Assembly (NCBI GenBank): GCA_020723305.1 | Contig: DYJC01000001.1 | Location: 392,661 to 456,660 of the forward strand | Source: Desulfosudis oleivorans | GTDB lineage: Bacteria; Desulfobacterota; Desulfobacteria; Desulfobacterales; SURF-7 | Length of the DNA: 64,000 bases | Direction: 5' to 3' | Part shown: piece after piece, positions 1 through 64,000 of the stretch | Layout of the letters: every line of letters begins with the position of its first letter | How positions within the stretch are numbered: the stretch's first letter is position 1 | The notes under the pieces: generated by a model | Told to the model about the DNA's origin: nothing | Databases searched by the model: none | Seen by the model: only the letters and a program-made list of their open reading frames with translations | Program-made: the position numbers and the translations under genes

Positions 1-1659
1 ATGAAAGAAGTGTTCGATTCGTATCTTTTCCTGCTTGCTGAAGTTGTTGTTCGCCCAAGCATTGAACAGTTCATAACCGATCATGATATGGGTGATACCT
101 CTTTTTTTCAGTTCAGATAAAATTTCTGCCTGGAGATTCGTTTCTTTTATGATCTTTGCAAATAAGGAAAAGTTGAAGATCATTTTCCGATCACTATAGT
201 AATACCGGTTGCCTGTAAAAACAGGCAAGATGACAGCATCTTCTGGAAGATGCTGATTCGCATACTTCATGACTGCATATTCCGGATGATATTTTTCAAT
301 ATATTGATCCCGATCAACCTGGCCTGTCAGATAGGTCATAGGTTCAACATGTTTGAACAGATCGACAACATAACCAGCGTTCATACAGAGCATCCATCCT
401 ATGATAGCTCCTAAAACAGTATATTGCAGTAATCTACCTAAAAAAGAACTACCCTGACGAGCCCTTTCCACCAGGTTGTGAAGTCCAAACATGGATAATA
501 CAACCAGAGGAGGGATAATAGGTGAAAGATATCGGATTCTGACATCATGAGTGAAAAAAACGAACAACAGAAACAAAACAGAAAAGAGAAACATAATTCT
601 CATTTCAAAAACAAAATGTAACCGGTTGTTCTTTTTTTTGTATCTGAAAAATGCAAAAAAGGGCAGTAAAAATAAAAAAGGATTCAGTTTGCCATCAAAA
701 TATTTGGGGTTGTTATCCTCGCCCTGAAAAAATATACGGATGGGAACCAATGCCGTTTGCCACCAGGTTTCCCTGTAAACATATTTTCGAAGGGCTATCG
801 GCCCAAATTGTTTCCCAGTGTAATGAGTTGAAATACTTTTTCCTGTTTCTTTTCCCCTTTCAACCGTCTGTTTGCTGAAAAATTGATGATAAAGCGGATA
901 TACAGGATTTTTTTTCCACACATAATTGCGAATCATCCAGGGTGAGAAGCAGAGAGCTGAAATAACCACGAAAAAAATGGCATGCCGTATCGCAGCAAAA
1001 GAACTCGCAGATTCAGCAGGTGCGGATCGTATATAAACAAAAGGCACAATAAGGGATGTCAGCACAAATAGAATCAAGGCATTGTATTTGATCCCCATTG
1101 CCACGCCACAACATAAGGCGGAAAAAAATAAAAATCTGACTGCATGTTTTTTTTCGCACCACTCCATTATAAACATCAGAGAAGCAAATGAGAAAAAAAT
1201 TAGCCCAAGGTCAACATATGCTGTAATGGATAGCTTGACAATCAACGGGATGGAAAGGAAAAACAGCACCCCCAGACTTCCATATAAACTGCCAATGCGT
1301 TTTTTCAGATAATAATAAATGAGAAACGCTGTGAACAACGCAAATGAAAAATGAATATATTTTGGAATGATATCATTTCCAAAATATAGCGGGATCAGAT
1401 ACAGAATATCCATGTTCATTGGATAATAACTGAATTTGATCGATGGGATCTCGTACACACCTCCATGTTCTATGTACAGCTTGGGTACAGCAAGATGGTG
1501 TGTCAATTCATCCCGGTTAACCGGCGGAACAGAGGATAAAACAAGAATTGAAATCGTCAGAATGGAAATAGAAATCAACAAAGCGGACTGGATGAGCCTC
1601 CGAATGCGGAATTCTGAAAAACAAGTTATATCTATATTCTTGTCCATTGGTTGAGTCAT
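1..1659 (-). CDS. GT-C fold membrane glycosyltransferase, ArnT/PMT_2-like (partial; C-terminus runs off the left window edge)
   Basis: The reverse frame is open from the ATG (complement of 1657-1659) to position 1 with no stop, so it is missing from the complete-ORF track. My translation begins MTQPMDKNIDITCFSEFRIRR. It has many hydrophobic segments and an early acidic loop motif (PPVNRDELTHHL), as in GT39/GT83-type lipid-linked-sugar transferases. It lies 39 bp downstream of the VKOR-DsbA gene on the same strand. Confidence 0.6.
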   Translation of the reverse strand, partial: MTQPMDKNIDITCFSEFRIRRLIQSALLISISILTISILVLSSVPPVNRDELTHHLAVPKLYIEHGGVYEIPSIKFSYYPMNMDILYLIPLYFGNDIIPKYIHFSFALFTAFLIYYYLKKRIGSLYGSLGVLFFLSIPLIVKLSITAYVDLGLIFFSFASLMFIMEWCEKKHAVRFLFFSALCCGVAMGIKYNALILFVLTSLIVPFVYIRSAPAESASSFAAIRHAIFFVVISALCFSPWMIRNYVWKKNPVYPLYHQFFSKQTVERGKETGKSISTHYTGKQFGPIALRKYVYRETWWQTALVPIRIFFQGEDNNPKYFDGKLNPFLFLLPFFAFFRYKKKNNRLHFVFEMRIMFLFSVLFLLFVFFTHDVRIRYLSPIIPPLVVLSMFGLHNLVERARQGSSFLGRLLQYTVLGAIIGWMLCMNAGYVVDLFKHVEPMTYLTGQVDRDQYIEKYHPEYAVMKYANQHLPEDAVILPVFTGNRYYYSDRKMIFNFSLFAKIIKETNLQAEILSELKKRGITHIMIGYELFNAWANNNFSKQEKIRIEHFFH

Positions 1660-1698
1660 TTTATCCGGTATAAAAAAATAATGGCCCAAGATTCATCT

Positions 1699-2883
1699 TC
1701 AATCGACTACCTTTGATAACACATCATCGGGCAGTTGCCCCAGGTAAACTTTGCCATTGATAACGTAAGCCGGAGTACCGCTGATCCCAAGTTTCAATCC
1801 AGACCGGATATCCGCGTCAAGATGGGTACGGGTATCCTTGTCAAAAAAAGCAGCCACCAGATCTTTGTCATCCAAACCGATTTTTACGGATAACTCTTTT
1901 ACGTTAATCTCACCTTTTTGAACTGCCGCATCAAACAAAAGGTCATTCAGTTCCCAGAATTTTCCTTTCTTCGCAGCATGAATGGCTAACAATGCCAGAC
2001 TTCCGGAACCGATATGGAAAGGCTCCCTGACAATCGGATTAAACCGATGATCCATAGGATAATGACGGTGAACCAGACGGATTTGATCCGGTTTTTCCCC
2101 TACAAGATTCCGGATAAAAAAATGCATTTTCTTGCATTGAAAACACTGATAATCTGTGAATTCAGTGATTTCCAGTACTGGATTTTTCGCACCGATCCAG
2201 GGGTGACCGTCTGCAGTTATGCCGGTAGGAAGTTCTCTTGATATTTCTTTTATAGAGAATGTCCAGTAATTAGGGAAAACAAAGAAAAGAGAAAAAAAAC
2301 AAATGGCGAATATCCCCATTATGGGGACACTTTTTTTCCTCATAACCCACAGAAAAGCCAGATCCCGATGACTGCTTTGAATAACGCCATGAATATGAAA
2401 CCGTTTCCGGATGATCCATGTTAAGTATAAAAGAAAAAAATTGACCCCAAAACTGAAGAGACACATGATGCAGTAACTGTGAATATATACGGTTGAGATG
2501 ATGGCAAGAATAATGCTGTAAACACTGAACGTCAGTGCAATCAGAAAAAGCAGTGACCAGAGCGGACGATCCTCTCCTTGCTGTTTCCAGGCAAAGGATA
2601 GCAAAAGTAAAAAAAAGGTATATCCAACAATTCCCCAGACCGGCACCGGAATATTCAGAAAGATGGAATAAGGGCTCTGAGAAACCGTATCACAGTTAAT
2701 GGATTTGGATAAGGCGCAGAAACTTTTATATCCGATATCTGTATAAACCCTGTAATGGGAAATCGACAAGTAAATGGAATCGGAAAGCCCCAGAATGGCA
2801 AGTAACAAAACAGTTAAAAAATATGCCTCATACGGAAGCGGTTTTATTTCTTTTTTTGTTTTCACCTTTTCTACAACCCTCAT
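1699..2883 (-). CDS. VKOR-DsbA fusion protein (DsbB-replacing disulfide bond formation enzyme)
   Basis: The N-terminal polytopic domain has the loop cysteine pair FCALSKSINC and the CIMC (CxxC) active site typical of bacterial VKOR. The C-terminal soluble domain has the thioredoxin/DsbA CxxC (YQCFQC). Confidence 0.8.
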   Translation of the reverse strand: MRVVEKVKTKKEIKPLPYEAYFLTVLLLAILGLSDSIYLSISHYRVYTDIGYKSFCALSKSINCDTVSQSPYSIFLNIPVPVWGIVGYTFFLLLLSFAWKQQGEDRPLWSLLFLIALTFSVYSIILAIISTVYIHSYCIMCLFSFGVNFFLLYLTWIIRKRFHIHGVIQSSHRDLAFLWVMRKKSVPIMGIFAICFFSLFFVFPNYWTFSIKEISRELPTGITADGHPWIGAKNPVLEITEFTDYQCFQCKKMHFFIRNLVGEKPDQIRLVHRHYPMDHRFNPIVREPFHIGSGSLALLAIHAAKKGKFWELNDLLFDAAVQKGEINVKELSVKIGLDDKDLVAAFFDKDTRTHLDADIRSGLKLGISGTPAYVINGKVYLGQLPDDVLSKVVD

Positions 2884-2888
2884 TATTA

Positions 2889-4682
2889 TTATAAAATCTT
2901 ATCGCTCAACATTTCCCTGGCTTTTTTCAAATTCTTTTCCACGCCCGGCATGTCCGGTTTGATGGTAATCGCTTTTTGAAAAAAAAAGACCGCTTTTCTG
3001 AAGTCCTTCTGATTCGCATAAAAAACGCCTATGTTATTATATATCCCTGCATCATCCGGATCAAGCGCTGCTGCTATAGTGAAATGGTCGATGGCCTTAT
3101 CAAACCGCTTTTGAAGACCATAAATCCTGCCAAGACGAATGTGTACATCTTTATCCTCCGGCCGAGTCACCAGTAGCCTTGAGAACTGATCTATCGCATC
3201 ATTGAACCGATTCCGAGCCACAAAAGCAAGCCCCAAATTATAACGTGCATCATCATATTCCGGGTTGATTCTCAATGCTTCCTGAAAATGCGGTATTGCT
3301 TGGTGTGCATGACCTTTTTGAGACAAAGCACATCCCAGATTGTTATTCGCAATCCAGTTTCCCGAAGTCACTTCAATAGCATGTCGAAATAACTGAATGC
3401 TGTTTTTCCAATATCGCGTTTGAACATGGGCAGATATTGTCATGCACAGGCCGAAAATCATTGCACACAAAGCCAATTTTTTTTTTCTATGAACCCAGCC
3501 GGTCGTCAAGTCCGCAGCACCCCATGAAATGATGATAAAAATACCAATCAGTGGGATATATGTATATCGATCGGCCATGGACTGAGATCCGATTTGAACC
3601 AGGCCGATAACAGGCACCAATGTTCCGATATACCATAACCATCCTACAATAATATATGGAAATCGTTTTACTACCATAAATCCGATTGTGGGGACGACAG
3701 CAAATACGACGCCGGCAAGAACGATCTCATCCATCAAAAAAGAGGATGGATAGGGATAAATGACTGCCAAATCAAAGGGCCAAATCATTTTTTCAATATA
3801 GGCAATATAGGTTATCAGGGCATTGGCAATCCTGTCCCAAAGCGGAAACATCGTTACAGCCCCGACCGCTCCTCCTTTTTGTTGAACCAGGAGTGTGATG
3901 AAACATGATCCCATTGCAATAATAACCAAAGGTAATTTTTCGATACTGAATCGCAGAACCAGCGATGTAAAACCATAGCTTCTTTGTTGGCTTTTTTCTT
4001 CGCAGGGAATATTCTGATCATAACGTCTTAAAGGCCAGTAGTCCATGAGAAGCAATATAAACGGAAGGGTCACCAGCATGGGTTTGGACATCAGACTCAG
4101 TGAATAAAAAATCAGGACCAAGCTATAGAGATATCTTCCTGGATTTTTTACATATCGAACATATCCCCACAGGGTTATTAGCCCAAAAAAAGTGCTCAAA
4201 ACATCCTTACGTTCTGCTACCCATGCTACAGATTCTACATGAAGCGGATGAATAGCGAAAAGAACCGCAAGAAAACAACTCTTCCAGAGATCATCGGTCA
4301 TTTTCCGAAATAGAAAAAAGATCAGGAATGAATTTGCGATATGAAAAAGCATATTGGTAAAATGATGAGCACCAGGATTCATTCCATAGATCTGTATATC
4401 CATCATATGGGAGATCCATGTTAATGGATGCCAGTTGCTTGCATATGATGTTGAAAATGCCCGGATCATGTTTTGAACATTCAAGCCCTGTGCGATATGG
4501 GGATTTGATGTAATATATGTTTCATCATCATAGTTGATAAAGTCATGGGTTCTTGTTTGAAAAAAAACGAAGAAAATCAAGACAAGCAGGAGGAGATAAA
4601 CCGGATAATCCGCAAGGGTTCGACGGAAGACTTTTTCTTCGCTTCTCGACATAAAAGTTCTCATATCTACCGCTCTCATCAA
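2889..4682 (-). CDS. TMTC-like GT-C membrane protein with C-terminal TPR repeats (putative protein O-glycosyltransferase)
   Basis: Polytopic N-terminal domain with first-loop FINYDDETY and an IHPLHVESVAWVAERKD motif. The C-terminal has several TPR units (NLGCALSQKGHAHQAIPHFQEALRINP and similar). It sits 5 bp upstream of the VKOR-DsbA gene. Confidence 0.7.
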   Translation of the reverse strand: MMRAVDMRTFMSRSEEKVFRRTLADYPVYLLLLVLIFFVFFQTRTHDFINYDDETYITSNPHIAQGLNVQNMIRAFSTSYASNWHPLTWISHMMDIQIYGMNPGAHHFTNMLFHIANSFLIFFLFRKMTDDLWKSCFLAVLFAIHPLHVESVAWVAERKDVLSTFFGLITLWGYVRYVKNPGRYLYSLVLIFYSLSLMSKPMLVTLPFILLLMDYWPLRRYDQNIPCEEKSQQRSYGFTSLVLRFSIEKLPLVIIAMGSCFITLLVQQKGGAVGAVTMFPLWDRIANALITYIAYIEKMIWPFDLAVIYPYPSSFLMDEIVLAGVVFAVVPTIGFMVVKRFPYIIVGWLWYIGTLVPVIGLVQIGSQSMADRYTYIPLIGIFIIISWGAADLTTGWVHRKKKLALCAMIFGLCMTISAHVQTRYWKNSIQLFRHAIEVTSGNWIANNNLGCALSQKGHAHQAIPHFQEALRINPEYDDARYNLGLAFVARNRFNDAIDQFSRLLVTRPEDKDVHIRLGRIYGLQKRFDKAIDHFTIAAALDPDDAGIYNNIGVFYANQKDFRKAVFFFQKAITIKPDMPGVEKNLKKAREMLSDKIL

Positions 4683-4695
4683 TCAACCGGATCCT

Positions 4696-6336
4696 TCATG
4701 GCTTTTGCTGCATCCCTTTTTCCGTTTTCTGATACTCAAACGCTTTTTCCAGATTTTTTTTTGCTTCCACATAGATTGGTAGAATTCGAATGGCCTCCTG
4801 GAAGTGACGTATTGCTTCTTCCAGTTTTCCATTCAAGGAGAGGGCAACGCCATAATTATTATGAGCAAACGCTGACTTTGGGTTCAACTGAATTGCTTTA
4901 GACAACACCACTAATGCTTCTTCATTTCTGCCTGCTCTAATCAAGGATGTTCCAAGGCAGGTATGAGGCCTTTCTTTATTCGGTGATTTCCGGGTACAAT
5001 CAGCAAAAAGCGAAACCTCATTCCTCCAAACAATGTTTCTCTGGTAGGTCCAGAATGACAAGATTGCGATCACAATGCACAGGATCACTTTTGATAGCCG
5101 ATCTGATCTGATATAGGAAAAAAACAAGCAGGCTGGTAAAATGAACGCAAGCATAGAAGGCAGATACAGACGATGCTCAAATATGATCTCAAGTCCGATT
5201 ACAGATGACTCCATGACAAGATTGCCCAGGAACCAGCATATGCAAAAAGAGAAAACTCTTTCGCTTCTGGCGATACGGATTGCAAGAATCATCATTCCGG
5301 CAATTATTCCCAAACTCAGAAGAGTCGTAACAGGGTTCAGTAGTGAAAGAGAAAGGGGAAAATCATAATCCAGGTTTAACCGGGAAGGATGTGGATAAGC
5401 CAAAAGGGTTATATAATGAACCACCACCCGGGGTTCGGTCAACAGTCGCTGAGCAAGGGTAAAATTTCGTGTTTTATACTGGGACAGTATTTTTTCAACA
5501 GGATTTCCTCCAATATAACTAATCGATAAAAAAAGAAAAAACAGAAAAATACCCAACAAACGGGGGACGTTCTTCTTCAGCCACTTTCGATCCAGGTTCT
5601 GGAAAAAAAACCACTCATACAGAAAAATAAAAAATGGCAGGGTTGCTGCATTTTCCTTGGAGCATAAAGCAAGCACTCCGGACAAAGATGAACCAAAAAA
5701 AAATAAATAAACGAATCCAGGATGCCTTTTCACCGTTTCTGTTTTATTTTGAACGCAAAGCATTCTGGCTTTTGCATATAAAAACAATGACAGAAGATAA
5801 AACAAGGCGGCCATACTGGTCATTCTCTGTATGATATAAGTGACTGCCTGGGTCTGGACAGGATGAACCAACCAGATCAATGCCGCCATAAAAGGAATGA
5901 GCCTGTTTTGACATCGGGAAGGGCAATGAATTCTGAAAGTGATTTTGATAAAAAAATAAAGCACCATGCCGGAAGCGATATGGACCATGATATTGAACAG
6001 ATGATAGCCCAGTACATTGTACTGACCGAAATAATAATTCAGGGAAAGACTGATATTGGATAACGGACGTTTGGATCGAAGGCTTTTCAATGCTGCATCG
6101 TATACAGTGTCCCACGTCAGTTCTGAAACACGAATATATTGATTATTCAGTATGTTTGCGGCATCATCCAAAACAAATGGAGAACCCAGTGTATGGGAGT
6201 ATAAGGTTATTGTGATTGCTGAAAACAGAACCATTGCCAGTAGATCCCGACTGATGAAACCTGATTGAGCCGGATATGGCTTGGGTGTGTATGTACCTGA
6301 CTTGAAATAACCTTTTTGAATATCCATCGATTGCAA
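4696..6336 (-). CDS. TMTC-like GT-C membrane protein with C-terminal TPR repeats (paralog 2)
   Basis: Motifs PFVLDDAANI, VHPVQTQAVTYIIQRM and SVIGLEIIFEHRLYLPSM (DUF1736-like segment), followed by C-terminal TPRs. It is a paralog of 6371..8365. Confidence 0.7.
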   Translation of the reverse strand: MQSMDIQKGYFKSGTYTPKPYPAQSGFISRDLLAMVLFSAITITLYSHTLGSPFVLDDAANILNNQYIRVSELTWDTVYDAALKSLRSKRPLSNISLSLNYYFGQYNVLGYHLFNIMVHIASGMVLYFFIKITFRIHCPSRCQNRLIPFMAALIWLVHPVQTQAVTYIIQRMTSMAALFYLLSLFLYAKARMLCVQNKTETVKRHPGFVYLFFFGSSLSGVLALCSKENAATLPFFIFLYEWFFFQNLDRKWLKKNVPRLLGIFLFFLFLSISYIGGNPVEKILSQYKTRNFTLAQRLLTEPRVVVHYITLLAYPHPSRLNLDYDFPLSLSLLNPVTTLLSLGIIAGMMILAIRIARSERVFSFCICWFLGNLVMESSVIGLEIIFEHRLYLPSMLAFILPACLFFSYIRSDRLSKVILCIVIAILSFWTYQRNIVWRNEVSLFADCTRKSPNKERPHTCLGTSLIRAGRNEEALVVLSKAIQLNPKSAFAHNNYGVALSLNGKLEEAIRHFQEAIRILPIYVEAKKNLEKAFEYQKTEKGMQQKP

Positions 6337-6370
6337 TTTACGTTACAGGCGCCTGCCTGTTCATATACAA

Positions 6371-8365
6371 TTATTCGATATTATTTAATGATTGCTTTAT
6401 AAAACCATGTTTCCGTTTCCGGATGACTCTTTCCAGATTTATTCTGGCTTCCTGATAATCAGGTTTGATTTCCAATGCGGTTTTCAGAACACGAATCGCC
6501 TGCAAGGTTCTTCCTGTCTGAATCAGCGCCACACCCAAATTATTGGCTGCCTCTGCATAGCGTTTATCAATTTGCAGAGCTTTGGAATAGGAAGCAATCG
6601 CTTCCGTCATGTTTACCTGAGAGTAATGAATATTTCCAATACAATTATATGCCTGAGCTGAATTGGGTTTTATCCGTATTGCTTCCCGGCAGTGCTTCAT
6701 GGCCTGGTCTGTTTTTCCATCAACAAGCAATGCAGTGCCGAGATTAATATGAGCATATACAAAATCAGGCTGCAATCGTAAGGCTTCTCGATAATGAGTG
6801 ATTGCCTGATCCTTTTTTCCTTGCATAAACAACTCCAACCCGAGATTGGTGTGAAGTGACGCCTTTTCAGGATCTATTCTGAGTGCTGTCTGATAATGTT
6901 TCACAGCCTCATGAGTCATACCCTTTTCAGCCAGGGCAATCCCAAGGTTATAATGAGGTCTGAACTTATTCGGGGATTTTAAAATGCAATCTTCAAGAAG
7001 AGTAATTTCATTATTCCATATTTTATTTCTGGTATAGGTCCATACAGAAAAAACCATAACCAGCAAGCAAAGGAAAATGGTTGTAAACCGGTTGACTCCG
7101 ATATACCGGTAACAAAATACTACCAGTAATAAACAAATCATCATGGAAGGCAGATACAGACGATGCTCAAATATGATCTCAAGTCCGATCACGGAAGACT
7201 CAATCACAAGGTTTCCGAAATACCAGAGAATGCAAAATGAGACCAGTCTTTGCTTTTTAGCCGTTACCAATGAAAAAACAATACAGAAAAAAATGATGCA
7301 CAGACAGATCAAGGTGGTAACCGGATCTGTAATAGATCTGGATAATGGGAAATCATGCTCCAGATTCAATTGCGAAGGATGAGGGAACAGCAGTAGACCC
7401 ATATAAAAAATCACTACACGGAACTCTGTAAACAGACGCTGAACCATGGTGAAATCTCGTTTGTCATACATGGTTCCTATTTTTGCTAAAGGATTTTCAC
7501 CCAGGTAAAGCAGCGCGAATATCAAAAATAATACCAGCACACCTGAAAACCGAAAAAAATTGTGTTTCAACCAGGAACCCCTCATGTCCTGGAAAAAGAA
7601 CCATTCATACAAAAACAGGAACAATGGCAAAGTGGCAGCGACCTCCTTGGCCCCTACAGCCATGATACCGGCAGTCAGGGAACCCAGAAAAAAGAGATAG
7701 ACAGATACAGGATATGGATTTGTTACGGATATAAGTTTACCATTTTTGAACTTCTGAACATCCTCCTGCCTTTCGAGCATCAGCAATCTGGCCTTTACAT
7801 ATAGAAACATTGCAATCATATAAAACATGGATGACATACTATTCATCCTTTGAACAATATAGGTTACCGACTGGGTCTGAATTGGATGAACCATCCAGAT
7901 TGCTGCCGCAAAAATAGGAATTGCCCGGTGAGCTAAAGCCGGACAGGGATAAACCCTTCTTGTAATCAGGATAAAATAGTATAAAAATATCCCGGAAATT
8001 ATATGTACCAGGATATTAAAAAGATGGTATCCAGAAACGTGATATCCATTCAGGTAGTAGTTCATAGCAAAACTTATATTTGCTACCGGCCTGTTTTTAA
8101 GATGGCCTTTCATAGCTGCTGCTGTCAGACTGTCCAGAGAAAGCTCCGTCATCCGGATATGAGGATTGGAAATAATATTATTGACATCATCAAACAAAAA
8201 AGGAACATGAAGGGTATTGGAATATATAAAAAATACAATCAAGATCAGGAGCATCAGGAGCCGGCTTTCATACTCCTTTGAAATTTTTAAAAGACCATTC
8301 CCCTCGCTGATGTTGTCGTATGTCTTCAAAACAGGATGCTGCCTTTGTGTCATACTTAGTTGCAT
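6371..8365 (-). CDS. TMTC-like GT-C membrane protein with long C-terminal TPR array (paralog 3)
   Basis: Motifs PFLFDDVNNI, VHPIQTQSVTYIVQRM and SVIGLEIIFEHRLYLPSM, followed by multiple TPR units up to the C-terminus. Confidence 0.7.
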   Translation of the reverse strand: MQLSMTQRQHPVLKTYDNISEGNGLLKISKEYESRLLMLLILIVFFIYSNTLHVPFLFDDVNNIISNPHIRMTELSLDSLTAAAMKGHLKNRPVANISFAMNYYLNGYHVSGYHLFNILVHIISGIFLYYFILITRRVYPCPALAHRAIPIFAAAIWMVHPIQTQSVTYIVQRMNSMSSMFYMIAMFLYVKARLLMLERQEDVQKFKNGKLISVTNPYPVSVYLFFLGSLTAGIMAVGAKEVAATLPLFLFLYEWFFFQDMRGSWLKHNFFRFSGVLVLFLIFALLYLGENPLAKIGTMYDKRDFTMVQRLFTEFRVVIFYMGLLLFPHPSQLNLEHDFPLSRSITDPVTTLICLCIIFFCIVFSLVTAKKQRLVSFCILWYFGNLVIESSVIGLEIIFEHRLYLPSMMICLLLVVFCYRYIGVNRFTTIFLCLLVMVFSVWTYTRNKIWNNEITLLEDCILKSPNKFRPHYNLGIALAEKGMTHEAVKHYQTALRIDPEKASLHTNLGLELFMQGKKDQAITHYREALRLQPDFVYAHINLGTALLVDGKTDQAMKHCREAIRIKPNSAQAYNCIGNIHYSQVNMTEAIASYSKALQIDKRYAEAANNLGVALIQTGRTLQAIRVLKTALEIKPDYQEARINLERVIRKRKHGFIKQSLNNIE

Positions 8366-8477
8366 CTTTCTTATTCCAGTTGATTTTTTCTAATTTTGTT
8401 AAATTTCTAACCGGAAACAATTGATAAAACAAGTCCTGTTTCGGTATTGTGTTGGAAAATATAGCTTGCCGCCAATG

Positions 8478-8515
8478 AAAAAACCAGGGGAGAGGACTTT
8501 CCCCCTCTTCCCTGG
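8478..8515 (-). terminator. Rho-independent terminator after the pilin gene
   Basis: On the minus strand, ccagggaagagg-gggaaagt-cctctcccctgg forms a 12-bp stem with one G-U pair. It is followed by a T6 run and lies about 40 nt after the pilin stop. Confidence 0.65.
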
Positions 8516-8554
8516 TTTTGATTCTGATTAAAACCAACAAATTGGAATGATAAA

Positions 8555-8926
8555 TTACAGTGTTTTTCCAGTCGTTGTAAATCGAGGACATCTGCCGGAT
8601 GTATCAGTTACTGTAACCCTGTATTGGTTTGAACCGAGGTCAGTGATGGTCCAATCATTATTGTTGGATACGGCGATTACAGGTCCGGAATCATCAGTTA
8701 ATCTTGCTACTGATATAGCCCGATTCGCCGGATCGGCAAAGTAATCCGCAATAGCGCCCATAATGGTCTGCACGTCTGTTTCAGCTCCGGAGCAGTATGC
8801 TTTATCCCGATAGGAGATAAAATTCGGAATTGCGATGGCTGCCAGGATGCCGATAATTGCGATAACGATCATGAGCTCGATCAGGGTAAAACCTTTTTCA
8901 GAATTGCCTCTCAATCTTTGTAGCAT
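8555..8926 (-). CDS. pilA: Type IV major pilin (type IVa, 12-aa leader)
   Basis: [12 protein letters not shown]|[24 protein letters not shown] is a class III signal peptide with conserved G-1/F+1/E+5. The protein has two Cys (AYCSG, GRCPR) and a Thr/Ser-rich C-terminus. A strong RBS (aaggagg) precedes the ATG. Confidence 0.88.
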
Positions 8927-9092
8927 GGTGTTCCTCCTTTTTGATTGTTGTTGTTGTTGCTCTTGTTGTTGTTCTTTTGTATGATTGTTGTAAAAAAAAC
9001 AAATTTATTTTATTTTTTCCCTTTCTAAACATCAAATCACATAAAAAATTCTATCGAAAAACTGAAAAAATCAAATATCAGCTTATGGTTTA

Positions 9093-9108
9093 AGCAAAAA
9101 AAATGCCA
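9093..9108 (-). promoter_or_regulatory. Sigma-54 (-24/-12) promoter of pilA
   Basis: The minus strand reads TGGCATTTTTTTTGCT, which is TGGCAT-N5-TTGCT. This matches TGGCAC-N5-TTGCW in sequence and spacing, about 170 nt upstream of the pilA ATG. Confidence 0.7.
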
Positions 9109-9229
9109 TCGCTTATCAATTAAAGTAATCATGCAACATACTGTTTATACATAATATATTTTATTTTCAAAATCTTTATGACTTGTTCAGATCCTTGAGT
9201 CACCAAAAAATGTCACAAATCCTGATTGA

Positions 9230-9246
9230 CTGACAAAAATTGTCAG
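9230..9246. promoter_or_regulatory. Perfect palindrome CTGACA-N5-TGTCAG, candidate enhancer (UAS) for the adjacent sigma-54 activator
   Basis: ctgacaaaaattgtcag lies about 125-140 bp upstream of the -24/-12 element in the pilA direction. Another TGTC occurs at 9211-9214. Confidence 0.4.
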
Positions 9247-9259
9247 CCTTCTCTCCTTT

Positions 9260-10678
9260 TTAAAACTCTCCTCCAAGCGGTTTCTCAATCCCTAGTTTCT
9301 CAAATCGATACCGCAGGGAACGAAAACTCATTCCCAGGAGCTCCGCTGCCCGGTTCTTGTTACCATTGGTATACTCAAGTGCTTTTTTGACATAGGCCGC
9401 TTCAATGGTCTCCATGATCTCATCCAGATTGACACCATGGGAAACATCATCCAGGTCAAACCGCCGTCCCTTTACGCCCTCAATCCATCTTCGTTTATGA
9501 ATGGAGATCGAAAGACTCTCCGGCAGAATGATATTGGTTGCAGACAGCGTAACACTGCGTTCAATCAGGTTTTCCAGTTCCCGTATATTTCCCGGAAAAT
9601 CATACTTGTTTAACAGATCAATGGCATAGGAAGAAATCTTGGTCATCTCCTTGCCGGTTTCCTTGGCGTATTTTTCTAAAAAATACTGGGCCAGCGCTTT
9701 TAAGTCTGATTTTCTCTCCCGGAGAGGAGGGACCTTTATCTGTATCACATTAAGCCGGTAAAACAGATCTTCCCTGAACTTGCCTGCAATCACTTCTTCT
9801 TCGAGATTTTTGTTGGTCGCGGATATAATCCGGATATCGACCGAAATATCATTGGTTCCGCCGACACACCGGAACACCCGCTCCTGTACTGCACGTAAAA
9901 TTTTTACCTGCAGGGGAAGAGTCAACTCTCCAATCTCATCCAGAAAGATGGTTCCATTGTGGGCAATCTCAAACAACCCCTTTTTATCCTGGGTCGCTCC
10001 GGTAAAAGCCCCTTTCTTATGACCGAACAGCTCGCTCTCCATCAACGATTCGGGTATGCCGCCACAATTCACGACCACAAAGGGATTGTTCCTCCGGTTG
10101 CTCTGCTCATGAATCGCTTTTGCGATAAATTCCTTACCGGTTCCGCTTTCTCCGGTGACTAGAATATTTGTCCGGGTCTTAGCCACTTGCCGAATCATTT
10201 CATAGATTCGAATCATCCCGGGACTGTTCCCGACAATTTTCCCAAAATGAAGATTTTTTTTCAGCTCATCATCCAGGATCTCTTTTTCATGTTCTATGGT
10301 TTTCAGATCCAGCGCGTTGGCGATCGTCCTTTTCAGCTCATCATTGTTAAAAGGTTTGGGGACGTAATCATAAGCGCCTTTATTCATGGCTTCAACCGCT
10401 GCCTCTGTGGTTGAATAGGCAGAGATCATGATCACAACTGTTGCGGGATCTTTCTGCTTTGCTTCCTGTAACACTTCTATTCCGCTGATGTCACCCAGCC
10501 GGATATCACAAAGCAACAGGTCAAAACGGGTTTCCTGTATCATGGATTTGGCTGTCTTACCGGTTCCGGCAATGGAAACCCGATAGCCGGCTCTGGTCAG
10601 CATAACCTCAAGAAATTCCTGCATGCTCAGTTCATCATCAACGACAAGGATGTGAGAACGTCCGTTAGAATCTGGCAT
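9260..10678 (-). CDS. Sigma-54-dependent response regulator (REC + AAA+ + Fis-type HTH; NtrC/PilR type)
   Basis: REC domain (ILVVDDE, CDIRLGD), Walker A GESGTGKE, the GAFTGA loop, and a C-terminal HTH (NKNRAAELLGMSFRSLRYR). The start was moved to the internal ATG (MPDSNGRSHILVVDD, complement of 10676-10678); the 35 codons further upstream in the track ORF look non-coding. Confidence 0.85.
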   Translation of the reverse strand: MPDSNGRSHILVVDDELSMQEFLEVMLTRAGYRVSIAGTGKTAKSMIQETRFDLLLCDIRLGDISGIEVLQEAKQKDPATVVIMISAYSTTEAAVEAMNKGAYDYVPKPFNNDELKRTIANALDLKTIEHEKEILDDELKKNLHFGKIVGNSPGMIRIYEMIRQVAKTRTNILVTGESGTGKEFIAKAIHEQSNRRNNPFVVVNCGGIPESLMESELFGHKKGAFTGATQDKKGLFEIAHNGTIFLDEIGELTLPLQVKILRAVQERVFRCVGGTNDISVDIRIISATNKNLEEEVIAGKFREDLFYRLNVIQIKVPPLRERKSDLKALAQYFLEKYAKETGKEMTKISSYAIDLLNKYDFPGNIRELENLIERSVTLSATNIILPESLSISIHKRRWIEGVKGRRFDLDDVSHGVNLDEIMETIEAAYVKKALEYTNGNKNRAAELLGMSFRSLRYRFEKLGIEKPLGGEF

Positions 10679-10816
10679 ATTTGTGAAAAATGTTCCGGTA
10701 TCGGTTATCCGTAATACATAAGGACGAGTAAATTTCCGACCAAGTCCAACCAACCTGGTCGGTTGGCACGCTACTAAGTACAACCATGCTTGTCAATAGG
10801 ATTTTTCTACTCTTTC

Positions 10817-12115
10817 TCATGCATTGGCGTAATCTGAGCTTTCAGTAAAGACGATGTTTCCTCCAACGATGGTAACCACGGCTTTCCCCGTCATCTGCCG
10901 TCCCTGAAACGGAGTGTTACGGCTTTTGGAATAAAATCTTTCAATATCAATCGTGTATGAAAACTCAGGATCAATAACGGTGATATCTGCAGGAAGCCCC
11001 TCTCTGATTCCTGTCTCAAGCCCCAGAATTTTTGCAGGATTTTCGGTCATTTTCTGGATTAGGGTTTCCATCGTAATCACTTTATCTTTCACAAGTCTCA
11101 ATGAGAGCGGAAGTGACGTTTCAAGACCAATGATGCCATTGGCTGCCAAGCTGAATTCAATATCTTTTTCAAGGGAAGAATGTGGCGCGTGATCTGTGGC
11201 AATCACGTCGATTGTTCCATCAGCCAGACCTTGCCGGACAGCCTCTTTATCCTTGAGAGATCGTAAAGGAGGATTCATCTTGAAGTTTGTATTATACTCA
11301 ATAATATCCTCATCTGTCAAAGAAAAATAATGGGGAGCGGTTTCAGCCGTGACAGGAAGTCCTCTTTTTTTAGCGTCCCGGATGGCCTCAACCGACTCTT
11401 TTGTACTGACATGGGCGATATGAAGTCTGGCGCCGGTCAGCTCACATAAAGCAATATCCCGCATTACCATGACTGCTTCCGATGCATTTGGTATACCAGA
11501 GAGTCCCATCCGGGTGGCTGTCGGGCCCTCATTCATAACGCCATTTCCGGAAAGCTGAAGATCCTCTGCATGAGAAATTACAAGCAAATCAAAACCCATG
11601 GCATACTCCATGGCTCTTCGCATAAGTTGAGAATCGGATACCGGAAGCCCGTCATCGGTAACAGCAACTGCACCGGAAAGCTTGAGCTCTCCAAATGCGG
11701 ATAGTGCTTTTCCCTTAAGCCCCATACTGATGGATGCAACCGGATATACGCGGGCCTTTCCAGCCTGTCTGGCCTTTCTTATGATATACTCTGTAATTTC
11801 AGCACAATCATTTACAGGATTTGTATTGGGCATCGAACAAACGGCTGTAAATCCTCCGCTAGCTGCCGCCATGCAACCGGAGGCGATGGTTTCTTTATAC
11901 TCATGACCCGGTTCTCTCAGGTGAACATGCATATCAATCAGACCAGGAGCAACAATTTTACCATTTGCATCGATCACCACGTCTTCTTGTTTTATGGACT
12001 CTTTATATGTCCCGGGTTTCTGGATTTCAGCAATCTTCCCATTCTGAACAATAATATCATAACAACCTGTAATGTTGCCGGGATCAATCAGAGTCCCTCC
12101 TTTAATCATCAGCAT
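10817..12115 (-). CDS. pyrC: Dihydroorotase
   Basis: [10 protein letters not shown] metal-binding motif, length 432 aa, overlapping the end of pyrB. Confidence 0.9.
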
Positions 12116-13037
12116 TTCTGATCCCTCCAGCCAGTAGATAAAAAAGTGCCATTCTTAAGGCTACCCCATTGGTTACCTGGTCCAGTATAATGGAATGTTT
12201 CCCGTCAGCAATGGCCGGTGAAATTTCTACACCCCGGTTTATGGGGCCGGGATGCATGATCAGAACATCCGGCTTCATTATCTTCATTCTCTTTTCCGAG
12301 AGCCCGTATTCTCTGGCATATTCTCTTTCCGTTGAAAATAAAAAAGAAGATTGTCTCTCCTTTTGAATTCGAAGCATCATTACCACATCTGCATTCTGAA
12401 CCGCCAGATCCACTGAATGGGAAACCGATGCCCCCAAATGTTCAATACCCTTTGGAATCATGGTCCGTGGTCCGGAAACAACTACGTCTGCGCCCATTTT
12501 CGTAAACCCGATAATGTTTGAACGGGCAACCCTGCTATGAGAAATATCCCCGATAATCGCAATCCGAAGACCGAGAAGATCCCCTTTCCTCTCCCTGACC
12601 GTCATCATATCCAGAAGTGCCTGGGAAGGATGTGCATGTGTCCCATCACCGGCATTGATAATCGATGTGTTTAAATATCGACTCAACATGTGAGGCGCTC
12701 CTGAAGCAGAATGCCGGATGACAATCACATCCGGCCTCATCGCCTCAAGATTTCTTGCCGTGTCAATCAAGGTTTCTCCCTTAACCATGCTGCTGGAACC
12801 AGCAGAAAGGGAAACACAATCCGCACTTAATCTCTTTGCAGCAATATCAAAAGAAAGTTTTGTCCTTGTGCTGGGTTCATAAAAAAACAGAACAACGGTT
12901 TTCCCCCGAAGGGTTGGAACCTTTTTAATGGGCCGTTCTGAGATCTCCTTCATCTTATCCGCTGTATCCAGAATAAAAGAGATCTCCTCTTTAGATAAGG
13001 AAGCAATATCAAGAATATCTTTTCTATTAAATTCCAT
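12102..13037 (-). CDS. pyrB: Aspartate carbamoyltransferase catalytic subunit
   Basis: STRTKLSFD carbamoyl-phosphate motif and [12 protein letters not shown] motifs. Confidence 0.9.
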
Positions 13038-13049
13038 TTTGTTCCTGTT

Positions 13050-13697
13050 CTATTTCAGCAATTGACCCATTCGACCCCAACGGACATAATCAAGAATTGA
13101 ATTCTGGTTCTCCCCATCCCAGGACCAATAAATAATAAAGGCTTTTCCTTTGATGGCTTTCAGTTTGACAAATCCCCAGAAACGGCTGTCATGGCTGTTG
13201 TCCCGGTTGTCACCCATCACAAAAAGAGAATCTTCCGGCACGGTTACCGGCCCGAAATTATCACGGCCCGGGAGACTTCGGTTATCCGTGAAAATGGCAA
13301 AATCCTGATCTAACATGCTATTGTTCACATACACCTTTTTATCCCGAATCTCTACGCGATCCCCGGCAACACCAATGACCCTTTTGATAAAATCCTTTGA
13401 TGGATCATCCGGATATTCAAAAACCACAATATCCTCCCGTTGAGGATCTTTAATCGGAATCAGCGTGGCCCCGATAAAAGGCAATTTGATACCGTATATG
13501 AACTTGTTGACCAGAATATGATCTCCGATGAGAAGGGTGTTTTTCATTGAACCGGATGGTATTTTAAAGGCCTGTACAACAAACGTTCTGATAAATAAGG
13601 CCAAAACAACAGCCACCAGGATCGCTTCAATGTTTTCCCTGAGACTGCTCTTCTTTTTTTTAATGTTTTTCTTTTCTGTCTCTTTATTCTGTTTCAA
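13050..13697 (-). CDS. lepB: Signal peptidase I
   Basis: N-terminal TM segment, catalytic SGSM motif and GDNRDNSHDSRFWG box. Confidence 0.87.
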   Translation of the reverse strand: MKQNKETEKKNIKKKKSSLRENIEAILVAVVLALFIRTFVVQAFKIPSGSMKNTLLIGDHILVNKFIYGIKLPFIGATLIPIKDPQREDIVVFEYPDDPSKDFIKRVIGVAGDRVEIRDKKVYVNNSMLDQDFAIFTDNRSLPGRDNFGPVTVPEDSLFVMGDNRDNSHDSRFWGFVKLKAIKGKAFIIYWSWDGENQNSILDYVRWGRMGQLLK

Positions 13698-13806
13698 TTC
13701 GGCCTATACCTTATTAAAAAATTTTAATGAAAACTCATATCCGATGCATATAAAACCATTTCAGATTGTATGCTGTCAGACTCCCGAAAAAAAAATCGAT
13801 ATTCAA

Positions 13807-14973
13807 CTAAACAGGCAAGGTGAATTGGGGCTCTCCGAGAAAAAACTCACCCTTCCGTATCCAATCTTTAAGAATTTCTGCAATCTCACGGGCTTTTACC
13901 ATGCTCGATAAGGGTACGGTAAGAACCTTTTTACCATCAAGTTCTATTGATCCGCTTTTCAATTCCGCATAGCTTACGGTTCCCAGACTATTGGAAATTC
14001 CATTCGGGTAGTCATTCCCGTAATCCACAATCTGAGTAAAAATTTCTTCATCGGAAATTGCCGTATATGAAGCCATTTCTTCATTCAATATCGGGATCGG
14101 TACGCCAAGACCGACTGCAAGAGAAATCCCGTACCCCTGTATACTCATCCCGACCAGCCACTTATGACTCATTTTCTTTAAATCCCCCATCACCCAGAGT
14201 GTACCGGCGGGTTTCATCGGAATCCCTTTCTCCGTACGCGGAACCGATGGATTATGCTGTGTTCCCTGCCAGGTAACATATCCTTCTGCACCTCCTAAAA
14301 ATATCCGGGTGCCCAGGCCAATGGTTTTGTAATACGGGTCATTAAAGAGTGGGCTTAACTCACCGGAAGAACAGTAGTTTGCATTTCCTGCCTTTGGTTT
14401 CAAAGCCCCCATATACGTATAAATTGTCTTTCGGGTAAGATTTACAGCGCAATTATAATTCTGATATCCATTGCGCGGATTGCATAAAGTGGCAGAGGGC
14501 AGTTCTTTTAAGGTAATTTGCTTTTCAATGATTCGGTTGGGATAACATGAAGTTCCATAAGCCGTTGCTTTTAAGTGCACCTTTTTGCCGGCAACAAGAT
14601 CCTGAATCACATGTCCTCCGCCATAATTAAATTCGCCGGGCCAGACCTTATTCAGCGGGTCATCCTCACAGGTTTCGGTAGCGCCGATATAACAGTCAAC
14701 CGCAGCAAGTCCTCCATATGCAGGGACATTGTTCAACCAGACTTTGGCGGCTTTTATCGTTGGTGAGGAATGGCCAAAATTAATGAATGCGCCGGATGAA
14801 CACATTGGAGCAAAGGTTCCGGTGGTAACAACATCCACCTTTCTGGCTGCCTCAACCGGGCCTTCTTTTTTCACAATTCCGATTATTTCTTCGGCTGTTA
14901 CAACAACAACTTTTCCTGAACGAATTTTAGCATTTATTTCCTGGTAGGTCTTGTTGACTTTATATGCGGACAT
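13807..14973 (-). CDS. COG1900/DUF39 homocysteine biosynthesis (sulfur incorporation) protein
   Basis: 388 aa. The N-terminal region (KVVVVTAEE...VDVVTTGTFAPMCSSGAFINFGH) is as I recall for the MJ0100-type family. No NIL-ferredoxin partner is adjacent. Confidence 0.6.
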   Translation of the reverse strand: MSAYKVNKTYQEINAKIRSGKVVVVTAEEIIGIVKKEGPVEAARKVDVVTTGTFAPMCSSGAFINFGHSSPTIKAAKVWLNNVPAYGGLAAVDCYIGATETCEDDPLNKVWPGEFNYGGGHVIQDLVAGKKVHLKATAYGTSCYPNRIIEKQITLKELPSATLCNPRNGYQNYNCAVNLTRKTIYTYMGALKPKAGNANYCSSGELSPLFNDPYYKTIGLGTRIFLGGAEGYVTWQGTQHNPSVPRTEKGIPMKPAGTLWVMGDLKKMSHKWLVGMSIQGYGISLAVGLGVPIPILNEEMASYTAISDEEIFTQIVDYGNDYPNGISNSLGTVSYAELKSGSIELDGKKVLTVPLSSMVKAREIAEILKDWIRKGEFFLGEPQFTLPV

Positions 14974-15210
14974 TTATTTCCAATCCAGATTCATTGATCC
15001 GTCTTTTAGCTAACCAAATTTTATTATTGTTTGATTTCAACTCAGAAAAAACCTATCATCCAAGGGATTGATATAATTCTGACGACAATAACAACTTGAA
15101 ATCTGCTAATCAAGGTTTTTTTCGTACCTTGACTTTTCATCAGTCAAAAGTTAAGACTCAGGCAACGTAATGAAAACCATTTTTCTTCAAAACATTTTTT
15201 CAGATAACAT

Positions 15211-16044
15211 ATGAAAGCTATGGTGCAAATCGGAAATATCAAGGTCGGAGGAGCCAATCCTCTATTGTTAATTGCTGGTCCCTGTGTGATCGAAAATTAT
15301 GACAAAACATTTGAAATTGCTTCTTATCTGAAAAAACTGACCGAAAAACTTGAGATCCCCTTTGTATTCAAAGCATCGTATGACAAGGCCAACAGGACTT
15401 CAATCAATTCTTTTCGCGGCCCTGGGCTGAAAGATGGACTGGCAATTCTTCGCCAAATCAGAGCGAGCCTGGATATCCCGGTTTTGTCAGATGTTCATGC
15501 TATAAATGAAGTGGAACCTGCAGCCGAGGTTCTGGATATCATACAGATCCCTGCTTTTTTATGCCGTCAGACCGACTTGATTCTTGCCGTATCCCGGACC
15601 CAAAAACCAATCAATATTAAAAAAGGACAATTTCTGGCGCCTGGTGACATTCAAAATATTACAGAAAAAGCGACCTCAACCGGAAATCGAAAAATTACAA
15701 TTACAGAACGGGGTAGCATGTTTGGGTACAACAATCTGGTTGTTGACTTTCGAAGCATCAAAATTATACAGGAGTCAACCGGATTTCCTGTAATATTCGA
15801 CGCCACCCACAGTGTCCAGCTTCCGGGGGGAAGCGGGATAGTTTCCGGCGGTCAACGCGAGTTTGCTCCAATACTTGCCAAAGCGGCTGTAGCAGCAGGC
15901 GCGGACGGAGTATTTATCGAGGTGTATCCTGATCCGGATACAGCACGTTGCGACGGGCCCAATTCCCTGAGAATGGATCAACTTGAACCGTTTCTTTCTA
16001 CCCTCAAGACGATTCGGGGCATCATCCAGAAAGAATACATATAA
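15211..16044 (+). CDS. kdsA: 3-deoxy-8-phosphooctulonate (KDO-8-P) synthase
   Basis: LIAGPCVIE, FKASYDKANRTS and FDATHSVQLPGG motifs. Confidence 0.92.
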   Translation: MKAMVQIGNIKVGGANPLLLIAGPCVIENYDKTFEIASYLKKLTEKLEIPFVFKASYDKANRTSINSFRGPGLKDGLAILRQIRASLDIPVLSDVHAINEVEPAAEVLDIIQIPAFLCRQTDLILAVSRTQKPINIKKGQFLAPGDIQNITEKATSTGNRKITITERGSMFGYNNLVVDFRSIKIIQESTGFPVIFDATHSVQLPGGSGIVSGGQREFAPILAKAAVAAGADGVFIEVYPDPDTARCDGPNSLRMDQLEPFLSTLKTIRGIIQKEYI

Positions 16045-16568
16045 TGAACCAGCACCTTGCAAGCAGGCTGAAACAGATCCAACTGTTACTTCTTGATGTG
16101 GATGGTGTGCTCACGGATGGGATGATTATATATAATGATTCCAATGTTGAAACAAAAATGTTCCATGTGAAAGACGGGTTTGGTATCCGCCTGCTGATGG
16201 ACTTCGGAATCCAGGTTGGCATTGTCACAGGAAGATCCTCTTCTGTAGTCAACCATCGATGTAAAAATCTCGGGATTACAATGATTTTTGATGGTGTCCG
16301 AAACAAAGCCCAGGCTCTTGAAAACATTCTGCAGCAAACAGGAAAGACCTCTCAGGAAATCGCTTTTATCGGAGATGATTTTCCGGATCTTCCGATTATG
16401 AACCGTGTCGGACTCCCCATTGCTGTTGCAGATGCGCATGAACATGTTCGTAAGCAGGCTGCGTTTGTGACATCTTCAAATGGGGGCAAGGGAGCAGTCC
16501 GGGAAGTCAGCGAAGCCATCTTAAAGGCCAAAGGTCTATGGAACAACATTCTGGATATATATAAATAG
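16044..16568 (+). CDS. kdsC: KDO-8-phosphate phosphatase (HAD family)
   Basis: LLDVDGVLTDG HAD motif I and GDDFPDLP motif. The start overlaps the kdsA stop. Confidence 0.85.
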   Translation: MNQHLASRLKQIQLLLLDVDGVLTDGMIIYNDSNVETKMFHVKDGFGIRLLMDFGIQVGIVTGRSSSVVNHRCKNLGITMIFDGVRNKAQALENILQQTGKTSQEIAFIGDDFPDLPIMNRVGLPIAVADAHEHVRKQAAFVTSSNGGKGAVREVSEAILKAKGLWNNILDIYK

Positions 16569-16571
16569 TCA

Positions 16572-17150
16572 ATGCCGGATACCTCAAAAAAAATTAAAAC
16601 CATTCTGCTGATCTTGATTTTTCTGACTCTTGGAACCGTTATTTCCATTTTCATCGGCTTTCGAATGCTGTCAAAGAATCCGGATATACTGATTGATACC
16701 ATTAAAAACAATGCAACTCTTTCTATCGAAAACCTCCATCAAACTGCAACACGGGACGGAAAACAGGAGTGGACATTGGACGCAAAATCCGCACGCCTTA
16801 TACAAGCTCAATCAGGAAGCCGATCCATTCTGGAGAACCTGTCGATCGTTTTCTATCTCGAAAACCAAAACAATGCTCATTTGACCGCAAATCACGGGGT
16901 TCTGGAAAACAATACCAGTAATTTTACGGTAACCGGAAAGGTTGTCTTGATGAATCCTGATTACAATCTACATACGGAAGAGTTACGATACAACCATAAG
17001 GATCGGATACTTTATTCAACCTTACCAGCAGATATATCGGGGGAATTTTTACATTTCAGCGCTGAAAAAATATCATTTCAATTAAACACTCGCCAGGCCC
17101 GCCTGGAAGGAAAGGTTGAAGGGACTATCCGTGGCAAAATTCAACTCTAA
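16572..17150 (+). CDS. lptC: LPS export protein LptC
   Basis: Single N-terminal TM segment followed by a beta-jellyroll-like sequence. Its position between kdsC and lptA matches the conserved kdsC-lptC-lptA-lptB order. Confidence 0.7.
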   Translation: MPDTSKKIKTILLILIFLTLGTVISIFIGFRMLSKNPDILIDTIKNNATLSIENLHQTATRDGKQEWTLDAKSARLIQAQSGSRSILENLSIVFYLENQNNAHLTANHGVLENNTSNFTVTGKVVLMNPDYNLHTEELRYNHKDRILYSTLPADISGEFLHFSAEKISFQLNTRQARLEGKVEGTIRGKIQL

Positions 17151-17697
17151 ACCATCCCATTACAATATTATTGTAATCACCTTTATCTGTATTGTTTTTT
17201 TTATCATTCACAACATATTTGCTGCTGGTCCGGAAATCAAAAGCAGCTCAACAGCTGATAAACCGATTCACATCACCAGTGACCAGTTGAATATTAACGA
17301 TATGACCAAAGAAGCAGAATTCAAGGGAAATGTCCTGGCAACACAGGAAAATACCACTATTCAATCGGACACTCTTCAAATATTCTATAAAAAAGATCAA
17401 CCAGCGCTTGAAAACGTACCGAACAGCGTACAGTCCATTCAAAAAATCATCGCAAAAGGAAATGTAAAAATTAATTTTGATAACCGTCTTGCCGAAGCAG
17501 ACCAGGCAGTATATACGGCAGACAACGGGATTCTTGAACTAACCGGCGATAACTGCAAAGTTACTAGTGAAAAGAATATGATATCCGGCAAAAAGATCAT
17601 CTTCCATCGCAACGATGGACGTATCCAGGTCGAAAGCGGGCAAAACAGCAAAAGGGTTGAGGCCGTGATCCGTTCCGATGGAAAAGGCTTGAATTAA
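17116..17697 (+). CDS. lptA: LPS transport periplasmic protein LptA (OstA-like)
   Basis: Signal-like hydrophobic N-terminus followed by OstA-type repeats (PIHITSDQL...AEFKGNV...AKGNVKI). The start codon is uncertain (TTG in the track). Confidence 0.72.
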   Translation: MKGLSVAKFNSKPSHYNIIVITFICIVFFIIHNIFAAGPEIKSSSTADKPIHITSDQLNINDMTKEAEFKGNVLATQENTTIQSDTLQIFYKKDQPALENVPNSVQSIQKIIAKGNVKINFDNRLAEADQAVYTADNGILELTGDNCKVTSEKNMISGKKIIFHRNDGRIQVESGQNSKRVEAVIRSDGKGLN

Positions 17698-17932
17698 GAG
17701 CCTGATATTTTAACCACCTATGAAGCAGCACATTTATCTTTGAAATCCCCCCGTTCCCTCTTTCAAGAAGTTGTCATTCCGGAAAAGTGCTGCTCAGAAT
17801 AATACTGTTATGATAAATCCATTGATTCTGCTTTCAATCTGGATTATAACCAATACAAGATACTGAGATGGATCAACTGGATTTTTTAAATTCAATAGTT
17901 ACTTATAGAAAAATATCAAAAAACGCATCTGA

Positions 17933-18658
17933 ATGCCCACTCTGGAGCTTAAAAATCTGGAAAAATCGTATCATGGAAGGCGTGTTGTTGATTCCGTAAG
18001 CATTGAGGTGAACAGTTCAGATGTTGTCGGTCTGTTAGGACCCAACGGGGCCGGTAAAACAACCACATTTTACATGGCCGTTGGAATGATCAGGGCGGAT
18101 AGAGGCAATGTTTTCATCAACCAGGAAGATATCACGGATTTTCCAATGTACCAGAGAGCAAGAAGAGGAATCGGGTATCTTCCACAGGAGGTATCAATCT
18201 TTAAAAAGTTGACCGTCAAAGAAAATGTTATGGCCATCCTTGAAATTCTACCGATCTCGGATTCAGAGAGGGAAACACGAGCAAATACACTGCTTGAGGA
18301 CTTGGGCATTAGACACCTCTCAGATAATTATGCAAGTGTTCTATCCGGAGGAGAAAGGCGGCGACTCGAAATCACAAGAGTATTGGCTACAAAGCCTTCA
18401 TTTATTCTGCTGGATGAGCCCTTTGCCGGTATAGATCCGCTTGCGATTATTGATATCCAAAAAATTATCAGACAGTTAACAAAACGCGGAATCGGTATTT
18501 TAATATCCGATCATAATGTAAGAGAAACCCTTGGCGTTTGTGACAAGGCTTTTATTCTGAATAACGGCAAGGTGATCGAATCCGGAAATCCGGAAAAAAT
18601 TGCTTCCAGCGAAACAGCCCGAAAAATTTATCTGGGAGAGGAGTTTAAACTTTACTAA
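17933..18658 (+). CDS. lptB: LPS export ABC transporter ATPase LptB
   Basis: Walker A GPNGAGKTT, signature LSGGERRRLEI, Walker B ILLDEP. Confidence 0.92.
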   Translation: MPTLELKNLEKSYHGRRVVDSVSIEVNSSDVVGLLGPNGAGKTTTFYMAVGMIRADRGNVFINQEDITDFPMYQRARRGIGYLPQEVSIFKKLTVKENVMAILEILPISDSERETRANTLLEDLGIRHLSDNYASVLSGGERRRLEITRVLATKPSFILLDEPFAGIDPLAIIDIQKIIRQLTKRGIGILISDHNVRETLGVCDKAFILNNGKVIESGNPEKIASSETARKIYLGEEFKLY

Positions 18659-18661
18659 AGC

Positions 18662-20101
18662 ATGGCACTTGAATTACGACAACAACTCAAATTGACCCAG
18701 CAGCTGATCATGACTCCCCAGCTGCAAATGGCGATCAAACTGCTCCAGTTGTCCAGGCTTGAAATGGTGGATATGATCAGCCAGGAATTGGAAAACAATC
18801 CTGCACTTGAAGAGTTTCAGGATGCCGCTGATGACAATATCGCCCCAAAACAAACGGAAATTTCAGAACCTGAAATTGATACAACTGTATTGAAAGAAGT
18901 CCGCGTTGAGGAAAATATCCAGAATGATATTGATTGGAGCAACTACCTCGATGAATACAATACGCCAGGCAGAACCAATTTTGAAACCGAAAAAAAAGAT
19001 GCTCCTGTTTATGAAACGTTTATTGCCGGCAAGAAGTCTTTAAAGGACCATTTGCTGTGGCAACTGTTGATGATATTACCATCCGATCTCGAAGAAAAAA
19101 TCGGGAGTCTGATTATCGGGAATCTGAATCGCGACGGGTATCTTGAAATCAGTATTGAAGAGATCGCCCAAACGAGCGGTCAACCTGTCCAGATTGTCGA
19201 GTATATACTTAAAACACTGCAAACATTTGATCCAATTGGTGTTTGTGCCAGAGACCTGAAAGAATGCCTGCTGATTCAGGCAGAGCATTTTGGACTGGCT
19301 GATCCAATTGTTGTTGAAATTATCACTAACCATATCAAGCATCTTGAAAATAAAAACTATAAAGCAATCTGCAAGGCGCTCAAAATATCGATTAAAGAAG
19401 TAGTCACTGCTGTAAATATTATCCGGATGCTGGAACCAAAGCCAGGACGCGAATATTCTGAAGAGGAACCACAATATATCAGTCCTGATATTTACGTATA
19501 TAAATATGAAGATGAGTTCATCATTATGCTCAATGATGATGGAATGCCCAAACTGCGGATTAACCCCTACTATAAAAAAGCAGTCAGCCGTGGTGAAAAA
19601 ATCGAAAGCAAAACCAAAGATTATCTCCAGGATAAAATGCGCTCAGCAGCCTGGTTGATCAGAAGTATCCACCAGCGGCAAAAAACCATTTATAAAGTGA
19701 TGGAGAGTATTTTAAAATTTCAAAAAGATTTTTTTGAAAAAGGCATCTCACACCTGAAGCCAATGGTTCTTCGGGATGTTGCCCAGGATATTGAAATGCA
19801 TGAGTCAACCATAAGCCGGGTCACAACAAACAAATATGCCTATACTCCACAGGGGATATTTGAGCTGAAATATTTCTTCAATAGTTCAATCAACCGTTTA
19901 CACGGTGAAGCAATTGCTTCCACCAGTGTGCAGGATAAAATACGAAAAATCATCGAATCAGAGGATGCGAGAAGGCCTCACAGCGATGATAAAATTGCAA
20001 AATTACTAAAGGAGGCGAATATCGATATTGCAAGAAGAACAGTTGCCAAGTACCGAGAATTGTTAGGAGTATTATCTTCCAATAAACGAAAACAGTATTA
20101 G
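18662..20101 (+). CDS. rpoN: RNA polymerase sigma-54 factor
   Basis: N-terminal Gln/Leu-rich region I (LKLTQQLIMTPQLQMAIKLLQL) and the C-terminal RpoN box ARRTVAKYRE. Confidence 0.96.
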   Translation: MALELRQQLKLTQQLIMTPQLQMAIKLLQLSRLEMVDMISQELENNPALEEFQDAADDNIAPKQTEISEPEIDTTVLKEVRVEENIQNDIDWSNYLDEYNTPGRTNFETEKKDAPVYETFIAGKKSLKDHLLWQLLMILPSDLEEKIGSLIIGNLNRDGYLEISIEEIAQTSGQPVQIVEYILKTLQTFDPIGVCARDLKECLLIQAEHFGLADPIVVEIITNHIKHLENKNYKAICKALKISIKEVVTAVNIIRMLEPKPGREYSEEEPQYISPDIYVYKYEDEFIIMLNDDGMPKLRINPYYKKAVSRGEKIESKTKDYLQDKMRSAAWLIRSIHQRQKTIYKVMESILKFQKDFFEKGISHLKPMVLRDVAQDIEMHESTISRVTTNKYAYTPQGIFELKYFFNSSINRLHGEAIASTSVQDKIRKIIESEDARRPHSDDKIAKLLKEANIDIARRTVAKYRELLGVLSSNKRKQY

Positions 20102-20110
20102 GGAGGTACT

Positions 20111-20650
20111 ATGCAGACATCTGTAACCTTTAAGAACATTGACTCTTCTGATCATCTTAAATCTTTTCTTCAGGATAAGCTTAACAGGTTAGACAAACTC
20201 CTTGATAACCCGGCTGAAGCAAATGTTGTACTTTCAGTTGAAAAATTCCGTCATATTGCAGAAATCAGTCTGATTGGGGACAGACTGAACATTGTTGGAA
20301 AAGAAGAAACAAATGATATGTACTCAGCAATTGATATGGTTCTGGATAAATTGGAAACCCAGTTGAAAAAAAACAAACAAAAAATGAAAAAAAAGAGATC
20401 CGTATCCAGAAAAAAAAATAAAGGGTTTGACACACCCCCAGACATGCCATACCTGGAGGAAGACATACCCAGACAGATAAAAGTACGAAATATTGAATAT
20501 AAACCAATGGATGTAGAAGAAGCCATTATGCAGATGGACCTGGTTGATGACCACTTTTTTGTTTTTACAAATGCACGAACTGATCGGGTGAACGTACTTT
20601 ATCGTCGCTCAGACGGAGATTATGGGCTGATTCAGCCAAGTCGGATCTAA
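20111..20650 (+). CDS. hpf: Ribosome hibernation promoting factor (long HPF)
   Basis: An N-terminal S30AE/YfiA-like domain, a Lys-rich linker and a C-terminal dimerisation domain. It sits immediately after rpoN. Confidence 0.85.
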   Translation: MQTSVTFKNIDSSDHLKSFLQDKLNRLDKLLDNPAEANVVLSVEKFRHIAEISLIGDRLNIVGKEETNDMYSAIDMVLDKLETQLKKNKQKMKKKRSVSRKKNKGFDTPPDMPYLEEDIPRQIKVRNIEYKPMDVEEAIMQMDLVDDHFFVFTNARTDRVNVLYRRSDGDYGLIQPSRI

Positions 20651-20679
20651 ATTCCGGATATGGGTGTTGGTGATCATAT

Positions 20680-21138
20680 ATGAAAATTCTTGAAGTCTTA
20701 CATGAAGAAACTATATTAACAGATCTGAAGTCAACAGATAAAAAAGGAGTGCTGGAAGAGCTTGTCGTGCCGGTGGCCAAGATGACAGGAATTGACCGTG
20801 AAAAACTGGTTCGAATCATTATGGAAAGAGAGAGATTGGGAAGTACAGGCATTGATGGAGGAATTGGGATTCCTCATGGTAAACTTAAAGAACTCAAGGC
20901 ACCGGTTATTGGTTTTGGATTGAGCAAAAAGGGAGTTGATTTTGAGTCCATGGACGGAAGGCCGACCCATATTTTTTTTTTACTGTGTACCCCTGAAGAC
21001 TCTACCGGGCTGCACTTGAAGCTGCTGGCGCGAATTTCCCGTTTATTAAAAAACGAAGGACTCAAGAAAAAACTGAAAACGGTCTCAAAAAAAGAAGATG
21101 TGATATCAATCATTGAAGCGGATGACGAAGATTTTTAA
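20680..21138 (+). CDS. ptsN: PTS-Ntr EIIA (nitrogen regulatory protein)
   Basis: The GIGIPHGK active-site His region and conserved synteny after rpoN-hpf. Confidence 0.85.
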   Translation: MKILEVLHEETILTDLKSTDKKGVLEELVVPVAKMTGIDREKLVRIIMERERLGSTGIDGGIGIPHGKLKELKAPVIGFGLSKKGVDFESMDGRPTHIFFLLCTPEDSTGLHLKLLARISRLLKNEGLKKKLKTVSKKEDVISIIEADDEDF

Positions 21139-21195
21139 CAGGCACTGAAACAGCCCCTGTTTTTTCATTCAAAGGCATCCTTTCATTCGAACAAA

Positions 21196-21221
21196 GGGGA
21201 GTTATGAATTCATAACTCCCC
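21196..21221. repeat. Perfect 26-bp palindrome in the ptsN-rapZ spacer
   Basis: ggggagttatgaa|ttcataactcccc is centred on GAATTC. No U-run follows it. Confidence 0.8.
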
Positions 21222-21265
21222 TTCCCCCAAACAAAACAGGGGGAAATCTCCTTGGTCTTTTCAAC

Positions 21266-22129
21266 GTGGATAAAAAAAACATTACCATTATTTCAGGGCT
21301 TTCAGGCTCCGGAAAAAGTACGGCAATCGCTGCGTTCGAAGATGCAGGATTCTATTGTGTTGACAATATGCCGGTCTCGCTTTTGCCGCAATTCATCGAA
21401 CTTCCTTTGTATCATTCCCCGGATATATCCGGTTTTGTATTTGGAATGGATCTTCGGGATAAAGAATTCATCCTGAAGTATCAGAAAGTTGTGCAAAAAC
21501 TGAATTCAGATGGATATAAGCTAAGAATCCTGTTTCTCGAAGCAGATGATGAGATCCTGAGGAGGCGTTACAGCCAGACCAGAAGACATCATCCGTTTTC
21601 TTCCCATAAAACCATTATGGATGGAATCCGTGATGAACGAAATCAGCTTAAAAGCCTGAGAAAACATGCCCATAAAATTATTGATACGTCAGCGCTCAAT
21701 GTCCATGAACTGAAATCAATTATTTTCAAATATGTCCGGGAAAATATCACCATCAATACCATGCAGACCCACATCATGTCTTTTGGCTTCAAGCAAGGTA
21801 TCCCGAATGATTCAGACCTGATTATTGATGTACGGTTTTTAAAAAATCCATATTTTATACCAGAGCTTAAGCCATATGATGGTGAAAACAAAGCGGTTCA
21901 GGATTTTGTATTGAACACGGAAGAGGCTCAAACTTTTTTAAAAAAGTATATGGATTTGCTTGACTATTTGCTTCCTTTGTATGAAAAGGAGGGAAAAGCA
22001 TATCTAACCATAGCTTTCGGATGCACAGGCGGCAGACACCGCAGTGTTACAATCGCAAAAAAAATATACGAACACCTTACCCTTCAGGGTAAACAGGTCG
22101 CAATTACACATCGTGATAAAGGAGATTAA
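21266..22129 (+). CDS. rapZ: RNase adapter / nucleotide-binding protein RapZ
   Basis: GLSGSGKSTA P-loop, C-terminal GCTGGRHRSV motif, GTG start. Confidence 0.9.
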   Translation: MDKKNITIISGLSGSGKSTAIAAFEDAGFYCVDNMPVSLLPQFIELPLYHSPDISGFVFGMDLRDKEFILKYQKVVQKLNSDGYKLRILFLEADDEILRRRYSQTRRHHPFSSHKTIMDGIRDERNQLKSLRKHAHKIIDTSALNVHELKSIIFKYVRENITINTMQTHIMSFGFKQGIPNDSDLIIDVRFLKNPYFIPELKPYDGENKAVQDFVLNTEEAQTFLKKYMDLLDYLLPLYEKEGKAYLTIAFGCTGGRHRSVTIAKKIYEHLTLQGKQVAITHRDKGD

Positions 22130-22234
22130 TTTTTTGGCGTCCTGTTCGAATCAGTTTTAAATTGCCATTTGTTTGATTGTAATGTTTCAAAAAGACCCCG
22201 ATAGATCGGGAATCAAGTAAAAAGAAGAGGATTC

Positions 22235-22648
22235 ATGATCGGTATCGTTATTGCGACACATTGTAAACTGGGAGACGCCTTGATTGACGCAGCCGAATTC
22301 ATACTCGGGAAACGGCCGGAAGGTGTTGTCTCCATATCCATTGATCTGAAAGATAACCCAAAAAAATTATTGGATAAAATATCGGATGGAATGAAACAGG
22401 TTCACCAGAACAAGGGCGTGCTGATCCTGACGGATATGTTCGGCGGTACTCCCTCCAACCTGAGCTATTCCTTTCTGGAAGAAGGACGCGTTGAGGTATT
22501 ATCCGGTGTGAATCTTCCGATCCTGATCAAGGCATTGCGACTACGCAATGAAATGAGCTTAAGCGAAATCGCAAAAAGTCTGGAAGAATTTGGAAAAAAA
22601 AGCATATCCCTTGCCAGTGGAATTCTGAAGGGACAGAGCCGGAGCTGA
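22235..22648 (+). CDS. PTS EIIA component, mannose/fructose family
   Basis: MIGIVIATHCKLG has the active-site His near the N-terminus. The 137-aa size is typical of EIIA-Man. Confidence 0.72.
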   Translation: MIGIVIATHCKLGDALIDAAEFILGKRPEGVVSISIDLKDNPKKLLDKISDGMKQVHQNKGVLILTDMFGGTPSNLSYSFLEEGRVEVLSGVNLPILIKALRLRNEMSLSEIAKSLEEFGKKSISLASGILKGQSRS

Positions 22649-22652
22649 ACGA

Positions 22653-23144
22653 TTGGAACCCTGGCAGATCAAGCTTGTTCAAACAGAAGACATAGATCAG
22701 ATCCTTGAAATCGAAAGAGAACTTTTTCCAAAGCCCTGGGACCGGGCATCTTATGAAAATGAGTTGACCTGTGAGGGTTCTTACAGCTTTGCCATTACGC
22801 TTGCCGAGCCGGATAACTGCTCTCTGATCATTGCATATATCTGTTTTCGCATTGTCATGGATGAGATGCATCTCTTTAAAATCGGAGTGGCAAAAAAATG
22901 GCAAAATATTGGGTTAGCGGCATATTTATGTCAGGAAAGCATAAAGTTTTCATCTGAAAAAGGAGCTGTTGTTGTTTATCTTGAAGTTCGTATTTCAAAT
23001 ATCCCTGCGATCTCATTTTACCGCAAGCTGGGTTTTACGATTGTTGGCAAACGGCCCCGTTATTATCCGGAAACCGGTGAAGATGCTCTTGTGATGATGA
23101 AACAGATCAATAAAATGAAATCTATCTTTAATTCATCCGCCTAA
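22653..23144 (+). CDS. rimI: GNAT N-acetyltransferase, RimI-like
   Basis: GNAT motif A region (IGVAKKWQNIGLAAYL) and the RimI-like ending YYPETGEDALVMM. TTG start, exact start uncertain. Confidence 0.6.
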   Translation: MEPWQIKLVQTEDIDQILEIERELFPKPWDRASYENELTCEGSYSFAITLAEPDNCSLIIAYICFRIVMDEMHLFKIGVAKKWQNIGLAAYLCQESIKFSSEKGAVVVYLEVRISNIPAISFYRKLGFTIVGKRPRYYPETGEDALVMMKQINKMKSIFNSSA

Positions 23145-23239
23145 AAAAAGTATCCCAAAGAGTCTTGGTATTTCATTGTAATATTATCTTAACAACTGAT
23201 AATTCAAATTTTTGCAGTCAATTTTAAAGGAGGAAAAAT

Positions 23240-24244
23240 ATGAGTATTAAAATGGCGATTAATGGTTTTGGAAGAATCGGAAGAGTTGTATGCCGAGCTG
23301 CAATGGAACGCTCTGACATTGAAATTGTTGCAATTAACGATCTGACAAGCCCGGAAACCCTGGCACATCTGCTGACCTATGACTCGGTTCATGGTAAACT
23401 TGAAAATGACATTTCAGCAAAGGATGATTCCATAGTCATTGACGGCAAACCCATTGCTGTAACCTCGATCAAAGACCCTGCAAATCTTCGCTGGAAAGAG
23501 TTTGGTGTGGATATCGTGGCAGAGTGTACCGGCCTGTTCGTTAACCGTGAAGGCGCCGGCAAGCACATGGCAGCCGGAGCCCGGAAAGTCATTATTTCCG
23601 CACCGGCCACTGATCCGGACATCACGATTGTCATGGGTGTCAACTCCACCCAGTACGATCCGAGACAGCATCATATCATTTCCAATGCATCCTGCACCAC
23701 TAACTGTCTCGCTCCTGTTGCCAAGGTTCTACTTGAGAACTTCGGCATCAAATGCGGCCTGATGACCACGGTTCATTCTTATACAGGGGATCAGCGCCTC
23801 CTTGACTTTCCTCACAAAGATCTGAGACGGGCAAGGTCCGCAGCGCTTTCGATGATCCCGACAACCACCGGTGCAGCCAAAGCCGTCGCACTGGTACTGC
23901 CGGAACTGAAGGGAAAGCTGAACGGTCTGGCCATCCGTGTCCCCACACCGAATGTTTCGATTGTCGACCTGGTCGTGACCATCGAAAAAGCAGGCATCAC
24001 GGTTTCACAAATCAATGAAGCGTTGCAGGAAGCATCTGAAAAAGCGCTTGCCGGAATACTGGGATACAGCGACAAACCGCTGGTATCATCTGATTTTAAC
24101 GGCGTCCGGCTATCATCTATTGTGGATGGCCCGACAACCTATGTCATCAACGACATGGTCAAGGTTATGGCATGGTACGACAATGAAACCGGCTACTCCA
24201 ACCGCCTGGTGGATCTGGCTGTCATGGTCGGCTCACAGCTTTGA
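23240..24244 (+). CDS. gap: Glyceraldehyde-3-phosphate dehydrogenase (type I)
   Basis: INGFGRIGR Rossmann motif and active site SNASCTTNCLAP. Confidence 0.96.
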   Translation: MSIKMAINGFGRIGRVVCRAAMERSDIEIVAINDLTSPETLAHLLTYDSVHGKLENDISAKDDSIVIDGKPIAVTSIKDPANLRWKEFGVDIVAECTGLFVNREGAGKHMAAGARKVIISAPATDPDITIVMGVNSTQYDPRQHHIISNASCTTNCLAPVAKVLLENFGIKCGLMTTVHSYTGDQRLLDFPHKDLRRARSAALSMIPTTTGAAKAVALVLPELKGKLNGLAIRVPTPNVSIVDLVVTIEKAGITVSQINEALQEASEKALAGILGYSDKPLVSSDFNGVRLSSIVDGPTTYVINDMVKVMAWYDNETGYSNRLVDLAVMVGSQL

Positions 24245-24352
24245 TTGACTTGTAAAGAAATACCTGAAACCTGTTGAATTAAAACTGGTTTCAGGTATTG
24301 TTCTATTTTTAAAAAAAAGATTCGTATTGATACACTGACAAGGAGACATGGA

Positions 24353-25108
24353 ATGGGAAAACGGAAACCCTTGATTGCCGGAAACTGGAAAATGTTTAAA
24401 ACCTGCACTGAGGCAGTGGAGACTGCATCAAAGCTTGTCAAGCTGTCATCCAACGTGACAGATACCGATATCATGATCGCACCGACCTTCACCTCCCTTG
24501 CGCTGGTCTCAAAAGTCGTTGCCGGAACCAATGTCGGGCTCGGAGCCCAGAATCTTTTCTGGGAAGCCCAGGGTGCGTATACCGGAGAGATATCCGCCCA
24601 GATGATCCTGTCTGCCGGATGCAGCTATGTGATCATCGGCCATTCCGAGCGCCGCCAGTTTTTTAGTGAAACCGATTCATCTGTCAATAAAAAAATCAAT
24701 TCCGCCATACAGTCCGGACTGATACCGGTCATGTGCATAGGTGAAACCGGCCCGGAAAGGGATGCGGATAAAACATTTTCTATTCTTGACAAACAGGTGC
24801 AAATGGGGTTAGAAGGTTTTTCTTCGGGGAATCTTCGTTCTCTGGTGATTGCCTACGAGCCGGTCTGGGCCATTGGAACAGGTAAAACCGCTACCAGCGG
24901 CCAGGCACAGGAGGTTCACCGGTTTTTGCGGTCCCTGATTGAAAAAAAATTTGACAAAAACCTTGCTGAGTCCATCAGGATATTATATGGAGGGAGCGTC
25001 AAACCGGACAATATTGCAGAATTGATGTCCATGCCGGATATCGACGGAGCATTGGTTGGCGGCGCAAGCCTGGATCCGGAAGTTTTCAGCAAAATTATAC
25101 ACTTTTAG
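24353..25108 (+). CDS. tpiA: Triose-phosphate isomerase
   Basis: AGNWKM, IIGHSERR and AYEPVWAIGTG motifs. Confidence 0.96.
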   Translation: MGKRKPLIAGNWKMFKTCTEAVETASKLVKLSSNVTDTDIMIAPTFTSLALVSKVVAGTNVGLGAQNLFWEAQGAYTGEISAQMILSAGCSYVIIGHSERRQFFSETDSSVNKKINSAIQSGLIPVMCIGETGPERDADKTFSILDKQVQMGLEGFSSGNLRSLVIAYEPVWAIGTGKTATSGQAQEVHRFLRSLIEKKFDKNLAESIRILYGGSVKPDNIAELMSMPDIDGALVGGASLDPEVFSKIIHF

Positions 25109-25131
25109 GGTAAGGTTTATCTGGTCATTAT

Positions 25132-25569
25132 ATGGAAATTTTAATCGTAACACTGCATGTTATCGTATGTCTGGCACTGATCATGATCGTGCTGCTTCAG
25201 ACCGGTAAAGGTGCGGATATGGGGGCCGCTTTTGGCGGCGGCAGCAGCCAGACTCTTTTCGGCAGCACCGGAGCCAGCACATTTTTGAGCAAGGCAACCA
25301 CGGTTGCAGCCATCGTCTTCATGGGGACCTGTTTCCTGCTGGCCTATCTGTCTGCTAATCGCGAGTCCAGTTCCATCATGAAAGAGGCAAAAACCAGTAC
25401 TGAACAGACAGTTCCTGTTCAAACAGCGCCGACTGCCCAGCCCGCAGCAAAAGCACCGGAAGCACCGGCTGCACCAGCCACAGCCAAGGCTCCAGCGCAA
25501 CAAGCGGCTGCTGAAACACCGGCTGCACCGGCCCAGACCGGAAAAGCTTCTCCAGCCAAGGCTGAATAA
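25132..25569 (+). CDS. secG: Preprotein translocase subunit SecG with Ala/Pro-rich C-terminal tail
   Basis: Two TM segments flank the GGGSSQTLFG motif. The position after tpiA is conserved. There is an extra tail of about 45 aa rich in A/P/K/Q. Confidence 0.82.
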   Translation: MEILIVTLHVIVCLALIMIVLLQTGKGADMGAAFGGGSSQTLFGSTGASTFLSKATTVAAIVFMGTCFLLAYLSANRESSSIMKEAKTSTEQTVPVQTAPTAQPAAKAPEAPAAPATAKAPAQQAAAETPAAPAQTGKASPAKAE

Positions 25570-25582
25570 AAAGATACCTCGT

Positions 25583-25667
25583 GCCGAAGTGGTGGAATTG
25601 GTAGACACGCTATCTTGAGGGGGTAGTGGTAACAACCGTGCCGGTTCAAGTCCGGCCTTCGGCACCA
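25583..25667 (+). tRNA. tRNA-Leu (anticodon GAG), long variable arm, CCA encoded
   Basis: Acceptor stem GCCGAAG/CTTCGGC, D-arm GTGGTGGAATTGGTAGACAC, anticodon stem CTATC/GGTAG with loop TTGAGGG, T-arm GGTTCAAGTCC, and a 3' ACCA. Confidence 0.9.
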
Positions 25668-25687
25668 TCCAATAAAAATACAAAAAA

Positions 25688-25718
25688 GGGGTTATGCGAA
25701 AAGCATAATCCCTTTTTT
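25688..25718 (+). terminator. Rho-independent terminator after tRNA-Leu
   Basis: ggggttatgc-gaaaa-gcataatccc forms the stem-loop, followed by a T6 run. Confidence 0.7.
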
Positions 25719-25881
25719 GTGTAACAAGTTAAACCCGTTCATCCTCTCCCATCAAAATGAGACCTGTCAGATCTGTTTTTCAAATCACAGAAATGTGGTT
25801 TCGTGCGAAAAACCTCTCAATCTTCCCGAAGGGCAGCGCACTTCCACTACATTCCCCCGAGGGGGCGCAGGGTGTAAATTC

Positions 25882-26133
25882 AAAAAACACACGCAACCAC
25901 CCCAAAACCACGCGCACCAACCGCCGCTCCATGAATAATTTTAAGACTTCGTCGTTCAAACTCATGAATAAGGGATCGTAAGCAAAAAACAGGTGTGCAA
26001 AACTTTAGGAACGCGCTCAAATCAGCCAAAGATATCAGAATCAAATTGCAGCCGGGAAATGAAGCTGTTTTTTGCCAACGATCCCTAATTCATTCAGACA
26101 GTGAACGACTTCGCTATAAAATCATTCATTGCG
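25882..26133 (+). repeat. Left repeat module (alpha unit -> 72-bp unique spacer <- beta unit)
   Basis: It is the reverse complement of 27185..27433 except for the central spacer. The alpha unit is 25929-25992 plus a conserved 47-bp leader, and the beta unit is 26065-26132. The two units are themselves mutually inverted homologs. Confidence 0.8.
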
Positions 26134-26234
26134 CTCTTGCTGTATTAAAAACTGAATTTTGGTTGTTATCCGAAATACTTTGTACAATTTGTCAATGTCC
26201 CTATAGTTTCCTATAGTTCCTAATTCATATTTTA

Positions 26235-26270
26235 ATGTACGTCCCATATCCCATGTACGTCCCATATCCC
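26235..26270 (+). repeat. Tandem direct repeat, 2 x 18 bp (atgtacgtcccatatccc)
   Basis: Two exact adjacent copies, abutting the truncated alpha unit at 26272. Confidence 0.9.
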
Positions 26271-26271
26271 A

Positions 26272-26317
26272 CACGAGTTTGAACGACGCAGTCTTAAAAT
26301 TATTCATGGAGCGGTGG
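26272..26317 (-). repeat. Truncated third copy of the alpha repeat unit
   Basis: cacgagtttgaacgacgcagtcttaaaattattcatggagcggtgg is nearly identical to 27348-27393, the right-module alpha unit. The inner half of the unit is missing. Confidence 0.8.
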
Positions 26318-26493
26318 TCAACGATTATACCAACAAATTTGTTGCCAACTATCCGGTTGGGATCATAAGGTCATATATTTTTCATACGGATAAAGGGAAT
26401 GCCCCTGAAAACCGGTTGACATTTTACCCTGAGACTGCATATTATGATGTCATAATGAATCTATAGAGCGCCATCATTTATGGAGGATTTCCT

Positions 26494-26754
26494 ATGAAAA
26501 CCATAACCATCAGGGGTCTGAATGAACATTTATCCGAAAAGCTAAAACAGGCAGCCAAGAAAGAAGCCAAAAGCATCAACCAGTTTGTAATCGACTCCAT
26601 CCGGAAATCATTAGGAGAAGAAAAAGAAAAAAAATTCAGCGTTATACATCATGATATGGACCACCTTTTCGGCAAATGGTCTGAAAAAGAATATAAACAA
26701 ATTGAAAAAACCATCCATATGGAACGGAAGATTGATAAGGAACTCTGGCCATGA
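26494..26754 (+). CDS. vapB: Ribbon-helix-helix antitoxin (VapB/FitA-like)
   Basis: MKTITIRGLNEHLSEKLKQAAKKEAKSINQFVIDSIRKSL shows the RHH pattern. There is a 4-bp ATGA overlap with the downstream PIN gene. Confidence 0.7.
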   Translation: MKTITIRGLNEHLSEKLKQAAKKEAKSINQFVIDSIRKSLGEEKEKKFSVIHHDMDHLFGKWSEKEYKQIEKTIHMERKIDKELWP

Positions 26755-27143
26755 AGCATCTGCTGATTGACACCAACATCTATTCCAGCGCTATGCGTGG
26801 AGACAAAACAGTCATTGCTGTTCTCCAGCAGGCGGATGAAATTGGAATCTGTTCCATCAGTATTGGCGAACTCCTTTCCGGCTTCAAAGCAGGCGGCCAG
26901 GAAGGAAAAAACAGAAAAGAGCTTGAAGCGTTTCTGGATGCCCCGCGCGTGACATCTTATCAGATCGATGAAAACACGGCTGATTTTTATGCTGAAATAC
27001 TGAATGCATTGAGAAAAGCCGGAACCCCGATTCCCACCAATGACATATGGATTGCTTCCGTTGCCTTTCAACATGGATTAAGGCTGTTCACGAAAGATCA
27101 TCATTTTAATACCATCACCGGTTTGCTGCGAGTAGAACCATAA
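26751..27143 (+). CDS. vapC: PIN-domain toxin VapC
   Basis: LLIDTNI (first acidic residue), GELLSG, TNDIWIA and FTKDHHF motifs. The 130-aa size fits. Confidence 0.85.
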   Translation: MKHLLIDTNIYSSAMRGDKTVIAVLQQADEIGICSISIGELLSGFKAGGQEGKNRKELEAFLDAPRVTSYQIDENTADFYAEILNALRKAGTPIPTNDIWIASVAFQHGLRLFTKDHHFNTITGLLRVEP

Positions 27144-27184
27144 CATGGGACCGGGACGAGATTATTCTGCTTCATGGCAATAGC

Positions 27185-27433
27185 GGAATGAATGATTTTA
27201 TAGCGGAGTCGTTCACTGTCTGAGTGGGTTAGGGATCATTAGTAAAAAACAGCATCAACTGCCGACCGGAATTCATCACGAATAAAGACGGCAAACCTGA
27301 CTGCTTGTTAATTTTTCCGATTCTGTTTTTTACTTATGATCCCTTATCCACGAGTTTGAACGACGCAGTCTTAAAATTATTCATGGAGCGGTGGTTGATG
27401 CGCATTGTTTTGGGGTGGTTGTGTGTGTTTTTT
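27185..27433 (-). repeat. Right repeat module (inverted copy of 25882..26133 with a different 70-bp spacer)
   Basis: Beta unit 27186-27252, spacer 27253-27322, alpha unit 27323-27386, plus the conserved leader to 27433. It ends 14 bp from the stop of the Lif-like gene. Confidence 0.8.
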
Positions 27434-27446
27434 CGATTCGTACTGT

Positions 27447-28520
27447 CTAGTTTCTTCCATACACCCGTGGCCGGTTAAACCGGAAAAAATTATCCTTTTC
27501 TTCCAGCTCAATGGTTTTGGCTTCGTGCTTGAAATGTTTTTCGCGAAGCTCTTTTAAACGGGCATCCAGTGCTTCTCCTTCAAGCTCTTGTGTAGCATGT
27601 TCGCGCTCTTCCATGTATGTCAGACCCTCTGCCCATCGGCATTCCTGATATTCGTCGCGTTGCTCCATTTTTTCAATCTGTTCCTGAGAAAAACCTATTT
27701 CTCTTCGAATCCGGTTGATTTCAACCCTGCGCTGCTCCGGGCTCAGACTTTTGAGTTCATTCTGAACAGAATCAATGCCGAAGAACACCTTTGCCAGCAT
27801 ATCCTTGTTCTGCAATACATAGGCTTCCGGAGAGTTCTGATACGCTTCCTGGATCGATGTCTGATAGAGATCCAGTTTTTCATGAATGGGAATGTCATCG
27901 GCCTTGTCCAGAAAATCCAGTGCATCCCGCACATTCTGCTTTCTTTTCTCATAGGCCAGTACTTCCTCGGACCAGATTTCGCTTGCATCATCCCCGAAGA
28001 ATTCCTTCCGTTTTTCCCATAACAGGCCCTGCTTTTCGACGCTGTTCATCCTGGACAGTTCATCTGCGTTTTCTTCCATCCAGCGTTGATACTGCTCCAG
28101 CTTCGCCAGAACCTTCATGATCTCATCTGCCAGATCCGGGAAAGCCCGTTTAAGGATATTGTAAAACCGGCTTTCTCCATCCTCAGGATAAAGCCTCATG
28201 ACGAATTTTTTGACTTTCAATAGTATGACCTGTGTGCTTTTTTCCGAAATTGTCTTGCCGTAGAATTCTTTCAATTCCTTTACCAGTCGGTCTTCGATGG
28301 AAGGCGCTGATTGCTCCTGGCCTGTTTCAGGAGCAGACTTGTCAAGCATCAGCTGCTGCCTGTCATGGTTTGCCGGAATGCCGGCCACTGAACCTGATTT
28401 ACCGGACAACCTTCCTGAGTCTGCCGTCAGATAATAGCCAAATCCTGCTGCGGACAGAAAAACAACTACTGCAATTATCCCCCACTTTACCTTCCTTTTC
28501 CGGAAAAAGGACTCTTTCAT
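27447..28520 (-). CDS. Membrane-anchored all-helical protein, lipase-specific foldase (Lif)-like
   Basis: N-terminal TM anchor (WGIIAVVVFLSAAGFGYYL) followed by a long charged helical region. Segments such as FFGDDASEIWSEEVLAYEKRK and SPEQRRVEINRIRREIGFSQEQIEKMEQRDE resemble Lif repeats. It lies immediately downstream of a lipase gene. The assignment is by resemblance only. Confidence 0.5.
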   Translation of the reverse strand: MKESFFRKRKVKWGIIAVVVFLSAAGFGYYLTADSGRLSGKSGSVAGIPANHDRQQLMLDKSAPETGQEQSAPSIEDRLVKELKEFYGKTISEKSTQVILLKVKKFVMRLYPEDGESRFYNILKRAFPDLADEIMKVLAKLEQYQRWMEENADELSRMNSVEKQGLLWEKRKEFFGDDASEIWSEEVLAYEKRKQNVRDALDFLDKADDIPIHEKLDLYQTSIQEAYQNSPEAYVLQNKDMLAKVFFGIDSVQNELKSLSPEQRRVEINRIRREIGFSQEQIEKMEQRDEYQECRWAEGLTYMEEREHATQELEGEALDARLKELREKHFKHEAKTIELEEKDNFFRFNRPRVYGRN

Positions 28521-28572
28521 CTTGATTCTCCGCGATAAAAAAACAATTCATTTTCTGAAAGAATAAAAAAAA

Positions 28573-28609
28573 GGGGGACATGGAAAACGTCTGTTATCCT
28601 TCTGCCCCC
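28573..28609. terminator. Hairpin flanked by an A8 and a T6 run (bidirectional terminator-like) between the lipase and Lif-like genes
   Basis: The ggggg...ccccc stem is flanked by aaaaaaaa on the 5' side and tttttt on the 3' side. Confidence 0.45.
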
Positions 28610-28673
28610 TTTTTTAAAAGGGTCATATGTTCACTTCAGCACAACAATCTGCCACAAACTGTTTTCCTTTTAT

Positions 28674-29423
28674 TTACAGCAGCGGTGCCAGTACCGGCCA
28701 GATCAGATTGGCCAGTTTTTGTGAACCGGATGTTGTGGGATGAATGGCATCGGATTTGATATCGCTGTCTTTGATCGTAGATCGTGGATCAACAAACCGG
28801 CAGTCTACCGATGAATTCTGACATGCCAGTGCCAGTTTTGCATCACCATAATCAATGGCTTCTTCCAGATCGTCAAGCTGCAACAGTAATGTATTTTTTG
28901 TGTAGTAATACCCCTGATAGATAACATGATCGACACCATCCGCATGCATGTCATTCAGCAGATTCACGCAGTCAACATAGATATCATCAATGAAATTTTT
29001 ACAGGTGCTGGAGAGCTTTCCCCACTCATACCACTGTGTTTTACAATCATAAGGATCAAATGCGATTGCAGGCAGCAGAATGTCATTCCCGCCGCCATCC
29101 ATGATAATAATCTCGATATCCGGATTATCATTTTTTGCAATATCATATTGGCTGTACAGGGAAGGAGCTAAAACCCCGCCGCTCAGTTCTGCACCGGAAA
29201 CAGCATACCGGCGAAACGTCTGACCGGCATAGGCGTGTAAAAAATTGTTGATCTCCCCGGAAAGTGCAAAAATGGAATCACCGATATTCACTACCTGATT
29301 GTTGCCTGCATTGGTTATCCAGGGAACACTGGCAACAAATCCGCAGCCGATCGTGGCAGCGACGAACAATGATACAACAGTAAACCGGACAAGTGACTTT
29401 GGTTTTGATAAAAAGTTTTTCAC
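28674..29423 (-). CDS. SGNH/GDSL-family lipase/esterase, probable lipoprotein
   Basis: Block I VNIGDSIFA (GDS), block III DGGGNDI, block V DAIHPT. The signal peptide ends in a lipobox-like AATIGC. Confidence 0.75.
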   Translation of the reverse strand: MKNFLSKPKSLVRFTVVSLFVAATIGCGFVASVPWITNAGNNQVVNIGDSIFALSGEINNFLHAYAGQTFRRYAVSGAELSGGVLAPSLYSQYDIAKNDNPDIEIIIMDGGGNDILLPAIAFDPYDCKTQWYEWGKLSSTCKNFIDDIYVDCVNLLNDMHADGVDHVIYQGYYYTKNTLLLQLDDLEEAIDYGDAKLALACQNSSVDCRFVDPRSTIKDSDIKSDAIHPTTSGSQKLANLIWPVLAPLL

Positions 29424-29653
29424 GTTTTTTTACCTCCCTTGAAAAAAAGTTGATATCCCAAAAACAACGTTCTTTGCCTTAAACCTCTATCTCCGAAACC
29501 TGTTTAAAAGTCAATATGGGTTTTATATTGGCATAGCATTCACACCCCCCTGAATTTCCCCAGGGGGGAATCAAAGGATGAACGATTGGCTCTTTCCAAT
29601 GTTCATGATATGCATATCCAAAACATTGGGCATATAACTTGAAAACAAACGCC

Positions 29654-30757
29654 ATGAAGATGAAAAAAAGCATCATCCAAAAAATTCAACAATCCCTTAC
29701 CCGCTGGTATAGGGAAAACAGCCTGGACCTGCCCTGGCGGAAAACAGATGATCCATACCAGGTGTGGGTATCGGAAGTGATGCTCCAGCAGACCCGGATC
29801 GAAACCGTTATCCCGTATTACAACCGGTTTATGGAAAAATTTCCGGATGTAGAAAAACTGGCTGGATCGGATATACAGCAGGTGTTAAAACGATGGGAGG
29901 GTCTTGGGTATTATGCAAGGGCGCGCAACCTGCACAAGGCAGCGCAGGTCATCTGTGAAAAATTTCAAGGCAGGCTGCCTGACACACGGGAAGAACTGCT
30001 CACGCTTCCCGGAATCGGCGGTTACATTTCTGCGGCCATTGCCAGCATCAGTTTCCACATTCCGGCAGCCGTTGTTGACGGAAACGTGAAACGGGTTCTG
30101 GCAAGGCTGTTTATGGATGCCACACCCATCAATGCTACAGGTGAAAAAAATCAGTTTGAAACCTATGCTGTAAAACTTCTAGATCCGGACCAACCCGGAG
30201 ATTTCAATCAGGCCATCATGGAGTTGGGGCAAAGGATATGCAAACCCGGAAAACCGGTTTGCAGCGATTGCCCGGTTCAGGAATTCTGCATGGTTTTTCA
30301 GGCAGACAAGGTCGGCCAGTACCCGGTAAGGGTTGTGAAAAAATCCATCCCTCATAAAAAAATGAACTATGCAATCGTGTTCCAGGGGGAAAAATGTCTT
30401 CTCCTCCGGCGTCCTGCTGAAGGTCTGTTAGGAGACTTGTGGGAGTTTCCCGGTTATGAGCAGGACCGGCAAACAGACCAACCTGAAAAACAGCTTGCAG
30501 ATAAGATACGCCGGATGACGGGTATCCGGATCAGCGTAAAGGAAAAAATCGGGACTGCCGCCCATGCCTATACCCATTTCAAGGTTACAGCAGATATTTA
30601 TCTCTGTTTTTATAAATCCGGAGAAATCCGCCTGGACGGTCCAACAGAACACCAGTGGATTCTTCCGGAAGAGATCCGGCAGTTCCCATGCCACAAACTG
30701 ATTCACAAAATATTCCCGATGCTGGACAGACTTGTGAATCAAACTGAAACGTTTTGA
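29654..30757 (+). CDS. mutY: A/G-specific adenine DNA glycosylase
   Basis: HhH-GPD region (VSEVMLQQTRIETVIPYYNRF, LPGIGGY), a 4Fe-4S cluster loop CKPGKPVCSDCPVQEFC and a C-terminal NUDIX-like domain. The start was set to the first ATG, 15 nt inside the TTG-initiated track ORF. Confidence 0.9.
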   Translation: MKMKKSIIQKIQQSLTRWYRENSLDLPWRKTDDPYQVWVSEVMLQQTRIETVIPYYNRFMEKFPDVEKLAGSDIQQVLKRWEGLGYYARARNLHKAAQVICEKFQGRLPDTREELLTLPGIGGYISAAIASISFHIPAAVVDGNVKRVLARLFMDATPINATGEKNQFETYAVKLLDPDQPGDFNQAIMELGQRICKPGKPVCSDCPVQEFCMVFQADKVGQYPVRVVKKSIPHKKMNYAIVFQGEKCLLLRRPAEGLLGDLWEFPGYEQDRQTDQPEKQLADKIRRMTGIRISVKEKIGTAAHAYTHFKVTADIYLCFYKSGEIRLDGPTEHQWILPEEIRQFPCHKLIHKIFPMLDRLVNQTETF

Positions 30758-30766
30758 AATTGGCTC
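30750..30766 (+). repeat. Solo right terminal repeat of the hairpin element family
   Basis: cgttttgaaattggctc is identical to the right ends at 32818-32834 and 63499-63515. It overlaps the last codons and the stop of mutY. Confidence 0.5.
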
Positions 30767-30839
30767 GAATGATAAAAAAAAGGGTATTTCCCGATCTGTC
30801 GGAAAATACCCTTATCAACTTCAGTGAAAAAAAAAAAAA

Positions 30840-31040
30840 TTAAACTACGGTAACATTGACAGCAGCCGGACCTTTTTTGCCCTGCTCAATGTCAAAGGTA
30901 ACGCGGTCGCCTTCATTCAAAGTTCTGAAGCCGTTTGAATTGATTCCTGAATGATGAACAAATACATCCGGACCATCTTCCGGCTCAATAAAGCCATAAC
31001 CCTTGCTGCTGTTAAACCATTTTACGATTCCATTAGCCAT
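30840..31040 (-). CDS. Cold-shock protein (CspA family)
   Basis: [31 protein letters not shown] contains the RNP1/RNP2 motifs. A strong RBS (aaaggaggg) precedes this ATG. The 32-codon extension in the track ORF was discarded. Confidence 0.92.
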
Positions 31041-31263
31041 TGTTTTACACCCTCCTTTTAAATTTTCTCTTTGTTCTAGACTCGGGGTGCCACTTTGACA
31101 AATGGATCTACCCTTTAGAACGAAACCGATCCGCATATCAAACGGATCCTTATATTATTGGCGGGAGCATACCATATTTTTTTAAAAAAACAATATTATT
31201 TTGCAGTGTATAAAAAATAGGATGTCTGGTATAAAACAGATAGAAAAATGGAGACTGAAAAAA

Positions 31264-32034
31264 ATGAACATCCTTTTAACAAATGATGATGGAATCCTTG
31301 CCAGAGGAATTCTGGCTGTCCATAAAACATTTTCCCAAAAGCATGAAGTGTCCGTGATTGCTCCGGATCGTGAAAGAAGCGCTGTGGGACACGGTATTAC
31401 CCTGAACATGCCCATCCGGGCAAAAAAGATCCTGTTAAACGAACAGGATTGGGGGTACGCAGTCAGCGGAACTCCGGTGGATTGCATCAAACTGGGTATC
31501 CTGGAACTTCTTTCCCGGAAACCGGACCTGGTTGTTTCCGGAATCAATCCTGGTGTAAACACGGGCGTAAACATCAACTATTCCGGAACAGTGGCCGCTG
31601 CCAGAGAAGCTTGTCTATATGGAATTCCTTCCATCGCCGCCTCCATAAAAGGACGCGATCCGATCCATTTGAATGATGCAGCCTTGTTTGTTCTCAGGCT
31701 TGGCGAGCAGATTGTCAAAACCGGTCTTCCGGCTGGAACATTTCTGAATGTCAACTTCCCGGACCTGCCCATCGATCATTTCCCAAACATCCGGATCTGC
31801 CGCCAGGATCTTTCGTTTTATAATGAATACATTGATAAAAAAACAGACCCGCGAGACCAAACCTACTATTGGCATGGCGCTGAATTGAGCAATAACATGC
31901 CTGAATCGGATGCAGATACCCCGAATGTACATAACAATTACATTTCCATTACACCGATCAAGTGTGATATGACGGATTACGCTTTGATAGACGAACTGAA
32001 AATATTAGAAAGCTTCAGTATTACAAAAGAATAG
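31264..32034 (+). CDS. surE: 5'/3'-nucleotidase SurE
   Basis: MNILLTNDDGI and GINPGVNTGVNINYSGTVAAARE motifs. The start was moved to the conserved N-terminus. Confidence 0.9.
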   Translation: MNILLTNDDGILARGILAVHKTFSQKHEVSVIAPDRERSAVGHGITLNMPIRAKKILLNEQDWGYAVSGTPVDCIKLGILELLSRKPDLVVSGINPGVNTGVNINYSGTVAAAREACLYGIPSIAASIKGRDPIHLNDAALFVLRLGEQIVKTGLPAGTFLNVNFPDLPIDHFPNIRICRQDLSFYNEYIDKKTDPRDQTYYWHGAELSNNMPESDADTPNVHNNYISITPIKCDMTDYALIDELKILESFSITKE

Positions 32035-32041
32035 GAAAAAC

Positions 32042-32677
32042 ATGTTTATTACACTGGAAGGAATAGAGGGTTCCGGAAAAACAACACAGGTGTCGAATAT
32101 TGTAAAATTTTTACAAGAAAAAGGACATGCGTGTGTCATCACAAGGGAACCTGGTGGAACCGAAATCGGCAGGCAGATACGTGCGATTCTATTAAACCCC
32201 GTCCATAAGGATCTGGATCCGCTGGCCGAACTGCTGCTATATGCCGCAGACCGTGCCCAGCACATGAAATCCATCATAAAACCTCAATTATCCGCTGGGA
32301 AAACAGTTATCTGTGATCGATTCTTTGATGCAACAACTGTATACCAGGGATTTGCACGGGGTTTGGATATGAAGGTCATCAACCAGCTTCACCGGATGGT
32401 ATTGGATTCAATCAAACCTGATCTGACGCTGCTCTTTGATCTGCCTGTTGAAACCGGGCTTGGAAGGGCTCTGAACTGCCTGGATAATGGATCACGGGCC
32501 ATCCAGGAGTGCCGATTTGAAAAAGAAACGCTTGCCTTTCATGAAAAAGTCAGATCCGGATACCTCTCACTTGCAAAGCAGGAACCCAATCGATTTCAAA
32601 TCATCAATGCATCCAATGATGAAAACCAGGTTTTTCAGGAGATCATCATTGCCCTGACCCATAACTTGAAAAAATGA
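32042..32677 (+). CDS. tmk: Thymidylate kinase
   Basis: FITLEGIEGSGKTT P-loop and DRF motif. Confidence 0.92.
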   Translation: MFITLEGIEGSGKTTQVSNIVKFLQEKGHACVITREPGGTEIGRQIRAILLNPVHKDLDPLAELLLYAADRAQHMKSIIKPQLSAGKTVICDRFFDATTVYQGFARGLDMKVINQLHRMVLDSIKPDLTLLFDLPVETGLGRALNCLDNGSRAIQECRFEKETLAFHEKVRSGYLSLAKQEPNRFQIINASNDENQVFQEIIIALTHNLKK

Positions 32678-32712
32678 CACCCCGGACAGATTATCAATCA
32701 AAATTTTCAGAT

Positions 32713-32834
32713 GAGCCAATTACAAAAGTCTGTTATTGTAGTTCCGGCGAAAATTAGAATCCAGTATTTTCGGCTCTTTTCTGAGCACTGACTTTCGCCG
32801 GTGTGACGCTTTATAATCGTTTTGAAATTGGCTC
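32713..32834 (+). repeat. MITE-like hairpin element, short variant (122 bp)
   Basis: Terminal inverted repeats gagccaattacaaaa / ttttgaaattggctc and inner arms ccggcgaaa / tttcgccgg. It is flanked by direct TCAGAT on both sides, with the right copy overlapping the element end. Confidence 0.8.
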
Positions 32835-32877
32835 AGATTGTTTACAGATCACAAACAGAATGTGAGGAATTCAACAC

Positions 32878-33846
32878 ATGAATGCAATTTATTTCCCGTT
32901 TACCTGTGTTTCAAAACAACACGCTGAAAAATTATCAGCGATCTTCGAACCGCTTACGGTTTATCTGCCATCTGCCGGATCCATATCATCCCAGTTGGAA
33001 GCGCTTTCGACAACCGGAAGGATCGATATCCGGATACCGGTTCAAAAAGATGAAGACAAACTGATGGGTGCATATCAAGAACATATCCAATGGGGAAAGA
33101 CACATCGTCAGAATGTAAAATCCTACTTGAAACATCGGACAGAAGGCCATTATCTATATGACGATTCATGGTCGGCTCAGATCCGGTCTGACATTCAGAG
33201 CATATCCAAAACTAAAACATCTCCGGATACGGTTTTTTCTGCAAGACTTTTTCTGCTGATCGCACAGCAATATGATCAACATCATCTGGAGATGATTCAA
33301 AATGTTCAATCCATTGCGAACAAGGAAAAATCAATCTTCAAAGGTCTGAAAGACGATGATTTCCAGAAAATCGATGAACATTGTGAACCCCTATCAGACA
33401 GTATGCCGGATCTTGGCCTCTATATGCCCCAGGAACGGCTGTCGTCATGGTGCACATTGATGAAACAGGATGATGAAATCCCTTCCAGTATCCTGATAAC
33501 CAGTTCTCCGGGTGTCTGGGAGCATCTTCTGGACGTTTCCCCGGAAGCGGAAATAATTGGACAAGGCTTTCCGGTTCATTATGCGGAATCGACATCCAGT
33601 AAGCAGTGTCAGGATTTAGCCGAACTGCTTTCCTCTCTTCAGACAGAGGAATGGTCATCATCCAATCATCAACGTACCTGGAACAGATTGATAGGCAAGG
33701 ATCAAACCGGAGTTCATTCTGAATTCCGAATTATCCCGGATATCCATCCGAAAACATTTTTTTCCAGGCATACGAAACAACTTGTAAATAACATGAAACC
33801 GCATACGGAATCTTTTCGAAATACAATCATCGGGATTCTGCAATAA
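32878..33846 (+). CDS. Hypothetical protein (322 aa, no recognisable motif)
   Basis: Long ORF with coding-like composition and no TM segment or signal peptide. I recognise no family. Confidence 0.5.
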   Translation: MNAIYFPFTCVSKQHAEKLSAIFEPLTVYLPSAGSISSQLEALSTTGRIDIRIPVQKDEDKLMGAYQEHIQWGKTHRQNVKSYLKHRTEGHYLYDDSWSAQIRSDIQSISKTKTSPDTVFSARLFLLIAQQYDQHHLEMIQNVQSIANKEKSIFKGLKDDDFQKIDEHCEPLSDSMPDLGLYMPQERLSSWCTLMKQDDEIPSSILITSSPGVWEHLLDVSPEAEIIGQGFPVHYAESTSSKQCQDLAELLSSLQTEEWSSSNHQRTWNRLIGKDQTGVHSEFRIIPDIHPKTFFSRHTKQLVNNMKPHTESFRNTIIGILQ

Positions 33847-33923
33847 ATTATACAATAACAATCAGATGAACAGATATGTAAAGGCAAGATCGTTTCGCTA
33901 TTTGAAAAAAAACAGAAGAAAGC

Positions 33924-33950
33924 TTGACTCAGCAAATTAACTAGTATAAT
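33924..33950 (+). promoter_or_regulatory. Candidate sigma-70 promoter of the ferredoxin gene
   Basis: A consensus TTGACT and a consensus TATAAT, but with a short 15-nt spacer. It lies about 85 nt upstream of the ATG. Confidence 0.35.
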
Positions 33951-34032
33951 CAGTTTTCTCTATAATCGTGAATAATGCATGGTTGGATTAAGATAACCTA
34001 TTTATTTTTTTAACTTATAAGGAGGATTCATA

Positions 34033-34221
34033 ATGGCATTTAATCCTATCGTTGATGCGGAAAAATGTGCAGGTTGCGAAGAATGTGTAGATGTATGTCC
34101 TGTAGAAGTTTTTGAGATGAAAAATGAAAAATCTGTACCTGTTAACGCTGAAGAATGTTTAGGCTGTGAGAGCTGCGTTGAAGTTTGTGAAGAAGACGCC
34201 ATCACAATCGAGGAAACCTAA
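34033..34221 (+). CDS. 2x[4Fe-4S] ferredoxin
   Basis: CAGCEECVDVCP and CLGCESCVEVCE cluster motifs in 62 aa. Strong RBS (aaggagg). Confidence 0.88.
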   Translation: MAFNPIVDAEKCAGCEECVDVCPVEVFEMKNEKSVPVNAEECLGCESCVEVCEEDAITIEET

Positions 34222-34228
34222 AAACAAT

Positions 34229-34267
34229 CCCCCGGCCTTTTTTTATCGATTAGACCGGGGGTTTTTA
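34229..34267 (+). terminator. Rho-independent terminator after the ferredoxin gene
   Basis: The cccccgg ... ccggggg stem is followed by a T5 run. Confidence 0.6.
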
Positions 34268-34317
34268 TTCTTAGTCGCCTCTTTCCCTCATCAACCGATA
34301 AAATATTCCCTTCCATT

Positions 34318-35610
34318 ATGAATAAAATAAAAAGTCATGGTGAGCTTTTTTTCCCTGTAATGGCCGTTATCCGGCAAGACCTGTATCGAGCCCCGGAAAT
34401 GGATATTCAGCGTCGAGTATGGGAAACACTTAAAAACTGCATTCCAAAACAGCGGGTCACCCCTGGAGAGACTGTTGCCGTAGCTGTAGGAAGCAGGGGA
34501 ATTCATCATCTCAATATTATCGTAAAGGAAACCATTTGTTTTTTGCTTCATCTTGGGCTGAATCCCATCATTGTCCCGGCTATGGGGAGTCATGGCGGTG
34601 GAACTCCTGAATCTCAAGAGTCGCTATTAAATTCCTATGGGATTTCTCAATCCTCCATGGGTGTACCGGTTGTATCGGACATGGATGTAAAAGAGATTGG
34701 AACCCTGAATGAAAAAACACGCATCTTCTTTTCTGCAGCCGCCCATTCTTGTGACCATATCGTTGTAATCAACCGGATCAAGCCACACACAAAATTCCGT
34801 GCAGAAATCGAAAGCGGAATATGCAAAATGATGGTTGTGGGATTAGGTAAAAAGCATGGCGCTGTTGAAATCCATCAAAAGGCAATCCACCACTCTTTTA
34901 AAATTATTGAAGAGGCGGCTTGTTTTATCCTGAAAAATTGCAGCATCCTGTGTGGCATCGGAATCGTTGAAGATGGGTACGGCAAGCCGGCCCATATCGA
35001 GGCAATACCCCCGGATATATTGATTGACCGCGAAAAAATCCTCTTACAAAAAGCCAATCAGCATCTGGCCCGTATTCCCTTTCAAGAAATTGATATCCTG
35101 ATTATTGATCATATCGGCAAGGATATCAGTGGAATCGGTATGGACTCCAATGTTACCGGACGTCACCGGGACATCACTGGTGATTTTCAAATCTACCCCC
35201 ATGTGAAACGAATTTTTGTGCGAGACCTTTCACCAAATTCCGATGGTAATGGAAATGGAATCGGCCTTGCCGACTTTACAACAAAAAGGCTTGTAGAAGC
35301 ACTTGATTTGAAAAAAACCTATACCAATTCGATTGCAGCCATTTCTCCGGAAAAAGCAGCCATTCCCGTTTATCTTGAATCTGATTTTCTGGCCTTGGAA
35401 GCCTGTATGCAGACATGCGGAGCCCAATCAACAGATTCTGCATGTATCATCCGGATTCAAAACACTAAGGATTTGGAATACATACAGATATCAAAAACAT
35501 TAGAAAAAGAAGCCAAAGAAAAAAACATGATTCATTTTATCACTCCGTGGCAACCCATACAGTTTTCTGCCGACGGCAATCTGTTTGATTTTCAATCCTT
35601 GCTGCCCTGA
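34318..35610 (+). CDS. LarA-like (DUF2088-type) domain protein, tentative
   Basis: 430 aa. VAVAVGSRGI...IVPAMGSHGGGTPESQESLLNSYGI and RIKPHTKFRAEIESGICKMMVVGLGK resemble the N-terminal layout of the lactate-racemase family. Resemblance only. Confidence 0.4.
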   Translation: MNKIKSHGELFFPVMAVIRQDLYRAPEMDIQRRVWETLKNCIPKQRVTPGETVAVAVGSRGIHHLNIIVKETICFLLHLGLNPIIVPAMGSHGGGTPESQESLLNSYGISQSSMGVPVVSDMDVKEIGTLNEKTRIFFSAAAHSCDHIVVINRIKPHTKFRAEIESGICKMMVVGLGKKHGAVEIHQKAIHHSFKIIEEAACFILKNCSILCGIGIVEDGYGKPAHIEAIPPDILIDREKILLQKANQHLARIPFQEIDILIIDHIGKDISGIGMDSNVTGRHRDITGDFQIYPHVKRIFVRDLSPNSDGNGNGIGLADFTTKRLVEALDLKKTYTNSIAAISPEKAAIPVYLESDFLALEACMQTCGAQSTDSACIIRIQNTKDLEYIQISKTLEKEAKEKNMIHFITPWQPIQFSADGNLFDFQSLLP

Positions 35611-35906
35611 TCCAGCCAACCGTTTCGTTTATCCGATTGATTTAATGCTGTTATTTTTTCAAAGTTTTTAGAAAATCCGCATATTTTTTCTTTTATCTTT
35701 TGACACGGATAGAGAATTCACATATAGCATAAATAAAGAAAACGTAATTCCGAAAGGTTAACAATGTTAAAATGCGATACCTTTAAGTGATTATTTTACG
35801 ATAACATATTATAAATAAAAATAAATAATGGATTAGCGTTCATCGTGCAATCCAGAATTATGCTCCTTTGATGCCACATATAGCCAATACCCGGAGGACG
35901 TAAACG

Positions 35907-36749
35907 ATGAAATATTTTCTTTGTTTTATCTTTCTACCTATATTTGTAGTAGTAAACGCTGCCTTTTGTGCGCAGGTAGGAAACATTTCCGACCCAGCCT
36001 CTTTATCCCAGGGCAGACTCTCTGGTGAGAGGCCATATGCTCTCATGGCAGGTATTGAAAGTGATTTTGTGTCCGGAAAAAGATTTAACGAACAGACCAA
36101 TAAATTTAAATTCAATTTTTACGGCATGAAAATCGGCAGTATAATCCGGGACAGACTTTATGTATATGGGATTGTAGGAATGGGTGAAATGAAAGACAAA
36201 AAAATAATTTATGATTATGATCCGGATAAAGATGTTGCAGATGTCCGGATTGAATATGTTGACCTTCAAACAGACCAGAACTTGGTTTTTGGCGCAGGAA
36301 TAACGGCAATCATGCATGAAGAAAAACTGGATGAAGATGTTTTTTTCAGAATCGGCTTTGATGCAAAATATCGAAGAATCAGCTTTGACTCAAACAATAC
36401 TAAAGTAATCCTTACAAACTGGGCCGAAAACGGCGCTATTCAGTCCTACCCTGCTTCCTATGCCATGAATGTCAATGAATTCCAGGGAGCCATCGTTGCT
36501 TCATACCAGTATGAAAAAATTGCCCCTTATATCGGTTACAGAATATCGGACTGGAATGGCGAAGAAGAAATTGTGGTTAACAGTTTTACCGAAGGCAATA
36601 TTAATTATAATGGCAGCCTTGAAACAAACGGACAAAAAGGGTATTTTATCGGAATCACCTATTACATCTCAAAAGCATTTTCCATTGGATTAGAAGGCAG
36701 GGAGAGAGATGAAGAAGCCCTGAACCTGACCGCACAAATGAGATTTTGA
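35907..36749 (+). CDS. Outer-membrane beta-barrel protein
   Basis: Signal peptide MKYFLCFIFLPIFVVVNAAFCAQ, an alternating amphipathic pattern, aromatic-rich strands, and a C-terminal ...LTAQMRF ending in Phe. Confidence 0.6.
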   Translation: MKYFLCFIFLPIFVVVNAAFCAQVGNISDPASLSQGRLSGERPYALMAGIESDFVSGKRFNEQTNKFKFNFYGMKIGSIIRDRLYVYGIVGMGEMKDKKIIYDYDPDKDVADVRIEYVDLQTDQNLVFGAGITAIMHEEKLDEDVFFRIGFDAKYRRISFDSNNTKVILTNWAENGAIQSYPASYAMNVNEFQGAIVASYQYEKIAPYIGYRISDWNGEEEIVVNSFTEGNINYNGSLETNGQKGYFIGITYYISKAFSIGLEGRERDEEALNLTAQMRF

Positions 36750-36760
36750 TCCATTAACAC

Positions 36761-36796
36761 ACCTGATTTTTATTTCCTGACCCAAATCAGGTTTTT
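36761..36796 (+). terminator. Rho-independent terminator after the OMP gene
   Basis: acctgattt ... aaatcaggt forms a 9-bp stem followed by tttt. Confidence 0.6.
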
Positions 36797-36941
36797 CCAA
36801 TTCAATTTGACTCATTATTTAATTGTCAGTTTCACGAAATAATGCTATCGTCCCCCAAAATAAATACAACAATGGTTTCAGAATCTTGTACAGGAAGCAT
36901 CCAAAGCAATCACGTATCTTTATTTTCGGGGAGGTTATTCT

Positions 36942-38606
36942 ATGTGGCATACGCTGAGCATTGCAAAAAAGATCTGGTTCAGTATTATTATTCTGATAAT
37001 CGGATACTTTATTTCAATGATCTTCGGGTTTTCAAGAGGGGTTCAGACTGAATCACTCCTCCTGGATGTTTCAAACTCGCTTTTTCCGGCATCTCAGCAA
37101 AGTCAGGCAGCCTTAACCGCATTCAAGGAACAGATAAAATTTTATGAGAATGTCGTTATCATCGGAGACAGTTCTTCTATCGAGACCGCTAAAAAAAAGT
37201 CATTAGAAACAATAGAGAATCTTCAGGCCATTCTTGACAAATCCAACATCTCTGGAGAAAAAACAATTGAAGTGAAAAACCTGATTCAGCTTCACTCTGA
37301 TTTCACTAAAACCGCCAATGCCGTATATGGCTCCTTGAACACAGATACGGAAGGTAACTCCAATAATACAAAAACCGCAGAACTGGCTGACCAAACCAAA
37401 ATCATTTTAAACCGTCTGGAAATATTAACCAACTCATTCTCAGAAGAGCTCAGGTCAAATCTTTCCAGCGTTCGAAATGCCACCAAAAAACTTCGAATTC
37501 TCAACCTGACCCTGTTTTTTGTTGTCGCTATCGGTGCATCGATCCTTATTTTCTTTATTGTAAAAAAATCCATCAGCGAACCCCTCATCAAAACGGTTAA
37601 AATGATTCGCGATATTGCCGAGGGTGAGGGAGATCTGACAAAACGGCTGCATGTCTCCAGCAAAGATGAAGTAGGAGATTTATCACAATGGTTCAATACA
37701 TTCATCAACAACCTTCAAGGAATGATCCAGAATATTGTTGAAAATGCAGATATTTTGAAAACCGCTTCCAAAGAGCTTACCGATCTTTCTTCTCTGATGA
37801 GTGATGGCGCAAATCAGATGTCCATGAAATCCAATACAGTGGCATCTGCCGCAGAAGAGATGAACTATAATATGGATTCTGTTGCCGCAGCAATGGAAGA
37901 GGCTTCGACCAATACAGGAATGGTTGCAACCGCTGCTGAACAGATGACCTCAACAATCAACGAAATCGCACAGAATTCGGAAAAAGCGGCAATCATAACG
38001 AGTGAAGCTGTCACCCAGGCCAAGAAAGCTTCAGACAGGGTAGCAGAGCTAGGGGTTGCCGCACAGGAAGTAGGAAAAGTTACAGAAGCCATTACGGAAA
38101 TTTCAGAACAGACCAACCTTCTGGCCCTCAATGCAACAATCGAAGCAGCCCGTGCCGGCGATGCAGGAAAAGGTTTTGCAGTTGTTGCCAATGAAATTAA
38201 AGAACTCGCACGGCAAACCGCAGAAGCCACACATGACATTAAACAAAAAATTGAAGGCATCCAGGGAACAACCGCCGGAACCGTATCCGATATTGAACAG
38301 ATTTCCAAGATCATTAACGATGTGAATGAAATCGTTTCCACCATTGCAACTGCGGTTGAAGAACAATCTGTAACAACAAAGGAGATTGCAAGTAACGTGG
38401 TTCAAGTTTCCGGCGGTATTCATGATGTAAATGAAAATGTCGCACAAAGTTCAACCGTAGCCGGACAGATTGCCGGTGATATCGCAGAAGTCAACCAGGC
38501 GGCCAATGAAATGTCCAATAGCAGTTCACAATTGAACATCAATGCGGAAAAATTGACCAATCTTGCTGTTCAACTCAATGATCTTGTAGGCAAATTCAAG
38601 ATTTAG
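36942..38606 (+). CDS. Methyl-accepting chemotaxis protein (TM-sensor-TM-HAMP-signalling domain)
   Basis: Two TM segments, a HAMP region ([23 protein letters not shown]) and the highly conserved hairpin tip [30 protein letters not shown]. Confidence 0.92.
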
Positions 38607-38619
38607 TGTAAAACCGTCC

Positions 38620-40125
38620 ATGATTGATCAACGGATTCCAGTGGGAACTCTCCGACTGGTAATACTATTATTGATCGGATTTATTGTCGCCCAGTTTTTA
38701 TCCACGGTTCATATCTTTTTTTCCAATGCTGATTTCCATAACACATTAAAAGCTATTCATGATGCAGGGTACCTGGCCGTACCGAATATGCAGGTGGCAC
38801 AAAGTTTAACTAATTTTTCTTCTGCTTTTAATGGTGGACTTTTCTTCTCATTAACTTCAGGGCTTAGCCTGACTATCCTTGCTGTTTTTTTTGCCTGGAT
38901 ATGGCGCGCTCCATTTAACAAAAGCAGATCCGTCCTAATCGTTCTGATCCTGATATGGGCGGCAAGCATCCTCATGGTAAATCAAAATGGATTTTCTTCC
39001 CTAGTCACCGCATATCTGATTCTTATACCAAGTGCGATCTTCCGGGTTTTTGGAAGGCTATTTCCAATCCATAAACGCGATTCATCATGGTATACTTTAT
39101 TTTATCACATCGCACTTTTTATTCTATTTTCCATTTCCATTGGATACACCTTACAGATAAAGGCAGAAAAATTCCTGGATATAAGGGATTTTCTGCTTCT
39201 CAGGAATCCGACAGGAAACAAAATGAATGCATTTTATTATGATAACAGCCTCTACTCTGCAAACTATTTTAAATCCTTATCTCAACAACTGATTAAAACC
39301 TGTGACCTGAATTCAATCCAGGATAATCATCTCAGACAAAAGTTAAACCACATATTCAAACGATTTGACTATATTCCTTTGCCACACTCTATTCAGGCAG
39401 ATCTCACATTGATAATCAAGCACAATAAAATTAATTTTTTCCACCAAAATAAATTTGTACTTGCTGTTACTATTAATGATTTTTTGAATTCTCCAAAGCA
39501 ATGGATCAAACAGTTTGAATCCATAACAGACCGGCATGTAATTTTCAGGATGATTACAATGGTCTCCCTTCTTTTTACGTGTGCGATTCTTCTATATTCG
39601 ATTGCTTTCCTGCTCCCCCTCTGGCTGATCAGACTTTTTACTGCTCCGCTTACGGCAACCATTCTGGCTTCGCTGATATGCATTTTGATTCTTTTTGTCT
39701 TGTTTGCGGGCAGCGTCGACAATAAAAACCACTCTCCTGAAGAAATTGCCGCTATGCTGGCATCTGAAGACTCCACTGCCCGAATCCAGGCACTTCGGTA
39801 TATTGTTGATCACAAAATGGATGTCACTCTCTTTCCTGAATATGAGTATTTAATCCGTAATGGTTCGATCCCTGAACGGTACTGGATTGCAAAATCCCTT
39901 TCGATTCGAGATACGGGAAAAAACCAGGAAGCCTTGCTCACACTCTTACACGATAAACACTTCAATGTGGTCTGCATGGCTCTATACTCCATGGGAAAAC
40001 TCGGTAAAAAAGGAGATATCCCGATCATACTGGATACAATTAAAACATCCCGCAACTGGTATGTTCAATGGTATGCTTACAAGGCACTGAGGAATCTCGG
40101 ATGGCAGCAAGAAATATTGAACTGA
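38620..40125 (+). CDS. Polytopic membrane protein with C-terminal HEAT-like repeats
   Basis: About 9-10 hydrophobic segments followed by repeat-like helices (STARIQALRYIVDH..., NVVCMALYSMGKLG..., WYVQWYAYKALRNLG). Confidence 0.5.
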   Translation: MIDQRIPVGTLRLVILLLIGFIVAQFLSTVHIFFSNADFHNTLKAIHDAGYLAVPNMQVAQSLTNFSSAFNGGLFFSLTSGLSLTILAVFFAWIWRAPFNKSRSVLIVLILIWAASILMVNQNGFSSLVTAYLILIPSAIFRVFGRLFPIHKRDSSWYTLFYHIALFILFSISIGYTLQIKAEKFLDIRDFLLLRNPTGNKMNAFYYDNSLYSANYFKSLSQQLIKTCDLNSIQDNHLRQKLNHIFKRFDYIPLPHSIQADLTLIIKHNKINFFHQNKFVLAVTINDFLNSPKQWIKQFESITDRHVIFRMITMVSLLFTCAILLYSIAFLLPLWLIRLFTAPLTATILASLICILILFVLFAGSVDNKNHSPEEIAAMLASEDSTARIQALRYIVDHKMDVTLFPEYEYLIRNGSIPERYWIAKSLSIRDTGKNQEALLTLLHDKHFNVVCMALYSMGKLGKKGDIPIILDTIKTSRNWYVQWYAYKALRNLGWQQEILN

Positions 40126-40730
40126 AAATCTTTTTGCTTTCCAGTTTATGGGTTATGGCTGCGGAAACCGTCTGGATCCTGTTTATGGCAGAGAAAACCG
40201 GATGGATCGGTTTGGGAATACTCCGACTATCGCAATTGATTCTGATTCTGGGAACGGTTTATATCTTTGATCGGAATTTCGAATCGATTGCCCTGTCCTC
40301 ACCCCGGATCATTCCTGGCTTGAAAAAAGGTTTTCTCTGGTCTTTTATTTTTGGAATGATCGCAGGTCTTCTTTTTTTCATTCTGTTTATGATTGGTATT
40401 AAACCTTTTACATTACTGCATGTTCGTCTTCCTCAGGACACAATACAAAAAATACTGTTCTTTCTTGTCGGCGGCCTGATAGCTCCGGTTGCAGAAGAAG
40501 CCTTCTTCAGAGGCATACTGTACGGGTTCTTCCGGAAATGGGGCTCTATATTTGCGATTTCGATCACCACACTGATTTTTGCATTGGCTCATCCAGGTGT
40601 TTCCTATGTCCAGATAACAGGCGGTATTATTTTTGCCATTTCCTATGAAAAAGAAAAAAATCTTCTGGTACCCATAACGATTCATGCGCTTGGAAATCTT
40701 TCTCTTTTTTCTTTATCGCTTTTAACTTGA
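40068..40730 (+). CDS. CPBP family intramembrane glutamic endopeptidase (CAAX protease-like)
   Basis: EEAFFRGILYG (EExxxR), FALAHP and TIHALGNL motifs. The start is uncertain: as drawn, the ORF overlaps the upstream gene by 58 bp, and an internal ATG lies at 40101. Confidence 0.75.
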   Translation: MVCLQGTEESRMAARNIELKIFLLSSLWVMAAETVWILFMAEKTGWIGLGILRLSQLILILGTVYIFDRNFESIALSSPRIIPGLKKGFLWSFIFGMIAGLLFFILFMIGIKPFTLLHVRLPQDTIQKILFFLVGGLIAPVAEEAFFRGILYGFFRKWGSIFAISITTLIFALAHPGVSYVQITGGIIFAISYEKEKNLLVPITIHALGNLSLFSLSLLT

Positions 40731-40852
40731 CAATACAGTGAGCCTGGGCCAAAACCGTTACAAATAATTTCCTGAAAACACCCTGTATCGAAAATAATTG
40801 GATAACAATAATAAAATTTTTAAGACACCTCTATGAAATGTAGGATATCACC

Positions 40853-42082
40853 ATGCCTGTTTATGAATATAAAGCCTTGAATGCAAAAGGAAAATCAGTT
40901 ACCGGTATCATTGATACGGAAAGTGCCGTTACAGCCAGACAAAAATTGCGCGCTTCCCAGATCTACCCAACAGAAATTAAAGAGGTGTATGCAACTCCAA
41001 AATCAACGGACAAGCCTGGTTCCATCTCTCTCTCCCTTCTGTTTTCAAAAGTGAAAAAATCCGAAATCACGATGATGACCAGACAACTGTCCACACTTGT
41101 CGGTGCCGGATTTCCATTGGTTTCGGCGATTTCAACATTGATTCCCCAGACCAGGTCCCATGTATTTAAAAAAATTCTTTCCCAGATCAAGGATTCCATT
41201 GAAGAGGGAAGCAGCTTTGCCGGAGCACTGTCTGTGTATCCGGATACATTCTCACCTATATATATCAATATGGTACGCGCCGGAGAGTCGTCCGGAACCC
41301 TGGAAATTGTACTTGAACGGCTGGCGGACATCACAGAAAATCAGCAGGCACTGACCAATAAGATCCGATCCATGCTCGCATACCCGGCTATCATGACCTT
41401 AATCGGGTCCGGAGTTCTTTTTTTCCTGATGGCATATATTGTTCCCAGAATCACAACAATTTTTAAGGACGTTAACCGCGCATTACCTGCTCCCACAAGG
41501 GTTCTCATTGCCACAGGTGATTTTCTGAAAGCCTACTGGTGGTTTCTTTTCCTGCTGATGATTGCGGCTTTTTTCTGTTTTAAGGCTGTGCAAAAAAAAG
41601 AAAGAGGGAAATACATCATTGACAAATTTTTACTCTCTCTTCCTGTTGCCGGAGATCTTTTGCGTAAACTGGCTGTCGCACGATTTGCCCGGACGCTCGG
41701 ATCTCTTCTGGAAAATGGCGTAACCATGCTCTCTGCTCTTGACATTGTAACCAACATTGCCGGTAATGTTTTGATTGCAGAGGTGATTGGAAATGCCGCA
41801 AAGGAAGTTGAAAAAGGAAATGCCCTTGGCAAGTCCATCGAGGCGTATGATGTTTTTCCACATCTTTCCGTCCAGATGATACAAGTCGGAGAGCAGAGCG
41901 GCGAGCTTGAATCCATGCTGAACAAGGTTGCACAAGTTTATGAAAATGAGGTGGAATCCACTTTAGTCGCAATGACATCCTGGCTGGAACCCGTCATCAT
42001 ATTAATAATGGGTGTTGTAGTGGCCTTTATTGTTTTATCCATTGTTCTTCCGATCATGGAAATGAATAAGCTGGTTCAATAG
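40853..42082 (+). CDS. gspF: Type II secretion system inner-membrane platform protein GspF
   Basis: 409 aa with duplicated GspF domains and three TM segments. The N-terminus is MPVYEYKALNAKGKSVTGIIDTES. Confidence 0.9.
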   Translation: MPVYEYKALNAKGKSVTGIIDTESAVTARQKLRASQIYPTEIKEVYATPKSTDKPGSISLSLLFSKVKKSEITMMTRQLSTLVGAGFPLVSAISTLIPQTRSHVFKKILSQIKDSIEEGSSFAGALSVYPDTFSPIYINMVRAGESSGTLEIVLERLADITENQQALTNKIRSMLAYPAIMTLIGSGVLFFLMAYIVPRITTIFKDVNRALPAPTRVLIATGDFLKAYWWFLFLLMIAAFFCFKAVQKKERGKYIIDKFLLSLPVAGDLLRKLAVARFARTLGSLLENGVTMLSALDIVTNIAGNVLIAEVIGNAAKEVEKGNALGKSIEAYDVFPHLSVQMIQVGEQSGELESMLNKVAQVYENEVESTLVAMTSWLEPVIILIMGVVVAFIVLSIVLPIMEMNKLVQ

Positions 42083-42090
42083 CGAGCTGG

Positions 42091-43041
42091 TTAAAAGGCG
42101 GATTCAAACGTAATCCCGAGACGTTTGTCCTCATATTTGAAGGGTATTTGAATCCTGGTTTTTTGTTTTAATAGCTCGATAAAATTCATGCGCTGGTCCC
42201 GGTTGTACTTATGGGCACTAGAAACTGCTCCGTAAATATTTCCGGCATAAAAACCAAAACCAACTGTGCTGATCAATCCACCCAGTGCATAGTTCTCATG
42301 ATCAAACGCCTCATATGCGGCAATCCCCAAAGCAACATTCAGTAAAAAAGCGGTCACGGAATCCTGATATCTTTCGCAATACAGTTGTCCCAGGCCTGGA
42401 ACAATTGAAAAACCGCCGGCCATAATCGGATTTTTTTGAGACAGCGCTTCATATTTTTGAAGTTCATTCTCCAGGTCTGCAATTTTCAATTCTTCATAAC
42501 CCTCAGCGCTCACCTTTTTTAAATAACCGGTTGCATGCTTCTCGTTCTCTTCTATGGATAATCGGTAGGATGGCTGTTCCAGCCAGATCCAGCCAAGCTC
42601 ATAATATGCAATATCTTGCGTCCGGATATCTTTTGTGAGCATGGTTAAATTATTCAAAGAGATAATGGCATCCCCCTTTCGATCCAATGCAAGATAGGAA
42701 CGTGCAATCAGAAAGGAAGCATTCCGGGAAAATGGAGTGTCTCCATACTCTTCCTGAAATTGATGAAAAAACTGAATCGCCTCCTGATATTTTCCTGACC
42801 TATATAGGGAAAGACCTGCTTTGTAATTGGCCAGCTCTTTCCGTTCATCCTTTGGGAAAAAAAAGACAAATCTTTTAAATTCCGATGCTGCATGGATATA
42901 ATCTTCTTTTGAAAAACAATCTTCTGCATATAAAAACTGCTCATCTGAAGTTACCAGAATCTCTTTCTCTGCTTGAGCAGCAGATGGAAGGAGTATGTAA
43001 AAAAAAAGCAGGCATAGATATTTCAGGAAAACGGATTGCAT
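42091..43041 (-). CDS. Secreted TPR protein with C-terminal two-TM PGLGQ-motif domain
   Basis: Signal peptide MQSVFLKYLCLLFFYILLPSAAQA, TPR-like helices, then GGFSIVPGLGQLYCERY followed by hydrophobic helices (DUF5683/TM2-like pattern). The start was set at the ATG preceded by GGGAG; the track ORF starts 15 nt upstream at a GTG. Confidence 0.5.
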   Translation of the reverse strand: MQSVFLKYLCLLFFYILLPSAAQAEKEILVTSDEQFLYAEDCFSKEDYIHAASEFKRFVFFFPKDERKELANYKAGLSLYRSGKYQEAIQFFHQFQEEYGDTPFSRNASFLIARSYLALDRKGDAIISLNNLTMLTKDIRTQDIAYYELGWIWLEQPSYRLSIEENEKHATGYLKKVSAEGYEELKIADLENELQKYEALSQKNPIMAGGFSIVPGLGQLYCERYQDSVTAFLLNVALGIAAYEAFDHENYALGGLISTVGFGFYAGNIYGAVSSAHKYNRDQRMNFIELLKQKTRIQIPFKYEDKRLGITFESAF

Positions 43042-43046
43042 ACTCC

Positions 43047-43448
43047 CTACTCCCACCAGAAGTCGTTGTTTTCGACCGGGTCATAAACAAAAAATCGCTG
43101 CTGAATCCGGATAGAAGGAGAATGACTGACCTCATCCCGTCCGCACCTCATCAGACGATCACTGGTCATAATCCAGCCCGTGATCCCGCCGTGCTTTTTT
43201 ACAGCATCCAGTGCATACCTTGAGCAGGATGGATACATGGAACATCGGTCTCCATCCGCCCCGGAAAGATACTGCCGGAAAAACCGGATGGGCAGAACAA
43301 ATAGACTCCCGCCTAACTGGTCTCCTGCCGGTTTTTCATCTTTTGTTTTTTCGGTTGAATCGGCACTGCAAGGAAGACAAAACATGCAGAAAAAGAAGAA
43401 GAGAAAATAGAAAGGCGTGCGCTTATTTTTTCCTGCAAATGAGTTCAC
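43047..43448 (-). CDS. YidD-like membrane protein insertion efficiency factor homolog with extra N- and C-terminal regions
   Basis: The core IRFFRQYLSGADGDRCSMYPSCSRYALDAVKKHGGITGWIMTSDRLMRCG matches the YidD signature (C..P.CS.Y). It carries an added hydrophobic N-terminal leader and a 35-aa tail. It starts 12 bp after the gspE stop. Confidence 0.68.
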   Translation of the reverse strand: MNSFAGKNKRTPFYFLFFFFCMFCLPCSADSTEKTKDEKPAGDQLGGSLFVLPIRFFRQYLSGADGDRCSMYPSCSRYALDAVKKHGGITGWIMTSDRLMRCGRDEVSHSPSIRIQQRFFVYDPVENNDFWWE

Positions 43449-43460
43449 TATTCAGAAATC

Positions 43461-45176
43461 CTATCTCTGGGTGACACGCAACACTTCTGAGATACTGGTC
43501 ATACCTTTTATAATCTTCTTGAGCCCATCCTTTCGAAGAGTCGTCATTCCCTGACTCATTGCTTCGTTCATAATAATATTTGAATCAAATGTTTCAAGTA
43601 CCATTCTCTTGATTCGGCTGTTCATGACCAGAATCTCGGCAATACTGATTCTGCCTTTATATCCGGTGTTAAAGCAGTTCTCACATCCTTTTGCCCGGTA
43701 AAGCACATCGTTTTCCCCAAGTTCATTCGTAATGCCGATGCTTTTCTTGGCTGCTTCATCCGGAACATATGCCTCTCTGCATTTTGGACAAAGCACCCGA
43801 ATAAGCCGCTGAGCCATAACCGCAATAACAGAAGAGGAAATCAAAAACGGTTCAATACCAATATCCACCAGACGGGTAATCGCACTTGCTGCGTCATTTG
43901 TATGGAGGGTTGAAAAGACAAGATGGCCGGTCAGTGCGGACTGAACAGCGATATCCGCTGTTTCCTTATCCCGGATTTCTCCTACCAGCATGACATCCGG
44001 GTCCTGACGCATGATAGAACGTAGTCCTCTTGCAAAAGTCAGATCGATTTTCGGATTCACCTGTATCTGACCGATTCCTTCAATCTGATACTCAACCGGA
44101 TCTTCGATTGTGATAATATTGATATCCGGCTTATTGATCGTAGACAGGATTGCATACAAAGTTGTTGTTTTACCGCTACCGGTCGGGCCGGTAACAAGGA
44201 TGATTCCATTGGGAGATGAAATCAATTCCTGAATCTGATCCAGACTCTCTTGTTCAAAACCGATATCGGTAAGTGATAACAGAGAACTGGATTTGTTGAG
44301 AAGCCTTAACACAACCCTTTCACCAAAGGTAATGGGTATGGTTGAAACGCGGATATCAATGATTTGATTTCCCTTCCGGACTTCGATCCGCCCATCCTGG
44401 GGAAGTCTTTTTTCCGCAATATTCATCCTGGCCATGACCTTGACCCTGGAAATCAGGGCTGCTTGAATCCATTTGGGTGGAGTCAGCATATCATACAAAA
44501 TCCCATCCACCCGATACCGTACCTTAAAACTGTCCTGGTAAGGTTCGATATGAATATCACTGGCCCCTGCTTTTATGGATTGTGAAATGATATGGTTCAC
44601 CAGCTTGATAATAGGTGCATCACTTGTGTCATCGAGCAGATCAGCGGTTTCTTCAATCGACTCGATAATGGAACTGGTGTTCTCTTCCATATCCTGAACA
44701 AGCTGCTCAGCCGACCCCTGGCTATGATCGTAGGAGAGATTAATGGCCGCCAGAATGGCTTCTTTGGTGGAAATGACCGGTTGGTATTCATCCTTTCCCA
44801 TAATACGGGCCAGGTCATCCATCTGCTGGATATAGGATGGATCATGAACAGCAATCACACAATCGGACACATCCAGAATCGATTCATGCTTTGAAAAGTC
44901 CAGCGGCACCATAAAGTACTTCTTTAAAAACTGGATCGAAATATTCCGGGGTAAATCCGCCCGGATATTACCAATGGAAATCTCCGGAAGGAATGGAATA
45001 TTATAGCGAATGCTTCTGGCTTTCAGAAGCTGCTTTTCCGTGATCGCATTGTTGGACAGGAGGATCTCACCAATATCCTCCCCTCCTCCCTGCGTTTTGA
45101 TATCCAAGGCTTTTTGATACTCTTCTTCCGGTATGTTGAGCTCTTCCTGCAATATTTTTAAAAAAGATTTTATCAT
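43461..45176 (-). CDS. gspE: Type II secretion ATPase GspE
   Basis: Walker A GPTGSGKTTT, Asp box, His box, the tetracysteine motif CPKC...CENC, and an N-terminal N1E/N2E-like region. Confidence 0.95.
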   Translation of the reverse strand: MIKSFLKILQEELNIPEEEYQKALDIKTQGGGEDIGEILLSNNAITEKQLLKARSIRYNIPFLPEISIGNIRADLPRNISIQFLKKYFMVPLDFSKHESILDVSDCVIAVHDPSYIQQMDDLARIMGKDEYQPVISTKEAILAAINLSYDHSQGSAEQLVQDMEENTSSIIESIEETADLLDDTSDAPIIKLVNHIISQSIKAGASDIHIEPYQDSFKVRYRVDGILYDMLTPPKWIQAALISRVKVMARMNIAEKRLPQDGRIEVRKGNQIIDIRVSTIPITFGERVVLRLLNKSSSLLSLTDIGFEQESLDQIQELISSPNGIILVTGPTGSGKTTTLYAILSTINKPDINIITIEDPVEYQIEGIGQIQVNPKIDLTFARGLRSIMRQDPDVMLVGEIRDKETADIAVQSALTGHLVFSTLHTNDAASAITRLVDIGIEPFLISSSVIAVMAQRLIRVLCPKCREAYVPDEAAKKSIGITNELGENDVLYRAKGCENCFNTGYKGRISIAEILVMNSRIKRMVLETFDSNIIMNEAMSQGMTTLRKDGLKKIIKGMTSISEVLRVTQR

Positions 45177-45245
45177 CTATTCACGAAATCGAAAGTTGCT
45201 GAACCAGTTATATTAATAACCGCAATAATGATTCTTATCAAAAAA

Positions 45246-47312
45246 TCATTTCCCCTTTGTATCGTCACCTTCCGAATACAGATGATCAGGGCTGCCGCCA
45301 CCGTACATCTTGATTCTTCCCTCTTTCATCAATTGTTCCATCTCCAACTTCTTGTTATTTTTCATCTCTTCAGAATCTTCCGGCCCCCGGATAACATGGG
45401 GTGTGAGGAAAAAGTAGAGATTGGTCTTCTGATTGGACTCACTGATGGATTTAAACAAGTAACCCAGTAATGGAACACTTCCTAAACAGGGAACAGCTGA
45501 TTCTTCTTTGGTGATACTGTCATCGATTAAACCGCCGATTGCAACCGTATTCTTATTTTTGATAATAACCGTTGTCTCGATGGTGCGCTTCAGAGTCACC
45601 GGTGTTGTTCCTTCGGTATTGAGCTGAGAAATGGCGGCCTGATCCAGTTTGTTGATTTCCTGAAATATCTTAAGCCTTACTAGACCGTCTTTGCTGATCT
45701 GCGGTGTCACTTTCAAGGTAAAACCAACATCCTTGTATTCATAATTATTATAGGTCTCTGAGGAATCTGTTGTGCCGGTTTTGGTCAGATAGGGCAAATT
45801 GCTGCCTACGGTAATCACCGCCTCTTCATTATCCGTGGTGATAATCTGAGGTGTGGACAGGATATGAACATCCTGATCACTTTTCATGGCGTTGATCAGA
45901 GCCCCGAGACTGGCAAAAGTCAGATCACCTACTTTTATTTTTTCCCCGAAAACACCCATGGAATAACCAGCCGGAAATGTTGCTGAACCTGCAGCTGCAG
46001 TCGTTATCACATTCTTGATATTGTTATATTGTCCTTTGCCGCCAAAACCACCGCCCACAGCCCATTCCTTGCTTCCGATTTTCATATCATCACCGGCCAC
46101 CCACTCGGTTCCAAGTTCAAAACCTTTTTCCACATTGACTTCCATGATCAGGCATTCGATATAAACCATGGATCGCGGTATATCCAGTTTTTTAATAATC
46201 TCTTCCAGAGTAAGATAATCATCCTTATCCGTCATCAGAATCAAGCTGTTTGTGGCTTTATCTGCTGTGATCTTGGTCGCACCTGAAACAACAGGTACTG
46301 CTGATTTTTTTCCTTTTTCACCTGTCTCCTGTTGTTTGCTCGGCAGCATCTGAAGTACCTTGGCAAGCTCTTCGGCATTTGCATATTCAAGATAATAAAC
46401 ATGGATTTTCTCCTTTCCCTTGGGTACATCCTTGTCCAGCATCTGGATCAGCTTTTTCACCCGTAATGTATCTGCTTCACTTGCAAGAAGTACGATTGTA
46501 TTGGTTCTCTCATCCGCTACAAAAGAGATATCCCTGCCGTTTTCACTCTTCTTTCTCGTAACCGGATTTTCCTTTTTAAATACCGCTTCCAGAATTTTTA
46601 CCAGCTTTTCAGCATCTGCCGACTCAAGAGGGATGATGGTGATTTCCCTACCAATACCGGTTACATCGATTGCAGTAAGAATCCTGAGAAGACGCTGAAT
46701 ATTGGAATAGATATCCGTCACAATCAACATATTGGTCTGGGTATAGGCCAGGATTACACTATTTTTGGATACCAGAGTTGAAAATAACTGTTTCACCTCA
46801 TTGGCATCTGCATATTTCAACGGTATTAACTGCGTCACTAGTTTGTCGTTGGGCTCCAACCCCTCATCCGTTAAATAGGTCTCTACATTTTTGGTTCGCG
46901 CATCCGGAGATGAAACAATTTTGGTAATTTCTCCGGCTTCCACTGTGGAATAGCCATTCACTTCCAATACGGATTCAAACACTTTATACGCTTCTTTTTC
47001 AGAAATCTTGGTAGGAGAGATAATCGTAACCTTTCCCTTTACCCGATCATCCACGACATAATTCTTACCGGATAATTCACTCATGAATTTGATAAACACA
47101 TTGATGTCCACATCATTAAAATCAATGGAAACAAATCGTTCCTTTCCGCTATTTCCTTCTTTTGTGGTATTGCCGTCAACTGTGGTTTTGCTATCAAATT
47201 TCTGAACCTTACTTTTCTCATCGCTTTCAGCAGCCAACGAAGCTCCGGATGCCATAAAAATCATGACACATATACTGATGATAATTTTTTCTGTTATACA
47301 AAAAAGTTTCAT
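45246..47312 (-). CDS. gspD: Type II secretion secretin GspD
   Basis: Signal peptide, N0-N3 domains and a C-terminal secretin domain (VPCLGSVPLLGYLFK...TNLYFFLTPHVI). Confidence 0.92.
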   Translation of the reverse strand: MKLFCITEKIIISICVMIFMASGASLAAESDEKSKVQKFDSKTTVDGNTTKEGNSGKERFVSIDFNDVDINVFIKFMSELSGKNYVVDDRVKGKVTIISPTKISEKEAYKVFESVLEVNGYSTVEAGEITKIVSSPDARTKNVETYLTDEGLEPNDKLVTQLIPLKYADANEVKQLFSTLVSKNSVILAYTQTNMLIVTDIYSNIQRLLRILTAIDVTGIGREITIIPLESADAEKLVKILEAVFKKENPVTRKKSENGRDISFVADERTNTIVLLASEADTLRVKKLIQMLDKDVPKGKEKIHVYYLEYANAEELAKVLQMLPSKQQETGEKGKKSAVPVVSGATKITADKATNSLILMTDKDDYLTLEEIIKKLDIPRSMVYIECLIMEVNVEKGFELGTEWVAGDDMKIGSKEWAVGGGFGGKGQYNNIKNVITTAAAGSATFPAGYSMGVFGEKIKVGDLTFASLGALINAMKSDQDVHILSTPQIITTDNEEAVITVGSNLPYLTKTGTTDSSETYNNYEYKDVGFTLKVTPQISKDGLVRLKIFQEINKLDQAAISQLNTEGTTPVTLKRTIETTVIIKNKNTVAIGGLIDDSITKEESAVPCLGSVPLLGYLFKSISESNQKTNLYFFLTPHVIRGPEDSEEMKNNKKLEMEQLMKEGRIKMYGGGSPDHLYSEGDDTKGK

Positions 47313-47328
47313 ATCGGATCCTGATCAA

Positions 47329-48183
47329 TTATTTAATTGTATATTCGATCACTTTTTCTTTACCACGCCGCTTCAATTGAAGCGAAATGTTGGATGCACT
47401 TGTTAAATTTTCATAAAATTTCAATGCATCATCAACCGTCTGTATCGGGTTGCCATCCACGCCTGTAATGATATCCCCGTTCCTCAACCCCATATTTCTG
47501 AATATGGATCTTGGTTTTACACTGCTCAAGGTCAAACCGTCCGGTCTGCCGTCTTCAAAATGCGGTCTTATTTTGGCCTGCCCCATCAATTCCGTGACAT
47601 TTGCCATGGCGCTTTCCACCTGGGATCTCTGCAAGGTAATCTTTTGAGAATTTTCAGATCTGGAATACTCCCCTGAGATCTCCGTGCTGCGCTTTGCTCC
47701 TCCCTTTTGAGGGAATGCGGTTTCCTCTATATTCAGGACTTCATCCTTACCATTGACATCCAAAACAACTTTTTCTCTTAATATCATTTTGACAACTGCA
47801 TTCTGGATGGAGTCTCCCACATGATACAGATTCTGTTTTCTATCCTTGGTATCCTCGATTACCGCAAAAGTTGTTTTTCCGGTAACGGTTCCCCACAGTT
47901 TCAGATTCAGCTCGGTCTCTTGAAGCCCTTCAAGATCCGGGTCAACCCCTTTTTTCTTAACCGATATTTCCGCACCGGTTTTAAAAAGATTCCGATCTAT
48001 GATCTTTCTATAATATGTGATCGGTTTAGAAATGTTATCTTTCACTACCGGAATTTTTTCCATATGGGATTCCGGTGTCTGTACTGCTATCTTTGTTGTT
48101 ACAATTCGATAAAATCCCTTAACACCCATATAAATACCGATGGTAAGCAGAAACAGATTCAATATGATAAAAATTTTATTCAT
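47329..48183 (-). CDS. gspC: Type II secretion protein GspC (TM + HR + PDZ)
   Basis: N-terminal TM segment and a C-terminal PDZ domain (MGLRNGDIITGVDGNPIQTVDDALKFYENL). It lies directly upstream of gspD. Confidence 0.72.
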   Translation of the reverse strand: MNKIFIILNLFLLTIGIYMGVKGFYRIVTTKIAVQTPESHMEKIPVVKDNISKPITYYRKIIDRNLFKTGAEISVKKKGVDPDLEGLQETELNLKLWGTVTGKTTFAVIEDTKDRKQNLYHVGDSIQNAVVKMILREKVVLDVNGKDEVLNIEETAFPQKGGAKRSTEISGEYSRSENSQKITLQRSQVESAMANVTELMGQAKIRPHFEDGRPDGLTLSSVKPRSIFRNMGLRNGDIITGVDGNPIQTVDDALKFYENLTSASNISLQLKRRGKEKVIEYTIK

Positions 48184-48250
48184 TCGGTTCTATGATTCAC
48201 TCTCTATCAAAAAAAAACAAAGCGGTTATGCATAAAATGTCTCTTTCGCA

Positions 48251-49111
48251 TCAAAAAAACCTGGGTTTTTCAAAAGTTCCTTGAATCTTCACAGGAAAAC
48301 CATCTTCACCGCTTTTCTTCAGTATTCTTTTTACAATAGGCCCCAATTTCCCCAGCTTATCTGTGAATTCAGGATTGGGGTTTATGGTCCCATTCAAATT
48401 CAGAACGCTTTTTTCAAATTTCCTGTTGATGAGAACGGTTCCGGAAAGACTGCCATCCACATCTCCTCCCTTATTTAAAAACCGGTTAACCTTGACCTCA
48501 CTTCGATCAGTCTCGAAATCAGCCTCTATTTTTTTCAAACTCAATTTTTCCAGACCATGAAATGGCGAAGAAAATGTAATGATAAAATCTGTTAGAATAA
48601 AATCACTTTTAAAGATTTGCTTGTTGTTCTCTCCGGTTTCGTAATTCACCTGGCCATCCAGTGAACCTATTAAATCATGCGGTATGCTATTCTTTAAAAA
48701 AAGAATGTCGCCAATCTGAACATGATTGAATTCCACATCTGCATCACTAACCATAAAATTGTTTCTTTTAAAATCGAGCGCTGCCTCAATCGCCCCTTTG
48801 TATGCCTCGCAATCGATGTCTACAGAAATTCTACCCGCCAATAATGATAGAAACCCGGGTGTTACAGAAAGCTTTTGTGCATTAAGCACGGGTGTCCCTT
48901 TGTTTTCCACACTAAGATTTACAAATTTCAACCCAAGAGGAAAGACCGGTCTGACATTTTCGATGGTTATGGAAAAATCCGGTGCAGCCTGTTCTATCTT
49001 CGATTTCAAATAATCACTGAAAGATTTTGAAGGAAAAAGATAGTACAGGAAAAAAAGGCTTGTACCGATTATATAGGCTGCGTACAAAAATTTTATATTT
49101 GCTTTTCCCAT
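48251..49111 (-). CDS. gspN: Type II secretion protein GspN-like
   Basis: Single N-terminal TM segment, beta-rich periplasmic domain, 286 aa, located after gspM. Confidence 0.5.
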   Translation of the reverse strand: MGKANIKFLYAAYIIGTSLFFLYYLFPSKSFSDYLKSKIEQAAPDFSITIENVRPVFPLGLKFVNLSVENKGTPVLNAQKLSVTPGFLSLLAGRISVDIDCEAYKGAIEAALDFKRNNFMVSDADVEFNHVQIGDILFLKNSIPHDLIGSLDGQVNYETGENNKQIFKSDFILTDFIITFSSPFHGLEKLSLKKIEADFETDRSEVKVNRFLNKGGDVDGSLSGTVLINRKFEKSVLNLNGTINPNPEFTDKLGKLGPIVKRILKKSGEDGFPVKIQGTFEKPRFF

Positions 49112-49141
49112 TTTCCTTTAAAAAACTCAAAAAACCGGTTA

Positions 49142-49690
49142 TCAGGACTCCACGGTTTCCGCTTGCAGAACAACCGTAATGAACCCGTCCTGTTCCCCCT
49201 TCTTGGTTATTGAAAGCCTTTTTACAAATACCATATTTTTTGATGTTTCAATCCCATGCAGATAGGATGTCAACTGATTCAAGGTAATATCATTAAGTTT
49301 TATCTCAACAATCGATTTCTTAAGCCCCGTCTCCTGTTTTTTTGATGCAGTTGGCTTCATATAACTGATATTTTCTTTCACACCAGACTGCCCTGCCAAC
49401 TGATCCAGGAAGGAAAACAAGGTAAATTTCTTGTCCCGCTGCAAAATATGACGTTCCGATAATTCAGAACTTCTTTTCAACTGATCGAAATCATTTTTTA
49501 AAGCAGCCATTTCCATCAGTGCCTTTTTTCTGGTAATAACTTCCCCTTCCATACGGGACTTTTTATTCATCACTGGCGATATCACCAACTGAAAAAACAA
49601 AAAAAGGAGAAGTGTAACTCCTGCTGCAGCAAGTCCTATCTGTTCTCTTTTGCTATATTTTCGGTCAAGATATCGGTATAGTCTTTCCAT
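49142..49690 (-). CDS. gspM: Type II secretion protein GspM (PilO-like)
   Basis: Short cytoplasmic N-terminus, one TM segment, a coiled segment and a ferredoxin-like C-terminus. It lies after gspL. Confidence 0.6.
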   Translation of the reverse strand: MERLYRYLDRKYSKREQIGLAAAGVTLLLFLFFQLVISPVMNKKSRMEGEVITRKKALMEMAALKNDFDQLKRSSELSERHILQRDKKFTLFSFLDQLAGQSGVKENISYMKPTASKKQETGLKKSIVEIKLNDITLNQLTSYLHGIETSKNMVFVKRLSITKKGEQDGFITVVLQAETVES

Positions 49691-49707
49691 AAGTCCCTTT
49701 GTAAATA

Positions 49708-51168
49708 CTATATATCCAATTTCAGCTTAAATGAAATTCTTTTTCCGGTTTTATCTGAATTGGCTGAACTGATCGTAACCTTTTGGAAAAAAATTCCTTT
49801 TTCCAAAAGGTTTTTCATTTCATCCACTAAATTAAATGTTGCCGTGTCCCCTGCGATTGTTACATTGTCCGGCCCAATTACCAAATTATCCAGCTCAATG
49901 TCCATCTCTTTTGGCAACCGTCCACTGATTTCGTTTAATATATCAATGGATCTCAAATCCTCTCCTGTCGATCCTTGCGTTGTGAATTGTTTTTTCAGCT
50001 CATCCACCTCTGCACGCATTTGCCTCTGCTGCACAAAGGTATCTTCAATTGCTGAATCCGGAAATGCCTGTTTGTAAATAGTCGAAATCTGAGAATCCAG
50101 ATCCGCCTTTTCCCTGCTCATTGAATAAAAATCATAAAACAGATTGAAGATCAGAATGCTCAGGATGATGCCTGCAAGAGTAGCGGTTTGAATAATATCT
50201 TTACGATAGACATTCCAATGCTTCTTGGCTGCAAACTGTCGGCGATGGAAATTCAAGCCATGGCTACCTGAGAACTCCGCAAGTGCCAGAGCCAATGCAT
50301 TATCCATCTGTTCCGGTATCCAGGATTGATCGACAAACTCTTTCATCTGGATTCCAGTGTCTTGAATCAAATCAACCGATGTAACCGAAAGTTCAAGTGA
50401 GCTTGCAATCTCCTCCTTGAAATCAGGCTTATCTGTTTCAGGGCCTGTCAGAAAAACAATTTCCGGTACAAACTCAATTCCCAGAATATCCTCTACGGCG
50501 GAAACCGTTTGCACAACTCCTTTGCAGATAGATTCTGCAGGTCTTGTCAATGAATGGCTGAAAACAATGGAACGAATTGTTTGAATCTGCCCTGAAGATA
50601 TCGCAAACAATGTTGAGCGGTTATCATAAACATCGATAACCAAAAACTGATTGGGTGAGCCGGCCTGTTTTGCAATCACCATGGCAATTGAATATCCACG
50701 GATGGTTGCGACTTGTGGATTCAGATTTACGGATTTCAGATCGGATATGAATTTATCCAGTTTTTCTTTTTCAATCACAGCTGCAAGTATGCATGTGTGT
50801 TCATGCTGTTTTGGGTGTGAAATATTCTGAAAATCGATGACGGCTTGATCAATAGGCAACGGCATGGTTGGTTCTAATTCAAATTGAAGAACCTGCTTTA
50901 TTTTTCGGGTTTCTTTGAATGGAACCTGAATATTCCGATAAGAGGCCAGCTCTGCAGGAAAGGATATGACACACTCAACCTCTGACAGATCAATGTCTTC
51001 AACAATATTTTGCAGCGCTCTGATTTGATCAGCCGTATGTTCTTCTCCATTTGCTTTCCAGGAATTGTGAAAAAAGACCTCCACTTCATTGCCCTTGGTG
51101 CTGCTTACAACGACAACTGCGGATACGCTATTTTTACGGATATCAAGCCCAAGAATTTTTCTGCTCAT
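49708..51168 (-). CDS. gspL: Type II secretion protein GspL (PilM-like cytoplasmic domain + TM + periplasmic domain)
   Basis: The N-terminus MSRKILGLDIRKNSVSAVVV is typical of PilM/GspL actin-like domains. A central TM segment (ATLAGIILSILIFNLFYDF) is present. Confidence 0.65.
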   Translation of the reverse strand: MSRKILGLDIRKNSVSAVVVVSSTKGNEVEVFFHNSWKANGEEHTADQIRALQNIVEDIDLSEVECVISFPAELASYRNIQVPFKETRKIKQVLQFELEPTMPLPIDQAVIDFQNISHPKQHEHTCILAAVIEKEKLDKFISDLKSVNLNPQVATIRGYSIAMVIAKQAGSPNQFLVIDVYDNRSTLFAISSGQIQTIRSIVFSHSLTRPAESICKGVVQTVSAVEDILGIEFVPEIVFLTGPETDKPDFKEEIASSLELSVTSVDLIQDTGIQMKEFVDQSWIPEQMDNALALALAEFSGSHGLNFHRRQFAAKKHWNVYRKDIIQTATLAGIILSILIFNLFYDFYSMSREKADLDSQISTIYKQAFPDSAIEDTFVQQRQMRAEVDELKKQFTTQGSTGEDLRSIDILNEISGRLPKEMDIELDNLVIGPDNVTIAGDTATFNLVDEMKNLLEKGIFFQKVTISSANSDKTGKRISFKLKLDI

Positions 51169-51318
51169 ATCTTTTTATCTCAACCTGTCTTTTTTAATAC
51201 TTGGCAATTGATCAACCCCGAACAGTTCGGAATCCGTTTACCTCTCTACAAAAAGAATATTAGGCTAATATTTCTATTTCATTAACAATCAGTTCAAGAC
51301 CGATGGTTCTGATATAGT

Positions 51319-52395
51319 CTATTCCGTCTGCCAACTCAAGACCCTGCAAGCGTTTTTTCCGGTTTTATTTTCCCGTTCCACAACTGCAACAGTCACCATC
51401 TTTACGTTATTCAGCTCCCCTGTTGCGATAATCCGGAAAAAATTGCTTTTCGTTGTGATCAGATTGGGTTCAATTGTCAAAGCACTGCATCCAGGAGCTT
51501 TCTTATACCAGTCTGCACCAGATAAGGATAAATCGTTGAGATATTTACCATCGGCCGTCATCTCTTCCCGATATCCGACAATCTCCTGTGCAAGCGGAAG
51601 ATCATTTACCTGAAGTAAAGCGGCGATGACCGGCAATTCAGCCGTATTGATATTGATCTTCCCTGGAAAGTTGAATTTATTGGTTGTTGCTTCTGTTTCC
51701 ATTCCATAGACAGTCAGATATTGGGATAGCATCTCCCAGCCGCCGAAACTTTCTACCAACTTTGACACTCCCTTTACCTGGAGAAGTTCATCCACATGAT
51801 CTATTGGCCCGTTTTTACATGCATACGGCGGTTCCAGGCCATTATAGTAATCCGATTCCGCCCCATTCACACCGCTTATGGCATCATCATCTCCTGAATC
51901 AAGCCAGTCTTTAAGGGAATTCACAATGGCGGAGGCACTGGTATCATCATCCTCGACTTGTCCGGAGGTAATATATCCTACAAATCGTTCCCACATATTC
52001 ATCTGATCCTGATTAAAATCCTTCCCATCCGGAAACTTGACCAGCGCATTGACCTGAATTTTTGAAAGCTCATCCTGAATTTCCACAGTCAAAGCCCCTT
52101 CTGGAAAAGGGATATCACTCAGAAGATCTGCTATGCTTTCCTTGTCTGCCCAATCTTCCTGCAGAGAATCCACTTCTCCATCCTTTTTATCTTTCAACAA
52201 TAAGGCCATCACCATTTGTACACCCGAAGAAGTCATATGGGAAAGCTTTAAACGATCTCTTGTAACACCCGTAAACTCGGCAGCATCCCCAGCCCGCCTG
52301 TTCAGTTCCATTGTTGTGGAAATCAGAAGTGTAATCACTGCGATGGTAATGATCAGTGCGATACCTTGATTCTTTTTTTGATTCTGCTCATTCAT
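51319..52395 (-). CDS. gspK: Type II secretion minor pseudopilin GspK
   Basis: NQGIALIITIAVITLLISTTMEL is a pseudopilin-like N-terminus without the conserved Glu. The large size and two HhH-like segments fit. Confidence 0.78.
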   Translation of the reverse strand: MNEQNQKKNQGIALIITIAVITLLISTTMELNRRAGDAAEFTGVTRDRLKLSHMTSSGVQMVMALLLKDKKDGEVDSLQEDWADKESIADLLSDIPFPEGALTVEIQDELSKIQVNALVKFPDGKDFNQDQMNMWERFVGYITSGQVEDDDTSASAIVNSLKDWLDSGDDDAISGVNGAESDYYNGLEPPYACKNGPIDHVDELLQVKGVSKLVESFGGWEMLSQYLTVYGMETEATTNKFNFPGKININTAELPVIAALLQVNDLPLAQEIVGYREEMTADGKYLNDLSLSGADWYKKAPGCSALTIEPNLITTKSNFFRIIATGELNNVKMVTVAVVERENKTGKNACRVLSWQTE

Positions 52396-53159
52396 CAGGT
52401 TTCTTTTTGGATGCTTTCATAACGATAAACCGGCAAATGAACCCGGGTCTGAAATACGTAAGAAGCCGTTTCTTTGCCGATTTCCAGTCGGATTCCGATG
52501 GATACCGGTGTTTCATACTTGAATTCAGAGGACTCGGAATCCCATGATTCATGCTCTTCACCCTCCTTATCATAATATGTAAAGGAGAGAGACTTTACAT
52601 TCTCGCAAAGAACAGGATCATTATTTTTCTCATCAAGTGGTTTCTCAAAATTCAGACGATCCGATCGTTTCAGGACAAATGTGTTCTCCTCTGTTTCATC
52701 AACATAATAAACGATTTCTGCCACACCTTTTGGTTGTCCCTTGCCAAACGAAATATGAGCAGAAGATGTAAATCGCAATTTTGGGAAATCCTTATTCCGG
52801 GAGGAATTCTGTTCACCAAGGAGTTGATGAACATCCGGATCAGAATCCAGCTCGGGTTGGGAATAGCGCTGGGAGGGGGTCACATGAATCTCCCTAAAAT
52901 CCAGGATCATCCTGTCCAGGCATGTTTTCGCCATCTCATTGATGGTGATATTCTCCTCAATGCCACCCACACTGCCAAGAATCTGGTTAAAAGATCCAAA
53001 AAGGGTTGTAATCATGATACTGAAGATAAAAATTGCCAGTAATATCTCAAGTAGCGTAAATCCGAAGCAACCTTCAGCCTCTTTGTCTTTTCTTGGAATG
53101 ATCAGAAAACTACTCCTGCAATAAATGGTAAGAAATGATCGAATAATTGAACTCTCCAT
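52395..53159 (-). CDS. gspJ: Type II secretion minor pseudopilin GspJ
   Basis: Prepilin motif G|FTLLEILLAIFIFSIM after an unusually long 32-aa leader as drawn. The start codon is uncertain. Confidence 0.68.
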   Translation of the reverse strand: MESSIIRSFLTIYCRSSFLIIPRKDKEAEGCFGFTLLEILLAIFIFSIMITTLFGSFNQILGSVGGIEENITINEMAKTCLDRMILDFREIHVTPSQRYSQPELDSDPDVHQLLGEQNSSRNKDFPKLRFTSSAHISFGKGQPKGVAEIVYYVDETEENTFVLKRSDRLNFEKPLDEKNNDPVLCENVKSLSFTYYDKEGEEHESWDSESSEFKYETPVSIGIRLEIGKETASYVFQTRVHLPVYRYESIQKET

Positions 53160-53508
53160 CGTTAAAACCTATGGTAACCTCAATTTTTTTCAGTTTTTCC
53201 GATAGATCGCCTAGGGTTTCCGACTCCACTTTAGTTACAGAACTTTTCCACGAGTAGCCTGGAAAATCTTCACCAAAGTCACCTTCATCCGCCTCTTCAT
53301 GCTTTTCAATATTTTCAATAATCTGCGCCATCTTTACTTCTGCGAGAAACGGTGCCTGCGTATCAAATTGAGAATTCAGATTCAGATAAACCGTTTTGGA
53401 GTGCAGCCCCCATAATGTCGTTATCACAATGGCAATAATCGAAAAGGCAATCATAACCTCTAAAAGGGTGAACCCATCATCTTTTCTATTATCTGAAGGT
53501 TTCGACAT
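53110..53508 (-). CDS. gspI: Type II secretion minor pseudopilin GspI
   Basis: MSKPSDNRKDDG|FTLLEVMIAFSIIAIV prepilin motif. The start was moved to this ATG (complement of 53506-53508). It overlaps the gspH stop by 20 bp. Confidence 0.7.
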   Translation of the reverse strand: MSKPSDNRKDDGFTLLEVMIAFSIIAIVITTLWGLHSKTVYLNLNSQFDTQAPFLAEVKMAQIIENIEKHEEADEGDFGEDFPGYSWKSSVTKVESETLGDLSEKLKKIEVTIGFNDGEFNYSIISYHLLQE

Positions 53509-54007
53509 ATTCCTCAACCCATTTAACGGAAGGTAGAAATGCTTCCACAAACAGGGAGACTTTTCGATCATCACTGCCTTCAATATGGATAATCGCCTGA
53601 TCGGAATACCCCTTTTTATTAAATCGTATTTCAACCGTTCCCTGAATCACTTTTCCTTGTCCTGGAAATCCCACATCAAGCAGTCTTACGGTTTCCGGAA
53701 GGGGATAGCCGTTATCTTGGGCTGTTTTCAACGCCTCTTCCGTATCCATTGATTCGTCTGCAATCCATAAACGATTGTTATCGATATCAAGATTCAGGAC
53801 ATAGTCTTTCTGTTGCTGAACCGCATTATTCCGTAGCATTCTGGCTTTAACAACGATCCAGCGTACTATTTTATTGGTATCATCCGGAAAAATAAATCCT
53901 GACAAGCGTGGTGTCGCAAACACAAGCATGACTGACATAATGATGACAACCACAATCAACTCGATCAGCGTAAAACCTGTATTCTCTTTTATTGGCCAAA
54001 AATTCAT
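53489..54007 (-). CDS. gspH: Type II secretion minor pseudopilin GspH
   Basis: MNFWPIKENTG|FTLIELIVVVIIMSVM prepilin motif, 172 aa. Confidence 0.7.
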   Translation of the reverse strand: MNFWPIKENTGFTLIELIVVVIIMSVMLVFATPRLSGFIFPDDTNKIVRWIVVKARMLRNNAVQQQKDYVLNLDIDNNRLWIADESMDTEEALKTAQDNGYPLPETVRLLDVGFPGQGKVIQGTVEIRFNKKGYSDQAIIHIEGSDDRKVSLFVEAFLPSVKWVEEYVETFR

Positions 54008-54026
54008 TCTTATTCAGATGACCTGG

Positions 54027-54473
54027 CTATTCGATTTCCCAATTATTGATATCCTTGGCAACATCCTCTCCGCCTGGAGCTCCATCAGAGCCATATGAGA
54101 TAAGATCAAAATTACCATTCACACCGGGGCTAAGATACGCAAATTCATTTCCCCATGGATCCTTTGGAACAAAGGACTTTTCAAGATAACCGCCCTTACG
54201 CCATTTTTTAGGCAGAACACCGGATTCCGGGGCTTTTACAAGCGCCTCAAGTCCCTGTTCCGTACTCGGATACATACCGTTATCGAGTTTATATAATTGC
54301 AGCGCGGACTCAATGGCTTTTATATCAATTCTCGCCTTGTTTTGCCTTGCTTCGTCCGGGGCATCCATAAAATTGGGTGCGATCACCATTGCCAGTATAC
54401 CCAGAATCACAATCACAACCATTAGTTCGATAAAGGTAAAGCCTGAGTTATCGGTTCGACTGACTGATTTCAT
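54027..54473 (-). CDS. gspG: Type II secretion major pseudopilin GspG
   Basis: G|[17 protein letters not shown], with [21 protein letters not shown] and [13 protein letters not shown]...[13 protein letters not shown], the hallmarks of GspG. Confidence 0.95.
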
Positions 54474-54671
54474 AAATGATATCTCCCCTGTAATTCAAAA
54501 TGTGGCAAAAACCACAATTCTATCCTACTATATGTTTCAATTGGTAATCTACGAAAAAAAATTGAAGAACTTTGCATAAGTGCCAGTTTTCTAATATAGC
54601 ATTCATGTTCAGTGATCAAGGGTTAAAAGAGGCGAGTTGACATTATCCAATGACAATGCCAAATAGTCCGT

Positions 54672-54833
54672 ATGAAAATAAAATTAAAAATCAGGTGTGA
54701 ATGTTCCAGCAGAGATGTGATATTTGTTGATCATGAGAGGGTATATTGCACAAAATGCGTACCAGAACAGATTATCACTCAATCACCACATAAAAAAACC
54801 GGTTTAAAAAAAGTAACAGCAACCAACAAATAG
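54672..54833 (+). CDS. Possible small zinc-ribbon protein (53 aa), below the ORF-track size cutoff
   Basis: Translation MKIKLKIRCECSSRDVIFVDHERVYCTKCVPEQIITQSPHKKTGLKKVTATNK has a CxC...CxxC pattern. No convincing Shine-Dalgarno sequence is present, so support is weak. Confidence 0.25.
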   Translation: MKIKLKIRCECSSRDVIFVDHERVYCTKCVPEQIITQSPHKKTGLKKVTATNK

Positions 54834-54842
54834 ATATTCATC

Positions 54843-55160
54843 TTATTCATAAAATTTTTTTAATACCTTGCTTTCATTACCCTTATCAATATCATCCAAA
54901 GCAAACAAAATTGCAGCTTCAACAAATGCAGACTTATTCTCAATCTGCATTCCGGCAAGCTTTAACTCATGAAATTTACGAGTGAACCGATCAAGCACTT
55001 CCAGAGAAAGATAAAAACCTGCTTTTTTTTTCTTCTTTTCTTCTAGGGGAGAATTCTTATCGTTATCTTTTTCACCTGAACCGATTGCCGCCATCACAGG
55101 ATCGAATGCAATATTTTCAAAAAAATCAGGTTTTTCATTGTTTCCGATCGTCATCCCCAT
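54843..55160 (-). CDS. Small ParA-partner protein, probable ribbon-helix-helix (ParG-like)
   Basis: 105 aa with a disordered Lys-rich N-terminal half, then FYLSLEVLDRFTRKFHELKLAG...FVEAAILFAL in a strand-helix-helix pattern. It overlaps the ParA-like gene by 26 bp. Confidence 0.45.
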   Translation of the reverse strand: MGMTIGNNEKPDFFENIAFDPVMAAIGSGEKDNDKNSPLEEKKKKKAGFYLSLEVLDRFTRKFHELKLAGMQIENKSAFVEAAILFALDDIDKGNESKVLKKFYE

Positions 55161-55911
55161 CTACCCTCCTTATCAGTTTTCGATATCCTTCTGCTCCGAT
55201 GGCCTGACTTCTGTATTCAAAAATCGTTTTCCCCTGTGAAGGTGCCTCCGATAATCGGACATTATAGTGAATCGGATCACAGATCTGTCTTTTAAACATT
55301 TTTTGCAGTTGCTTTAATATCTCAAAACTTTGACGGGTGCGTGTATCAAACATTGTCGGAAGTATATATTTTAATTGAAGATCTGAGTTCAGCTTCTGAG
55401 CGGAAAGAAGATATCCAAAAAAAGTTTTTAGTCCCTCAAGAGATGGCCCTTGCAGAGCAACCGGACATAAAACCTCATCAACTGCCATTAAAATGTTGAC
55501 GCTCAACACATCCCATCCCGGTGCGCAGTCAAATATCAGATAATCCAGCGTCCCCTTTTTGGGAAGAAGTGCATTACCCAGGACAGTCTGCCGGATATCT
55601 CTGGGCTGCTCTCCAAGCCAGTTTTTCAATTCTACCAAACCAATCCCCCCGGCAATCAGCCAGAGATTTTTTCGGGTGGGATGAATAATATCTTTTCTTG
55701 AAATATATTCGCCGTTTTTATCTCTGCCTGTGACAAACTCGTAGAGTCCATATTTGGGATTCACTCCCAGGAATTTTGAGGTCTGCCCTTGAGTATCACA
55801 ATCAACCAGCAACACTCTGTGTCCAAGCTGTGAAAGACCAAAAGCAAGGTTTACAGCTGTTGTTGTCTTGCCAACACCACCTTTTGCCATTGCAACTGCT
55901 ATTTTTCTCAT
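55135..55911 (-). CDS. ParA/MinD-family ATPase (orphan, chromosomal)
   Basis: Deviant Walker A AKGGVGKTTTAVNLA, VLLVDCDTQG and DCAPG motifs. Confidence 0.85.
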   Translation of the reverse strand: MRKIAVAMAKGGVGKTTTAVNLAFGLSQLGHRVLLVDCDTQGQTSKFLGVNPKYGLYEFVTGRDKNGEYISRKDIIHPTRKNLWLIAGGIGLVELKNWLGEQPRDIRQTVLGNALLPKKGTLDYLIFDCAPGWDVLSVNILMAVDEVLCPVALQGPSLEGLKTFFGYLLSAQKLNSDLQLKYILPTMFDTRTRQSFEILKQLQKMFKRQICDPIHYNVRLSEAPSQGKTIFEYRSQAIGAEGYRKLIRRVDGDDDRKQ

Positions 55912-56224
55912 TTTCCACTCCAGATATAGAGCATACTTTTTTTCCTGTCCGCGTTTTATACATATCTTTTTAGAATAATCAACTGATTCTTGGTTGTTTT
56001 TCAGATGAGACTGTTTTTAATATGCTTTGATACATTTTAATCAAAAGGATGAAAGGGCGGAAATATGAAAAAAGTTAAAATATACTTGCCCAATCCGTTA
56101 TAATGCTATATGAAATCCATAAAAAATACTTGTAAATAATACCAAAACAATCCAAACTATGGTTAACACACAAAATCGGATGAAGAAAAATTCTTCACTT
56201 TTTATCTGAACACCTGATAAGGAA

Positions 56225-56605
56225 ATGCAAAAAAAATATAAAATTCTGATAATTGACGACAGTGAAGAGATACTGAATACGTATAAAAAATTTTTTATAA
56301 AAAAAAATTATTCGGTCGCAACAGCTTCTAATGGATTGGATGGATTAAAGATACTCCAGACCGAGCCAAACGATTTTGACCTTATCATCACGGATATCGT
56401 TATGCCGAATATCAGCGGTGTTGGTATCATTTCTATTGTTAAAAAAAAATTTCCGGAGATACTTATCATTGCCATTACAGGCTGGGGAGAGCATCCAGGT
56501 ATGCTGGCATCTGAGGCAGAGGCAGATCTTGTACTGGAAAAACCAATTGACCTGATGGAACTGGATAAACGAATTATTGATCTTATCCAGTCAAAAACAA
56601 TTTAA
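56225..56605 (+). CDS. Stand-alone response-regulator receiver domain (REC half of a split NtrC-type regulator)
   Basis: IIDDS, the phospho-acceptor ITDIVMP, AITGW and EKP motifs, 126 aa. Confidence 0.85.
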   Translation: MQKKYKILIIDDSEEILNTYKKFFIKKNYSVATASNGLDGLKILQTEPNDFDLIITDIVMPNISGVGIISIVKKKFPEILIIAITGWGEHPGMLASEAEADLVLEKPIDLMELDKRIIDLIQSKTI

Positions 56606-56668
56606 AGTCAGCTGATTATGATTAACTGAAATTTTCATACAACCATTTAAACGAAAACATTTAAGAAT

Positions 56669-57706
56669 ATGCAAAGCGGACCCCCGATCATAGGCGTTAG
56701 TCCAGCCATTGTCAGAGTTACTGACCTGATCAATCATGTTGCAGATACAGGGCTGAATATCGTAATTTCCGGCGAGACCGGCGTTGGAAAAGAGGTAATC
56801 GCACAAAACCTGTATCAAAAATCCCCAAGAAAAGGGAAACCGTTTGTCAAGGTCAATTGTGCAGCCCTTCCCGAAGGACTTCTTGAGAGTGAGCTTTATG
56901 GTTACGAACGAGGAGCCTTCACAGGGGCGGAACAAAAAAAACGCGGGAAATTTGAACTGGCCAACGGAGGTGTACTGTTTCTTGATGAAATCGGGGATAT
57001 GCCGATTTTGTTACAGTCAAAGCTGCTCCATGTTCTCCAAAGCGGGGAATTCGCTCCTCTTGGATCAGAAAAAGAATTTAAAACAGATACATGGCTTATC
57101 GCAGCAACCAATCATGATTTGGAAGATGAAATTAAAAAACATAAATTCCGTGAGGATCTGTATTATCGGTTAAATATTATTAAAATATATATCCCGCCTC
57201 TTCGAGAGAGAACCGAGGATATTCCGCATCTGATCAATTATTACAGTCAACTGTATACGTCTCAATTCAACAATAGAAACATTCTCCAGCCCAGCAGTCG
57301 GGTATTACAAAAACTATCCGAATATTACTGGCCAGGCAATGTCCGGGAGCTTCAAAACGTATTGAAAAGAGTATTGGTTCTTGGTAGTTGGGATGATATC
57401 ATTGATGGATTCGATTATGGATATGGATCATCAAATGCTGTTCGCCAAAAAACGGAACAAGTTCAACCACCGATACCTTCATCCAATAATTTTCTATTCC
57501 AGAATGGACAAGCACCTGATCTGGAATCCTTTTCATTAAAGGATATCAAGAAAAACGCTTTGGATAAAGTTGAAAAGGAAGCCATCTCTTACATATTGGA
57601 AAAGACCGGGTGGAACCGTAGCAGAGCATCCAAAATATTAAAAATCAGCTATAAAACATTATTATATAAAATAAGTGAGTTGGGAATTCTACCGCCGACA
57701 ACATAG
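56669..57706 (+). CDS. Sigma-54 interaction (AAA+) domain plus Fis-type HTH protein lacking a sensory domain
   Basis: GETGVGKE Walker A, GAFTGA, the ESELYGYERGAFTGA region, and a C-terminal HTH RSRASKILKISYKTLLYKI. It begins exactly where NtrC central domains begin (IIGVSPAI). Confidence 0.87.
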   Translation: MQSGPPIIGVSPAIVRVTDLINHVADTGLNIVISGETGVGKEVIAQNLYQKSPRKGKPFVKVNCAALPEGLLESELYGYERGAFTGAEQKKRGKFELANGGVLFLDEIGDMPILLQSKLLHVLQSGEFAPLGSEKEFKTDTWLIAATNHDLEDEIKKHKFREDLYYRLNIIKIYIPPLRERTEDIPHLINYYSQLYTSQFNNRNILQPSSRVLQKLSEYYWPGNVRELQNVLKRVLVLGSWDDIIDGFDYGYGSSNAVRQKTEQVQPPIPSSNNFLFQNGQAPDLESFSLKDIKKNALDKVEKEAISYILEKTGWNRSRASKILKISYKTLLYKISELGILPPTT

Positions 57707-57756
57707 AGCTTGAAGCTTCATCTCAATTGGATTTCAGATGGCTCCCCAATTATTTT

Positions 57757-59247
57757 TTAAATATCCTGAATCCCGAACCTGGTGACCAAACGTGACAAAT
57801 AGGTCCTTTGAATCCCCATAACCTGAGCAGCCTTGCTTCGATTTCCCCCTGTATTTTTCAGGTTCAACTTGACAAACTCTTTCTTGAATTCATTCAATGC
57901 ATCTTCCAGAGAAATCCCGACTTGCATACCGGGGTATTTTGTTTTCGGATCAAAAATCGGCAAATCCTCGGGCAGCACCTTTTTCCCGTTACCCATTACA
58001 ACTGCCCGTTCTAAAGCATTGCGCAACTCCCTCACATTTCCCGGCCAGTTGTATCCAATCATTTTTTCCATAGCCTCTTCCGATATAATCAACCCTGGAG
58101 TTCCTCTTTCCAACCGAAAAGATTCGATGAAGTGTTCCGCAAGGAAAGGAATATCTGCTTTTCTTTCTCGAAGTGGCGGCATCTCAATTGTGACAACATT
58201 CAATCGATAATACAAATCCTCCCTGAACTTGCCCTCTTCAATTTCCTTAAGAATTTCACGGTTTGTGGCAGATATAACCCTCACATTGACATGGACGGGT
58301 GTGTTCCCGCCAACACGATAAAAAATCCCTTCCTGTAGTACCCTGAGGAGCTTTGCCTGCATACCCGGACTCATCTCACCAATTTCATCCAGAAACAGGG
58401 TTCCTTGATCGGCGAGCTCAAATTTACCAATTTTTTTATTGATCGCACCAGTGAAAGCCCCTTTCTCATGGCCGAAAAGTTCATCTTCCAGCAATGATTC
58501 AGGGAGTGCCGCACAATTCAAAACAACCAATGGTTTATCTTTTCGAAGACCAACCCGGTGAATCAACCGGGCAAGCAACTCCTTTCCGGTTCCGCTTTCA
58601 CCAAGAATTATCGTACTTGTAGTCGAATTTGCTACCTTTGTGGCTTCCTGTATAATTTTCTGAATTGAACTGCTATTTCCAACGATTTGATATTTTGCTG
58701 CGAGCTCCTCTTTTAAATCTCTATTTTCACGGTCTACCTGTACGATTTTCCGTGCATTACCGATTGCATGGGCAGCAAGCTCTCCGAACTCCGTCAATAT
58801 TTTCAAGTCGTCATCAACAAACGATGTCCCATTGATTTTATCGATAATCTCAATTACGCCAATAATTTCATCACCAACTTTCATGGGTGCGCAAATAATT
58901 GAATGGGTTTGAAAACCAATGGACTCGCTGATATCCTTATTCCAGCGTGGATCTTTTCGTACATCTGAAATCAGCAAGGGTTCTCCTGTCTGTGCCACCT
59001 TACCGGCGATCCCTTCTCCAATTTTTATCTTAAACCGCTTCAGTTCTTCTTTTTTATCGCCTGTAGCAACTTTGAAATATAGATCCCCTGTCTCCTGCTC
59101 CAGCAATAGCAATGATCCAGCCTTTGACTGCATGATACGTACTGCTTTTTCAACAGTAAATTCAAGGAACTGATCCAGATTCTGTATAGGAGAAGCCTCT
59201 CCGAGGTGATCAGAATAATCTGTTTGTCCGTTTAATCTCTTTTTCAT
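57757..59247 (-). CDS. GAF-domain sigma-54-dependent transcriptional activator
   Basis: N-terminal GAF domain (AGSLLLLEQETGDLYFKVATGD...), GESGTGKE, GAFTGA, and a C-terminal HTH NRSKAAQVMGIQRTYLSRL. Confidence 0.9.
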   Translation of the reverse strand: MKKRLNGQTDYSDHLGEASPIQNLDQFLEFTVEKAVRIMQSKAGSLLLLEQETGDLYFKVATGDKKEELKRFKIKIGEGIAGKVAQTGEPLLISDVRKDPRWNKDISESIGFQTHSIICAPMKVGDEIIGVIEIIDKINGTSFVDDDLKILTEFGELAAHAIGNARKIVQVDRENRDLKEELAAKYQIVGNSSSIQKIIQEATKVANSTTSTIILGESGTGKELLARLIHRVGLRKDKPLVVLNCAALPESLLEDELFGHEKGAFTGAINKKIGKFELADQGTLFLDEIGEMSPGMQAKLLRVLQEGIFYRVGGNTPVHVNVRVISATNREILKEIEEGKFREDLYYRLNVVTIEMPPLRERKADIPFLAEHFIESFRLERGTPGLIISEEAMEKMIGYNWPGNVRELRNALERAVVMGNGKKVLPEDLPIFDPKTKYPGMQVGISLEDALNEFKKEFVKLNLKNTGGNRSKAAQVMGIQRTYLSRLVTRFGIQDI

Positions 59248-59487
59248 TCTAAAAACACCAGCAATATGATTAATTTAATAACTATTTTGGATTGAAACCA
59301 TTGTGACATGAACGATAAAAAAGCATAACCGAAAGAGATCTGTGTGTCAAACAAAAGGGGAAATATCCGGAAATTGAGAGTACGTCTGTAACCATTCGTA
59401 TTTATAAATTTACTATTGAAATGGGATCAAAAAAGTATCGCAGGGATTTAAATTAACCACGTTATCCATGCGGAAAGACCATAAGGG

Positions 59488-60426
59488 TTACTTTGCTCCG
59501 GCGATTTTAGCAAATTGCGTATCAACAAATTTTTCCAGATCAATTTTATTTTGCATTTTTTTCATAATATCACACATATAATCTTGTATCACAGCCAGGT
59601 CCTCAATCACCGGGAACAATTCTCCTGTTGTAATGCGATCAGCAGGCGTAGTTAGAACACGCTCGACAATCGCTTTATCTTGACCCAGAAAATCCGCTCC
59701 AATGGCCGCTGCTGCCGAAGGCTGAGCATCAATGGACATACCAGACCGAACAAGGCTGGTGGTAAGTTCCTGGACGCCATCTGGGTTTTTCCCAATTATT
59801 TCATTACGCACAACAAAAACACAGCAAGGATGGTTTGGCCAGAGATCTTTGGAAAGACACATCTCCTCGCAAAGACCACCGGCAATTGCCTGTGAACCGA
59901 TTGGCTCTGCAACGATAAATCCGCCGATTTCTCCTTCTTCATCGTATTTAATTGCATCATTCATCATCATTGGAGCCATTACCTCAAGTACGACATCAAC
60001 TCCTGGTTCATTGCTGGTGCCGGGTTTTAATCCTTTTTCTGAAAGCAACCTGTGAAATAGCATATTATGGACGGAAAGCTGGTATGGAATTAAAACCGCT
60101 TTCCCGGCAAAATCCTCGATTTTTTCTATATTTGCCGCTTTGCTTTTTACCAGCACGCTTCCTGATTTATGGGTAAATAAAATAAGCTTAATACCGACTC
60201 CGGATTTAAACAGATCCATTGCAGTGGGAGCCAATATGAACGCGCCATCGATGCTGCCGTTTGCCAGTGCATCAGCAACCTCATTCCAGCCGTTCTTTAG
60301 AACTGTTTTCAGAGTACAATGTTCGAATACTTCTTTCCCCTTTTTTTGCTTTAAGTCTGTGACGCCAAGAATGAGATGATCCGTAATTTTCAGATGTCCA
60401 ACCTTGATAACCGGTTTTTCTGTCAT
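59488..60426 (-). CDS. NMT1/NrtA-type (NitT/TauT family) substrate-binding-like protein without signal peptide
   Basis: The type II periplasmic-binding-protein-fold pattern (KVGHLKITDHL, DGAFILAPTAM) is present, but the N-terminus MTEKPVIKVGH has no hydrophobic leader. No permease or ATPase genes are adjacent. Confidence 0.65.
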   Translation of the reverse strand: MTEKPVIKVGHLKITDHLILGVTDLKQKKGKEVFEHCTLKTVLKNGWNEVADALANGSIDGAFILAPTAMDLFKSGVGIKLILFTHKSGSVLVKSKAANIEKIEDFAGKAVLIPYQLSVHNMLFHRLLSEKGLKPGTSNEPGVDVVLEVMAPMMMNDAIKYDEEGEIGGFIVAEPIGSQAIAGGLCEEMCLSKDLWPNHPCCVFVVRNEIIGKNPDGVQELTTSLVRSGMSIDAQPSAAAAIGADFLGQDKAIVERVLTTPADRITTGELFPVIEDLAVIQDYMCDIMKKMQNKIDLEKFVDTQFAKIAGAK

Positions 60427-60466
60427 GAGCTCCCTCCTTCAATTATTAGACATTCACGAATGATAT

Positions 60467-60841
60467 TTACGCAAATATTTTTTCAAGTTTTTCAATAATC
60501 GCATCTGCCGTAAAAGGCTTGACAACATAGTTTGAAACACCTGCCTTAACCGCCTCGATCACGTTTTGTTTTTGCGCTTCTGCTGTCACCATGAGAACGG
60601 GTATTTCTTTGAACTCACTGTGTGAACGAATCGTTTTCAATAATTCCAGCCCGGTCATTTTGGGCATGTTCCAATCGGATATCACAAGATCAAATTGTGT
60701 TTTGCTCATTGCCTCTAAAGCTGTTATGCCATCATCAGCCTCTGAAATGTTGGTAAATCCGATCTGCTTGAGGATATTCTTTAATATTCTACGCATTGTG
60801 GCAAAATCATCTACAACTAAAATTTTCTTTGAAAAATCCAT
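60467..60841 (-). CDS. cheY: Chemotaxis response regulator CheY
   Basis: ILVVDDFATMRRI, ISDWNMPKMTG, MVTAEA and VVKPF, the canonical CheY residues, in 124 aa. Confidence 0.88.
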   Translation of the reverse strand: MDFSKKILVVDDFATMRRILKNILKQIGFTNISEADDGITALEAMSKTQFDLVISDWNMPKMTGLELLKTIRSHSEFKEIPVLMVTAEAQKQNVIEAVKAGVSNYVVKPFTADAIIEKLEKIFA

Positions 60842-60879
60842 TTAGGCCCTCCGTTTATCGTATGATTTTTCATTCAGAA

Positions 60880-61022
60880 GAGCCAATTTCAAAAGTCTGT
60901 TGTTGTAGTTCCGGCGAAAACTAGACACGCAGTGAAGCGTAGCGCTATCCGGTATTTTCGACTCTTTTCTATGCACTGGCATTCGACGGTGTGACGCTTT
61001 ATGATAGTTTTGAAATTGGCTC
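60880..61022 (+). repeat. MITE-like hairpin element, medium variant (143 bp)
   Basis: Perfect 15-bp terminal inverted repeats gagccaatttcaaaa / ttttgaaattggctc. It is flanked by direct TCAGAA and lies in the cheX-cheY spacer, 10 bp from the cheX stop. Confidence 0.85.
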
Positions 61023-61032
61023 AGAATCGATA

Positions 61033-61491
61033 TTATTCAAAACATACCTCTATCGTAAAATTCCCATCATCGGTTGTAAAAGGAATAGCGAATTTGGGTC
61101 CATTCGCGATACCATAAATTGTATGATTTTTCCCAGTTACCACGGTTGGAATGGCTGCTTGAAAAATTTTACCCATCTCTTCAAGCCCAATCCGGGCTTG
61201 TCCGGAAATCATATTGGTTATTTCTCCAACCGCATCCTGAACATCTCTATTGATCGTATAAACCTTCTCACCCAGCATATTGGAGACAATTTTTAAAATA
61301 CAACTTTCGTTAAATGTAACTGAAATGGTACCGTTTTGCTCTCCTGTGATACCAATAATTCCTGAGACATCACCTATAGCAATGGAATCTTTCTTCAGAT
61401 AAACTTTTCCAGCTGTTGACTTCACAAAAGCCATTGTTTCCAAAACTTTTATAGTTGCACTGATAAAAGGGTTGATGATTTTTACATCCAC
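61033..61491 (-). CDS. cheX: CheY-P phosphatase CheX (CheC/CheX/FliY family)
   Basis: 152 aa with INPFISATIKVLETM and the active-site-type segment DAVGEITNMISGQ. Confidence 0.8.
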   Translation of the reverse strand: MDVKIINPFISATIKVLETMAFVKSTAGKVYLKKDSIAIGDVSGIIGITGEQNGTISVTFNESCILKIVSNMLGEKVYTINRDVQDAVGEITNMISGQARIGLEEMGKIFQAAIPTVVTGKNHTIYGIANGPKFAIPFTTDDGNFTIEVCFE

Positions 61492-61821
61492 AGACGTAAC
61501 CTCCCATCCTAAAATTTAATTATTGAAAAACAATAGAGAGTATTTTGAACCATTAAAATTGAAGGCCCAAGCCACAAATCAAAATTTTTCGTAGTAAATC
61601 CGGTACAATTCAGTAAGATCTATGATGATGATTTTTTTGAAATAATCAGATAAGAGTAAAAAGATAATGATGCATTTCGCTAACGCTACTGTTTTATGTA
61701 TATCACAATAATTAAATCCGGTCTATAATAACTTCATAAAAAAATATTTCAATCGTTCTCATAACCACACGATCCCAAAGGATTCAGTGTAATCCAGATC
61801 ATATTCAAATCTGTATATCCT

Positions 61822-62943
61822 TCACCTTTCTTCTAATAAAAAGGGGGCAACCCGGGATGACTCATTGATTCCTTTGGAAATCACCAAATTCCGTCCAATA
61901 GCAATGCCATCGGCTTCCACCGCTGGACTCCGATGACCACTATATTTTAAAGTTGTTTTCAAATTTGGATATTTATAATCGACAAACTGCCTAAGTCTTG
62001 AATCTTCGACTACAACCATCTCCCAACCTTCAACAGCCGATCTGCCATTATCCTGGTCTTCCAGCTTTTGACGGAACCCTTTGATGATCCCCGTGGAAAA
62101 ATCGATTCTATGATAGTGATTATATAACGTGCCGACTTTATATTCATCCCACTTACGGTTACAATAAAGCTTAATGAACATATACACATATTCAGCGATC
62201 ATCAGATTTTTATCGGTCCCGCTGATTTCAAGTACTCTCCCCATTTTCCCTTTGTCTAAAACAAACGCCGATACCCAAACTCCTTTTACAAAATAATAAT
62301 CGATGATCAAATTTGCCAAATAGTATTCATCGCTGGAATGGCGGAGCCTTGGAAACCCCAGAAAAATGCTTTTATACCCTCTTTTTGCATCTGTTTGAAT
62401 AAGCTGCACATTATATTTTTTAATCAGCAGTCTTGCCTTTGCCATAGCAGCCTCAGCTTCATTTTGATTCCGGCTTTCCGCCAGGGCCATCAGCTTTTTT
62501 ATCCGGATTATTATTTTATCTTCTGTCGCAACCGAATCATATTGGATCTGTTCATGCAGCGTTCTGTATTTCCCTGAGGCTTTAGGATTTGCTCTTAATA
62601 AGAGGCAGGCCTCCTGAAAAATCGGACCATGTGCGGACTCATCCTCTCCGGAAAAAACTTCTGATGCGAGCTGGTGTGCCATTTCGTGAAGCAAAACATC
62701 TTTTATTGAATCCCAGGGATGGTTTAAAACAAAATCGATGCTAAGACATATTTCTCTTTTGGATTTAGACCAATATCCAAGACATTGTTTCATATCGGAC
62801 AAACGAAACAAAGGCCTTCGCATTTGTCTTTGGATATCGGGCGTTAGAAGGATTCGTGCAGCATCCCATTCACAGGCAAGGCCATGAACGATTCGTTTTT
62901 CCAACTCTTCCCGGCAGATTGATTTGTCTTTATACTGCATCAA
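61822..62943 (-). CDS. SprT-like zinc metallopeptidase domain fused to DUF2786-like and C-terminal uncharacterised domains
   Basis: The HExxH motif in VLLHEMAHQL, followed by IIIRIKKLMALAESRNQNEAEAAMAKARLLIKKY (DUF2786-like helix pair), then about 190 aa of unknown function. Confidence 0.5.
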   Translation of the reverse strand: MMQYKDKSICREELEKRIVHGLACEWDAARILLTPDIQRQMRRPLFRLSDMKQCLGYWSKSKREICLSIDFVLNHPWDSIKDVLLHEMAHQLASEVFSGEDESAHGPIFQEACLLLRANPKASGKYRTLHEQIQYDSVATEDKIIIRIKKLMALAESRNQNEAEAAMAKARLLIKKYNVQLIQTDAKRGYKSIFLGFPRLRHSSDEYYLANLIIDYYFVKGVWVSAFVLDKGKMGRVLEISGTDKNLMIAEYVYMFIKLYCNRKWDEYKVGTLYNHYHRIDFSTGIIKGFRQKLEDQDNGRSAVEGWEMVVVEDSRLRQFVDYKYPNLKTTLKYSGHRSPAVEADGIAIGRNLVISKGINESSRVAPFLLEER

Positions 62944-63012
62944 TGCTTCGAGTTTTCTCCAATCGATTCATGATTTTTGTAAAAAATAATTCAAATGAGT
63001 ATTTTCAGGATG

Positions 63013-63324
63013 TTATTTCTCAGGCAAAATGATTCTTTGTTTATCCGGATCTGTCTGCTTACGGTAAAAGATAGCCGTGTGTCCGATCATACCAACCATT
63101 TCACTTTGTGTCTTTATTTCAAGATCACGAATGATTTCATTTTTTTGTTCTTTTTCCTTACAATCAATAAATTTAATTTTAATAAGCTCATGAGCTTCAA
63201 TTGCATCTTCAATTGCCAGTAAAACCGCTTCGGTTTTACCCTTTTGCCCGATAAAAACAACCGCTTTCAGACTGTGTGCAATCCCACGAAGGTATTTCCG
63301 TTGAAAGCCCTTCAGCTTTTTCAT
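63013..63324 (-). CDS. yhbY: Ribosome assembly RNA-binding protein YhbY (CRS1/YhbY domain)
   Basis: MKKLKGFQRKYLRGIAHSLKAVVFIGQKG...ELIKIKF matches the family pattern. The start was moved to this ATG because the 35-codon extension in the track ORF runs into the repeat element. Confidence 0.8.
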   Translation of the reverse strand: MKKLKGFQRKYLRGIAHSLKAVVFIGQKGKTEAVLLAIEDAIEAHELIKIKFIDCKEKEQKNEIIRDLEIKTQSEMVGMIGHTAIFYRKQTDPDKQRIILPEK

Positions 63325-63349
63325 ATCAATGCTCCGTTTTTTATAATGG

Positions 63350-63515
63350 GAGCCAATTTCAAAAGTCTGTTGTTGTCGTTCCGGCGAAAACGAGACACGC
63401 AGTGCAGTTTTCCAAGCCGCCAGGCGCAACCGTAGCGCTATCCAGTATTTTCGGCTCTTTTCTGGGCACTGACATTCGCCGGTGTGACGCTTTATAATCG
63501 TTTTGAAATTGGCTC
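63350..63515 (+). repeat. MITE-like hairpin element, long variant (166 bp)
   Basis: Same termini as the other copies. It contains 23 and 44 extra central nucleotides relative to the 143- and 122-bp copies. It lies between a hypothetical gene and yhbY. Confidence 0.85.
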
Positions 63516-63520
63516 ACAGG

Positions 63521-63910
63521 TTATCCCTTTTTTGCGTCAAGCATCGCTTCCGCTTCTTCAAGTGAATATGCATTTTTTGCATGATACCCAACCGTCACGG
63601 AAACTTTATCAAACTGAAAATGCGCAAATGATCCAAATCTTTTAATGATTCTAACCACATTGGACATCCCCGCTTCGACAAGCCTTTTTTGTGCCCGAAA
63701 AATAAACGTTTCAGACTCATCATGCTGTACCTGATATTCTCTAAGATCTGTGATACAGTCAAATCCCTTTTTCAACATCTGAATTTTGCTTTCAATTTCC
63801 TGGATGAGCAATTCCCTTTCATTCTTTTCCGGCATATCACCAATTGTAATATAGAGTCTGTTTTTTTCTTTATCTGCTTTCACCTTAAACATTACGGCCT
63901 CCGTTTTCAT
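63521..63910 (-). CDS. Hypothetical protein (129 aa)
   Basis: ORF with coding-like composition. I recognise no family. Confidence 0.45.
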   Translation of the reverse strand: MKTEAVMFKVKADKEKNRLYITIGDMPEKNERELLIQEIESKIQMLKKGFDCITDLREYQVQHDESETFIFRAQKRLVEAGMSNVVRIIKRFGSFAHFQFDKVSVTVGYHAKNAYSLEEAEAMLDAKKG

Positions 63911-63934
63911 GAAACGAATGTTATTACTTTCATT

Positions 63935-64000
63935 TCATAGAGTCTGGTCATCCCGTCTTATGCCGACAACCATGGTTTGATACACCAAGATTGCATTCAG
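63935..64000 (-). CDS. Possible 3' end of a gene entering from the right edge
   Basis: The open reverse frame ...LNAILVYQTMVVGIRRDDQTL* ends at the complement of 63935-63937. It is too short to identify. Confidence 0.2.
   Translation of the reverse strand: MNAILVYQTMVVGIRRDDQTL

Follow-up and report, generated by a model that had tools for sequence, protein, structure and literature searches.

Periplasmic glycosylation of pilins is carried out by TfpO/PilO and PglL, and tfpO, too, lies directly downstream of pilA. These proteins are Wzy_C/O-antigen-ligase-type enzymes that use preassembled Und-PP-linked glycans, lack TPRs and are unrelated to the GT-C enzymes considered below. Within the PMT (GT39), ArnT (GT83) and PMT_2 families, the donor is a polyprenyl-phosphate-sugar. 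The closest known system for the locus described here is that of TfpW from Pseudomonas aeruginosa group IV (Pa5196/PA7), a GT-C pilin D-arabinofuranosyltransferase by which several pilin Ser/Thr residues are O-glycosylated (10.1101/2020.04.19.049825). In TfpW (646 aa, 11 TM helices), the N-terminus is cytoplasmic, the first periplasmic loop carries a DDX motif, and the C-terminal TPRs are periplasmic; ArnT is its best structural template, and its gene is located just downstream of pilA (10.1101/2020.04.19.049825). In three-component extracytoplasmic glycosylation, a GT2 polyprenyl-P-sugar synthase, a flippase and a GT-C enzyme act together (PMC11127046).

The locus studied here lies in a 64-kb stretch of DNA (the window) from a Desulfobacterales bacterium, where five genes, A to E, come after the gene of a type IV pilin. 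By description, the products of A, B and C are similar to TfpW in size (~650 aa), number of TM helices (11), the DD/DDX loop, the TPRs and the position next to pilA, whereas with TfpO/PilO and PglL they would share the task of pilin glycosylation but differ in enzyme type, donor and TPR. In contrast to the TfpW system, there are three tandem paralogues, together with a TPR-less GT-C enzyme and a VKOR-DsbA fusion, and no D-Araf genes (DprE1/E2, DPPR synthase) or TfpX-like gene were seen at the locus. We consider it reasonably probable that the locus is an enlarged TfpW-type pilin O-glycosylation cassette coupled to a disulfide module; it looks like an expansion of the Pseudomonas cassette and not like a new type of system. 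A sequence-only reading of the same DNA had held bacterial GT-C proteins with TPRs to be essentially uncharacterised, which is incorrect since TfpW combines the two and its gene is placed in just the same way (10.1101/2020.04.19.049825). TfpW was mentioned in that reading only as a GT-C enzyme.

Organization of the locus

The coordinates and motif strings given in the sequence-only reading were re-checked and all hold, including the arrangement of pilA and five closely spaced genes on the minus strand (Table 1). The intergenic gaps are 189 nt for pilA-A, 34 for A-B, 13 for B-C, 5 for C-D and 39 for D-E. The database version of B (P0040), on this very contig, has 543 aa and starts with an ATG three codons after the TTG; the true start is likely this ATG, at 6327. 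Since the orthologues of E have 559-587 aa (alignment of four orthologues), the visible part of this gene misses only ~17-20 residues.

Table 1 Features of the pilin locus (positions in the window)
Feature	Position	Strand	Remarks
PilR-like sigma-54-dependent response regulator	9260..10783	-	ORF, immediately upstream of pilA
Sigma-54 (-24/-12) promoter consensus TGGCAT-N5-TTGCT	9093..9108	-	167 nt upstream of pilA ATG
pilA, type IVa prepilin, 123 aa	8555..8926	-	N_methyl E=2.5e-10
Intrinsic terminator hairpin, 16-bp stem and T-run, between pilA and A	8473..8519	-
A, GT-C membrane domain and ~6 C-terminal TPRs, 664 aa	6371..8365	-	TPR_1 E=6e-41
B, paralogue of A, GT-C domain and 2 TPRs, 546 aa from TTG	4696..6336	-
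C, GT-C domain (PMT_2-like subtype) and 4-5 TPRs, 597 aa, TTG start	2889..4682	-
D, VKOR fused to periplasmic DsbA-like domain, 394 aa	1699..2883	-
E, PMT_2/PMT-type GT-C without TPR, cut by the window start	1..1659	-	553 codons visible

The leader of PilA would be cleaved before FTLIE, and the first 66 residues of the protein are similar to Geobacter PilA-N (7tgg, E=7e-17). The two Cys and the Thr/Ser-rich C-terminus noticed earlier were found again: the only Cys residues are C45 and C113, and the 111-aa mature part contains 20 Ser/Thr, 13 of them within the last 45 residues. The pilins of the related loci L001, L006 and L021 retain the two Cys as well as the RCPRF motif.

The presence of a pilR-like gene and a sigma-54 promoter consensus upstream makes PilR/sigma-54 control of pilA likely. 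The sequence TGGCAYN5TTGCW has a single match in the whole window, the one at pilA (0.21 expected per window), and rpoN is located at 18662-20101 of the window. The PilR-like orthologue in L001 carries Response_reg, Sigma54_activat and HTH_8 domains. Such a gene also precedes pilA in L006, L020, L021, L044 and L087; in L023 its place is taken by a shorter ORF for a sigma-54 activator. The host, a member of the Desulfobacterales with a Geobacter-like short pilin under sigma-54/PilR, differs from that of TfpW.

The strong terminator between pilA and the other genes, which had been put forward as a caveat, is indeed present, with a G+C-rich 16-bp stem (8480-8519) and the T-run on the minus strand. 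Hairpins with other stem sequences occupy the equivalent position in L001 (13 bp, T7) and L021 (15 bp, T6). As a caveat it does not stand, since a terminator 3' of the pilin gene has been described as typical of pilin-accessory cassettes and separates the pilin gene from the accessory genes in the TfpW system as well (PMC11841053).

The GT-C/TPR proteins A, B and C

The model of A, the alignment of the A and C families and the PMT_2 matches in relatives of C mark A, B and C as GT-C glycosyltransferases, polytopic and with a DD catalytic loop. Each protein has an 11-helix membrane domain, an invariant DD loop and C-terminal TPRs, in agreement with the acidic first-loop motifs, the common HP[VIL][QH][TV][QE][AS]V motif and the TPRs recognized earlier. 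The DD loops read FLFDD (A56), FVLDD (B54) and NYDD (C), the HP motifs are HPIQTQSV, HPVQTQAV and HPLHVESV, respectively, and SSVIGLEIIFEHRLYLPSM is common to A and B. In A, the membrane domain comprises aa 1-~450, with DD at 59-60, HPIQTQSV at 160, KEVAAT at 240, Y321-x6-P328 and EHRLY at 400. Of the TfpW motif YX6PFX7P, only an invariant Y-X6-P is found in A and B, whereas C has Y-X6-PF-X6-P.

Along their entire length, A and B show 47% identity, and C is a distant paralogue with ~24% identity to A. Comparison of the A and C families by hhalign gave 392 aligned columns with a probability of 99.2 and E=8e-20, so that, together with the identity of A and B, the likeness of the three proteins is beyond chance.

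Structure prediction followed by a structural search, which had been proposed as a check, gave a fold for A that matches only GT-C enzymes. The AF2 model of aa 1-465 of A (pLDDT 87, pTM 0.89) was compared with the PDB by Foldseek, and the top 8 matches were all GT-C, with probabilities of 0.33-1.0 (at least 0.9 for the top 7). STT3, AglB, PglB, AftD, ArnT (5f15/5ezm) and Emb were among the structures matched. The AF2 model of C has a pLDDT of 88. In the profile-HMM searches suggested along with it, the TPR, VKOR, DSBA and PMT_2 models found matches at the locus or in its relatives, but DUF1736 did not. The Pfam search gave no match for the membrane domains of A, B and C themselves, C included; PMT_2 matched three of five tested relatives of C, two of them above the cutoff, and is not reached by A-type domains.

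Eukaryotic TMTC1-4, protein O-mannosyltransferases that act on cadherin EC domains (the candidate acceptor here is a pilin), likewise have 11 TM helices followed by TPRs, which are lumenal. The motifs shared are DD in loop 1, RP...SF.LN, the 'FA(V/I)HP(I/L)H' boundary, KE(x)3T and [ED]RxxY (PMC7801869), recurring in the A/B/C family as DD, RP..SF.LN, HP.H.E, KE(x)3T and [ED]RxxY. The label 'TMTC-like', used in the earlier reading, is appropriate for the architecture and several motifs but should be limited to these, because DUF1736, the Pfam model of the TMTC signature loop, has no match in A, B, C or the listed homologues. Certain JGI annotations name homologues 'protein O-mannosyl-transferase'.

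Other homologues carry the JGI names 'Tfp pilus assembly protein PilF' and 'Flp pilus assembly protein TadD', and NCBIfam gave partial matches to PilW and Tgl, covering only TPRs and all far under the cutoffs. Such similarities would fit proteins without catalytic activity that act as TPR scaffolds when a pilus or secretin is assembled (PilF/PilW/Tgl-like), but the PilF and TadD names derive from the TPR part alone, whereas the most conserved part of A-C is the 450-aa membrane domain. Across 75 sequences, little or no variation is seen at D59/D60, K240, R310, Y321 and P328. Conservation of the DD needed for catalysis in GT-C enzymes, and of the K, R and Y that bind phosphate, makes a scaffold function very improbable.

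Genes D and E

The VKOR-DsbA fusion recognized earlier is borne out by the scores of D with VKOR (94 bits), DSBA (41 bits) and Thioredoxin_4 (44 bits). As in the Synechococcus VKOR-thioredoxin fusion (3kp9/4nv2) and Mycobacterium VKOR, which stand in for DsbB, there is a five-TM VKOR part with a loop Cys pair (Cys56/Cys64) and a CXXC active site (C138-IM-C141), and, as in the fusion, a periplasmic thioredoxin-fold domain with its own CXXC (C247-FQ-C250). The PDB matches include the VKOR-Trx structures 4nv6/3kp9 as well as DsbA-like proteins. D differs from VKOR-Trx fusions in that the fused domain is DsbA-like (DSBA/Thioredoxin_4) instead of a plain Trx, and in being encoded among glycosyltransferase genes of a putative pilin cassette.

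E scores 26.1 bits with PMT_2, which is exactly the cutoff, and its L021 orthologue exceeds the cutoffs of both PMT_2 (36.2 bits) and PMT (33.3 bits). E and C-type membrane domains thus match the PMT/ArnT/PMT_2 group and, like it, have an acidic motif in the first loop, which reads RDE in E; E differs from this group by a distinct soluble C-terminal domain and has no MIR domain. With hhalign, no relation of the E family to the A-type family was detected.

The similarity of the TPR-less E to PMT_2/ArnT-type enzymes, and the presence of ArnT among the structural matches of A, would also suit GT-C enzymes whose target, as for ArnT, is lipid A, LPS or some other lipid or glycan, with TPRs serving envelope-complex assembly only. 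We regard this as unlikely, since in OGT, TMTC and TfpW the fusion of a glycosyltransferase with TPRs goes with a protein as acceptor, genes for LPS or lipid A are absent next to the cluster, and the linkage to a pilin gene would be left unexplained.

Linkage to pilin genes in other genomes

The recurrence of the gene order, suggested as a further check, was found both in relatives and, for the pilin linkage, independently in Gammaproteobacteria. The order pilR-pilA-A-B-C-VKOR/DsbA-E is identical in L001 and L006, and in L021 pilA is followed by a single GT-C gene, VKOR/DsbA, E and then a GT2 gene. Among 80 species-level loci, five have a same-strand pilin gene at most 1.2 kb upstream, where 0.47 would be expected (Poisson P ~1e-4). 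These loci have the order pilS-pilR-pilA-GT-C/TPR(x1-3)-GT2. Three further gammaproteobacterial homologues, selected by sequence alone, are all located between a PF00114 pilin gene and a GT2 gene resembling polyprenyl-phosphate-sugar synthases. The ~290-aa GT2 proteins beside related cassettes are most similar to the polyprenyl/dolichyl-phosphate sugar synthases AglJ, PpgS and ArnC.

The superfamily is very large and spans many phyla: word sharing gave over 8000 candidates, every one of them significant. As a whole it is not pilin-specific, since most members have no adjoining pilin gene: this holds for ~100 of the 121 genes examined and for many Desulfobacterota paralogues (L005, L010, L011). 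Relatives also have additional GT-C/TPR paralogues past E on the opposite strand. The full five-gene order was seen only in genomes in which the cluster is also flanked by the housekeeping genes lepB, pyrB and pyrC, so it could be inherited synteny. These observations leave some room, although with clearly lower probability than the pilin cassette, for a general system of periplasmic protein O-glycosylation or envelope-glycan modification formed by A-C and E, with a polysaccharide or a range of exported proteins as target and no functional meaning in the place behind pilA, and with D as a housekeeping replacement of DsbB/DsbA, as VKOR homologues substitute for DsbB genome-wide in many bacteria. 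Against it, pilin adjacency is ~10-fold more frequent than expected and has at least two classes in which it arose, and A and B belong to a clade where this adjacency concentrates: all 21 pilin-linked genes fall within the clades holding A/B and C, and none of them in the Verrucomicrobia, Planctomycetes, Acidobacteria or Nitrospinae clades. The promoter and terminator arrangement also fits pilin-accessory cassettes.

The dedicated maturation module proposed earlier is on the whole supported, most of the checks suggested for it having turned out positive. Dedication of D and E to the pilin is its weakest part, because these genes accompany the cassette in this Desulfobacterales lineage only.

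Proposed role of the cassette

The following scheme for a pilin glycosylation cassette is based on sequence features and established knowledge of related systems. The terminator would pass only a fraction of the transcripts into the five accessory genes. A, B and C would expose the DD loop and TPR array on the periplasmic side, hold the protein substrate with the TPRs and, using a polyprenyl-phosphate-monosaccharide as donor, attach a sugar to Ser/Thr of PilA while it is still membrane-anchored, ahead of pilus assembly. The three enzymes may work one after the other, each with its own sugar or linkage, or act on different sites, and E, as a PMT_2-type GT-C, could add a further sugar or have another acceptor. 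D would oxidise periplasmic cysteines; it probably forms the C45-C113 disulfide of PilA, and it could well serve the cell as a general disulfide oxidase.

Within the 64-kb window, no gene for a donor-synthase GT2 or sugar biosynthesis was found and no GtrA-like flippase was seen. The donor would be made by a small GT2 synthase encoded outside the window here and beside the cassette in relatives. The proposed acceptor is a protein, unlike the polysaccharide of three-component systems, which the related pilin cassettes resemble in that the GT2 gene adjoins the GT-C gene.

Layout and predicted regulation of the pilin cassette

In the cassette considered here, all on the minus strand, pilR and pilA are followed by genes A, B and C for proteins with a membrane domain and C-terminal tetratricopeptide repeats (TPRs), by gene D for a VKOR-DsbA fusion and by gene E for a predicted GT-C enzyme without TPRs. 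The positions of the six ORFs, their gaps and their motif strings were rechecked in the sequence and are as the sequence-only reading had them (see the table), with E being cut by the window start, so that some 17-20 residues are missing as compared to its orthologues. PilA is a 123-aa prepilin with an N_methyl domain (Pfam, E=2.5e-10), and its N-terminal 66 aa match the PilA-N of Geobacter (E=7e-17). It has two cysteines, C45 and C113, and 20 Ser/Thr residues in the 111-aa mature protein.

Nothing but a terminator, a hairpin with a 16-bp G+C-rich stem and a T-run, lies between the pilA stop and the start of A. The relatives L001 and L021 (loci in other genomes are denoted by L numbers) have a hairpin in the equivalent position, with different stem sequences. 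In described pilin-accessory cassettes, a Rho-independent terminator downstream of the pilin gene attenuates expression of the accessory genes (PMC11841053). The terminator, which had earlier been held against co-transcription of pilA and the operon, is thus typical of such cassettes and counts as supporting evidence instead of a caveat. The sigma-54 consensus TGGCAY-N5-TTGCW is matched just once in the window, between pilR and pilA. Inspection of the 189-nt spacer between pilA and A for sigma-70-like sites on the minus strand gave none; transcripts may reach the accessory genes by read-through past the pilA terminator. The window also contains rpoN, in its usual lptB-rpoN-...-rapZ surroundings, and two sigma-54 activators besides pilR.

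Coordinates of features in the window and in related loci
Sequence	Feature	Position	Strand
Window	E, TPR-less GT-C (predicted)	1659 to <1	-
Window	D, VKOR-DsbA fusion (predicted)	1699-2883	-
Window	C, GT-C/TPR	2889-4682	-
Window	B, GT-C/TPR	4696-6336	-
Window	A, GT-C/TPR	6371-8365	-
Window	Terminator hairpin	8473-8519	
Window	pilA	8555-8926	-
Window	Sigma-54 consensus match	9093-9108	-
Window	lptB-rpoN-...-rapZ	17933-22129	
Window	rpoN	18662-20101	
Window	ORF, Pfam-blank	27447-28520	
Window	ORF, Pfam-blank	28674-29423	
Window	ORF, Pfam-blank	32878-33846	
Window	ORF, Pfam-blank	34318-35610	
Window	ORF, Pfam-blank	35907-36749	
Window	Type II secretion-like cluster	40853-54007	
Window	GspF	40853-42082	+
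Window	TPR protein of the cluster	42091-43056	
Window	GspE	43461-45176	
Window	Secretin GspD	45246-47312	
Window	GspC with PDZ domain	47329-48183	
Window	ORF, Pfam-blank	48251-49111	
Window	PilM_2/GspL-like gene	49708-51168	
Window	GspK	51319-52395	
Window	GspJ	52395-53159	
Window	Two additional pseudopilin ORFs	ends near 53583 and 54007	
Window	Sigma-54 activator	56669-57706	+
Window	Sigma-54 activator, GAF-domain protein	57757-59247	-
Window	SprT-like + DUF2786 + DUF7168 ORF	61822-62943	-
L001	GT-C/TPR paralogue(s) beyond E	18400-20718	-
L006	GT-C/TPR paralogue(s) beyond E	18727-20619	+
L006	GT-C/TPR paralogue(s) beyond E	20650-21863	-
L044	Two pilins, A-like, C-like, GT2, Wzm/Wzt	8855-13673	
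L002	Sugar genes and three GT-C/TPR genes	3133-13848	
L002	T2SS/T4P-like cluster	15705-21776	

Family and fold of the GT-C/TPR proteins

The only Pfam matches in A, B and C are the C-terminal TPRs; their membrane domains of about 450 aa gave none, PMT_2 and PMT included, even at E<=10. Full-length identity between A and B is 47%, C is colinear with A at 24% identity, and the membrane-domain profiles of the A and C families align over 392 columns (hhalign, probability 99.2%, E=8e-20), from which the three proteins are judged to be paralogues. Three of the five C relatives tested matched PMT_2, two of them above the cutoff, and none of the five A-type relatives tested did.

An AlphaFold (AF2) model of residues 1-465 of A (pLDDT 87, pTM 0.89) was compared with the PDB by Foldseek. 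In agreement with the GT-C assignment made from sequence, the best eight matches (6ftg, 5gmy, 6gxc, 6w98, 3waj, 5f15, 5ezm and 7bvc) are all GT-C enzymes, namely STT3, AglB, PglB, AftD, ArnT and EmbB. Their probabilities are 0.33-1.0, at least 0.9 for the top seven, and the weak E-values (5e-3 to 0.3) and TM-scores of 0.3-0.45 mean that the similarity is at the level of the fold only. These matches, together with the hhalign link to the C family, whose relatives match PMT_2, indicate that the membrane domain of A is predicted to have a GT-C fold without any close solved relative; a PDB profile search with the A-type profile (A3) gave no matches. A full-length model of C matched only TPR proteins in Foldseek and was uninformative. 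The annotation names PilF, TadD and PilW were dropped, since they mirror similarity of the TPRs only.

In the first loop, D59 is invariant and D60 at least 90% conserved among 75 A-, B- and C-type sequences, the pair also being seen as D52/D53. Invariant or nearly so in both subfamilies of this set are also H121, H160-P161, R173, K240, R310, Y321, P328, Y404 and P406. The idea that A, B and C are non-catalytic TPR proteins acting as assembly factors is barely credible, as the catalytic residues are invariant. Counting hydrophobic segments gave no clean number of TM helices, and the topology argument rests on the GT-C fold and on the helices of the AF2 models. Their order would suit a protein that starts inside, crosses the membrane 11 times and has its TPRs outside, and the fold would place the TPRs of A, B and C in the periplasm.

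Pilin linkage in other genomes

The order pilR-pilA-A-B-C-VKOR/DsbA-E is kept in two relatives, L001 and L006, the A orthologues of which are 60% and 69% identical to A. Since they share the housekeeping flanks with the window as well, the five-gene order in these loci is by itself evidence of no more than inherited synteny. In the more distant Desulfobacterales locus L021 (44% identity), pilR and pilA precede a single GT-C/TPR gene, VKOR/DsbA, E and, last, a GT2 gene. The linkage with pilin genes that had been proposed from the window recurs not only in L001, L006 and L021 but also in Gammaproteobacteria. A pilin gene lies directly upstream of a GT-C/TPR gene in L001, L006, L019, L020, L021, L023, L044, L087 and L089; in L088 it is 2.4 kb away on the upstream side, separated by small ORFs.

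When one genome per species was scanned (80 loci from many phyla), a type IVa pilin gene on the same strand preceded the GT-C/TPR gene or array by at most 1.2 kb in 5 of the 80 loci, against 0.47 expected from how densely pilin-like ORFs occur in the outer flanks (Poisson P ~1e-4). The arrangement pilS-pilR-pilA(x1-2)-GT-C/TPR(x1-2)-GT2 is found in L020, L023 and L044, with sugar-nucleotide, methyltransferase, GT4 or ABC-transporter genes downstream of the GT2 gene, and L019, a contig that begins at the pilin gene, has three GT-C/TPR genes and then GT2. L044, from an uncultured gammaproteobacterium, carries a tandem pair of type IVa pilin genes, then one GT-C/TPR gene of the A-like and one of the C-like kind, GT2 and a Wzm/Wzt ABC transporter, so that the pairing of A and C types seen in the window recurs in another class. 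Three further members of the gammaproteobacterial clade, selected on sequence similarity alone, all have a PF00114 pilin gene on one side and a GT2 gene of about 290 aa on the other, one of them adjoining pilBCD.

Polyprenyl- and dolichyl-phosphate monosaccharide synthases are the source of donors for GT-C transferases. The adjacent GT2 proteins most resemble such synthases (AglJ, PpgS, Dol-P-hexose transferase and ArnC), with scores below the equivalog cutoffs. Modification of lipid or LPS by the GT-C enzymes is another reading of the cassette, which we regard as highly unlikely.

The pilin-linked genes, 21 in all, are confined to three parts of a rough NJ tree of 121 membrane domains: the gamma clade (12 of 13), the Desulfobacterota clade that is sister to it and holds A and B, and the C-type clade. 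The clades of Verrucomicrobia, Planctomycetes, Acidobacteria and Nitrospinae contain none. The pilin-linked enzymes belong to a very large family that spans many phyla and is annotated no further than as TPR proteins. The size of this family and its many paralogues without pilin linkage speak for a general protein- or glycan-modifying system that lies beside pilA by happenstance, a possibility that we consider real but on the unlikely side.

Further GT-C/TPR paralogues, one with a clear PMT_2 match, occur just past E in L001 and L006, so that the cluster of this genome may extend leftward past position 1 of the window. In L002, a Desulfuromonadales contig, GT2, methyltransferase, UDP-GlcNAc-2-epimerase-like and LPG_synthase_TM genes precede three tandem GT-C/TPR genes, which are convergent with a T2SS/T4P-like cluster (T2SSG pseudopilin, a 601-aa N_methyl protein, T2SSF and T2SSE). 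The Magnetomoraceae loci L003 and L004 resemble L002.

Comparison with TfpW and TMTC enzymes

Pilin-adjacent glycosyltransferases with GT-C and TPR domains are already known from TfpW of Pseudomonas aeruginosa, and homologues beside pilA have been noted in other species. New here are the tandem triplication, the extra PMT_2-type GT-C, the embedded VKOR-DsbA, a Desulfobacterales host with a Geobacter-like pilin and the absence of D-Araf genes from the window. TfpW of group IV strains has a DDX motif in its first periplasmic loop and ends in a TPR domain on the periplasmic side, with ArnT as best structural template; its gene lies directly downstream of pilA and is essential for O-linked D-Araf on Ser/Thr of the pilin (10.1101/2020.04.19.049825). 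Going by this published description, A has the same architecture and gene position, and the gamma-clade proteins likewise have lengths of 627-691 aa and weak TPR signals. The TfpW motif YX6PFX7P of periplasmic loop 4 has no exact match in A, B or C; a possible counterpart, Y-X6-P, is invariant in their family (Y321/P328 in A, Y295/P302 in C), and C has Y-X6-PF-X6-P, shorter by one residue. No TfpW-named entry was among the named matches of a homologue search with the profile of the pilin-linked gamma clade, and a plasmid tblastn search aimed at TfpW (AAM52060.1) gave no match. The sugar is probably different from the D-Araf of TfpW, since genes for its donor (DprE1, DprE2, DPPR synthase) are absent from the window and the related cassettes; the latter instead carry GT2 with rhamnose-type, methyltransferase, GT4 or ABC-transporter genes.

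The motifs M1-M7 of the eukaryotic TMTC O-mannosyltransferases are DD, SHKSYRP, RxD, KE(T/Q)xxT, DW, PxxP and ERxxY, and the motif strings of human TMTC1-4 include DD, a SHKSYRPLCVLTSFRLN stretch, '...LLFAVHPIHT', KE(T/Q)xxT and ERxxY (PMC7801869). Comparison by eye with these strings (PMC7801869) showed that M1 is common to A, B and C, that M2 is partially present in A and B (K-x-RP...SF.LN) and that M3 (RKD) occurs in C only. For M4, A and B have KEVAAT/KENAAT and C has KPMLVT; for M7, they have EHRLY and C has DRYTY. No clear equivalents of M5 and M6 were seen, and the counterpart of LLFAVHPIHT is HP(I/V)QTQ in A and B and HPLHVE in C. DUF1736 (PF08409), the TM7-TM8 loop signature of TMTC, gave no match in A, B or C at E<=10 or in 10 relatives at E<=1, nor do the precomputed Pfam lists for 360 homologues contain it. 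The term TMTC-like, as used in the sequence-only reading, therefore stands for architecture and part of the motifs, but not for established family membership. The cyanobacterial pilin-linked Ogt was rejected as a relative, being a cytoplasmic GT41 enzyme with N-terminal TPRs (PMC9306852).

The VKOR-DsbA fusion and the TPR-less GT-C

D matches VKOR with 94 bits (cutoff 27.5) and DSBA with 41 (cutoff 25.6), has five hydrophobic segments, and among its PDB matches are 4nv6/3kp9 and DsbA-like proteins. Cysteines C56/C64 and C138xxC141 lie in the VKOR part and C247xxC250 in the DsbA-like domain. D is thus predicted to be a five-TM VKOR, the fifth TM helix of which would put the fused CXXC-containing DsbA-like domain in the periplasm. 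E scores exactly at the PMT_2 cutoff, and its L021 orthologue is above the cutoffs for both PMT_2 and PMT, which points to a TPR-less GT-C of the PMT_2/PMT type. Matches were thus obtained for TPR, VKOR, DSBA and, at the cutoff, PMT_2 in E, but not for DUF1736 or for PMT_2 in A, B and C. R49-D50 is invariant in the four orthologues of E, the next residue being E in the window protein and A elsewhere. Since hhalign found no relation between the E family and the A-type profile, E is regarded as a GT-C lineage of its own; a PDB profile search with the E profile (A4) gave no matches.

Proposed mechanism and implications

In the proposed pilin modification, GT2 would put a sugar on undecaprenyl phosphate, and after flipping of the lipid-linked sugar to the periplasmic face, A, B, C and perhaps E would transfer it to Ser/Thr residues of PilA while this is anchored in the membrane. 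Binding of the pilin could fall to the TPRs of A, B and C, the paralogues might differ in linkages, sugars or sites, and D would oxidise the conserved C45-C113 pair of PilA. Least secure in this scheme is the connection of D and E with the pilin, because they accompany the cassette in this lineage only, and D may be the general oxidase of the cell.

If pilin glycosylation by these enzymes is confirmed, the TfpW type would reach from a few Gamma- and Betaproteobacteria to relatives of sulfate reducers with Geobacter-like pilins, and it would be a system that can grow to three or four GT-C enzymes and be linked with a disulfide oxidase. The large GT-C/TPR family now annotated only as 'tetratricopeptide repeat protein' would gain a testable substrate, and the TMTC enzymes of eukaryotes, of which little is understood, a model in bacteria. 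Glycosylation of pilins affects phage resistance and surface properties of pili, which may be relevant to Geobacter-type pili.

A more far-reaching version, speculative and in our estimate improbable, is that A, B, C and E form an assembly line for a multi-sugar O-glycan on the pilin, functionally coupled to the embedded VKOR-DsbA. A short pilin of the Geobacter type would then be glycosylated directly from polyprenyl-phosphate monosaccharides, and the C45-C113 disulfide would make a folded epitope that is recognised by the TPR domains. Should this be true, TfpW and the enzymes of the A-C type would be a bacterial branch of the TMTC lineage, with pilin as the first defined substrate class for thousands of uncharacterised bacterial family members.

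Other features of the window

The type II secretion-like cluster is separate from pilA. Six ORFs of 249-430 aa gave no Pfam matches at E<=1e-5, and the domain combination of the SprT-like ORF might point to integrated mobile DNA. From 46 kb onward in the window, the GC skew is strongly negative.

What the first reader, a model, noticed from the sequence alone, without database searches (positions are those of the whole stretch)
25583..27446. vapBC cassette next to tRNA-Leu bracketed by about 250-bp inverted modules, each built from two convergent 65-bp repeat units around a unique 70-72-bp spacer
Seen:
- Directly after tRNA-Leu and its terminator lies module L (25882-26133). It consists of an alpha unit (25929-25992, with a conserved 47-bp leader), a 72-bp spacer, and an inverted beta unit (26065-26132).
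- Module R (27185-27433) is the same structure in reverse complement, with beta at 27186-27252, a 70-bp spacer and alpha at 27323-27386.
- The two spacers are unrelated in sequence but nearly equal in length.
- Alpha and beta are diverged inverted homologs of each other. Both end in ...agggatc.t..g.aaaaaacag, so each module can fold into a hairpin with a stem of about 65 bp.
- A truncated third alpha copy (26272-26317) abuts a 2x18-bp tandem repeat.
- vapB and vapC sit between the modules.

Established: tRNA 3' flanks are integration hot spots, and toxin-antitoxin pairs are typical cargo of small mobile cassettes.

Inference: this is a small non-autonomous mobile cassette, or a recombination-site-bounded TA module of a type I cannot match to known IS ends, integron attC sites or REP elements. 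Conserved arms with variable, length-constrained centres suggest a structure-specific recombinase or nuclease substrate, or a structured RNA.
Basis: partly seen in the sequence, partly recalled or inferred. Interest (0 to 1): 0.65.

Follow-up and report, generated by a model that had tools for sequence, protein, structure and literature searches.

The report
Dispersed hairpin repeats flanking vapBC
The two 250-bp "modules" around this toxin-antitoxin pair are copies of a ~209-bp hairpin-forming, non-coding repeat scattered through Desulfobacteraceae genomes: a new family of a known kind of small bacterial repeat, not the two ends of one mobile vapBC cassette.

Summary
L (core 25926-26135) and R (core 27182-27389) are inverted copies. 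Each is a long imperfect palindrome with a diverged 70-72-nt centre, and a truncated third copy lies at 26261-26318.

They are not locus-specific. The same sharply bounded 207-210-bp element, plus a 110-bp short form, occurs at more than 20 other loci in at least four Desulfobacteraceae genomes and in metagenomes. The "unique spacers" are subfamily-specific centres: L's is shared with L005, L012, L017 and L022, and R's with L004 and L016.

Arms are 97-100% identical between copies whose centres are 74-87% identical. Six stem pairs show compensatory changes. Every non-Watson-Crick stem cell is A:C on one strand and therefore G:U on the other, so one specific strand forms the selected hairpin.

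I found no target-site duplication, transposase, RAYT, integrase or Rfam match.

A close relative (L026) carries the same vapBC next to the same neighbour gene without the modules, so vapBC is not their cargo.

However, toxin-antitoxin cassettes abut the element's alpha terminus in five toxin-antitoxin families. Three of them are bounded by direct repeats of that terminus. Head-to-head pairs recur in four of four paired loci.

Best reading: a REPIN/MITE-like non-autonomous hairpin repeat. The mechanism remains inferred.

The parts
25583..25667 (+). tRNA-Leu(GAG). This is the conserved left anchor; homology to relatives ends at about 25676-25727.
25680..25720 (+). tRNA terminator hairpin
   Evidence: I10
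25880..25925 (-). 'Leader' of L, an extension on the alpha side. It is shared only with R, L022 and partly L005a. It is G/U-rich on the minus strand, is predicted to pair with the beta-side extension, and ends in a U6 run.
25926..26135 (-). Element L core, 210 bp: alpha arm 25926-25992, centre 25993-26064, beta arm 26065-26135. The strand inferred to form the selected hairpin is the minus strand.
26136..26207 (.). Extension on the beta side (...GAAATACTTTGTACAATTTGTCAATGTCCC). It is shared with L004, L016, L022, L023 and L024.
26200..26271 (.). Short tandem repeats: a 10-bp unit x2.4 at 26200-26222 and an 18-bp unit x2 at 26235-26271. They carry a recurring GTCCC(A/T)ATA motif.
26261..26318 (+). 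Truncated third copy, covering the outer ~49 nt of the alpha arm plus GGTGGT. Positions 26272-26318 are 100% identical to 27349-27395, giving a direct repeat on either side of vapBC. Homology to the L026 vapBC cassette starts 2-6 nt to its right.
   Evidence: (D2)
26416..26445 (+). vapBC promoter-like site, TTGACA-18-TATTAT (11 of 12 consensus positions)
26494..26754 (+). vapB, an RHH-type antitoxin
26751..27143 (+). vapC, a PIN-domain toxin
27159..27181 (.). Partial beta-side extension of R (first ~22 nt only, ...GAAGCAGAATAA). L021 is truncated at the same point.
27182..27389 (+). Element R core, 208 bp: beta arm 27182-27252, centre 27253-27322, alpha arm 27323-27389. The hairpin-forming strand is the plus strand, the same as vapBC. 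R starts 39 nt after the vapC stop codon.
27390..27435 (+). 'Leader' of R. It is G/U-rich on the plus strand and ends in a T6 run 11 nt before the stop codon of the convergent 357-aa gene.
27447..28520 (-). 357-aa gene with no Pfam match; one database source calls a homolog 'lipase helper protein'. This is the conserved right anchor.

Best explanation
L and R, plus the fragment at 26261-26318, are copies of a previously unannotated dispersed non-coding repeat of Desulfobacteraceae.

**Anatomy (shown).** The core is 207-210 bp. It has two near-invariant inverted arms of 66 and 71 nt that pair into a hairpin of about 49 bp with fixed bulges. These arms flank a fast-evolving centre of 70-74 nt. 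A 110-bp short form keeps only the outer stem.

**Strand (shown).** One specific strand, reading beta to alpha', forms the selected hairpin.

**Mechanism (inferred).** I read it as a REPIN/MITE-like non-autonomous element. The arms would be sequence-specific recognition modules for a protein encoded elsewhere in the genome. That protein would act on the hairpin folded from one strand, most likely single-stranded DNA as for HUH/RAYT-type enzymes, without making target-site duplications. The centre would serve only as a spacer or loop.

**History of this window (shown).** Copies accumulated in the variable interval between tRNA-Leu and the 357-aa gene, on both sides of a vapBC cassette that was already there. 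They are not the ends of one vapBC transposon.
For: **Multi-copy and bounded**
- A genome scan found 16 loci in 4 genomes and a metagenome scan found 5 more.
- There are 18-19 full copies of 207-210 bp with sharp ends, plus short forms of 110 bp.

**Recent copying**
- L012 and L013, from the same metagenome-assembled genome, are 100% identical across the whole element but have unrelated flanks. There is no target-site duplication.

**Selection on the arms**
- Arms are 97-100% identical while centres are 74-87% and flanks 44-90% identical, including in orthologous pairs. For L010 against L018 the arms match 137/137 while the centre is 74% identical.

**Hairpin and strand**
- There are 49 predicted pairs, 6 of them with compensatory double changes. 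Two further compensatory pairs appear in the short forms.
- On the beta-to-alpha' strand, 100% of 882 stem cells form standard pairs, including 9 G:U; 0 of 500 shuffles reach this.
- On the opposite strand those same cells are A:C mismatches, and there is not one G:T.

**REPIN architecture**
- REPINs are described as two inverted conserved units with a less conserved spacer, where spacer length and hairpin capacity matter, compensatory changes are common, and the hairpin forms in ssDNA or mRNA (PMC3116915).

**vapBC was there first**
- L026 has vapBC beside the 357-aa gene without any module. L027 has the same vapC in another context.
- Relatives carry other genes in the interval.
Against: - No transposase, RAYT or recombinase was found in the window or in about 170 kb of element-bearing loci. 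If a RAYT were flanked by these elements, as RAYTs usually are, the scan should have captured it.
- Copy number looks modest: up to 9 loci per genome with a strict pattern, in fragmented assemblies. Typical REPINs number in the hundreds.
- The arms are much longer than REP units and lack their GC-rich mini-palindrome.
- No clean filled-versus-empty site pair was obtained. R in the window replaces the 72-bp spacer of L026 rather than interrupting it.
- The right end is fuzzy. Copies share graded extensions of 12, 22 or about 75 nt.
- G:U tolerance fits an RNA hairpin as well as a DNA one.
- The regular association with toxin-antitoxin cassettes is not predicted by a purely selfish repeat.
Confidence: 0.5

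Rival explanations
1. The element acts in cis at the RNA level, like ERIC or bcr1 repeats. Transcribed on the beta-to-alpha' strand, it forms a very stable hairpin that terminates, insulates or stabilises transcripts. R would be the 3' end or terminator of the vapBC mRNA. L would stop leftward transcription before it reaches tRNA-Leu. Pairs would insulate inserted cassettes from the core genes on either side.
For: - G:U-only tolerance on one strand.
- R lies 39 nt after the vapC stop codon on the same strand.
- In extended L and R the beta-side extension pairs with the G/U-rich leader, and the stem is followed by a U6 run.
- All four head-to-head pairs have that strand pointing outward from the cargo.
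- In five toxin-antitoxin families the element lies upstream of the operon and is co-directional with it, as an upstream insulator would be.
- bcr1 and ERIC are precedents for repeats that function at the RNA level (PMC3184786).
Against: - In about 7 of 11 scorable loci there is no co-oriented upstream gene to transcribe that strand.
- No conserved promoter was found.
- The family core has no U-tract; only L, R and L022 carry the leader.
- Near-invariance of the arm sequence, rather than only of the pairing, points to protein recognition more than to a generic hairpin.
- There is no Rfam match.
Confidence: 0.25
2. The element is a folded recombination site that works like an integron attC or a pdif site. 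Small cassettes, mostly toxin-antitoxin pairs, would be inserted or exchanged at its alpha terminus by an unidentified structure-specific recombinase.
For: - Toxin-antitoxin cassettes sit exactly at the alpha' terminus (GGAGC|GGYGKT...) in five families.
- Three cassettes are bounded by direct repeats of that terminus:
  - window, 47 nt and 100% identical (D2);
  - L005, about 45 nt diverged plus GGTGTTCATT;
  - L028 against its ortholog L004, where a cassette of about 1.06 kb is flanked by CCGCTCCATG.
- Homology of the vapBC cassette to L026 starts 2-6 nt after the terminus repeat and ends at the vapC stop codon.
- The hairpin is strand-specific with fixed bulges.
- Long and short forms occupy the same position upstream of the same MazE-PIN cassette.
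Against: - No integrase or recombinase was found near any copy.
- There are no attC R/L boxes, and the long form exceeds attC size.
- Orientations are mixed rather than uniform arrays.
- The lengths of the terminus repeats vary (10, about 45 and 47 nt), which fits deletion or homologous recombination between copies as well as it fits a fixed crossover point.
- Other toxin-antitoxin cassettes (L007, L008) have no terminus repeat at their far end.
- The same vapBC occurs without any element.
Confidence: 0.12
3. The element is a classical MITE: a deletion derivative of an insertion sequence with terminal inverted repeats, moved by a DDE transposase. L and R would then form a composite transposon carrying vapBC.
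For: - The element is small, multi-copy, non-coding and has inverted ends.
- It folds with RNA stability comparable to Chunjie.
- L and R are inverted, with alpha ends outward.
- MITE pairs that mobilise cargo are known; the review cites the IMU element (PMC3184786).
Against: - No target-site duplication is seen at any of about 20 copies, nor at the identical L012/L013 pair, nor around the L-to-R composite.
- No parent insertion sequence was found.
- Compensatory changes and a strand-specific G:U pattern are not expected for double-stranded terminal inverted repeats.
- vapBC sits at the same site without the modules in L026.
Confidence: 0.08

Closest known systems
REPINs (REP doublets forming hairpins) mobilised by RAYT transposases
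   Same: Both have two inverted, highly conserved units around a less conserved spacer whose length and hairpin capacity matter. Both show compensatory changes across the stem, a hairpin predicted in ssDNA or mRNA, an intergenic location, vertical persistence and no coding capacity (PMC3116915).
   Different: - Arms are 66-71 nt, against REP units of about 20-35 nt.
- The whole element is about 209 bp, against about 90-110 bp.
- There is no GC-rich REP mini-palindrome.
- Copy number is tens, not hundreds.
- No RAYT was found next to any copy.
- A 110-bp short form exists.
- Toxin-antitoxin cassettes abut one terminus.
Bacterial MITEs and palindromic intergenic repeats (Chunjie of Geobacter, Correia, ERIC, bcr1)
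   Same: They are comparable in size (Chunjie is 178-235 bp), fold into a very stable stem-loop, lie between genes and are multi-copy. bcr1 also shows compensatory changes that preserve an RNA structure (PMC3184786).
   Different: [quoted passage not shown] None is seen here.
- Their terminal inverted repeats are short (about 21-26 bp). Here the whole arm is conserved.
- No related insertion sequence was found.
Integron attC sites, including attC clusters that lack an integrase
   Same: Both are imperfect palindromes with conserved arms, fixed extrahelical positions and a variable central part. In both, a single strand is the functional hairpin. Both are associated with small cassettes that are often toxin-antitoxin pairs.
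   Different: - There are no RYYYAAC/GTTRRRY boxes.
- The 209-bp form exceeds the 57-141-bp attC range (a figure from my own knowledge).
- Orientations are mixed.
- No IntI was found.
- Cassettes lie on the promoter-proximal side of the site.
pdif modules of Acinetobacter plasmids
   Same: In both, small modules, often toxin-antitoxin pairs, are bracketed by inverted recombination sites. This description of pdif modules is from my own knowledge.
   Different: pdif sites are 28-bp XerC/XerD sites. Nothing dif-like is present here, and the setting is chromosomal.

Membership tests
MITE | Small (<~400 bp), non-coding, multi-copy | tested here: met
   The element is 207-210 bp, occurs at more than 20 loci, and shows no conserved ORF: codon-position changes are non-synonymous and are compensated in the opposite arm.
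MITE | Terminal inverted repeats | tested here: met
   The alpha and beta arms are inverted homologs.
MITE | Flanking target-site duplication | tested here: not met
   No direct repeat was found at the flanks of about 20 copies, or at the identical L012/L013 pair.
MITE | Parent insertion sequence or transposase with the same termini | tested here: inconclusive
   None was found in the loci, plasmids or phages. Whole genomes could not be searched.
REPIN | Two inverted conserved units, a less conserved spacer, and a hairpin with compensatory changes | tested here: met
   definition taken from PMC3116915
REPIN | The units are REP sequences (short GC-rich palindromes) | tested here: not met
   The arms are 66-71 nt, AT-rich and not internally palindromic.
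REPIN | A cognate RAYT gene flanked by the repeats | tested here: inconclusive
   tblastn found no Y1 transposase in the window or in any element-bearing locus (queries recalled from memory). Whole genomes were not searchable.
Integron attC | R''/R' boxes (RYYYAAC...GTTRRRY) at the ends | tested here: not met
   The ends are GCTCCATGAAT...ATTCATTCCGCT. The internal GTT...AAC motifs are in the wrong order.
Integron attC | Arrays in one orientation, with or near an intI gene | tested here: not met
   Orientations are mixed and no IntI-like ORF was found.
Known RNA family (Rfam) | Match to a curated covariance model | tested here: not met
   Only the tRNA matched at E<=1 across 24500-28500.
tRNA-targeted integrative island | Integrase gene and duplicated 3' end of the tRNA | tested here: not met
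   The tRNA 3' end occurs once in the window. Neighbouring genes are housekeeping.
VapBC type II toxin-antitoxin pair | Small RHH/AbrB-type antitoxin overlapping a PIN-domain toxin | tested here: met
   PIN domain at 2.3e-15; RHH (HicB/FitA-like) match; 4-bp overlap between the two genes.

The most novel reading that the evidence does not exclude
The hairpin element is the recombination site of an undescribed cassette-exchange system in Desulfobacteraceae. A structure- and strand-specific recombinase, encoded elsewhere in the genome, would insert or excise small promoter-bearing cassettes (mainly toxin-antitoxin pairs) at the alpha terminus (…CATGGAGC|GGYGKT). This would be functionally analogous to attC or pdif sites but unrelated to them in sequence.
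Probability: 0.13. Interest if true: 0.8.

Novelty: new member of a known kind. Interest (0 to 1): 0.42.

Why it matters
- It explains an odd-looking locus. These are repeat copies, not a novel transposon.
- It also explains why short-read assemblies of this lineage break at this spot: the Logan contigs end inside the alpha arm.
- It adds a well-delimited family of long hairpin repeats from sulfate reducers. The family shows unusually clean evidence that one strand's hairpin and the arm sequences are under selection.
- The repeated joining of diverse toxin-antitoxin cassettes to one terminus offers a tractable handle on an old question: how chromosomal toxin-antitoxin modules move. That holds only if a recombinational mechanism is confirmed.

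Tried and rejected
- **Known RNA families.** An Rfam scan of 24.5-28.5 kb at E<=1 returned only the tRNA.
- **Other collections.** Viral-contig scans with two arm patterns found 0 matches. Sensitive blastn against the plasmid and phage collections found no match.
- **More copies in the window.** nhmmer with core and single-arm profiles found none.
- **Duplicated tRNA 3' end (att site).** None.
- **Small peptide ORFs in the arms** (MNNFKT..., MNDFIA...). Rejected: the changes are non-synonymous and are compensated in the partner arm.
- **Outward sigma-70 promoters in the arms or the extension.** Only weak, non-conserved matches.
- **A shared protein partner.** ORF clustering across loci recovered only orthologs and spurious ORFs lying over the element. 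tblastn with RAYT, IS200 TnpA and IntI1 queries found nothing.
- **Cargo of the other head-to-head pairs.** These are unrelated ORFans with no Pfam, NCBIfam or PADLOC match.
- **A clean empty site.**
  - L026 lacks R, but its spacer is unrelated to the window's, so no exact insertion boundary could be read.
  - The contigs for P0002 and P0231 had no DNA available.
  - P0229 was not on record.
- **Literature.** Searches found no description of this family.
Full report
**1.

tRNA-Leu(GAG) lies at 25583-25667, followed by its terminator hairpin at 25680-25720.

About 160 bp further on, 25877-26140 and 27177-27438 are inverted copies of each other. The two conserved blocks are 129 nt at 86% and 97 nt at 84%. 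They are interrupted by a centre that is essentially unrelated between the two copies, 32/73 identical.

Each copy is itself an imperfect palindrome. Its inner stems end in AGGGATCNTNNGNAAAAAACAG, a motif found 4 times in 64 kb against 0 expected. Each copy folds far better than shuffled sequence, with z = -4.6 and -4.5.

A truncated alpha copy at 26272-26318 is 47/47 identical to 27349-27395. It abuts a 2x18-bp tandem repeat.

Between the modules lie an RHH antitoxin gene and a PIN toxin gene, with a good sigma-70-like promoter.

**2. The modules belong to a dispersed repeat family**

A degenerate single-arm pattern found 16 loci in four Desulfobacteraceae genomes: an uncultured Desulfocicer, D. 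vacuolatum, 'Desulfobacterium' sp. SW.3.97 and Desulfobacteraceae SURF_7. A second pattern found 5 metagenome contigs. Viral contigs, plasmids and phages gave nothing.

Aligned with their flanks, the copies share sharp ends, GCTCCATGAAT...ATTCATTCCGCT, and a tightly constrained length of 207-210 bp. The window cores are 25926-26135 and 27182-27389.

A 110-bp short form keeps only the outer stem and closes it with an 8-nt loop (L005, L017, L024). Short and long forms occupy the same position upstream of the same MazE-PIN cassette.

L as a whole is 89-93% identical to copies in L005, L012, L013, L017 and L022. R is 91-94% identical to copies in L004 and L016.

The 47-bp 'leader' is not part of the core. 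Only L, R, L022 and partly L005a have it.

Some copies also share graded extensions beyond the beta end, of 12, 22 or about 75 nt. L has the full extension (26136-26207). R has only the first 22 nt (27159-27181).

The 64-kb window holds no further copies.

**3. What is under selection**

In pairwise comparisons, including orthologous copies in different species, arms are 97-100% identical. Centres are 74-87% identical and flanks 44-90%. For L010 against L018 the arms match 137/137 while the centre is 74% identical. This pattern indicates purifying selection on the arm sequence rather than recent spread.

L012 and L013, in one genome, are identical throughout but have unrelated flanks, which indicates a recent copy event. 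They show no target-site duplication.

The consensus fold has 49 pairs, 6 of which show compensatory double changes. The short forms add two more.

Every non-Watson-Crick stem cell on the alpha-to-beta strand is A:C (10 cells, at least 7 independent events), and none is G:T. On the complementary strand all 882 cells are therefore standard pairs, 9 of them G:U, and 0 of 500 shuffles reach this. The alpha-to-beta strand reaches 98.9%.

The selected hairpin therefore forms on the beta-to-alpha' strand, as RNA or as single-stranded DNA. In the window that is the plus strand for R and for the fragment, and the minus strand for L.

**4. Is vapBC cargo? No**

L026, a close relative, has the same vapBC region at 93% identity (window 26324-27143). 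It lies directly beside the same 357-aa gene (91% identity), separated by only 72 bp of unrelated spacer. L026 has no module and no alpha fragment. Its left neighbour is an IS701-like transposase.

L027 has the same vapC (92%) next to different genes.

More distant relatives have a liv ABC operon (L019), a NACHT gene (L020) or a VapB-like/RAMA gene plus an R-like element (L023) in the interval between tRNA-Leu and the 357-aa gene.

The interval is therefore a variable hot spot, and vapBC is a discrete cassette of about 825 bp whose right edge is its stop codon. There is no integrase and no duplicated tRNA end.

The modules are lineage-specific additions at the junctions.

**5. Regularities that a purely selfish repeat does not explain**

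(a) Toxin-antitoxin genes lie next to the element in the window and in L005/L016/L024 (MazE-PIN), L007 (Phd-PIN), L008 (Gp49/HI1420), L012 (BrnT), L014 (a DUF6036 nucleotidyltransferase), L023 and L028 (Phd-PIN_3). In five of these families the cassette starts at the alpha' terminus and runs in the same direction as the hairpin strand.

(b) Three cassettes are bounded by direct repeats of that terminus:
- the window, 47 nt;
- L005, about 45 nt diverged plus GGTGTTCATT;
- L028, where the orthologous site in L004 reads NrdG|element, while L028 reads NrdG|CCGCTCCATG|PIN<-Phd cassette|...CACCGCTCCATGAATAATTTTAAG.

(c) All four paired loci (window, L005, L008, L017) are head-to-head with beta ends inward. 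Their cargo is unrelated: vapBC or ORFans. L005 and L017 may not be independent of each other.

(d) In extended L and R the beta-side extension is predicted to pair with the G/U-rich leader, and the stem is followed by a U6 run.

**6. Interpretation**

Shown:
- a bounded, multi-copy, non-coding element;
- strong constraint on arm sequence;
- a strand-specific hairpin;
- no target-site duplication;
- vapBC present before the modules.

Inferred: the mechanism.

The architecture is that of a REPIN (PMC3116915): conserved inverted units, a spacer constrained in length but free in sequence, and compensatory changes. I take that as the best model of how it works. A protein encoded in trans would recognise the arms on a hairpin folded from one strand.

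It is not shown to be a REPIN:
- the arms are not REP sequences;
- no RAYT was found;
- copy number is modest.

It fails the target-site-duplication criterion for MITEs (definition in PMC3184786) and the box and array criteria for attC.

An RNA-level role as terminator or insulator is a serious rival. A cassette-recombination role is a less likely but more novel one.

**7. Verdict**

This is a real feature, but its kind is ordinary. It is a new family of hairpin-forming interspersed repeats, with the toxin-antitoxin terminus association as the one aspect worth following up.

Noticed in passing
L022:340-1822: An IS110-family transposase gene (428 aa; DEDD_Tnp_IS110 plus Transposase_20 domains) sits just beyond the element's beta-side extension. 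GTCAACAACGT is repeated at both junctions (340-350 and 1812-1822). The same 11-mer is uninterrupted in L004 and L016, so the conserved extension motif looks like the target of this insertion sequence.
   Followed up: partly
L026:3-1214: An IS701-like DDE transposase (403 aa) lies immediately upstream of the vapBC cassette in the relative that lacks the modules. Homology to the window starts only 2-6 nt to the right of the window's alpha-fragment repeat.
   Followed up: partly
L010:179-273 and 642-679; L008:3548-3647: A separate repeat family occurs here: 19-bp tandem units (AAGAAATTCGGGCAACCAC) and inverted copies. They flank the subfamily of hairpin elements found in L003, L009, L010, L018 and L008b.
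   Followed up: no
window 25851-25880; L005, L006 and L011 on the alpha-side flanks: A C5-6...G5-6 mini-hairpin followed by GGGTGT (window: TTCCCCCGAGGGGGCGCAGGGTGTAAATTC) recurs just outside the alpha end at several loci. It may be another small repeat or part of a longer form of the element.
   Followed up: no
window 26200-26271; L004, L016, L023 and L024 after the extension: After ...TTGTCAAYGTCCC the loci carry short iterated motifs: GTCCCTATAG and GTCCCATATCC in the window, CCCGTAAT x2 in L004. They look iteron-like and their role is unknown.
   Followed up: no
L001:5364-5387 and L002:3630-3672: Short-read (Logan) contigs of the source sample end inside the alpha arm of R and inside tRNA-Leu. 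The repeat causes assembly breaks at this locus.
   Followed up: yes
JGI sample 3300075153 (contigs carrying P0002 and P0231; no DNA available): In the closest relative sample, the site downstream of NrdG holds a MazE(80 aa)-PIN(132 aa) cassette. The interval between the 357-aa gene and secG holds other small ORFs. Both hot spots are therefore variable even among near relatives.
   Followed up: no
window 27447-29423: The 357-aa gene has no Pfam match, and one database source calls a homolog 'lipase helper protein'. It is followed by a GDSL-type lipase/acylhydrolase gene (weak, sub-threshold Pfam match), so the two may form a lipase and helper pair, conserved across Desulfobacterales metagenome-assembled genomes.
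   Followed up: partly

Follow-up and report, generated by a model that had tools for sequence, protein, structure and literature searches.

A family of short inverted-repeat elements in Desulfosudis oleivorans and its relatives, very probably a recently active MITE

Among the described systems closest to the family reported here, REP elements are imperfect palindromes of 20-40 nt without target duplication, and Correia elements have repeats of ~26 bp and a TA duplication. Transcripts of the Correia elements (CREE/NEMIS) of Neisseria are cut by RNase III (PMC10969869), and an RNase E site of the 3' repeat has a part in the effect that the ERIC elements of Yersinia have on mRNA level (PMC10969869). 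Here we describe a family found in a 64-kb stretch of Desulfosudis oleivorans DNA (the window). It is in all probability a recently active MITE; it would be moved in trans by an IS5/IS1182-like transposase, and the sense orientation may have been purged from transcription units.

Copies, architecture and predicted fold

Three same-strand copies and a solo end had been reported in the initial annotation of the window, and their coordinates, sizes and strand were reproduced as follows.

63350-63515, + strand: 166-nt MITE copy, longest size class, haplotype A
60880-61022, + strand: 143-nt MITE copy
32713-32834, + strand: 122-nt MITE copy, left repeat with one mismatch (GAGCCAATTACAAAA)
30750-30766, + strand: solo right end of 17 nt (CGTTTTGAAATTGGCTC)

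The terminal 15-mer GAGCCAATTTCAAAA (up to two mismatches) had 7 matches in the window against 0.71 expected, and none of 100 shuffles reached 7. Chance or an assembly artefact, for which the small copy number in the window was the sole argument, was refuted by this excess and by more than 80 copies in independent assemblies. When further copies were looked for outside the window, dozens were found dispersed in three related species: the HMM search detected at least 42, at least 24 and at least 15 copies in three Desulfocicer/'Desulfobacterium' MAGs, that is, at least 84 in total with the 3 in the window. Sixty-six copies were full (143 nt, 35 copies; 122 nt, 21 copies; 166 nt, 4 copies; a few of odd lengths). 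The size classes in the relatives are those of the window, in the order of abundance 143 > 122 > 166, and each class has multiplied in its own right. Note that the only other contig with the CheY protein of the window ends inside the element; it breaks there as assemblers do at repeats.

The element ends in a 15-bp terminal inverted repeat (GAGCCAATTTCAAAA ... TTTTGAAATTGGCTC), which is invariant or nearly so across the 66 copies; these repeats had been called perfect, and the length stands, with the mismatch noted above as the exception. Directly inside the repeat the two ends diverge, the left one going on with GTCTGT and the right one, read inward, with CTATTA. An inner stem of 9-13 bp (CCGGCGAAA[GCCG] / [CGGC]TTTCGCCGG) surrounds a centre of three nested lengths, giving 166, 143 and 122 nt. 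The inner arms ccggcgaaa / tttcgccgg, previously described as shared by the three copies, do form a stem, but the 143-nt copy has an imperfect right arm (TTCGACGG). The nested central deletions were seen again in the alignment, where the gaps relative to the 166-nt copy are 23 and 44 nt and the 23-nt gap lies within the 44-nt gap; the size classes may have arisen through loss of hairpin-forming central segments. The copies (120-166 nt) are non-coding and are overlapped by trivial ORFs only.

The predicted fold consists of the 15-bp terminal stem, a large internal loop, the inner stem of 9-13 bp and the variable centre. The copies fold better than shuffled controls on both strands (z-scores from -2.8 to -4.8); the earlier description as a long hairpin was generous. 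A conserved structured non-coding or cis-regulatory RNA, kept for its fold rather than transposed, would also out-fold shuffled controls, and two further observations agree with it: the two haplotypes of the inner arms (A and B) show linkage from one side of the centre to the other, and a single inner-stem pair switches between the two haplotypes (G-C in 28 copies, A-U in 21). However, stability alike on both strands is expected of any DNA palindrome, and with RNAalifold a compensatory change was found in 1 of 29 predicted pairs, the remaining 28 being without one (covariation term, -0.4 kcal/mol). At gathering score no Rfam family matched the element, the window giving tRNA only and ten related loci giving tRNA and the cspA thermoregulator only. 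Together with copies at non-orthologous positions, and with the duplications and precise empty sites described below, which mark insertion and not a conserved gene, these results make such an RNA very improbable, and the structured-RNA family offered as one option in the initial annotation is not supported.

Target sites and the candidate transposase

Direct repeats of at least 4 bp and of variable sequence flank 56 of the 64 full copies considered (chance, 1/256 per copy). In the window, two of the three copies have them.

60876-60879 (left) and 61023-61026 (right), no strand: target-site duplication AGAA of the 143-nt copy
32709-32712 (left) and 32835-32838 (right), no strand: target-site duplication AGAT of the 122-nt copy
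15158-15161, no strand: empty target site TCAG, filled in the Desulfocicer sp. MAG contig CAYTGW010000019

The 166-nt copy is without a target-site duplication (flanks ATGG and ACAG), as had been noticed before. For the other two, the hexamers TCAGAT and TCAGAA had been proposed; the real repeats are the 4-bp AGAT and AGAA, and the hexamers are an effect of the ..TC at the end of the element and of the C that the target favours immediately to the left of the duplicated 4 bp. Over the family the duplications have 32% GC, position -5 is C in 24 of 64 copies and G in 2, and position +5 is G in 35 of 64 and C in none. Insertion is by a 4-bp staggered cut at AT-rich sites with a symmetric C-NNNN-G preference.

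Comparison of empty and filled sites in the relatives yielded five orthologous sites with a copy in one species and a precise empty site in another. At one of them, CAYTGW010000019 (locus L080, 7403-7524) carries a 122-nt copy with TCAG on either side at the position orthologous to 15158-15161, the surrounding DNA being 90.5% identical to the window over 7.4 kb; two more sites were found between loci L091 and L006, and two between L049 and L076. No insertion common to two species was seen among the comparable orthologous sites. As all comparable sites show a copy in one species and none in the other, the element has been active since the three Desulfocicer-like species diverged.

An autonomous element with the same termini was also looked for, and was found in metagenomes. 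Elements of 1.41-1.44 kb are bounded there by the 17-20-nt termini of the MITE, with the left/right asymmetry kept (inverted terminal pairs 1409-1441 nt apart at loci L100, L103, L105, L107 and L121; a 582-nt deletion derivative at L116). Each full element has one ORF for a transposase of 360-369 aa with DUF772 and DDE_Tnp_1 domains (Pfam PF01609, 34-35 bits with a cut-off of 23; PF05598, 31-40 bits with a cut-off of 23.1) and the Y(2)R(3)E(6)K motif, read directly as YRERSTSERVNSRLK in one of the ORFs. The best NCBIfam matches were IS1182 (59-86 bits against a cut-off of 270) and IS5 models (45-58 bits against 110-140); all are far below the cut-offs, and the transposase clade is therefore uncovered by any curated model. 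The sources give no IS name for the 1.4-kb elements. Ends that start with GAG and a duplication of 4 bp, as in the MITE, fit the IS5 subgroup of the ISfinder family table. A related transposase (P0108, 66% identical) is encoded by a 1399-nt IS, the ends of which (GAGCCTCTTGCAAAACT) are likewise related.

The MITE and the IS resemble each other in the terminal 17-21 nt only. At the left end 19-20 of 20-21 nt are alike, partly by construction as the left end was the search pattern; at the right end 14 of 15 nt are alike, plus TATTA. Position 10 is T in the MITE and G in the metagenome IS, where T is found only at the right end of L100. The window and 97 genome loci gave neither a transposase homologue nor a terminal pair at IS length. 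No consistent duplication was seen around the metagenome copies, but their flanks are shuffled among the short contigs, one left flank occurring with several right flanks, which points to chimeric assemblies. The MITE would be mobilised in trans by a transposase of this IS5/IS1182-like group, and the MITE may have been derived from such an IS through internal deletion.

The same observations bear on spread as a REP/BIME-type element by a RAYT (an IS200/IS605-like tyrosine transposase) in place of a DDE transposase. The family is intergenic, palindromic, multi-copy and orientation-biased as REP elements are, and its terminal sequence also occurs in spirochaete MAGs, there as short tight hairpins. 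However, a DDE transposase is indicated by the fixed 4-bp duplications and the 15-bp terminal inverted repeats, both hallmarks of such enzymes, and by the DDE_Tnp_1 insertion sequences that have these ends. Elements of 120-166 nt with 4-bp duplications also differ from REP elements, and this origin is scarcely credible. In contrast, the initial proposal of a non-autonomous transposable element is directly supported by the target-site duplications, the five empty/filled sites, the dozens of dispersed copies and the 1.4-kb elements with the same termini. The family has all the features of a MITE: it is short (below ~600 bp) and non-coding, with terminal inverted repeats, a fixed-length duplication, many copies, presence/absence polymorphism and a matching transposase element (in metagenomes).

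Position and orientation relative to genes

The gene gaps named in the initial annotation (tmk/orphan, cheX/cheY and hypothetical/yhbY) agree with the Pfam assignments. The 122-nt copy lies in sense orientation between tmk (thymidylate kinase; 32042-32677, +) and a 322-aa orphan ORF (32878-33846, +). The 143-nt copy lies between cheX (61033-61491, -) and a cheY-type receiver gene (60467-60841, -), antisense to both, 10 nt past the cheX stop and 38 nt ahead of the cheY start. The 166-nt copy lies between a 129-aa orphan ORF (63521-63910, -) and a YhbY/CRM-domain gene, and the solo end supplies the stop codon (TGA, 30755-30757) of a MutY-like ORF (29639-30757).

All three copies of the window are indeed on the + strand, as had been remarked, but their shared absolute orientation is a small-sample coincidence. 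Across the family, orientation goes with the direction in which the flanking genes are read and not with chromosome strand or GC skew. Between co-directional genes, 30 copies are antisense and 8 sense (p = 0.0005), a count that rests on crude longest-ORF calls for the genes of the MAG loci; every MAG, size class and haplotype shows the excess in this direction. Gene 3' ends are faced by the right end in 39 cases and by the left end in 16. Residual GC skew has no association with element orientation (33:28, p = 0.65). The 30:8 bias suggests selection against one orientation inside operons, which would be purifying selection against the sense orientation within transcription units.

Near the right end, the + strand of consensus-type copies has a terminator-like hairpin (ACAUYGGC-UUUC-GCCGGUGU followed by GACGCUUUUU), the U-tract of which is GCTTTTTAAT in the family consensus. 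In the 122- and 166-nt copies of the window, a single T-to-A change in this stretch yields TATAAT, and two promoter-like sites result.

63469-63498, + strand: sigma-70-like promoter match CTGACA-18-TATAAT (11/12), right arm of the 166-nt copy, facing outward
32788-32817, + strand: promoter-like site CTGACT-18-TATAAT (10/12) in the 122-nt copy, directed toward the orphan ORF starting at 32878

Outward-facing -35-like hexamers (TTGAAA and TTGGCT) are also present within the terminal repeat. Note that the promoter and terminator matches are matches to consensus only and occur at roughly background frequency across the region. The hairpin with its U-tract would be the likely cause of the selection, although as an explanation of the orientation bias it is weak; sense and antisense copies do not differ in T-run length, and their distances to neighbouring genes do not differ significantly (p = 0.38).

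The antisense excess, which replication skew does not explain, the preference of the right end for gene 3' ends, the terminator-like hairpin, the one-step change to a promoter match of 10-11 of 12 and the -35-like hexamers could also be read as exaptation, that is, a MITE kept in operon spacers as an orientation-dependent regulatory module. It might serve as a terminator or attenuator, provide an outward promoter, or form an mRNA hairpin on which the relative stability of the upstream and the downstream cistron depends (for example, cheX and cheY, where a role of the copy in mRNA stability or processing had been suggested initially), and precedents exist in the promoters and RNase III cleavage of Correia elements and in ERIC with RNase E (PMC10969869). 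However, removal of harmful orientations explains the bias equally well, covariation is absent and the promoter and terminator matches are at about background frequency; moreover, the insertions are not conserved between species, and therefore no single copy shows signs of retention. We regard exaptation as unlikely. A joint reading, which we consider doubtful, would be that the right arm keeps the terminator of the transposase gene of the parent IS and so acts as orientation-sensitive operon punctuation, explaining the 30:8 count; that the T-to-A change within these 10 nt turns the U-tract (GCTTTTTAAT) into a -10 box (GCTTTATAAT), so that copies could go from stopping transcription to starting it; and that the ends are those of an uncurated IS5/IS1182-like clade of wide distribution, an identical 20-nt terminus of which has given rise to unrelated MITE and hairpin families in five or more phyla.

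Comparison with known systems

The family, read as a MITE, is a real but ordinary kind of element and leaves the general picture of bacterial MITEs unchanged. It is a clean, recently active example in sulfate reducers, where such elements have hardly been described; its target preference is defined (C-NNNN-G), and the clade of its candidate transposase is missed by current curated models. The orientation bias with respect to transcription offers a simple case of how operons filter, or use, MITEs. In practice, short-read assemblies of Desulfocicer-like genomes break at these repeats of 120-166 nt, and because of this and of copies in operon spacers (cheX-cheY) their masking or labelling is warranted.

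Correia elements and this family are both intergenic MITEs of 100-160 nt with terminal inverted repeats, discrete size classes via internal deletion, promoter-like sequences and hairpins if co-transcribed (PMC10969869), the last two being predicted from sequence here. Membership in the Correia group was rejected in view of the 15-bp repeats and the variable 4-bp duplication in C-NNNN-G context; the sequences show no similarity, the hosts belong to different phyla, and RNase III cleavage is a feature of Correia. Chunjie of Geobacter uraniireducens (178-235 bp) is likewise a MITE of the former Deltaproteobacteria with conserved repeats, duplications and size variants, mostly intergenic and with an insertion that left its operon intact (PMC10969869, citing Chen et al. 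2008); the likeness is one of description only, and no relationship is claimed. The ERIC/IRU elements of enterobacteria and Yersinia share imperfect palindromes (~127 nt), transcribed intergenic regions and indel size variants with the family (PMC10969869), but have no sequence relationship to it and little sign of recent mobility, whereas recent transposition of the present family is shown by the empty/filled sites and the duplications. As for IS5 and IS1182, the IS that shares the ends of the MITE encodes DUF772 and DDE_Tnp_1 with Y(2)R(3)E(6)K, yet its best scores stay at 58 against 140 bits (IS5) and 86 against 270 bits (IS1182).

Copies in the window and across the family

Four stretches of the window were assigned to the MITE by reading the sequence, as follows (window positions):

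63350-63515, + strand, MITE copy of 166 nt
60880-61022, + strand, MITE copy of 143 nt
32713-32834, + strand, MITE copy of 122 nt
30750-30766, solo right end of the MITE, 17 nt, CGTTTTGAAATTGGCTC

The three copies are thus located where the initial annotation had placed them, all on one strand (for which the probability by chance is 1 in 4), and end-to-end alignment of the copies bore out, as the main difference between them, the nested central deletions, the 23-nt gap falling within the 44-nt one. The terminal repeats of 15 bp, described as perfect, are so in general, the left repeat of the 122-nt copy having one mismatch; the inner arms are shared overall, with an imperfect right inner arm in the 143-nt copy. 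The architecture had been taken for one long hairpin; the fold prediction instead gave a 15-bp terminal stem, a large internal loop, an inner stem of 9-13 bp and a variable centre. The neighbouring genes were as annotated before, Pfam giving thymidylate kinase/orphan ORF, CheX/CheY-type receiver and YhbY/orphan ORF. The terminal 15-mer (two or fewer mismatches) occurred 7 times in the window (0.71 expected), and the family profile (66 members) found only the three copies and the solo end there. An nhmmer match at 30603-30630 (E = 1.4), which sits in the region coding for the NUDIX domain of a MutY-like gene, was rejected as a chance match. Note that, by the Pfam annotation, the TGA stop codon of the MutY-like ORF (30755-30757) falls within the solo MITE end and is contributed by it; the present C-terminus of the protein may have been set by an old insertion and a subsequent deletion.

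Other repeats were also observed in the window. A second family of approximately 260 nt forms an inverted pair (25882-26140 and 27177-27433; 79-86% identical, with internal hairpins), is also present in the genome locus L081 (4064-4338), and includes a 47-nt perfect repeat (26272-26318/27349-27395). The pair adjoins a tRNA gene (25583-25664) and has between its members two small ORFs (26494-27143), one antitoxin-like and the other of 130 aa, which by eye only we took for a PIN-like toxin; the pair may mark the boundary of a cassette or represent a further mobile element. Internal repeats of 71-88% identity were seen in two gene pairs, 9260-10783/57757-59247 (the latter annotated as a sigma-54 activator, its partner assumed likewise) and the adjacent genes 4696-6336/6371-8365. 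Both pairs are ordinary gene duplicates, unrelated to the MITE.

The sole other public contig encoding the CheY protein of the window was 100% identical over 10.4 kb and ended within the 143-nt MITE copy, as is typical of assemblers at repeats. The genome scan, performed with the first 20 nt of the element against one genome per species, gave at least 97 stretches, and the majority of the matches listed were from three MAGs (Desulfobacterium sp. SW.3.97, Desulfocicer vacuolatum and Desulfocicer sp.), one of which was 90.5% identical to the window over 7.4 kb, which assigns the window to a Desulfocicer-like bacterium of the Desulfobacterota. Pairing of the ends yielded at least 66 full copies among the matches listed (143 nt, 35 copies; 122 nt, 21 copies; 166 nt, 4 copies; and a few one-off lengths). 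With the profile search, which counted at least 42, at least 24 and at least 15 copies in the three MAGs at a mean identity to the consensus of 93.5%, this establishes a multi-copy family of one bacterial lineage. Each of the 143-, 122- and 166-nt classes is shared by several species and sits at unrelated positions in them, from which we conclude that there were one or a few deletion events and that every form multiplied afterwards. Inside the element, two linked haplotypes were recognized, A (AAAACTAGA ... GGGCACTGAC) and B (AAAGCCGGA ... GGACATCGGC), of which B forms a perfect 13-bp inner stem. Since both were found in the 143- and 166-nt classes, either exchange between copies or repeated deletion is indicated.

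Target duplications, empty sites and RNA structure

A direct repeat of at least 4 bp brackets 56 of the 64 copies for which both flanks were available among the matches listed, and these duplications nearly all differ in sequence (32% GC). When the 64 insertions were oriented alike, the base directly left of the duplication was C in 24 and G in 2, and that directly right was G in 35 and C in none. The target is thus a symmetric C-NNNN-G preference in AT-rich surroundings. The flanking hexamers reported for two of the window copies were not upheld; the true duplications are of 4 bp, AGAT and AGAA. The additional TC is accounted for on one side by the C preferred next to the duplication and on the other by the end of the element itself. 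The copy said to have no flanking repeat is the 166-nt copy, in which indeed no duplication was found.

The comparison of empty and filled sites proposed with the initial annotation, made here between species, gave five orthologous sites at which one species has the element and another an exactly empty target. At 15158-15161, the window carries TCAG once, where the genome locus L080 has TCAG, a 122-nt copy and TCAG; in L091 and L006, and again in L049 and L076, the two loci represent one intergenic region in which each has a copy absent from the other. No insertion common to two species was found among the compared orthologous sites, which places activity of the family after the split between these species. 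The variable 4-bp duplications and the five empty/filled sites support the proposal of a non-autonomous transposable element.

The alternative proposal, a structured-RNA family, was weighed against the same elements. Rfam searches at the gathering score gave no match on the elements (the window and ten related loci). In the alignment of 66 copies, 28 of the 29 consensus pairs showed no compensatory change, one pair changing between haplotypes A and B, and the covariation term was -0.4 kcal/mol; the fold stability was about equal on both strands, as for any DNA palindrome. Together with the insertion signatures, these results rule out a conserved RNA gene. Single copies may affect the mRNAs containing them.

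Insertion sequences with matching ends

An autonomous partner of about 1.4 kb would be expected to have the ends GAGCCAATTTCAAAA and the asymmetry that the MITE ends show inside the repeat (GTCTGT left, CTATTA right). Neither a terminal pair at IS length nor a transposase gene (tblastn) was found in the window or the 97 listed genome loci. The solo left end in the genome locus L050 was rejected as an IS start, being a short remnant adjoining an ordinary gene. The plasmid collection (blastn with the terminus) gave only chance-level matches of 17-26 nt, none at IS ends, and the viral contigs gave no match to the 20-mer.

The genome scan also revealed, in MAGs of other phyla, the 20-nt terminus GAGCCAATTGCAAAAGTCTG bounding elements of 63-231 nt with very different interiors:

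L013 6643-6757, L071 7696-7801, L068 2848-3078, L004, L038 and L066: small elements, Kiritimatiellota MAG
L022 4552-4614 and L065: small elements, Zetaproteobacteria MAGs
L009: small element, Latescibacterota MAG
L060: small element

Four-bp duplications were present in two of three such elements examined (AGGA in L013, GCTA in L022), and the elements look as if they were separate MITE families to which the same IS clade gave rise. Thirteen spirochaete loci (Treponema and others; L010, L024, L034, L037, L042, L048, L051, L064, L074, L077, L084, L092 and L093) were rejected as copies of the MITE; they belong to another family, of short hairpins, that shares its terminal sequence. In about half of them a tight hairpin, GAGCCAATTTCAAAAGT-ctgtt-ACTTTTGAAATTGGCT, is formed by the terminus; in the others the second arm is degenerate, absent or cut by the contig end. 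Several have two more hairpins thereafter, the last resembling a degenerate terminus (e.g., L092, around 3950-4105). Rfam gave no match for the five spirochaete loci compared with it.

Metagenomes were scanned with the 20-mer in its G variant, known from other phyla through the genome scan, and 26 contigs were obtained. In five of these, the 20-mer bounds a unit of 1409-1441 nt on one side and an inverted copy bounds it on the other; these units are candidates for the autonomous element with the same termini, a search for which had been suggested. Each full unit has one ORF (360-369 aa) with DUF772 and DDE_Tnp_1 domains scoring above Pfam's cut-offs and, by direct reading, the motif Y(2)R(3)E(6)K. 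The top NCBIfam matches were IS1182 (59-86 bits; cut-off 270) and IS5 (45-58 bits; cut-off 110-140). Judged from its sequence, the transposase is IS5/IS1182-like and claimed by no curated model. More than 8000 relatives were found at E <= 1e-10, nearly all unnamed and on IS-sized metagenome contigs. One of 66% identity (P0108) is encoded in a 1399-nt IS with related ends, GAGCCTCTTGCAAAACT.

As in the MITE, the IS ends are asymmetric inside the repeat (left, GTCTGT; right, read inward, GTATTA), the left-end match being by construction since the left end was the search pattern, and the similarity between MITE and IS is confined to the first 17-21 nt. The contig L116 carries a 582-nt internal-deletion derivative (500-1081) with both IS-type ends and without an intact transposase gene; it is an intermediate from the 1.4-kb IS to a MITE and shows the deletion route within the clade. 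The flanks of the metagenome IS copies are shuffled between contigs, and no consistent duplication was seen there. Among L125-L134, contigs with the P0108 IS, several have an adjoining second, different DUF772 and DDE_Tnp_1 gene (410-426 aa); identical left flanks joined to different right flanks indicate that the metagenome contigs are chimeric at the IS copies. In the ISfinder family table, GAG ends and a 4-bp duplication are typical of the IS5 subgroup, with which the MITE result agrees. On these sequence comparisons, the presumed parent would belong to the IS5/IS1182 part of the DDE_Tnp_1 superfamily, below all curated family cut-offs.

Orientation relative to genes and comparison with known MITEs

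With the form having GTCTGT at the 5' end as the reference orientation and crude longest-ORF calls for the neighbouring genes, 30 copies between co-directional genes are antisense and 8 sense (binomial p = 0.0005), the excess having the same direction in every MAG, size class and haplotype. Gene 3' ends are faced by the right end 39 times and by the left end 16 times. Replication direction was considered as a cause, with the locus GC skew left after regressing out the coding-strand effect as its proxy; this residual skew was unrelated to orientation (33:28, p = 0.65), and the explanation was rejected. Because the repeats are symmetric, the transposase cannot tell the orientation, and we infer post-insertion selection as the simplest cause of the observed bias. 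Consensus-type copies have, close to the right end, a terminator-like + strand hairpin (ACAUYGGC-UUUC-GCCGGUGU, then GACGCUUUUU) that is a candidate for the feature concerned; it is located where the transposase gene of the parent IS, read left to right, would end. In the 122- and 166-nt copies of the window the hairpin-tract stretch is GCTTTATAAT, and these copies have sigma-70-like outward promoter matches:

122-nt copy: CTGACT-18-TATAAT, 10/12
166-nt copy: CTGACA-18-TATAAT, 11/12

The right arm occurs in two variants, TTTTTAAT and TTTATAAT. Sense and antisense copies did not differ in T-run length or in distance to the neighbouring genes (p = 0.38).

No paper was found on the 15-mers of the element or linking MITEs with these bacteria, and Desulfo- taxa are absent from the 2024 MITE review. 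The element shows every defining feature of prokaryotic MITEs tested; it is well documented and was active recently, its target preference is defined, its orientation is biased in relation to transcription, and its ends are those of an IS clade that lacks a curated model. In Correia, ERIC and Chunjie elements, internal deletions have given rise to size classes, copies lie between genes and within operons, and effects through promoters, terminators or RNases are possible (PMC10969869). The present MITE is a member of neither the Correia, ERIC nor Chunjie family, but works as these elements do in its size classes and its intergenic and intra-operon siting.
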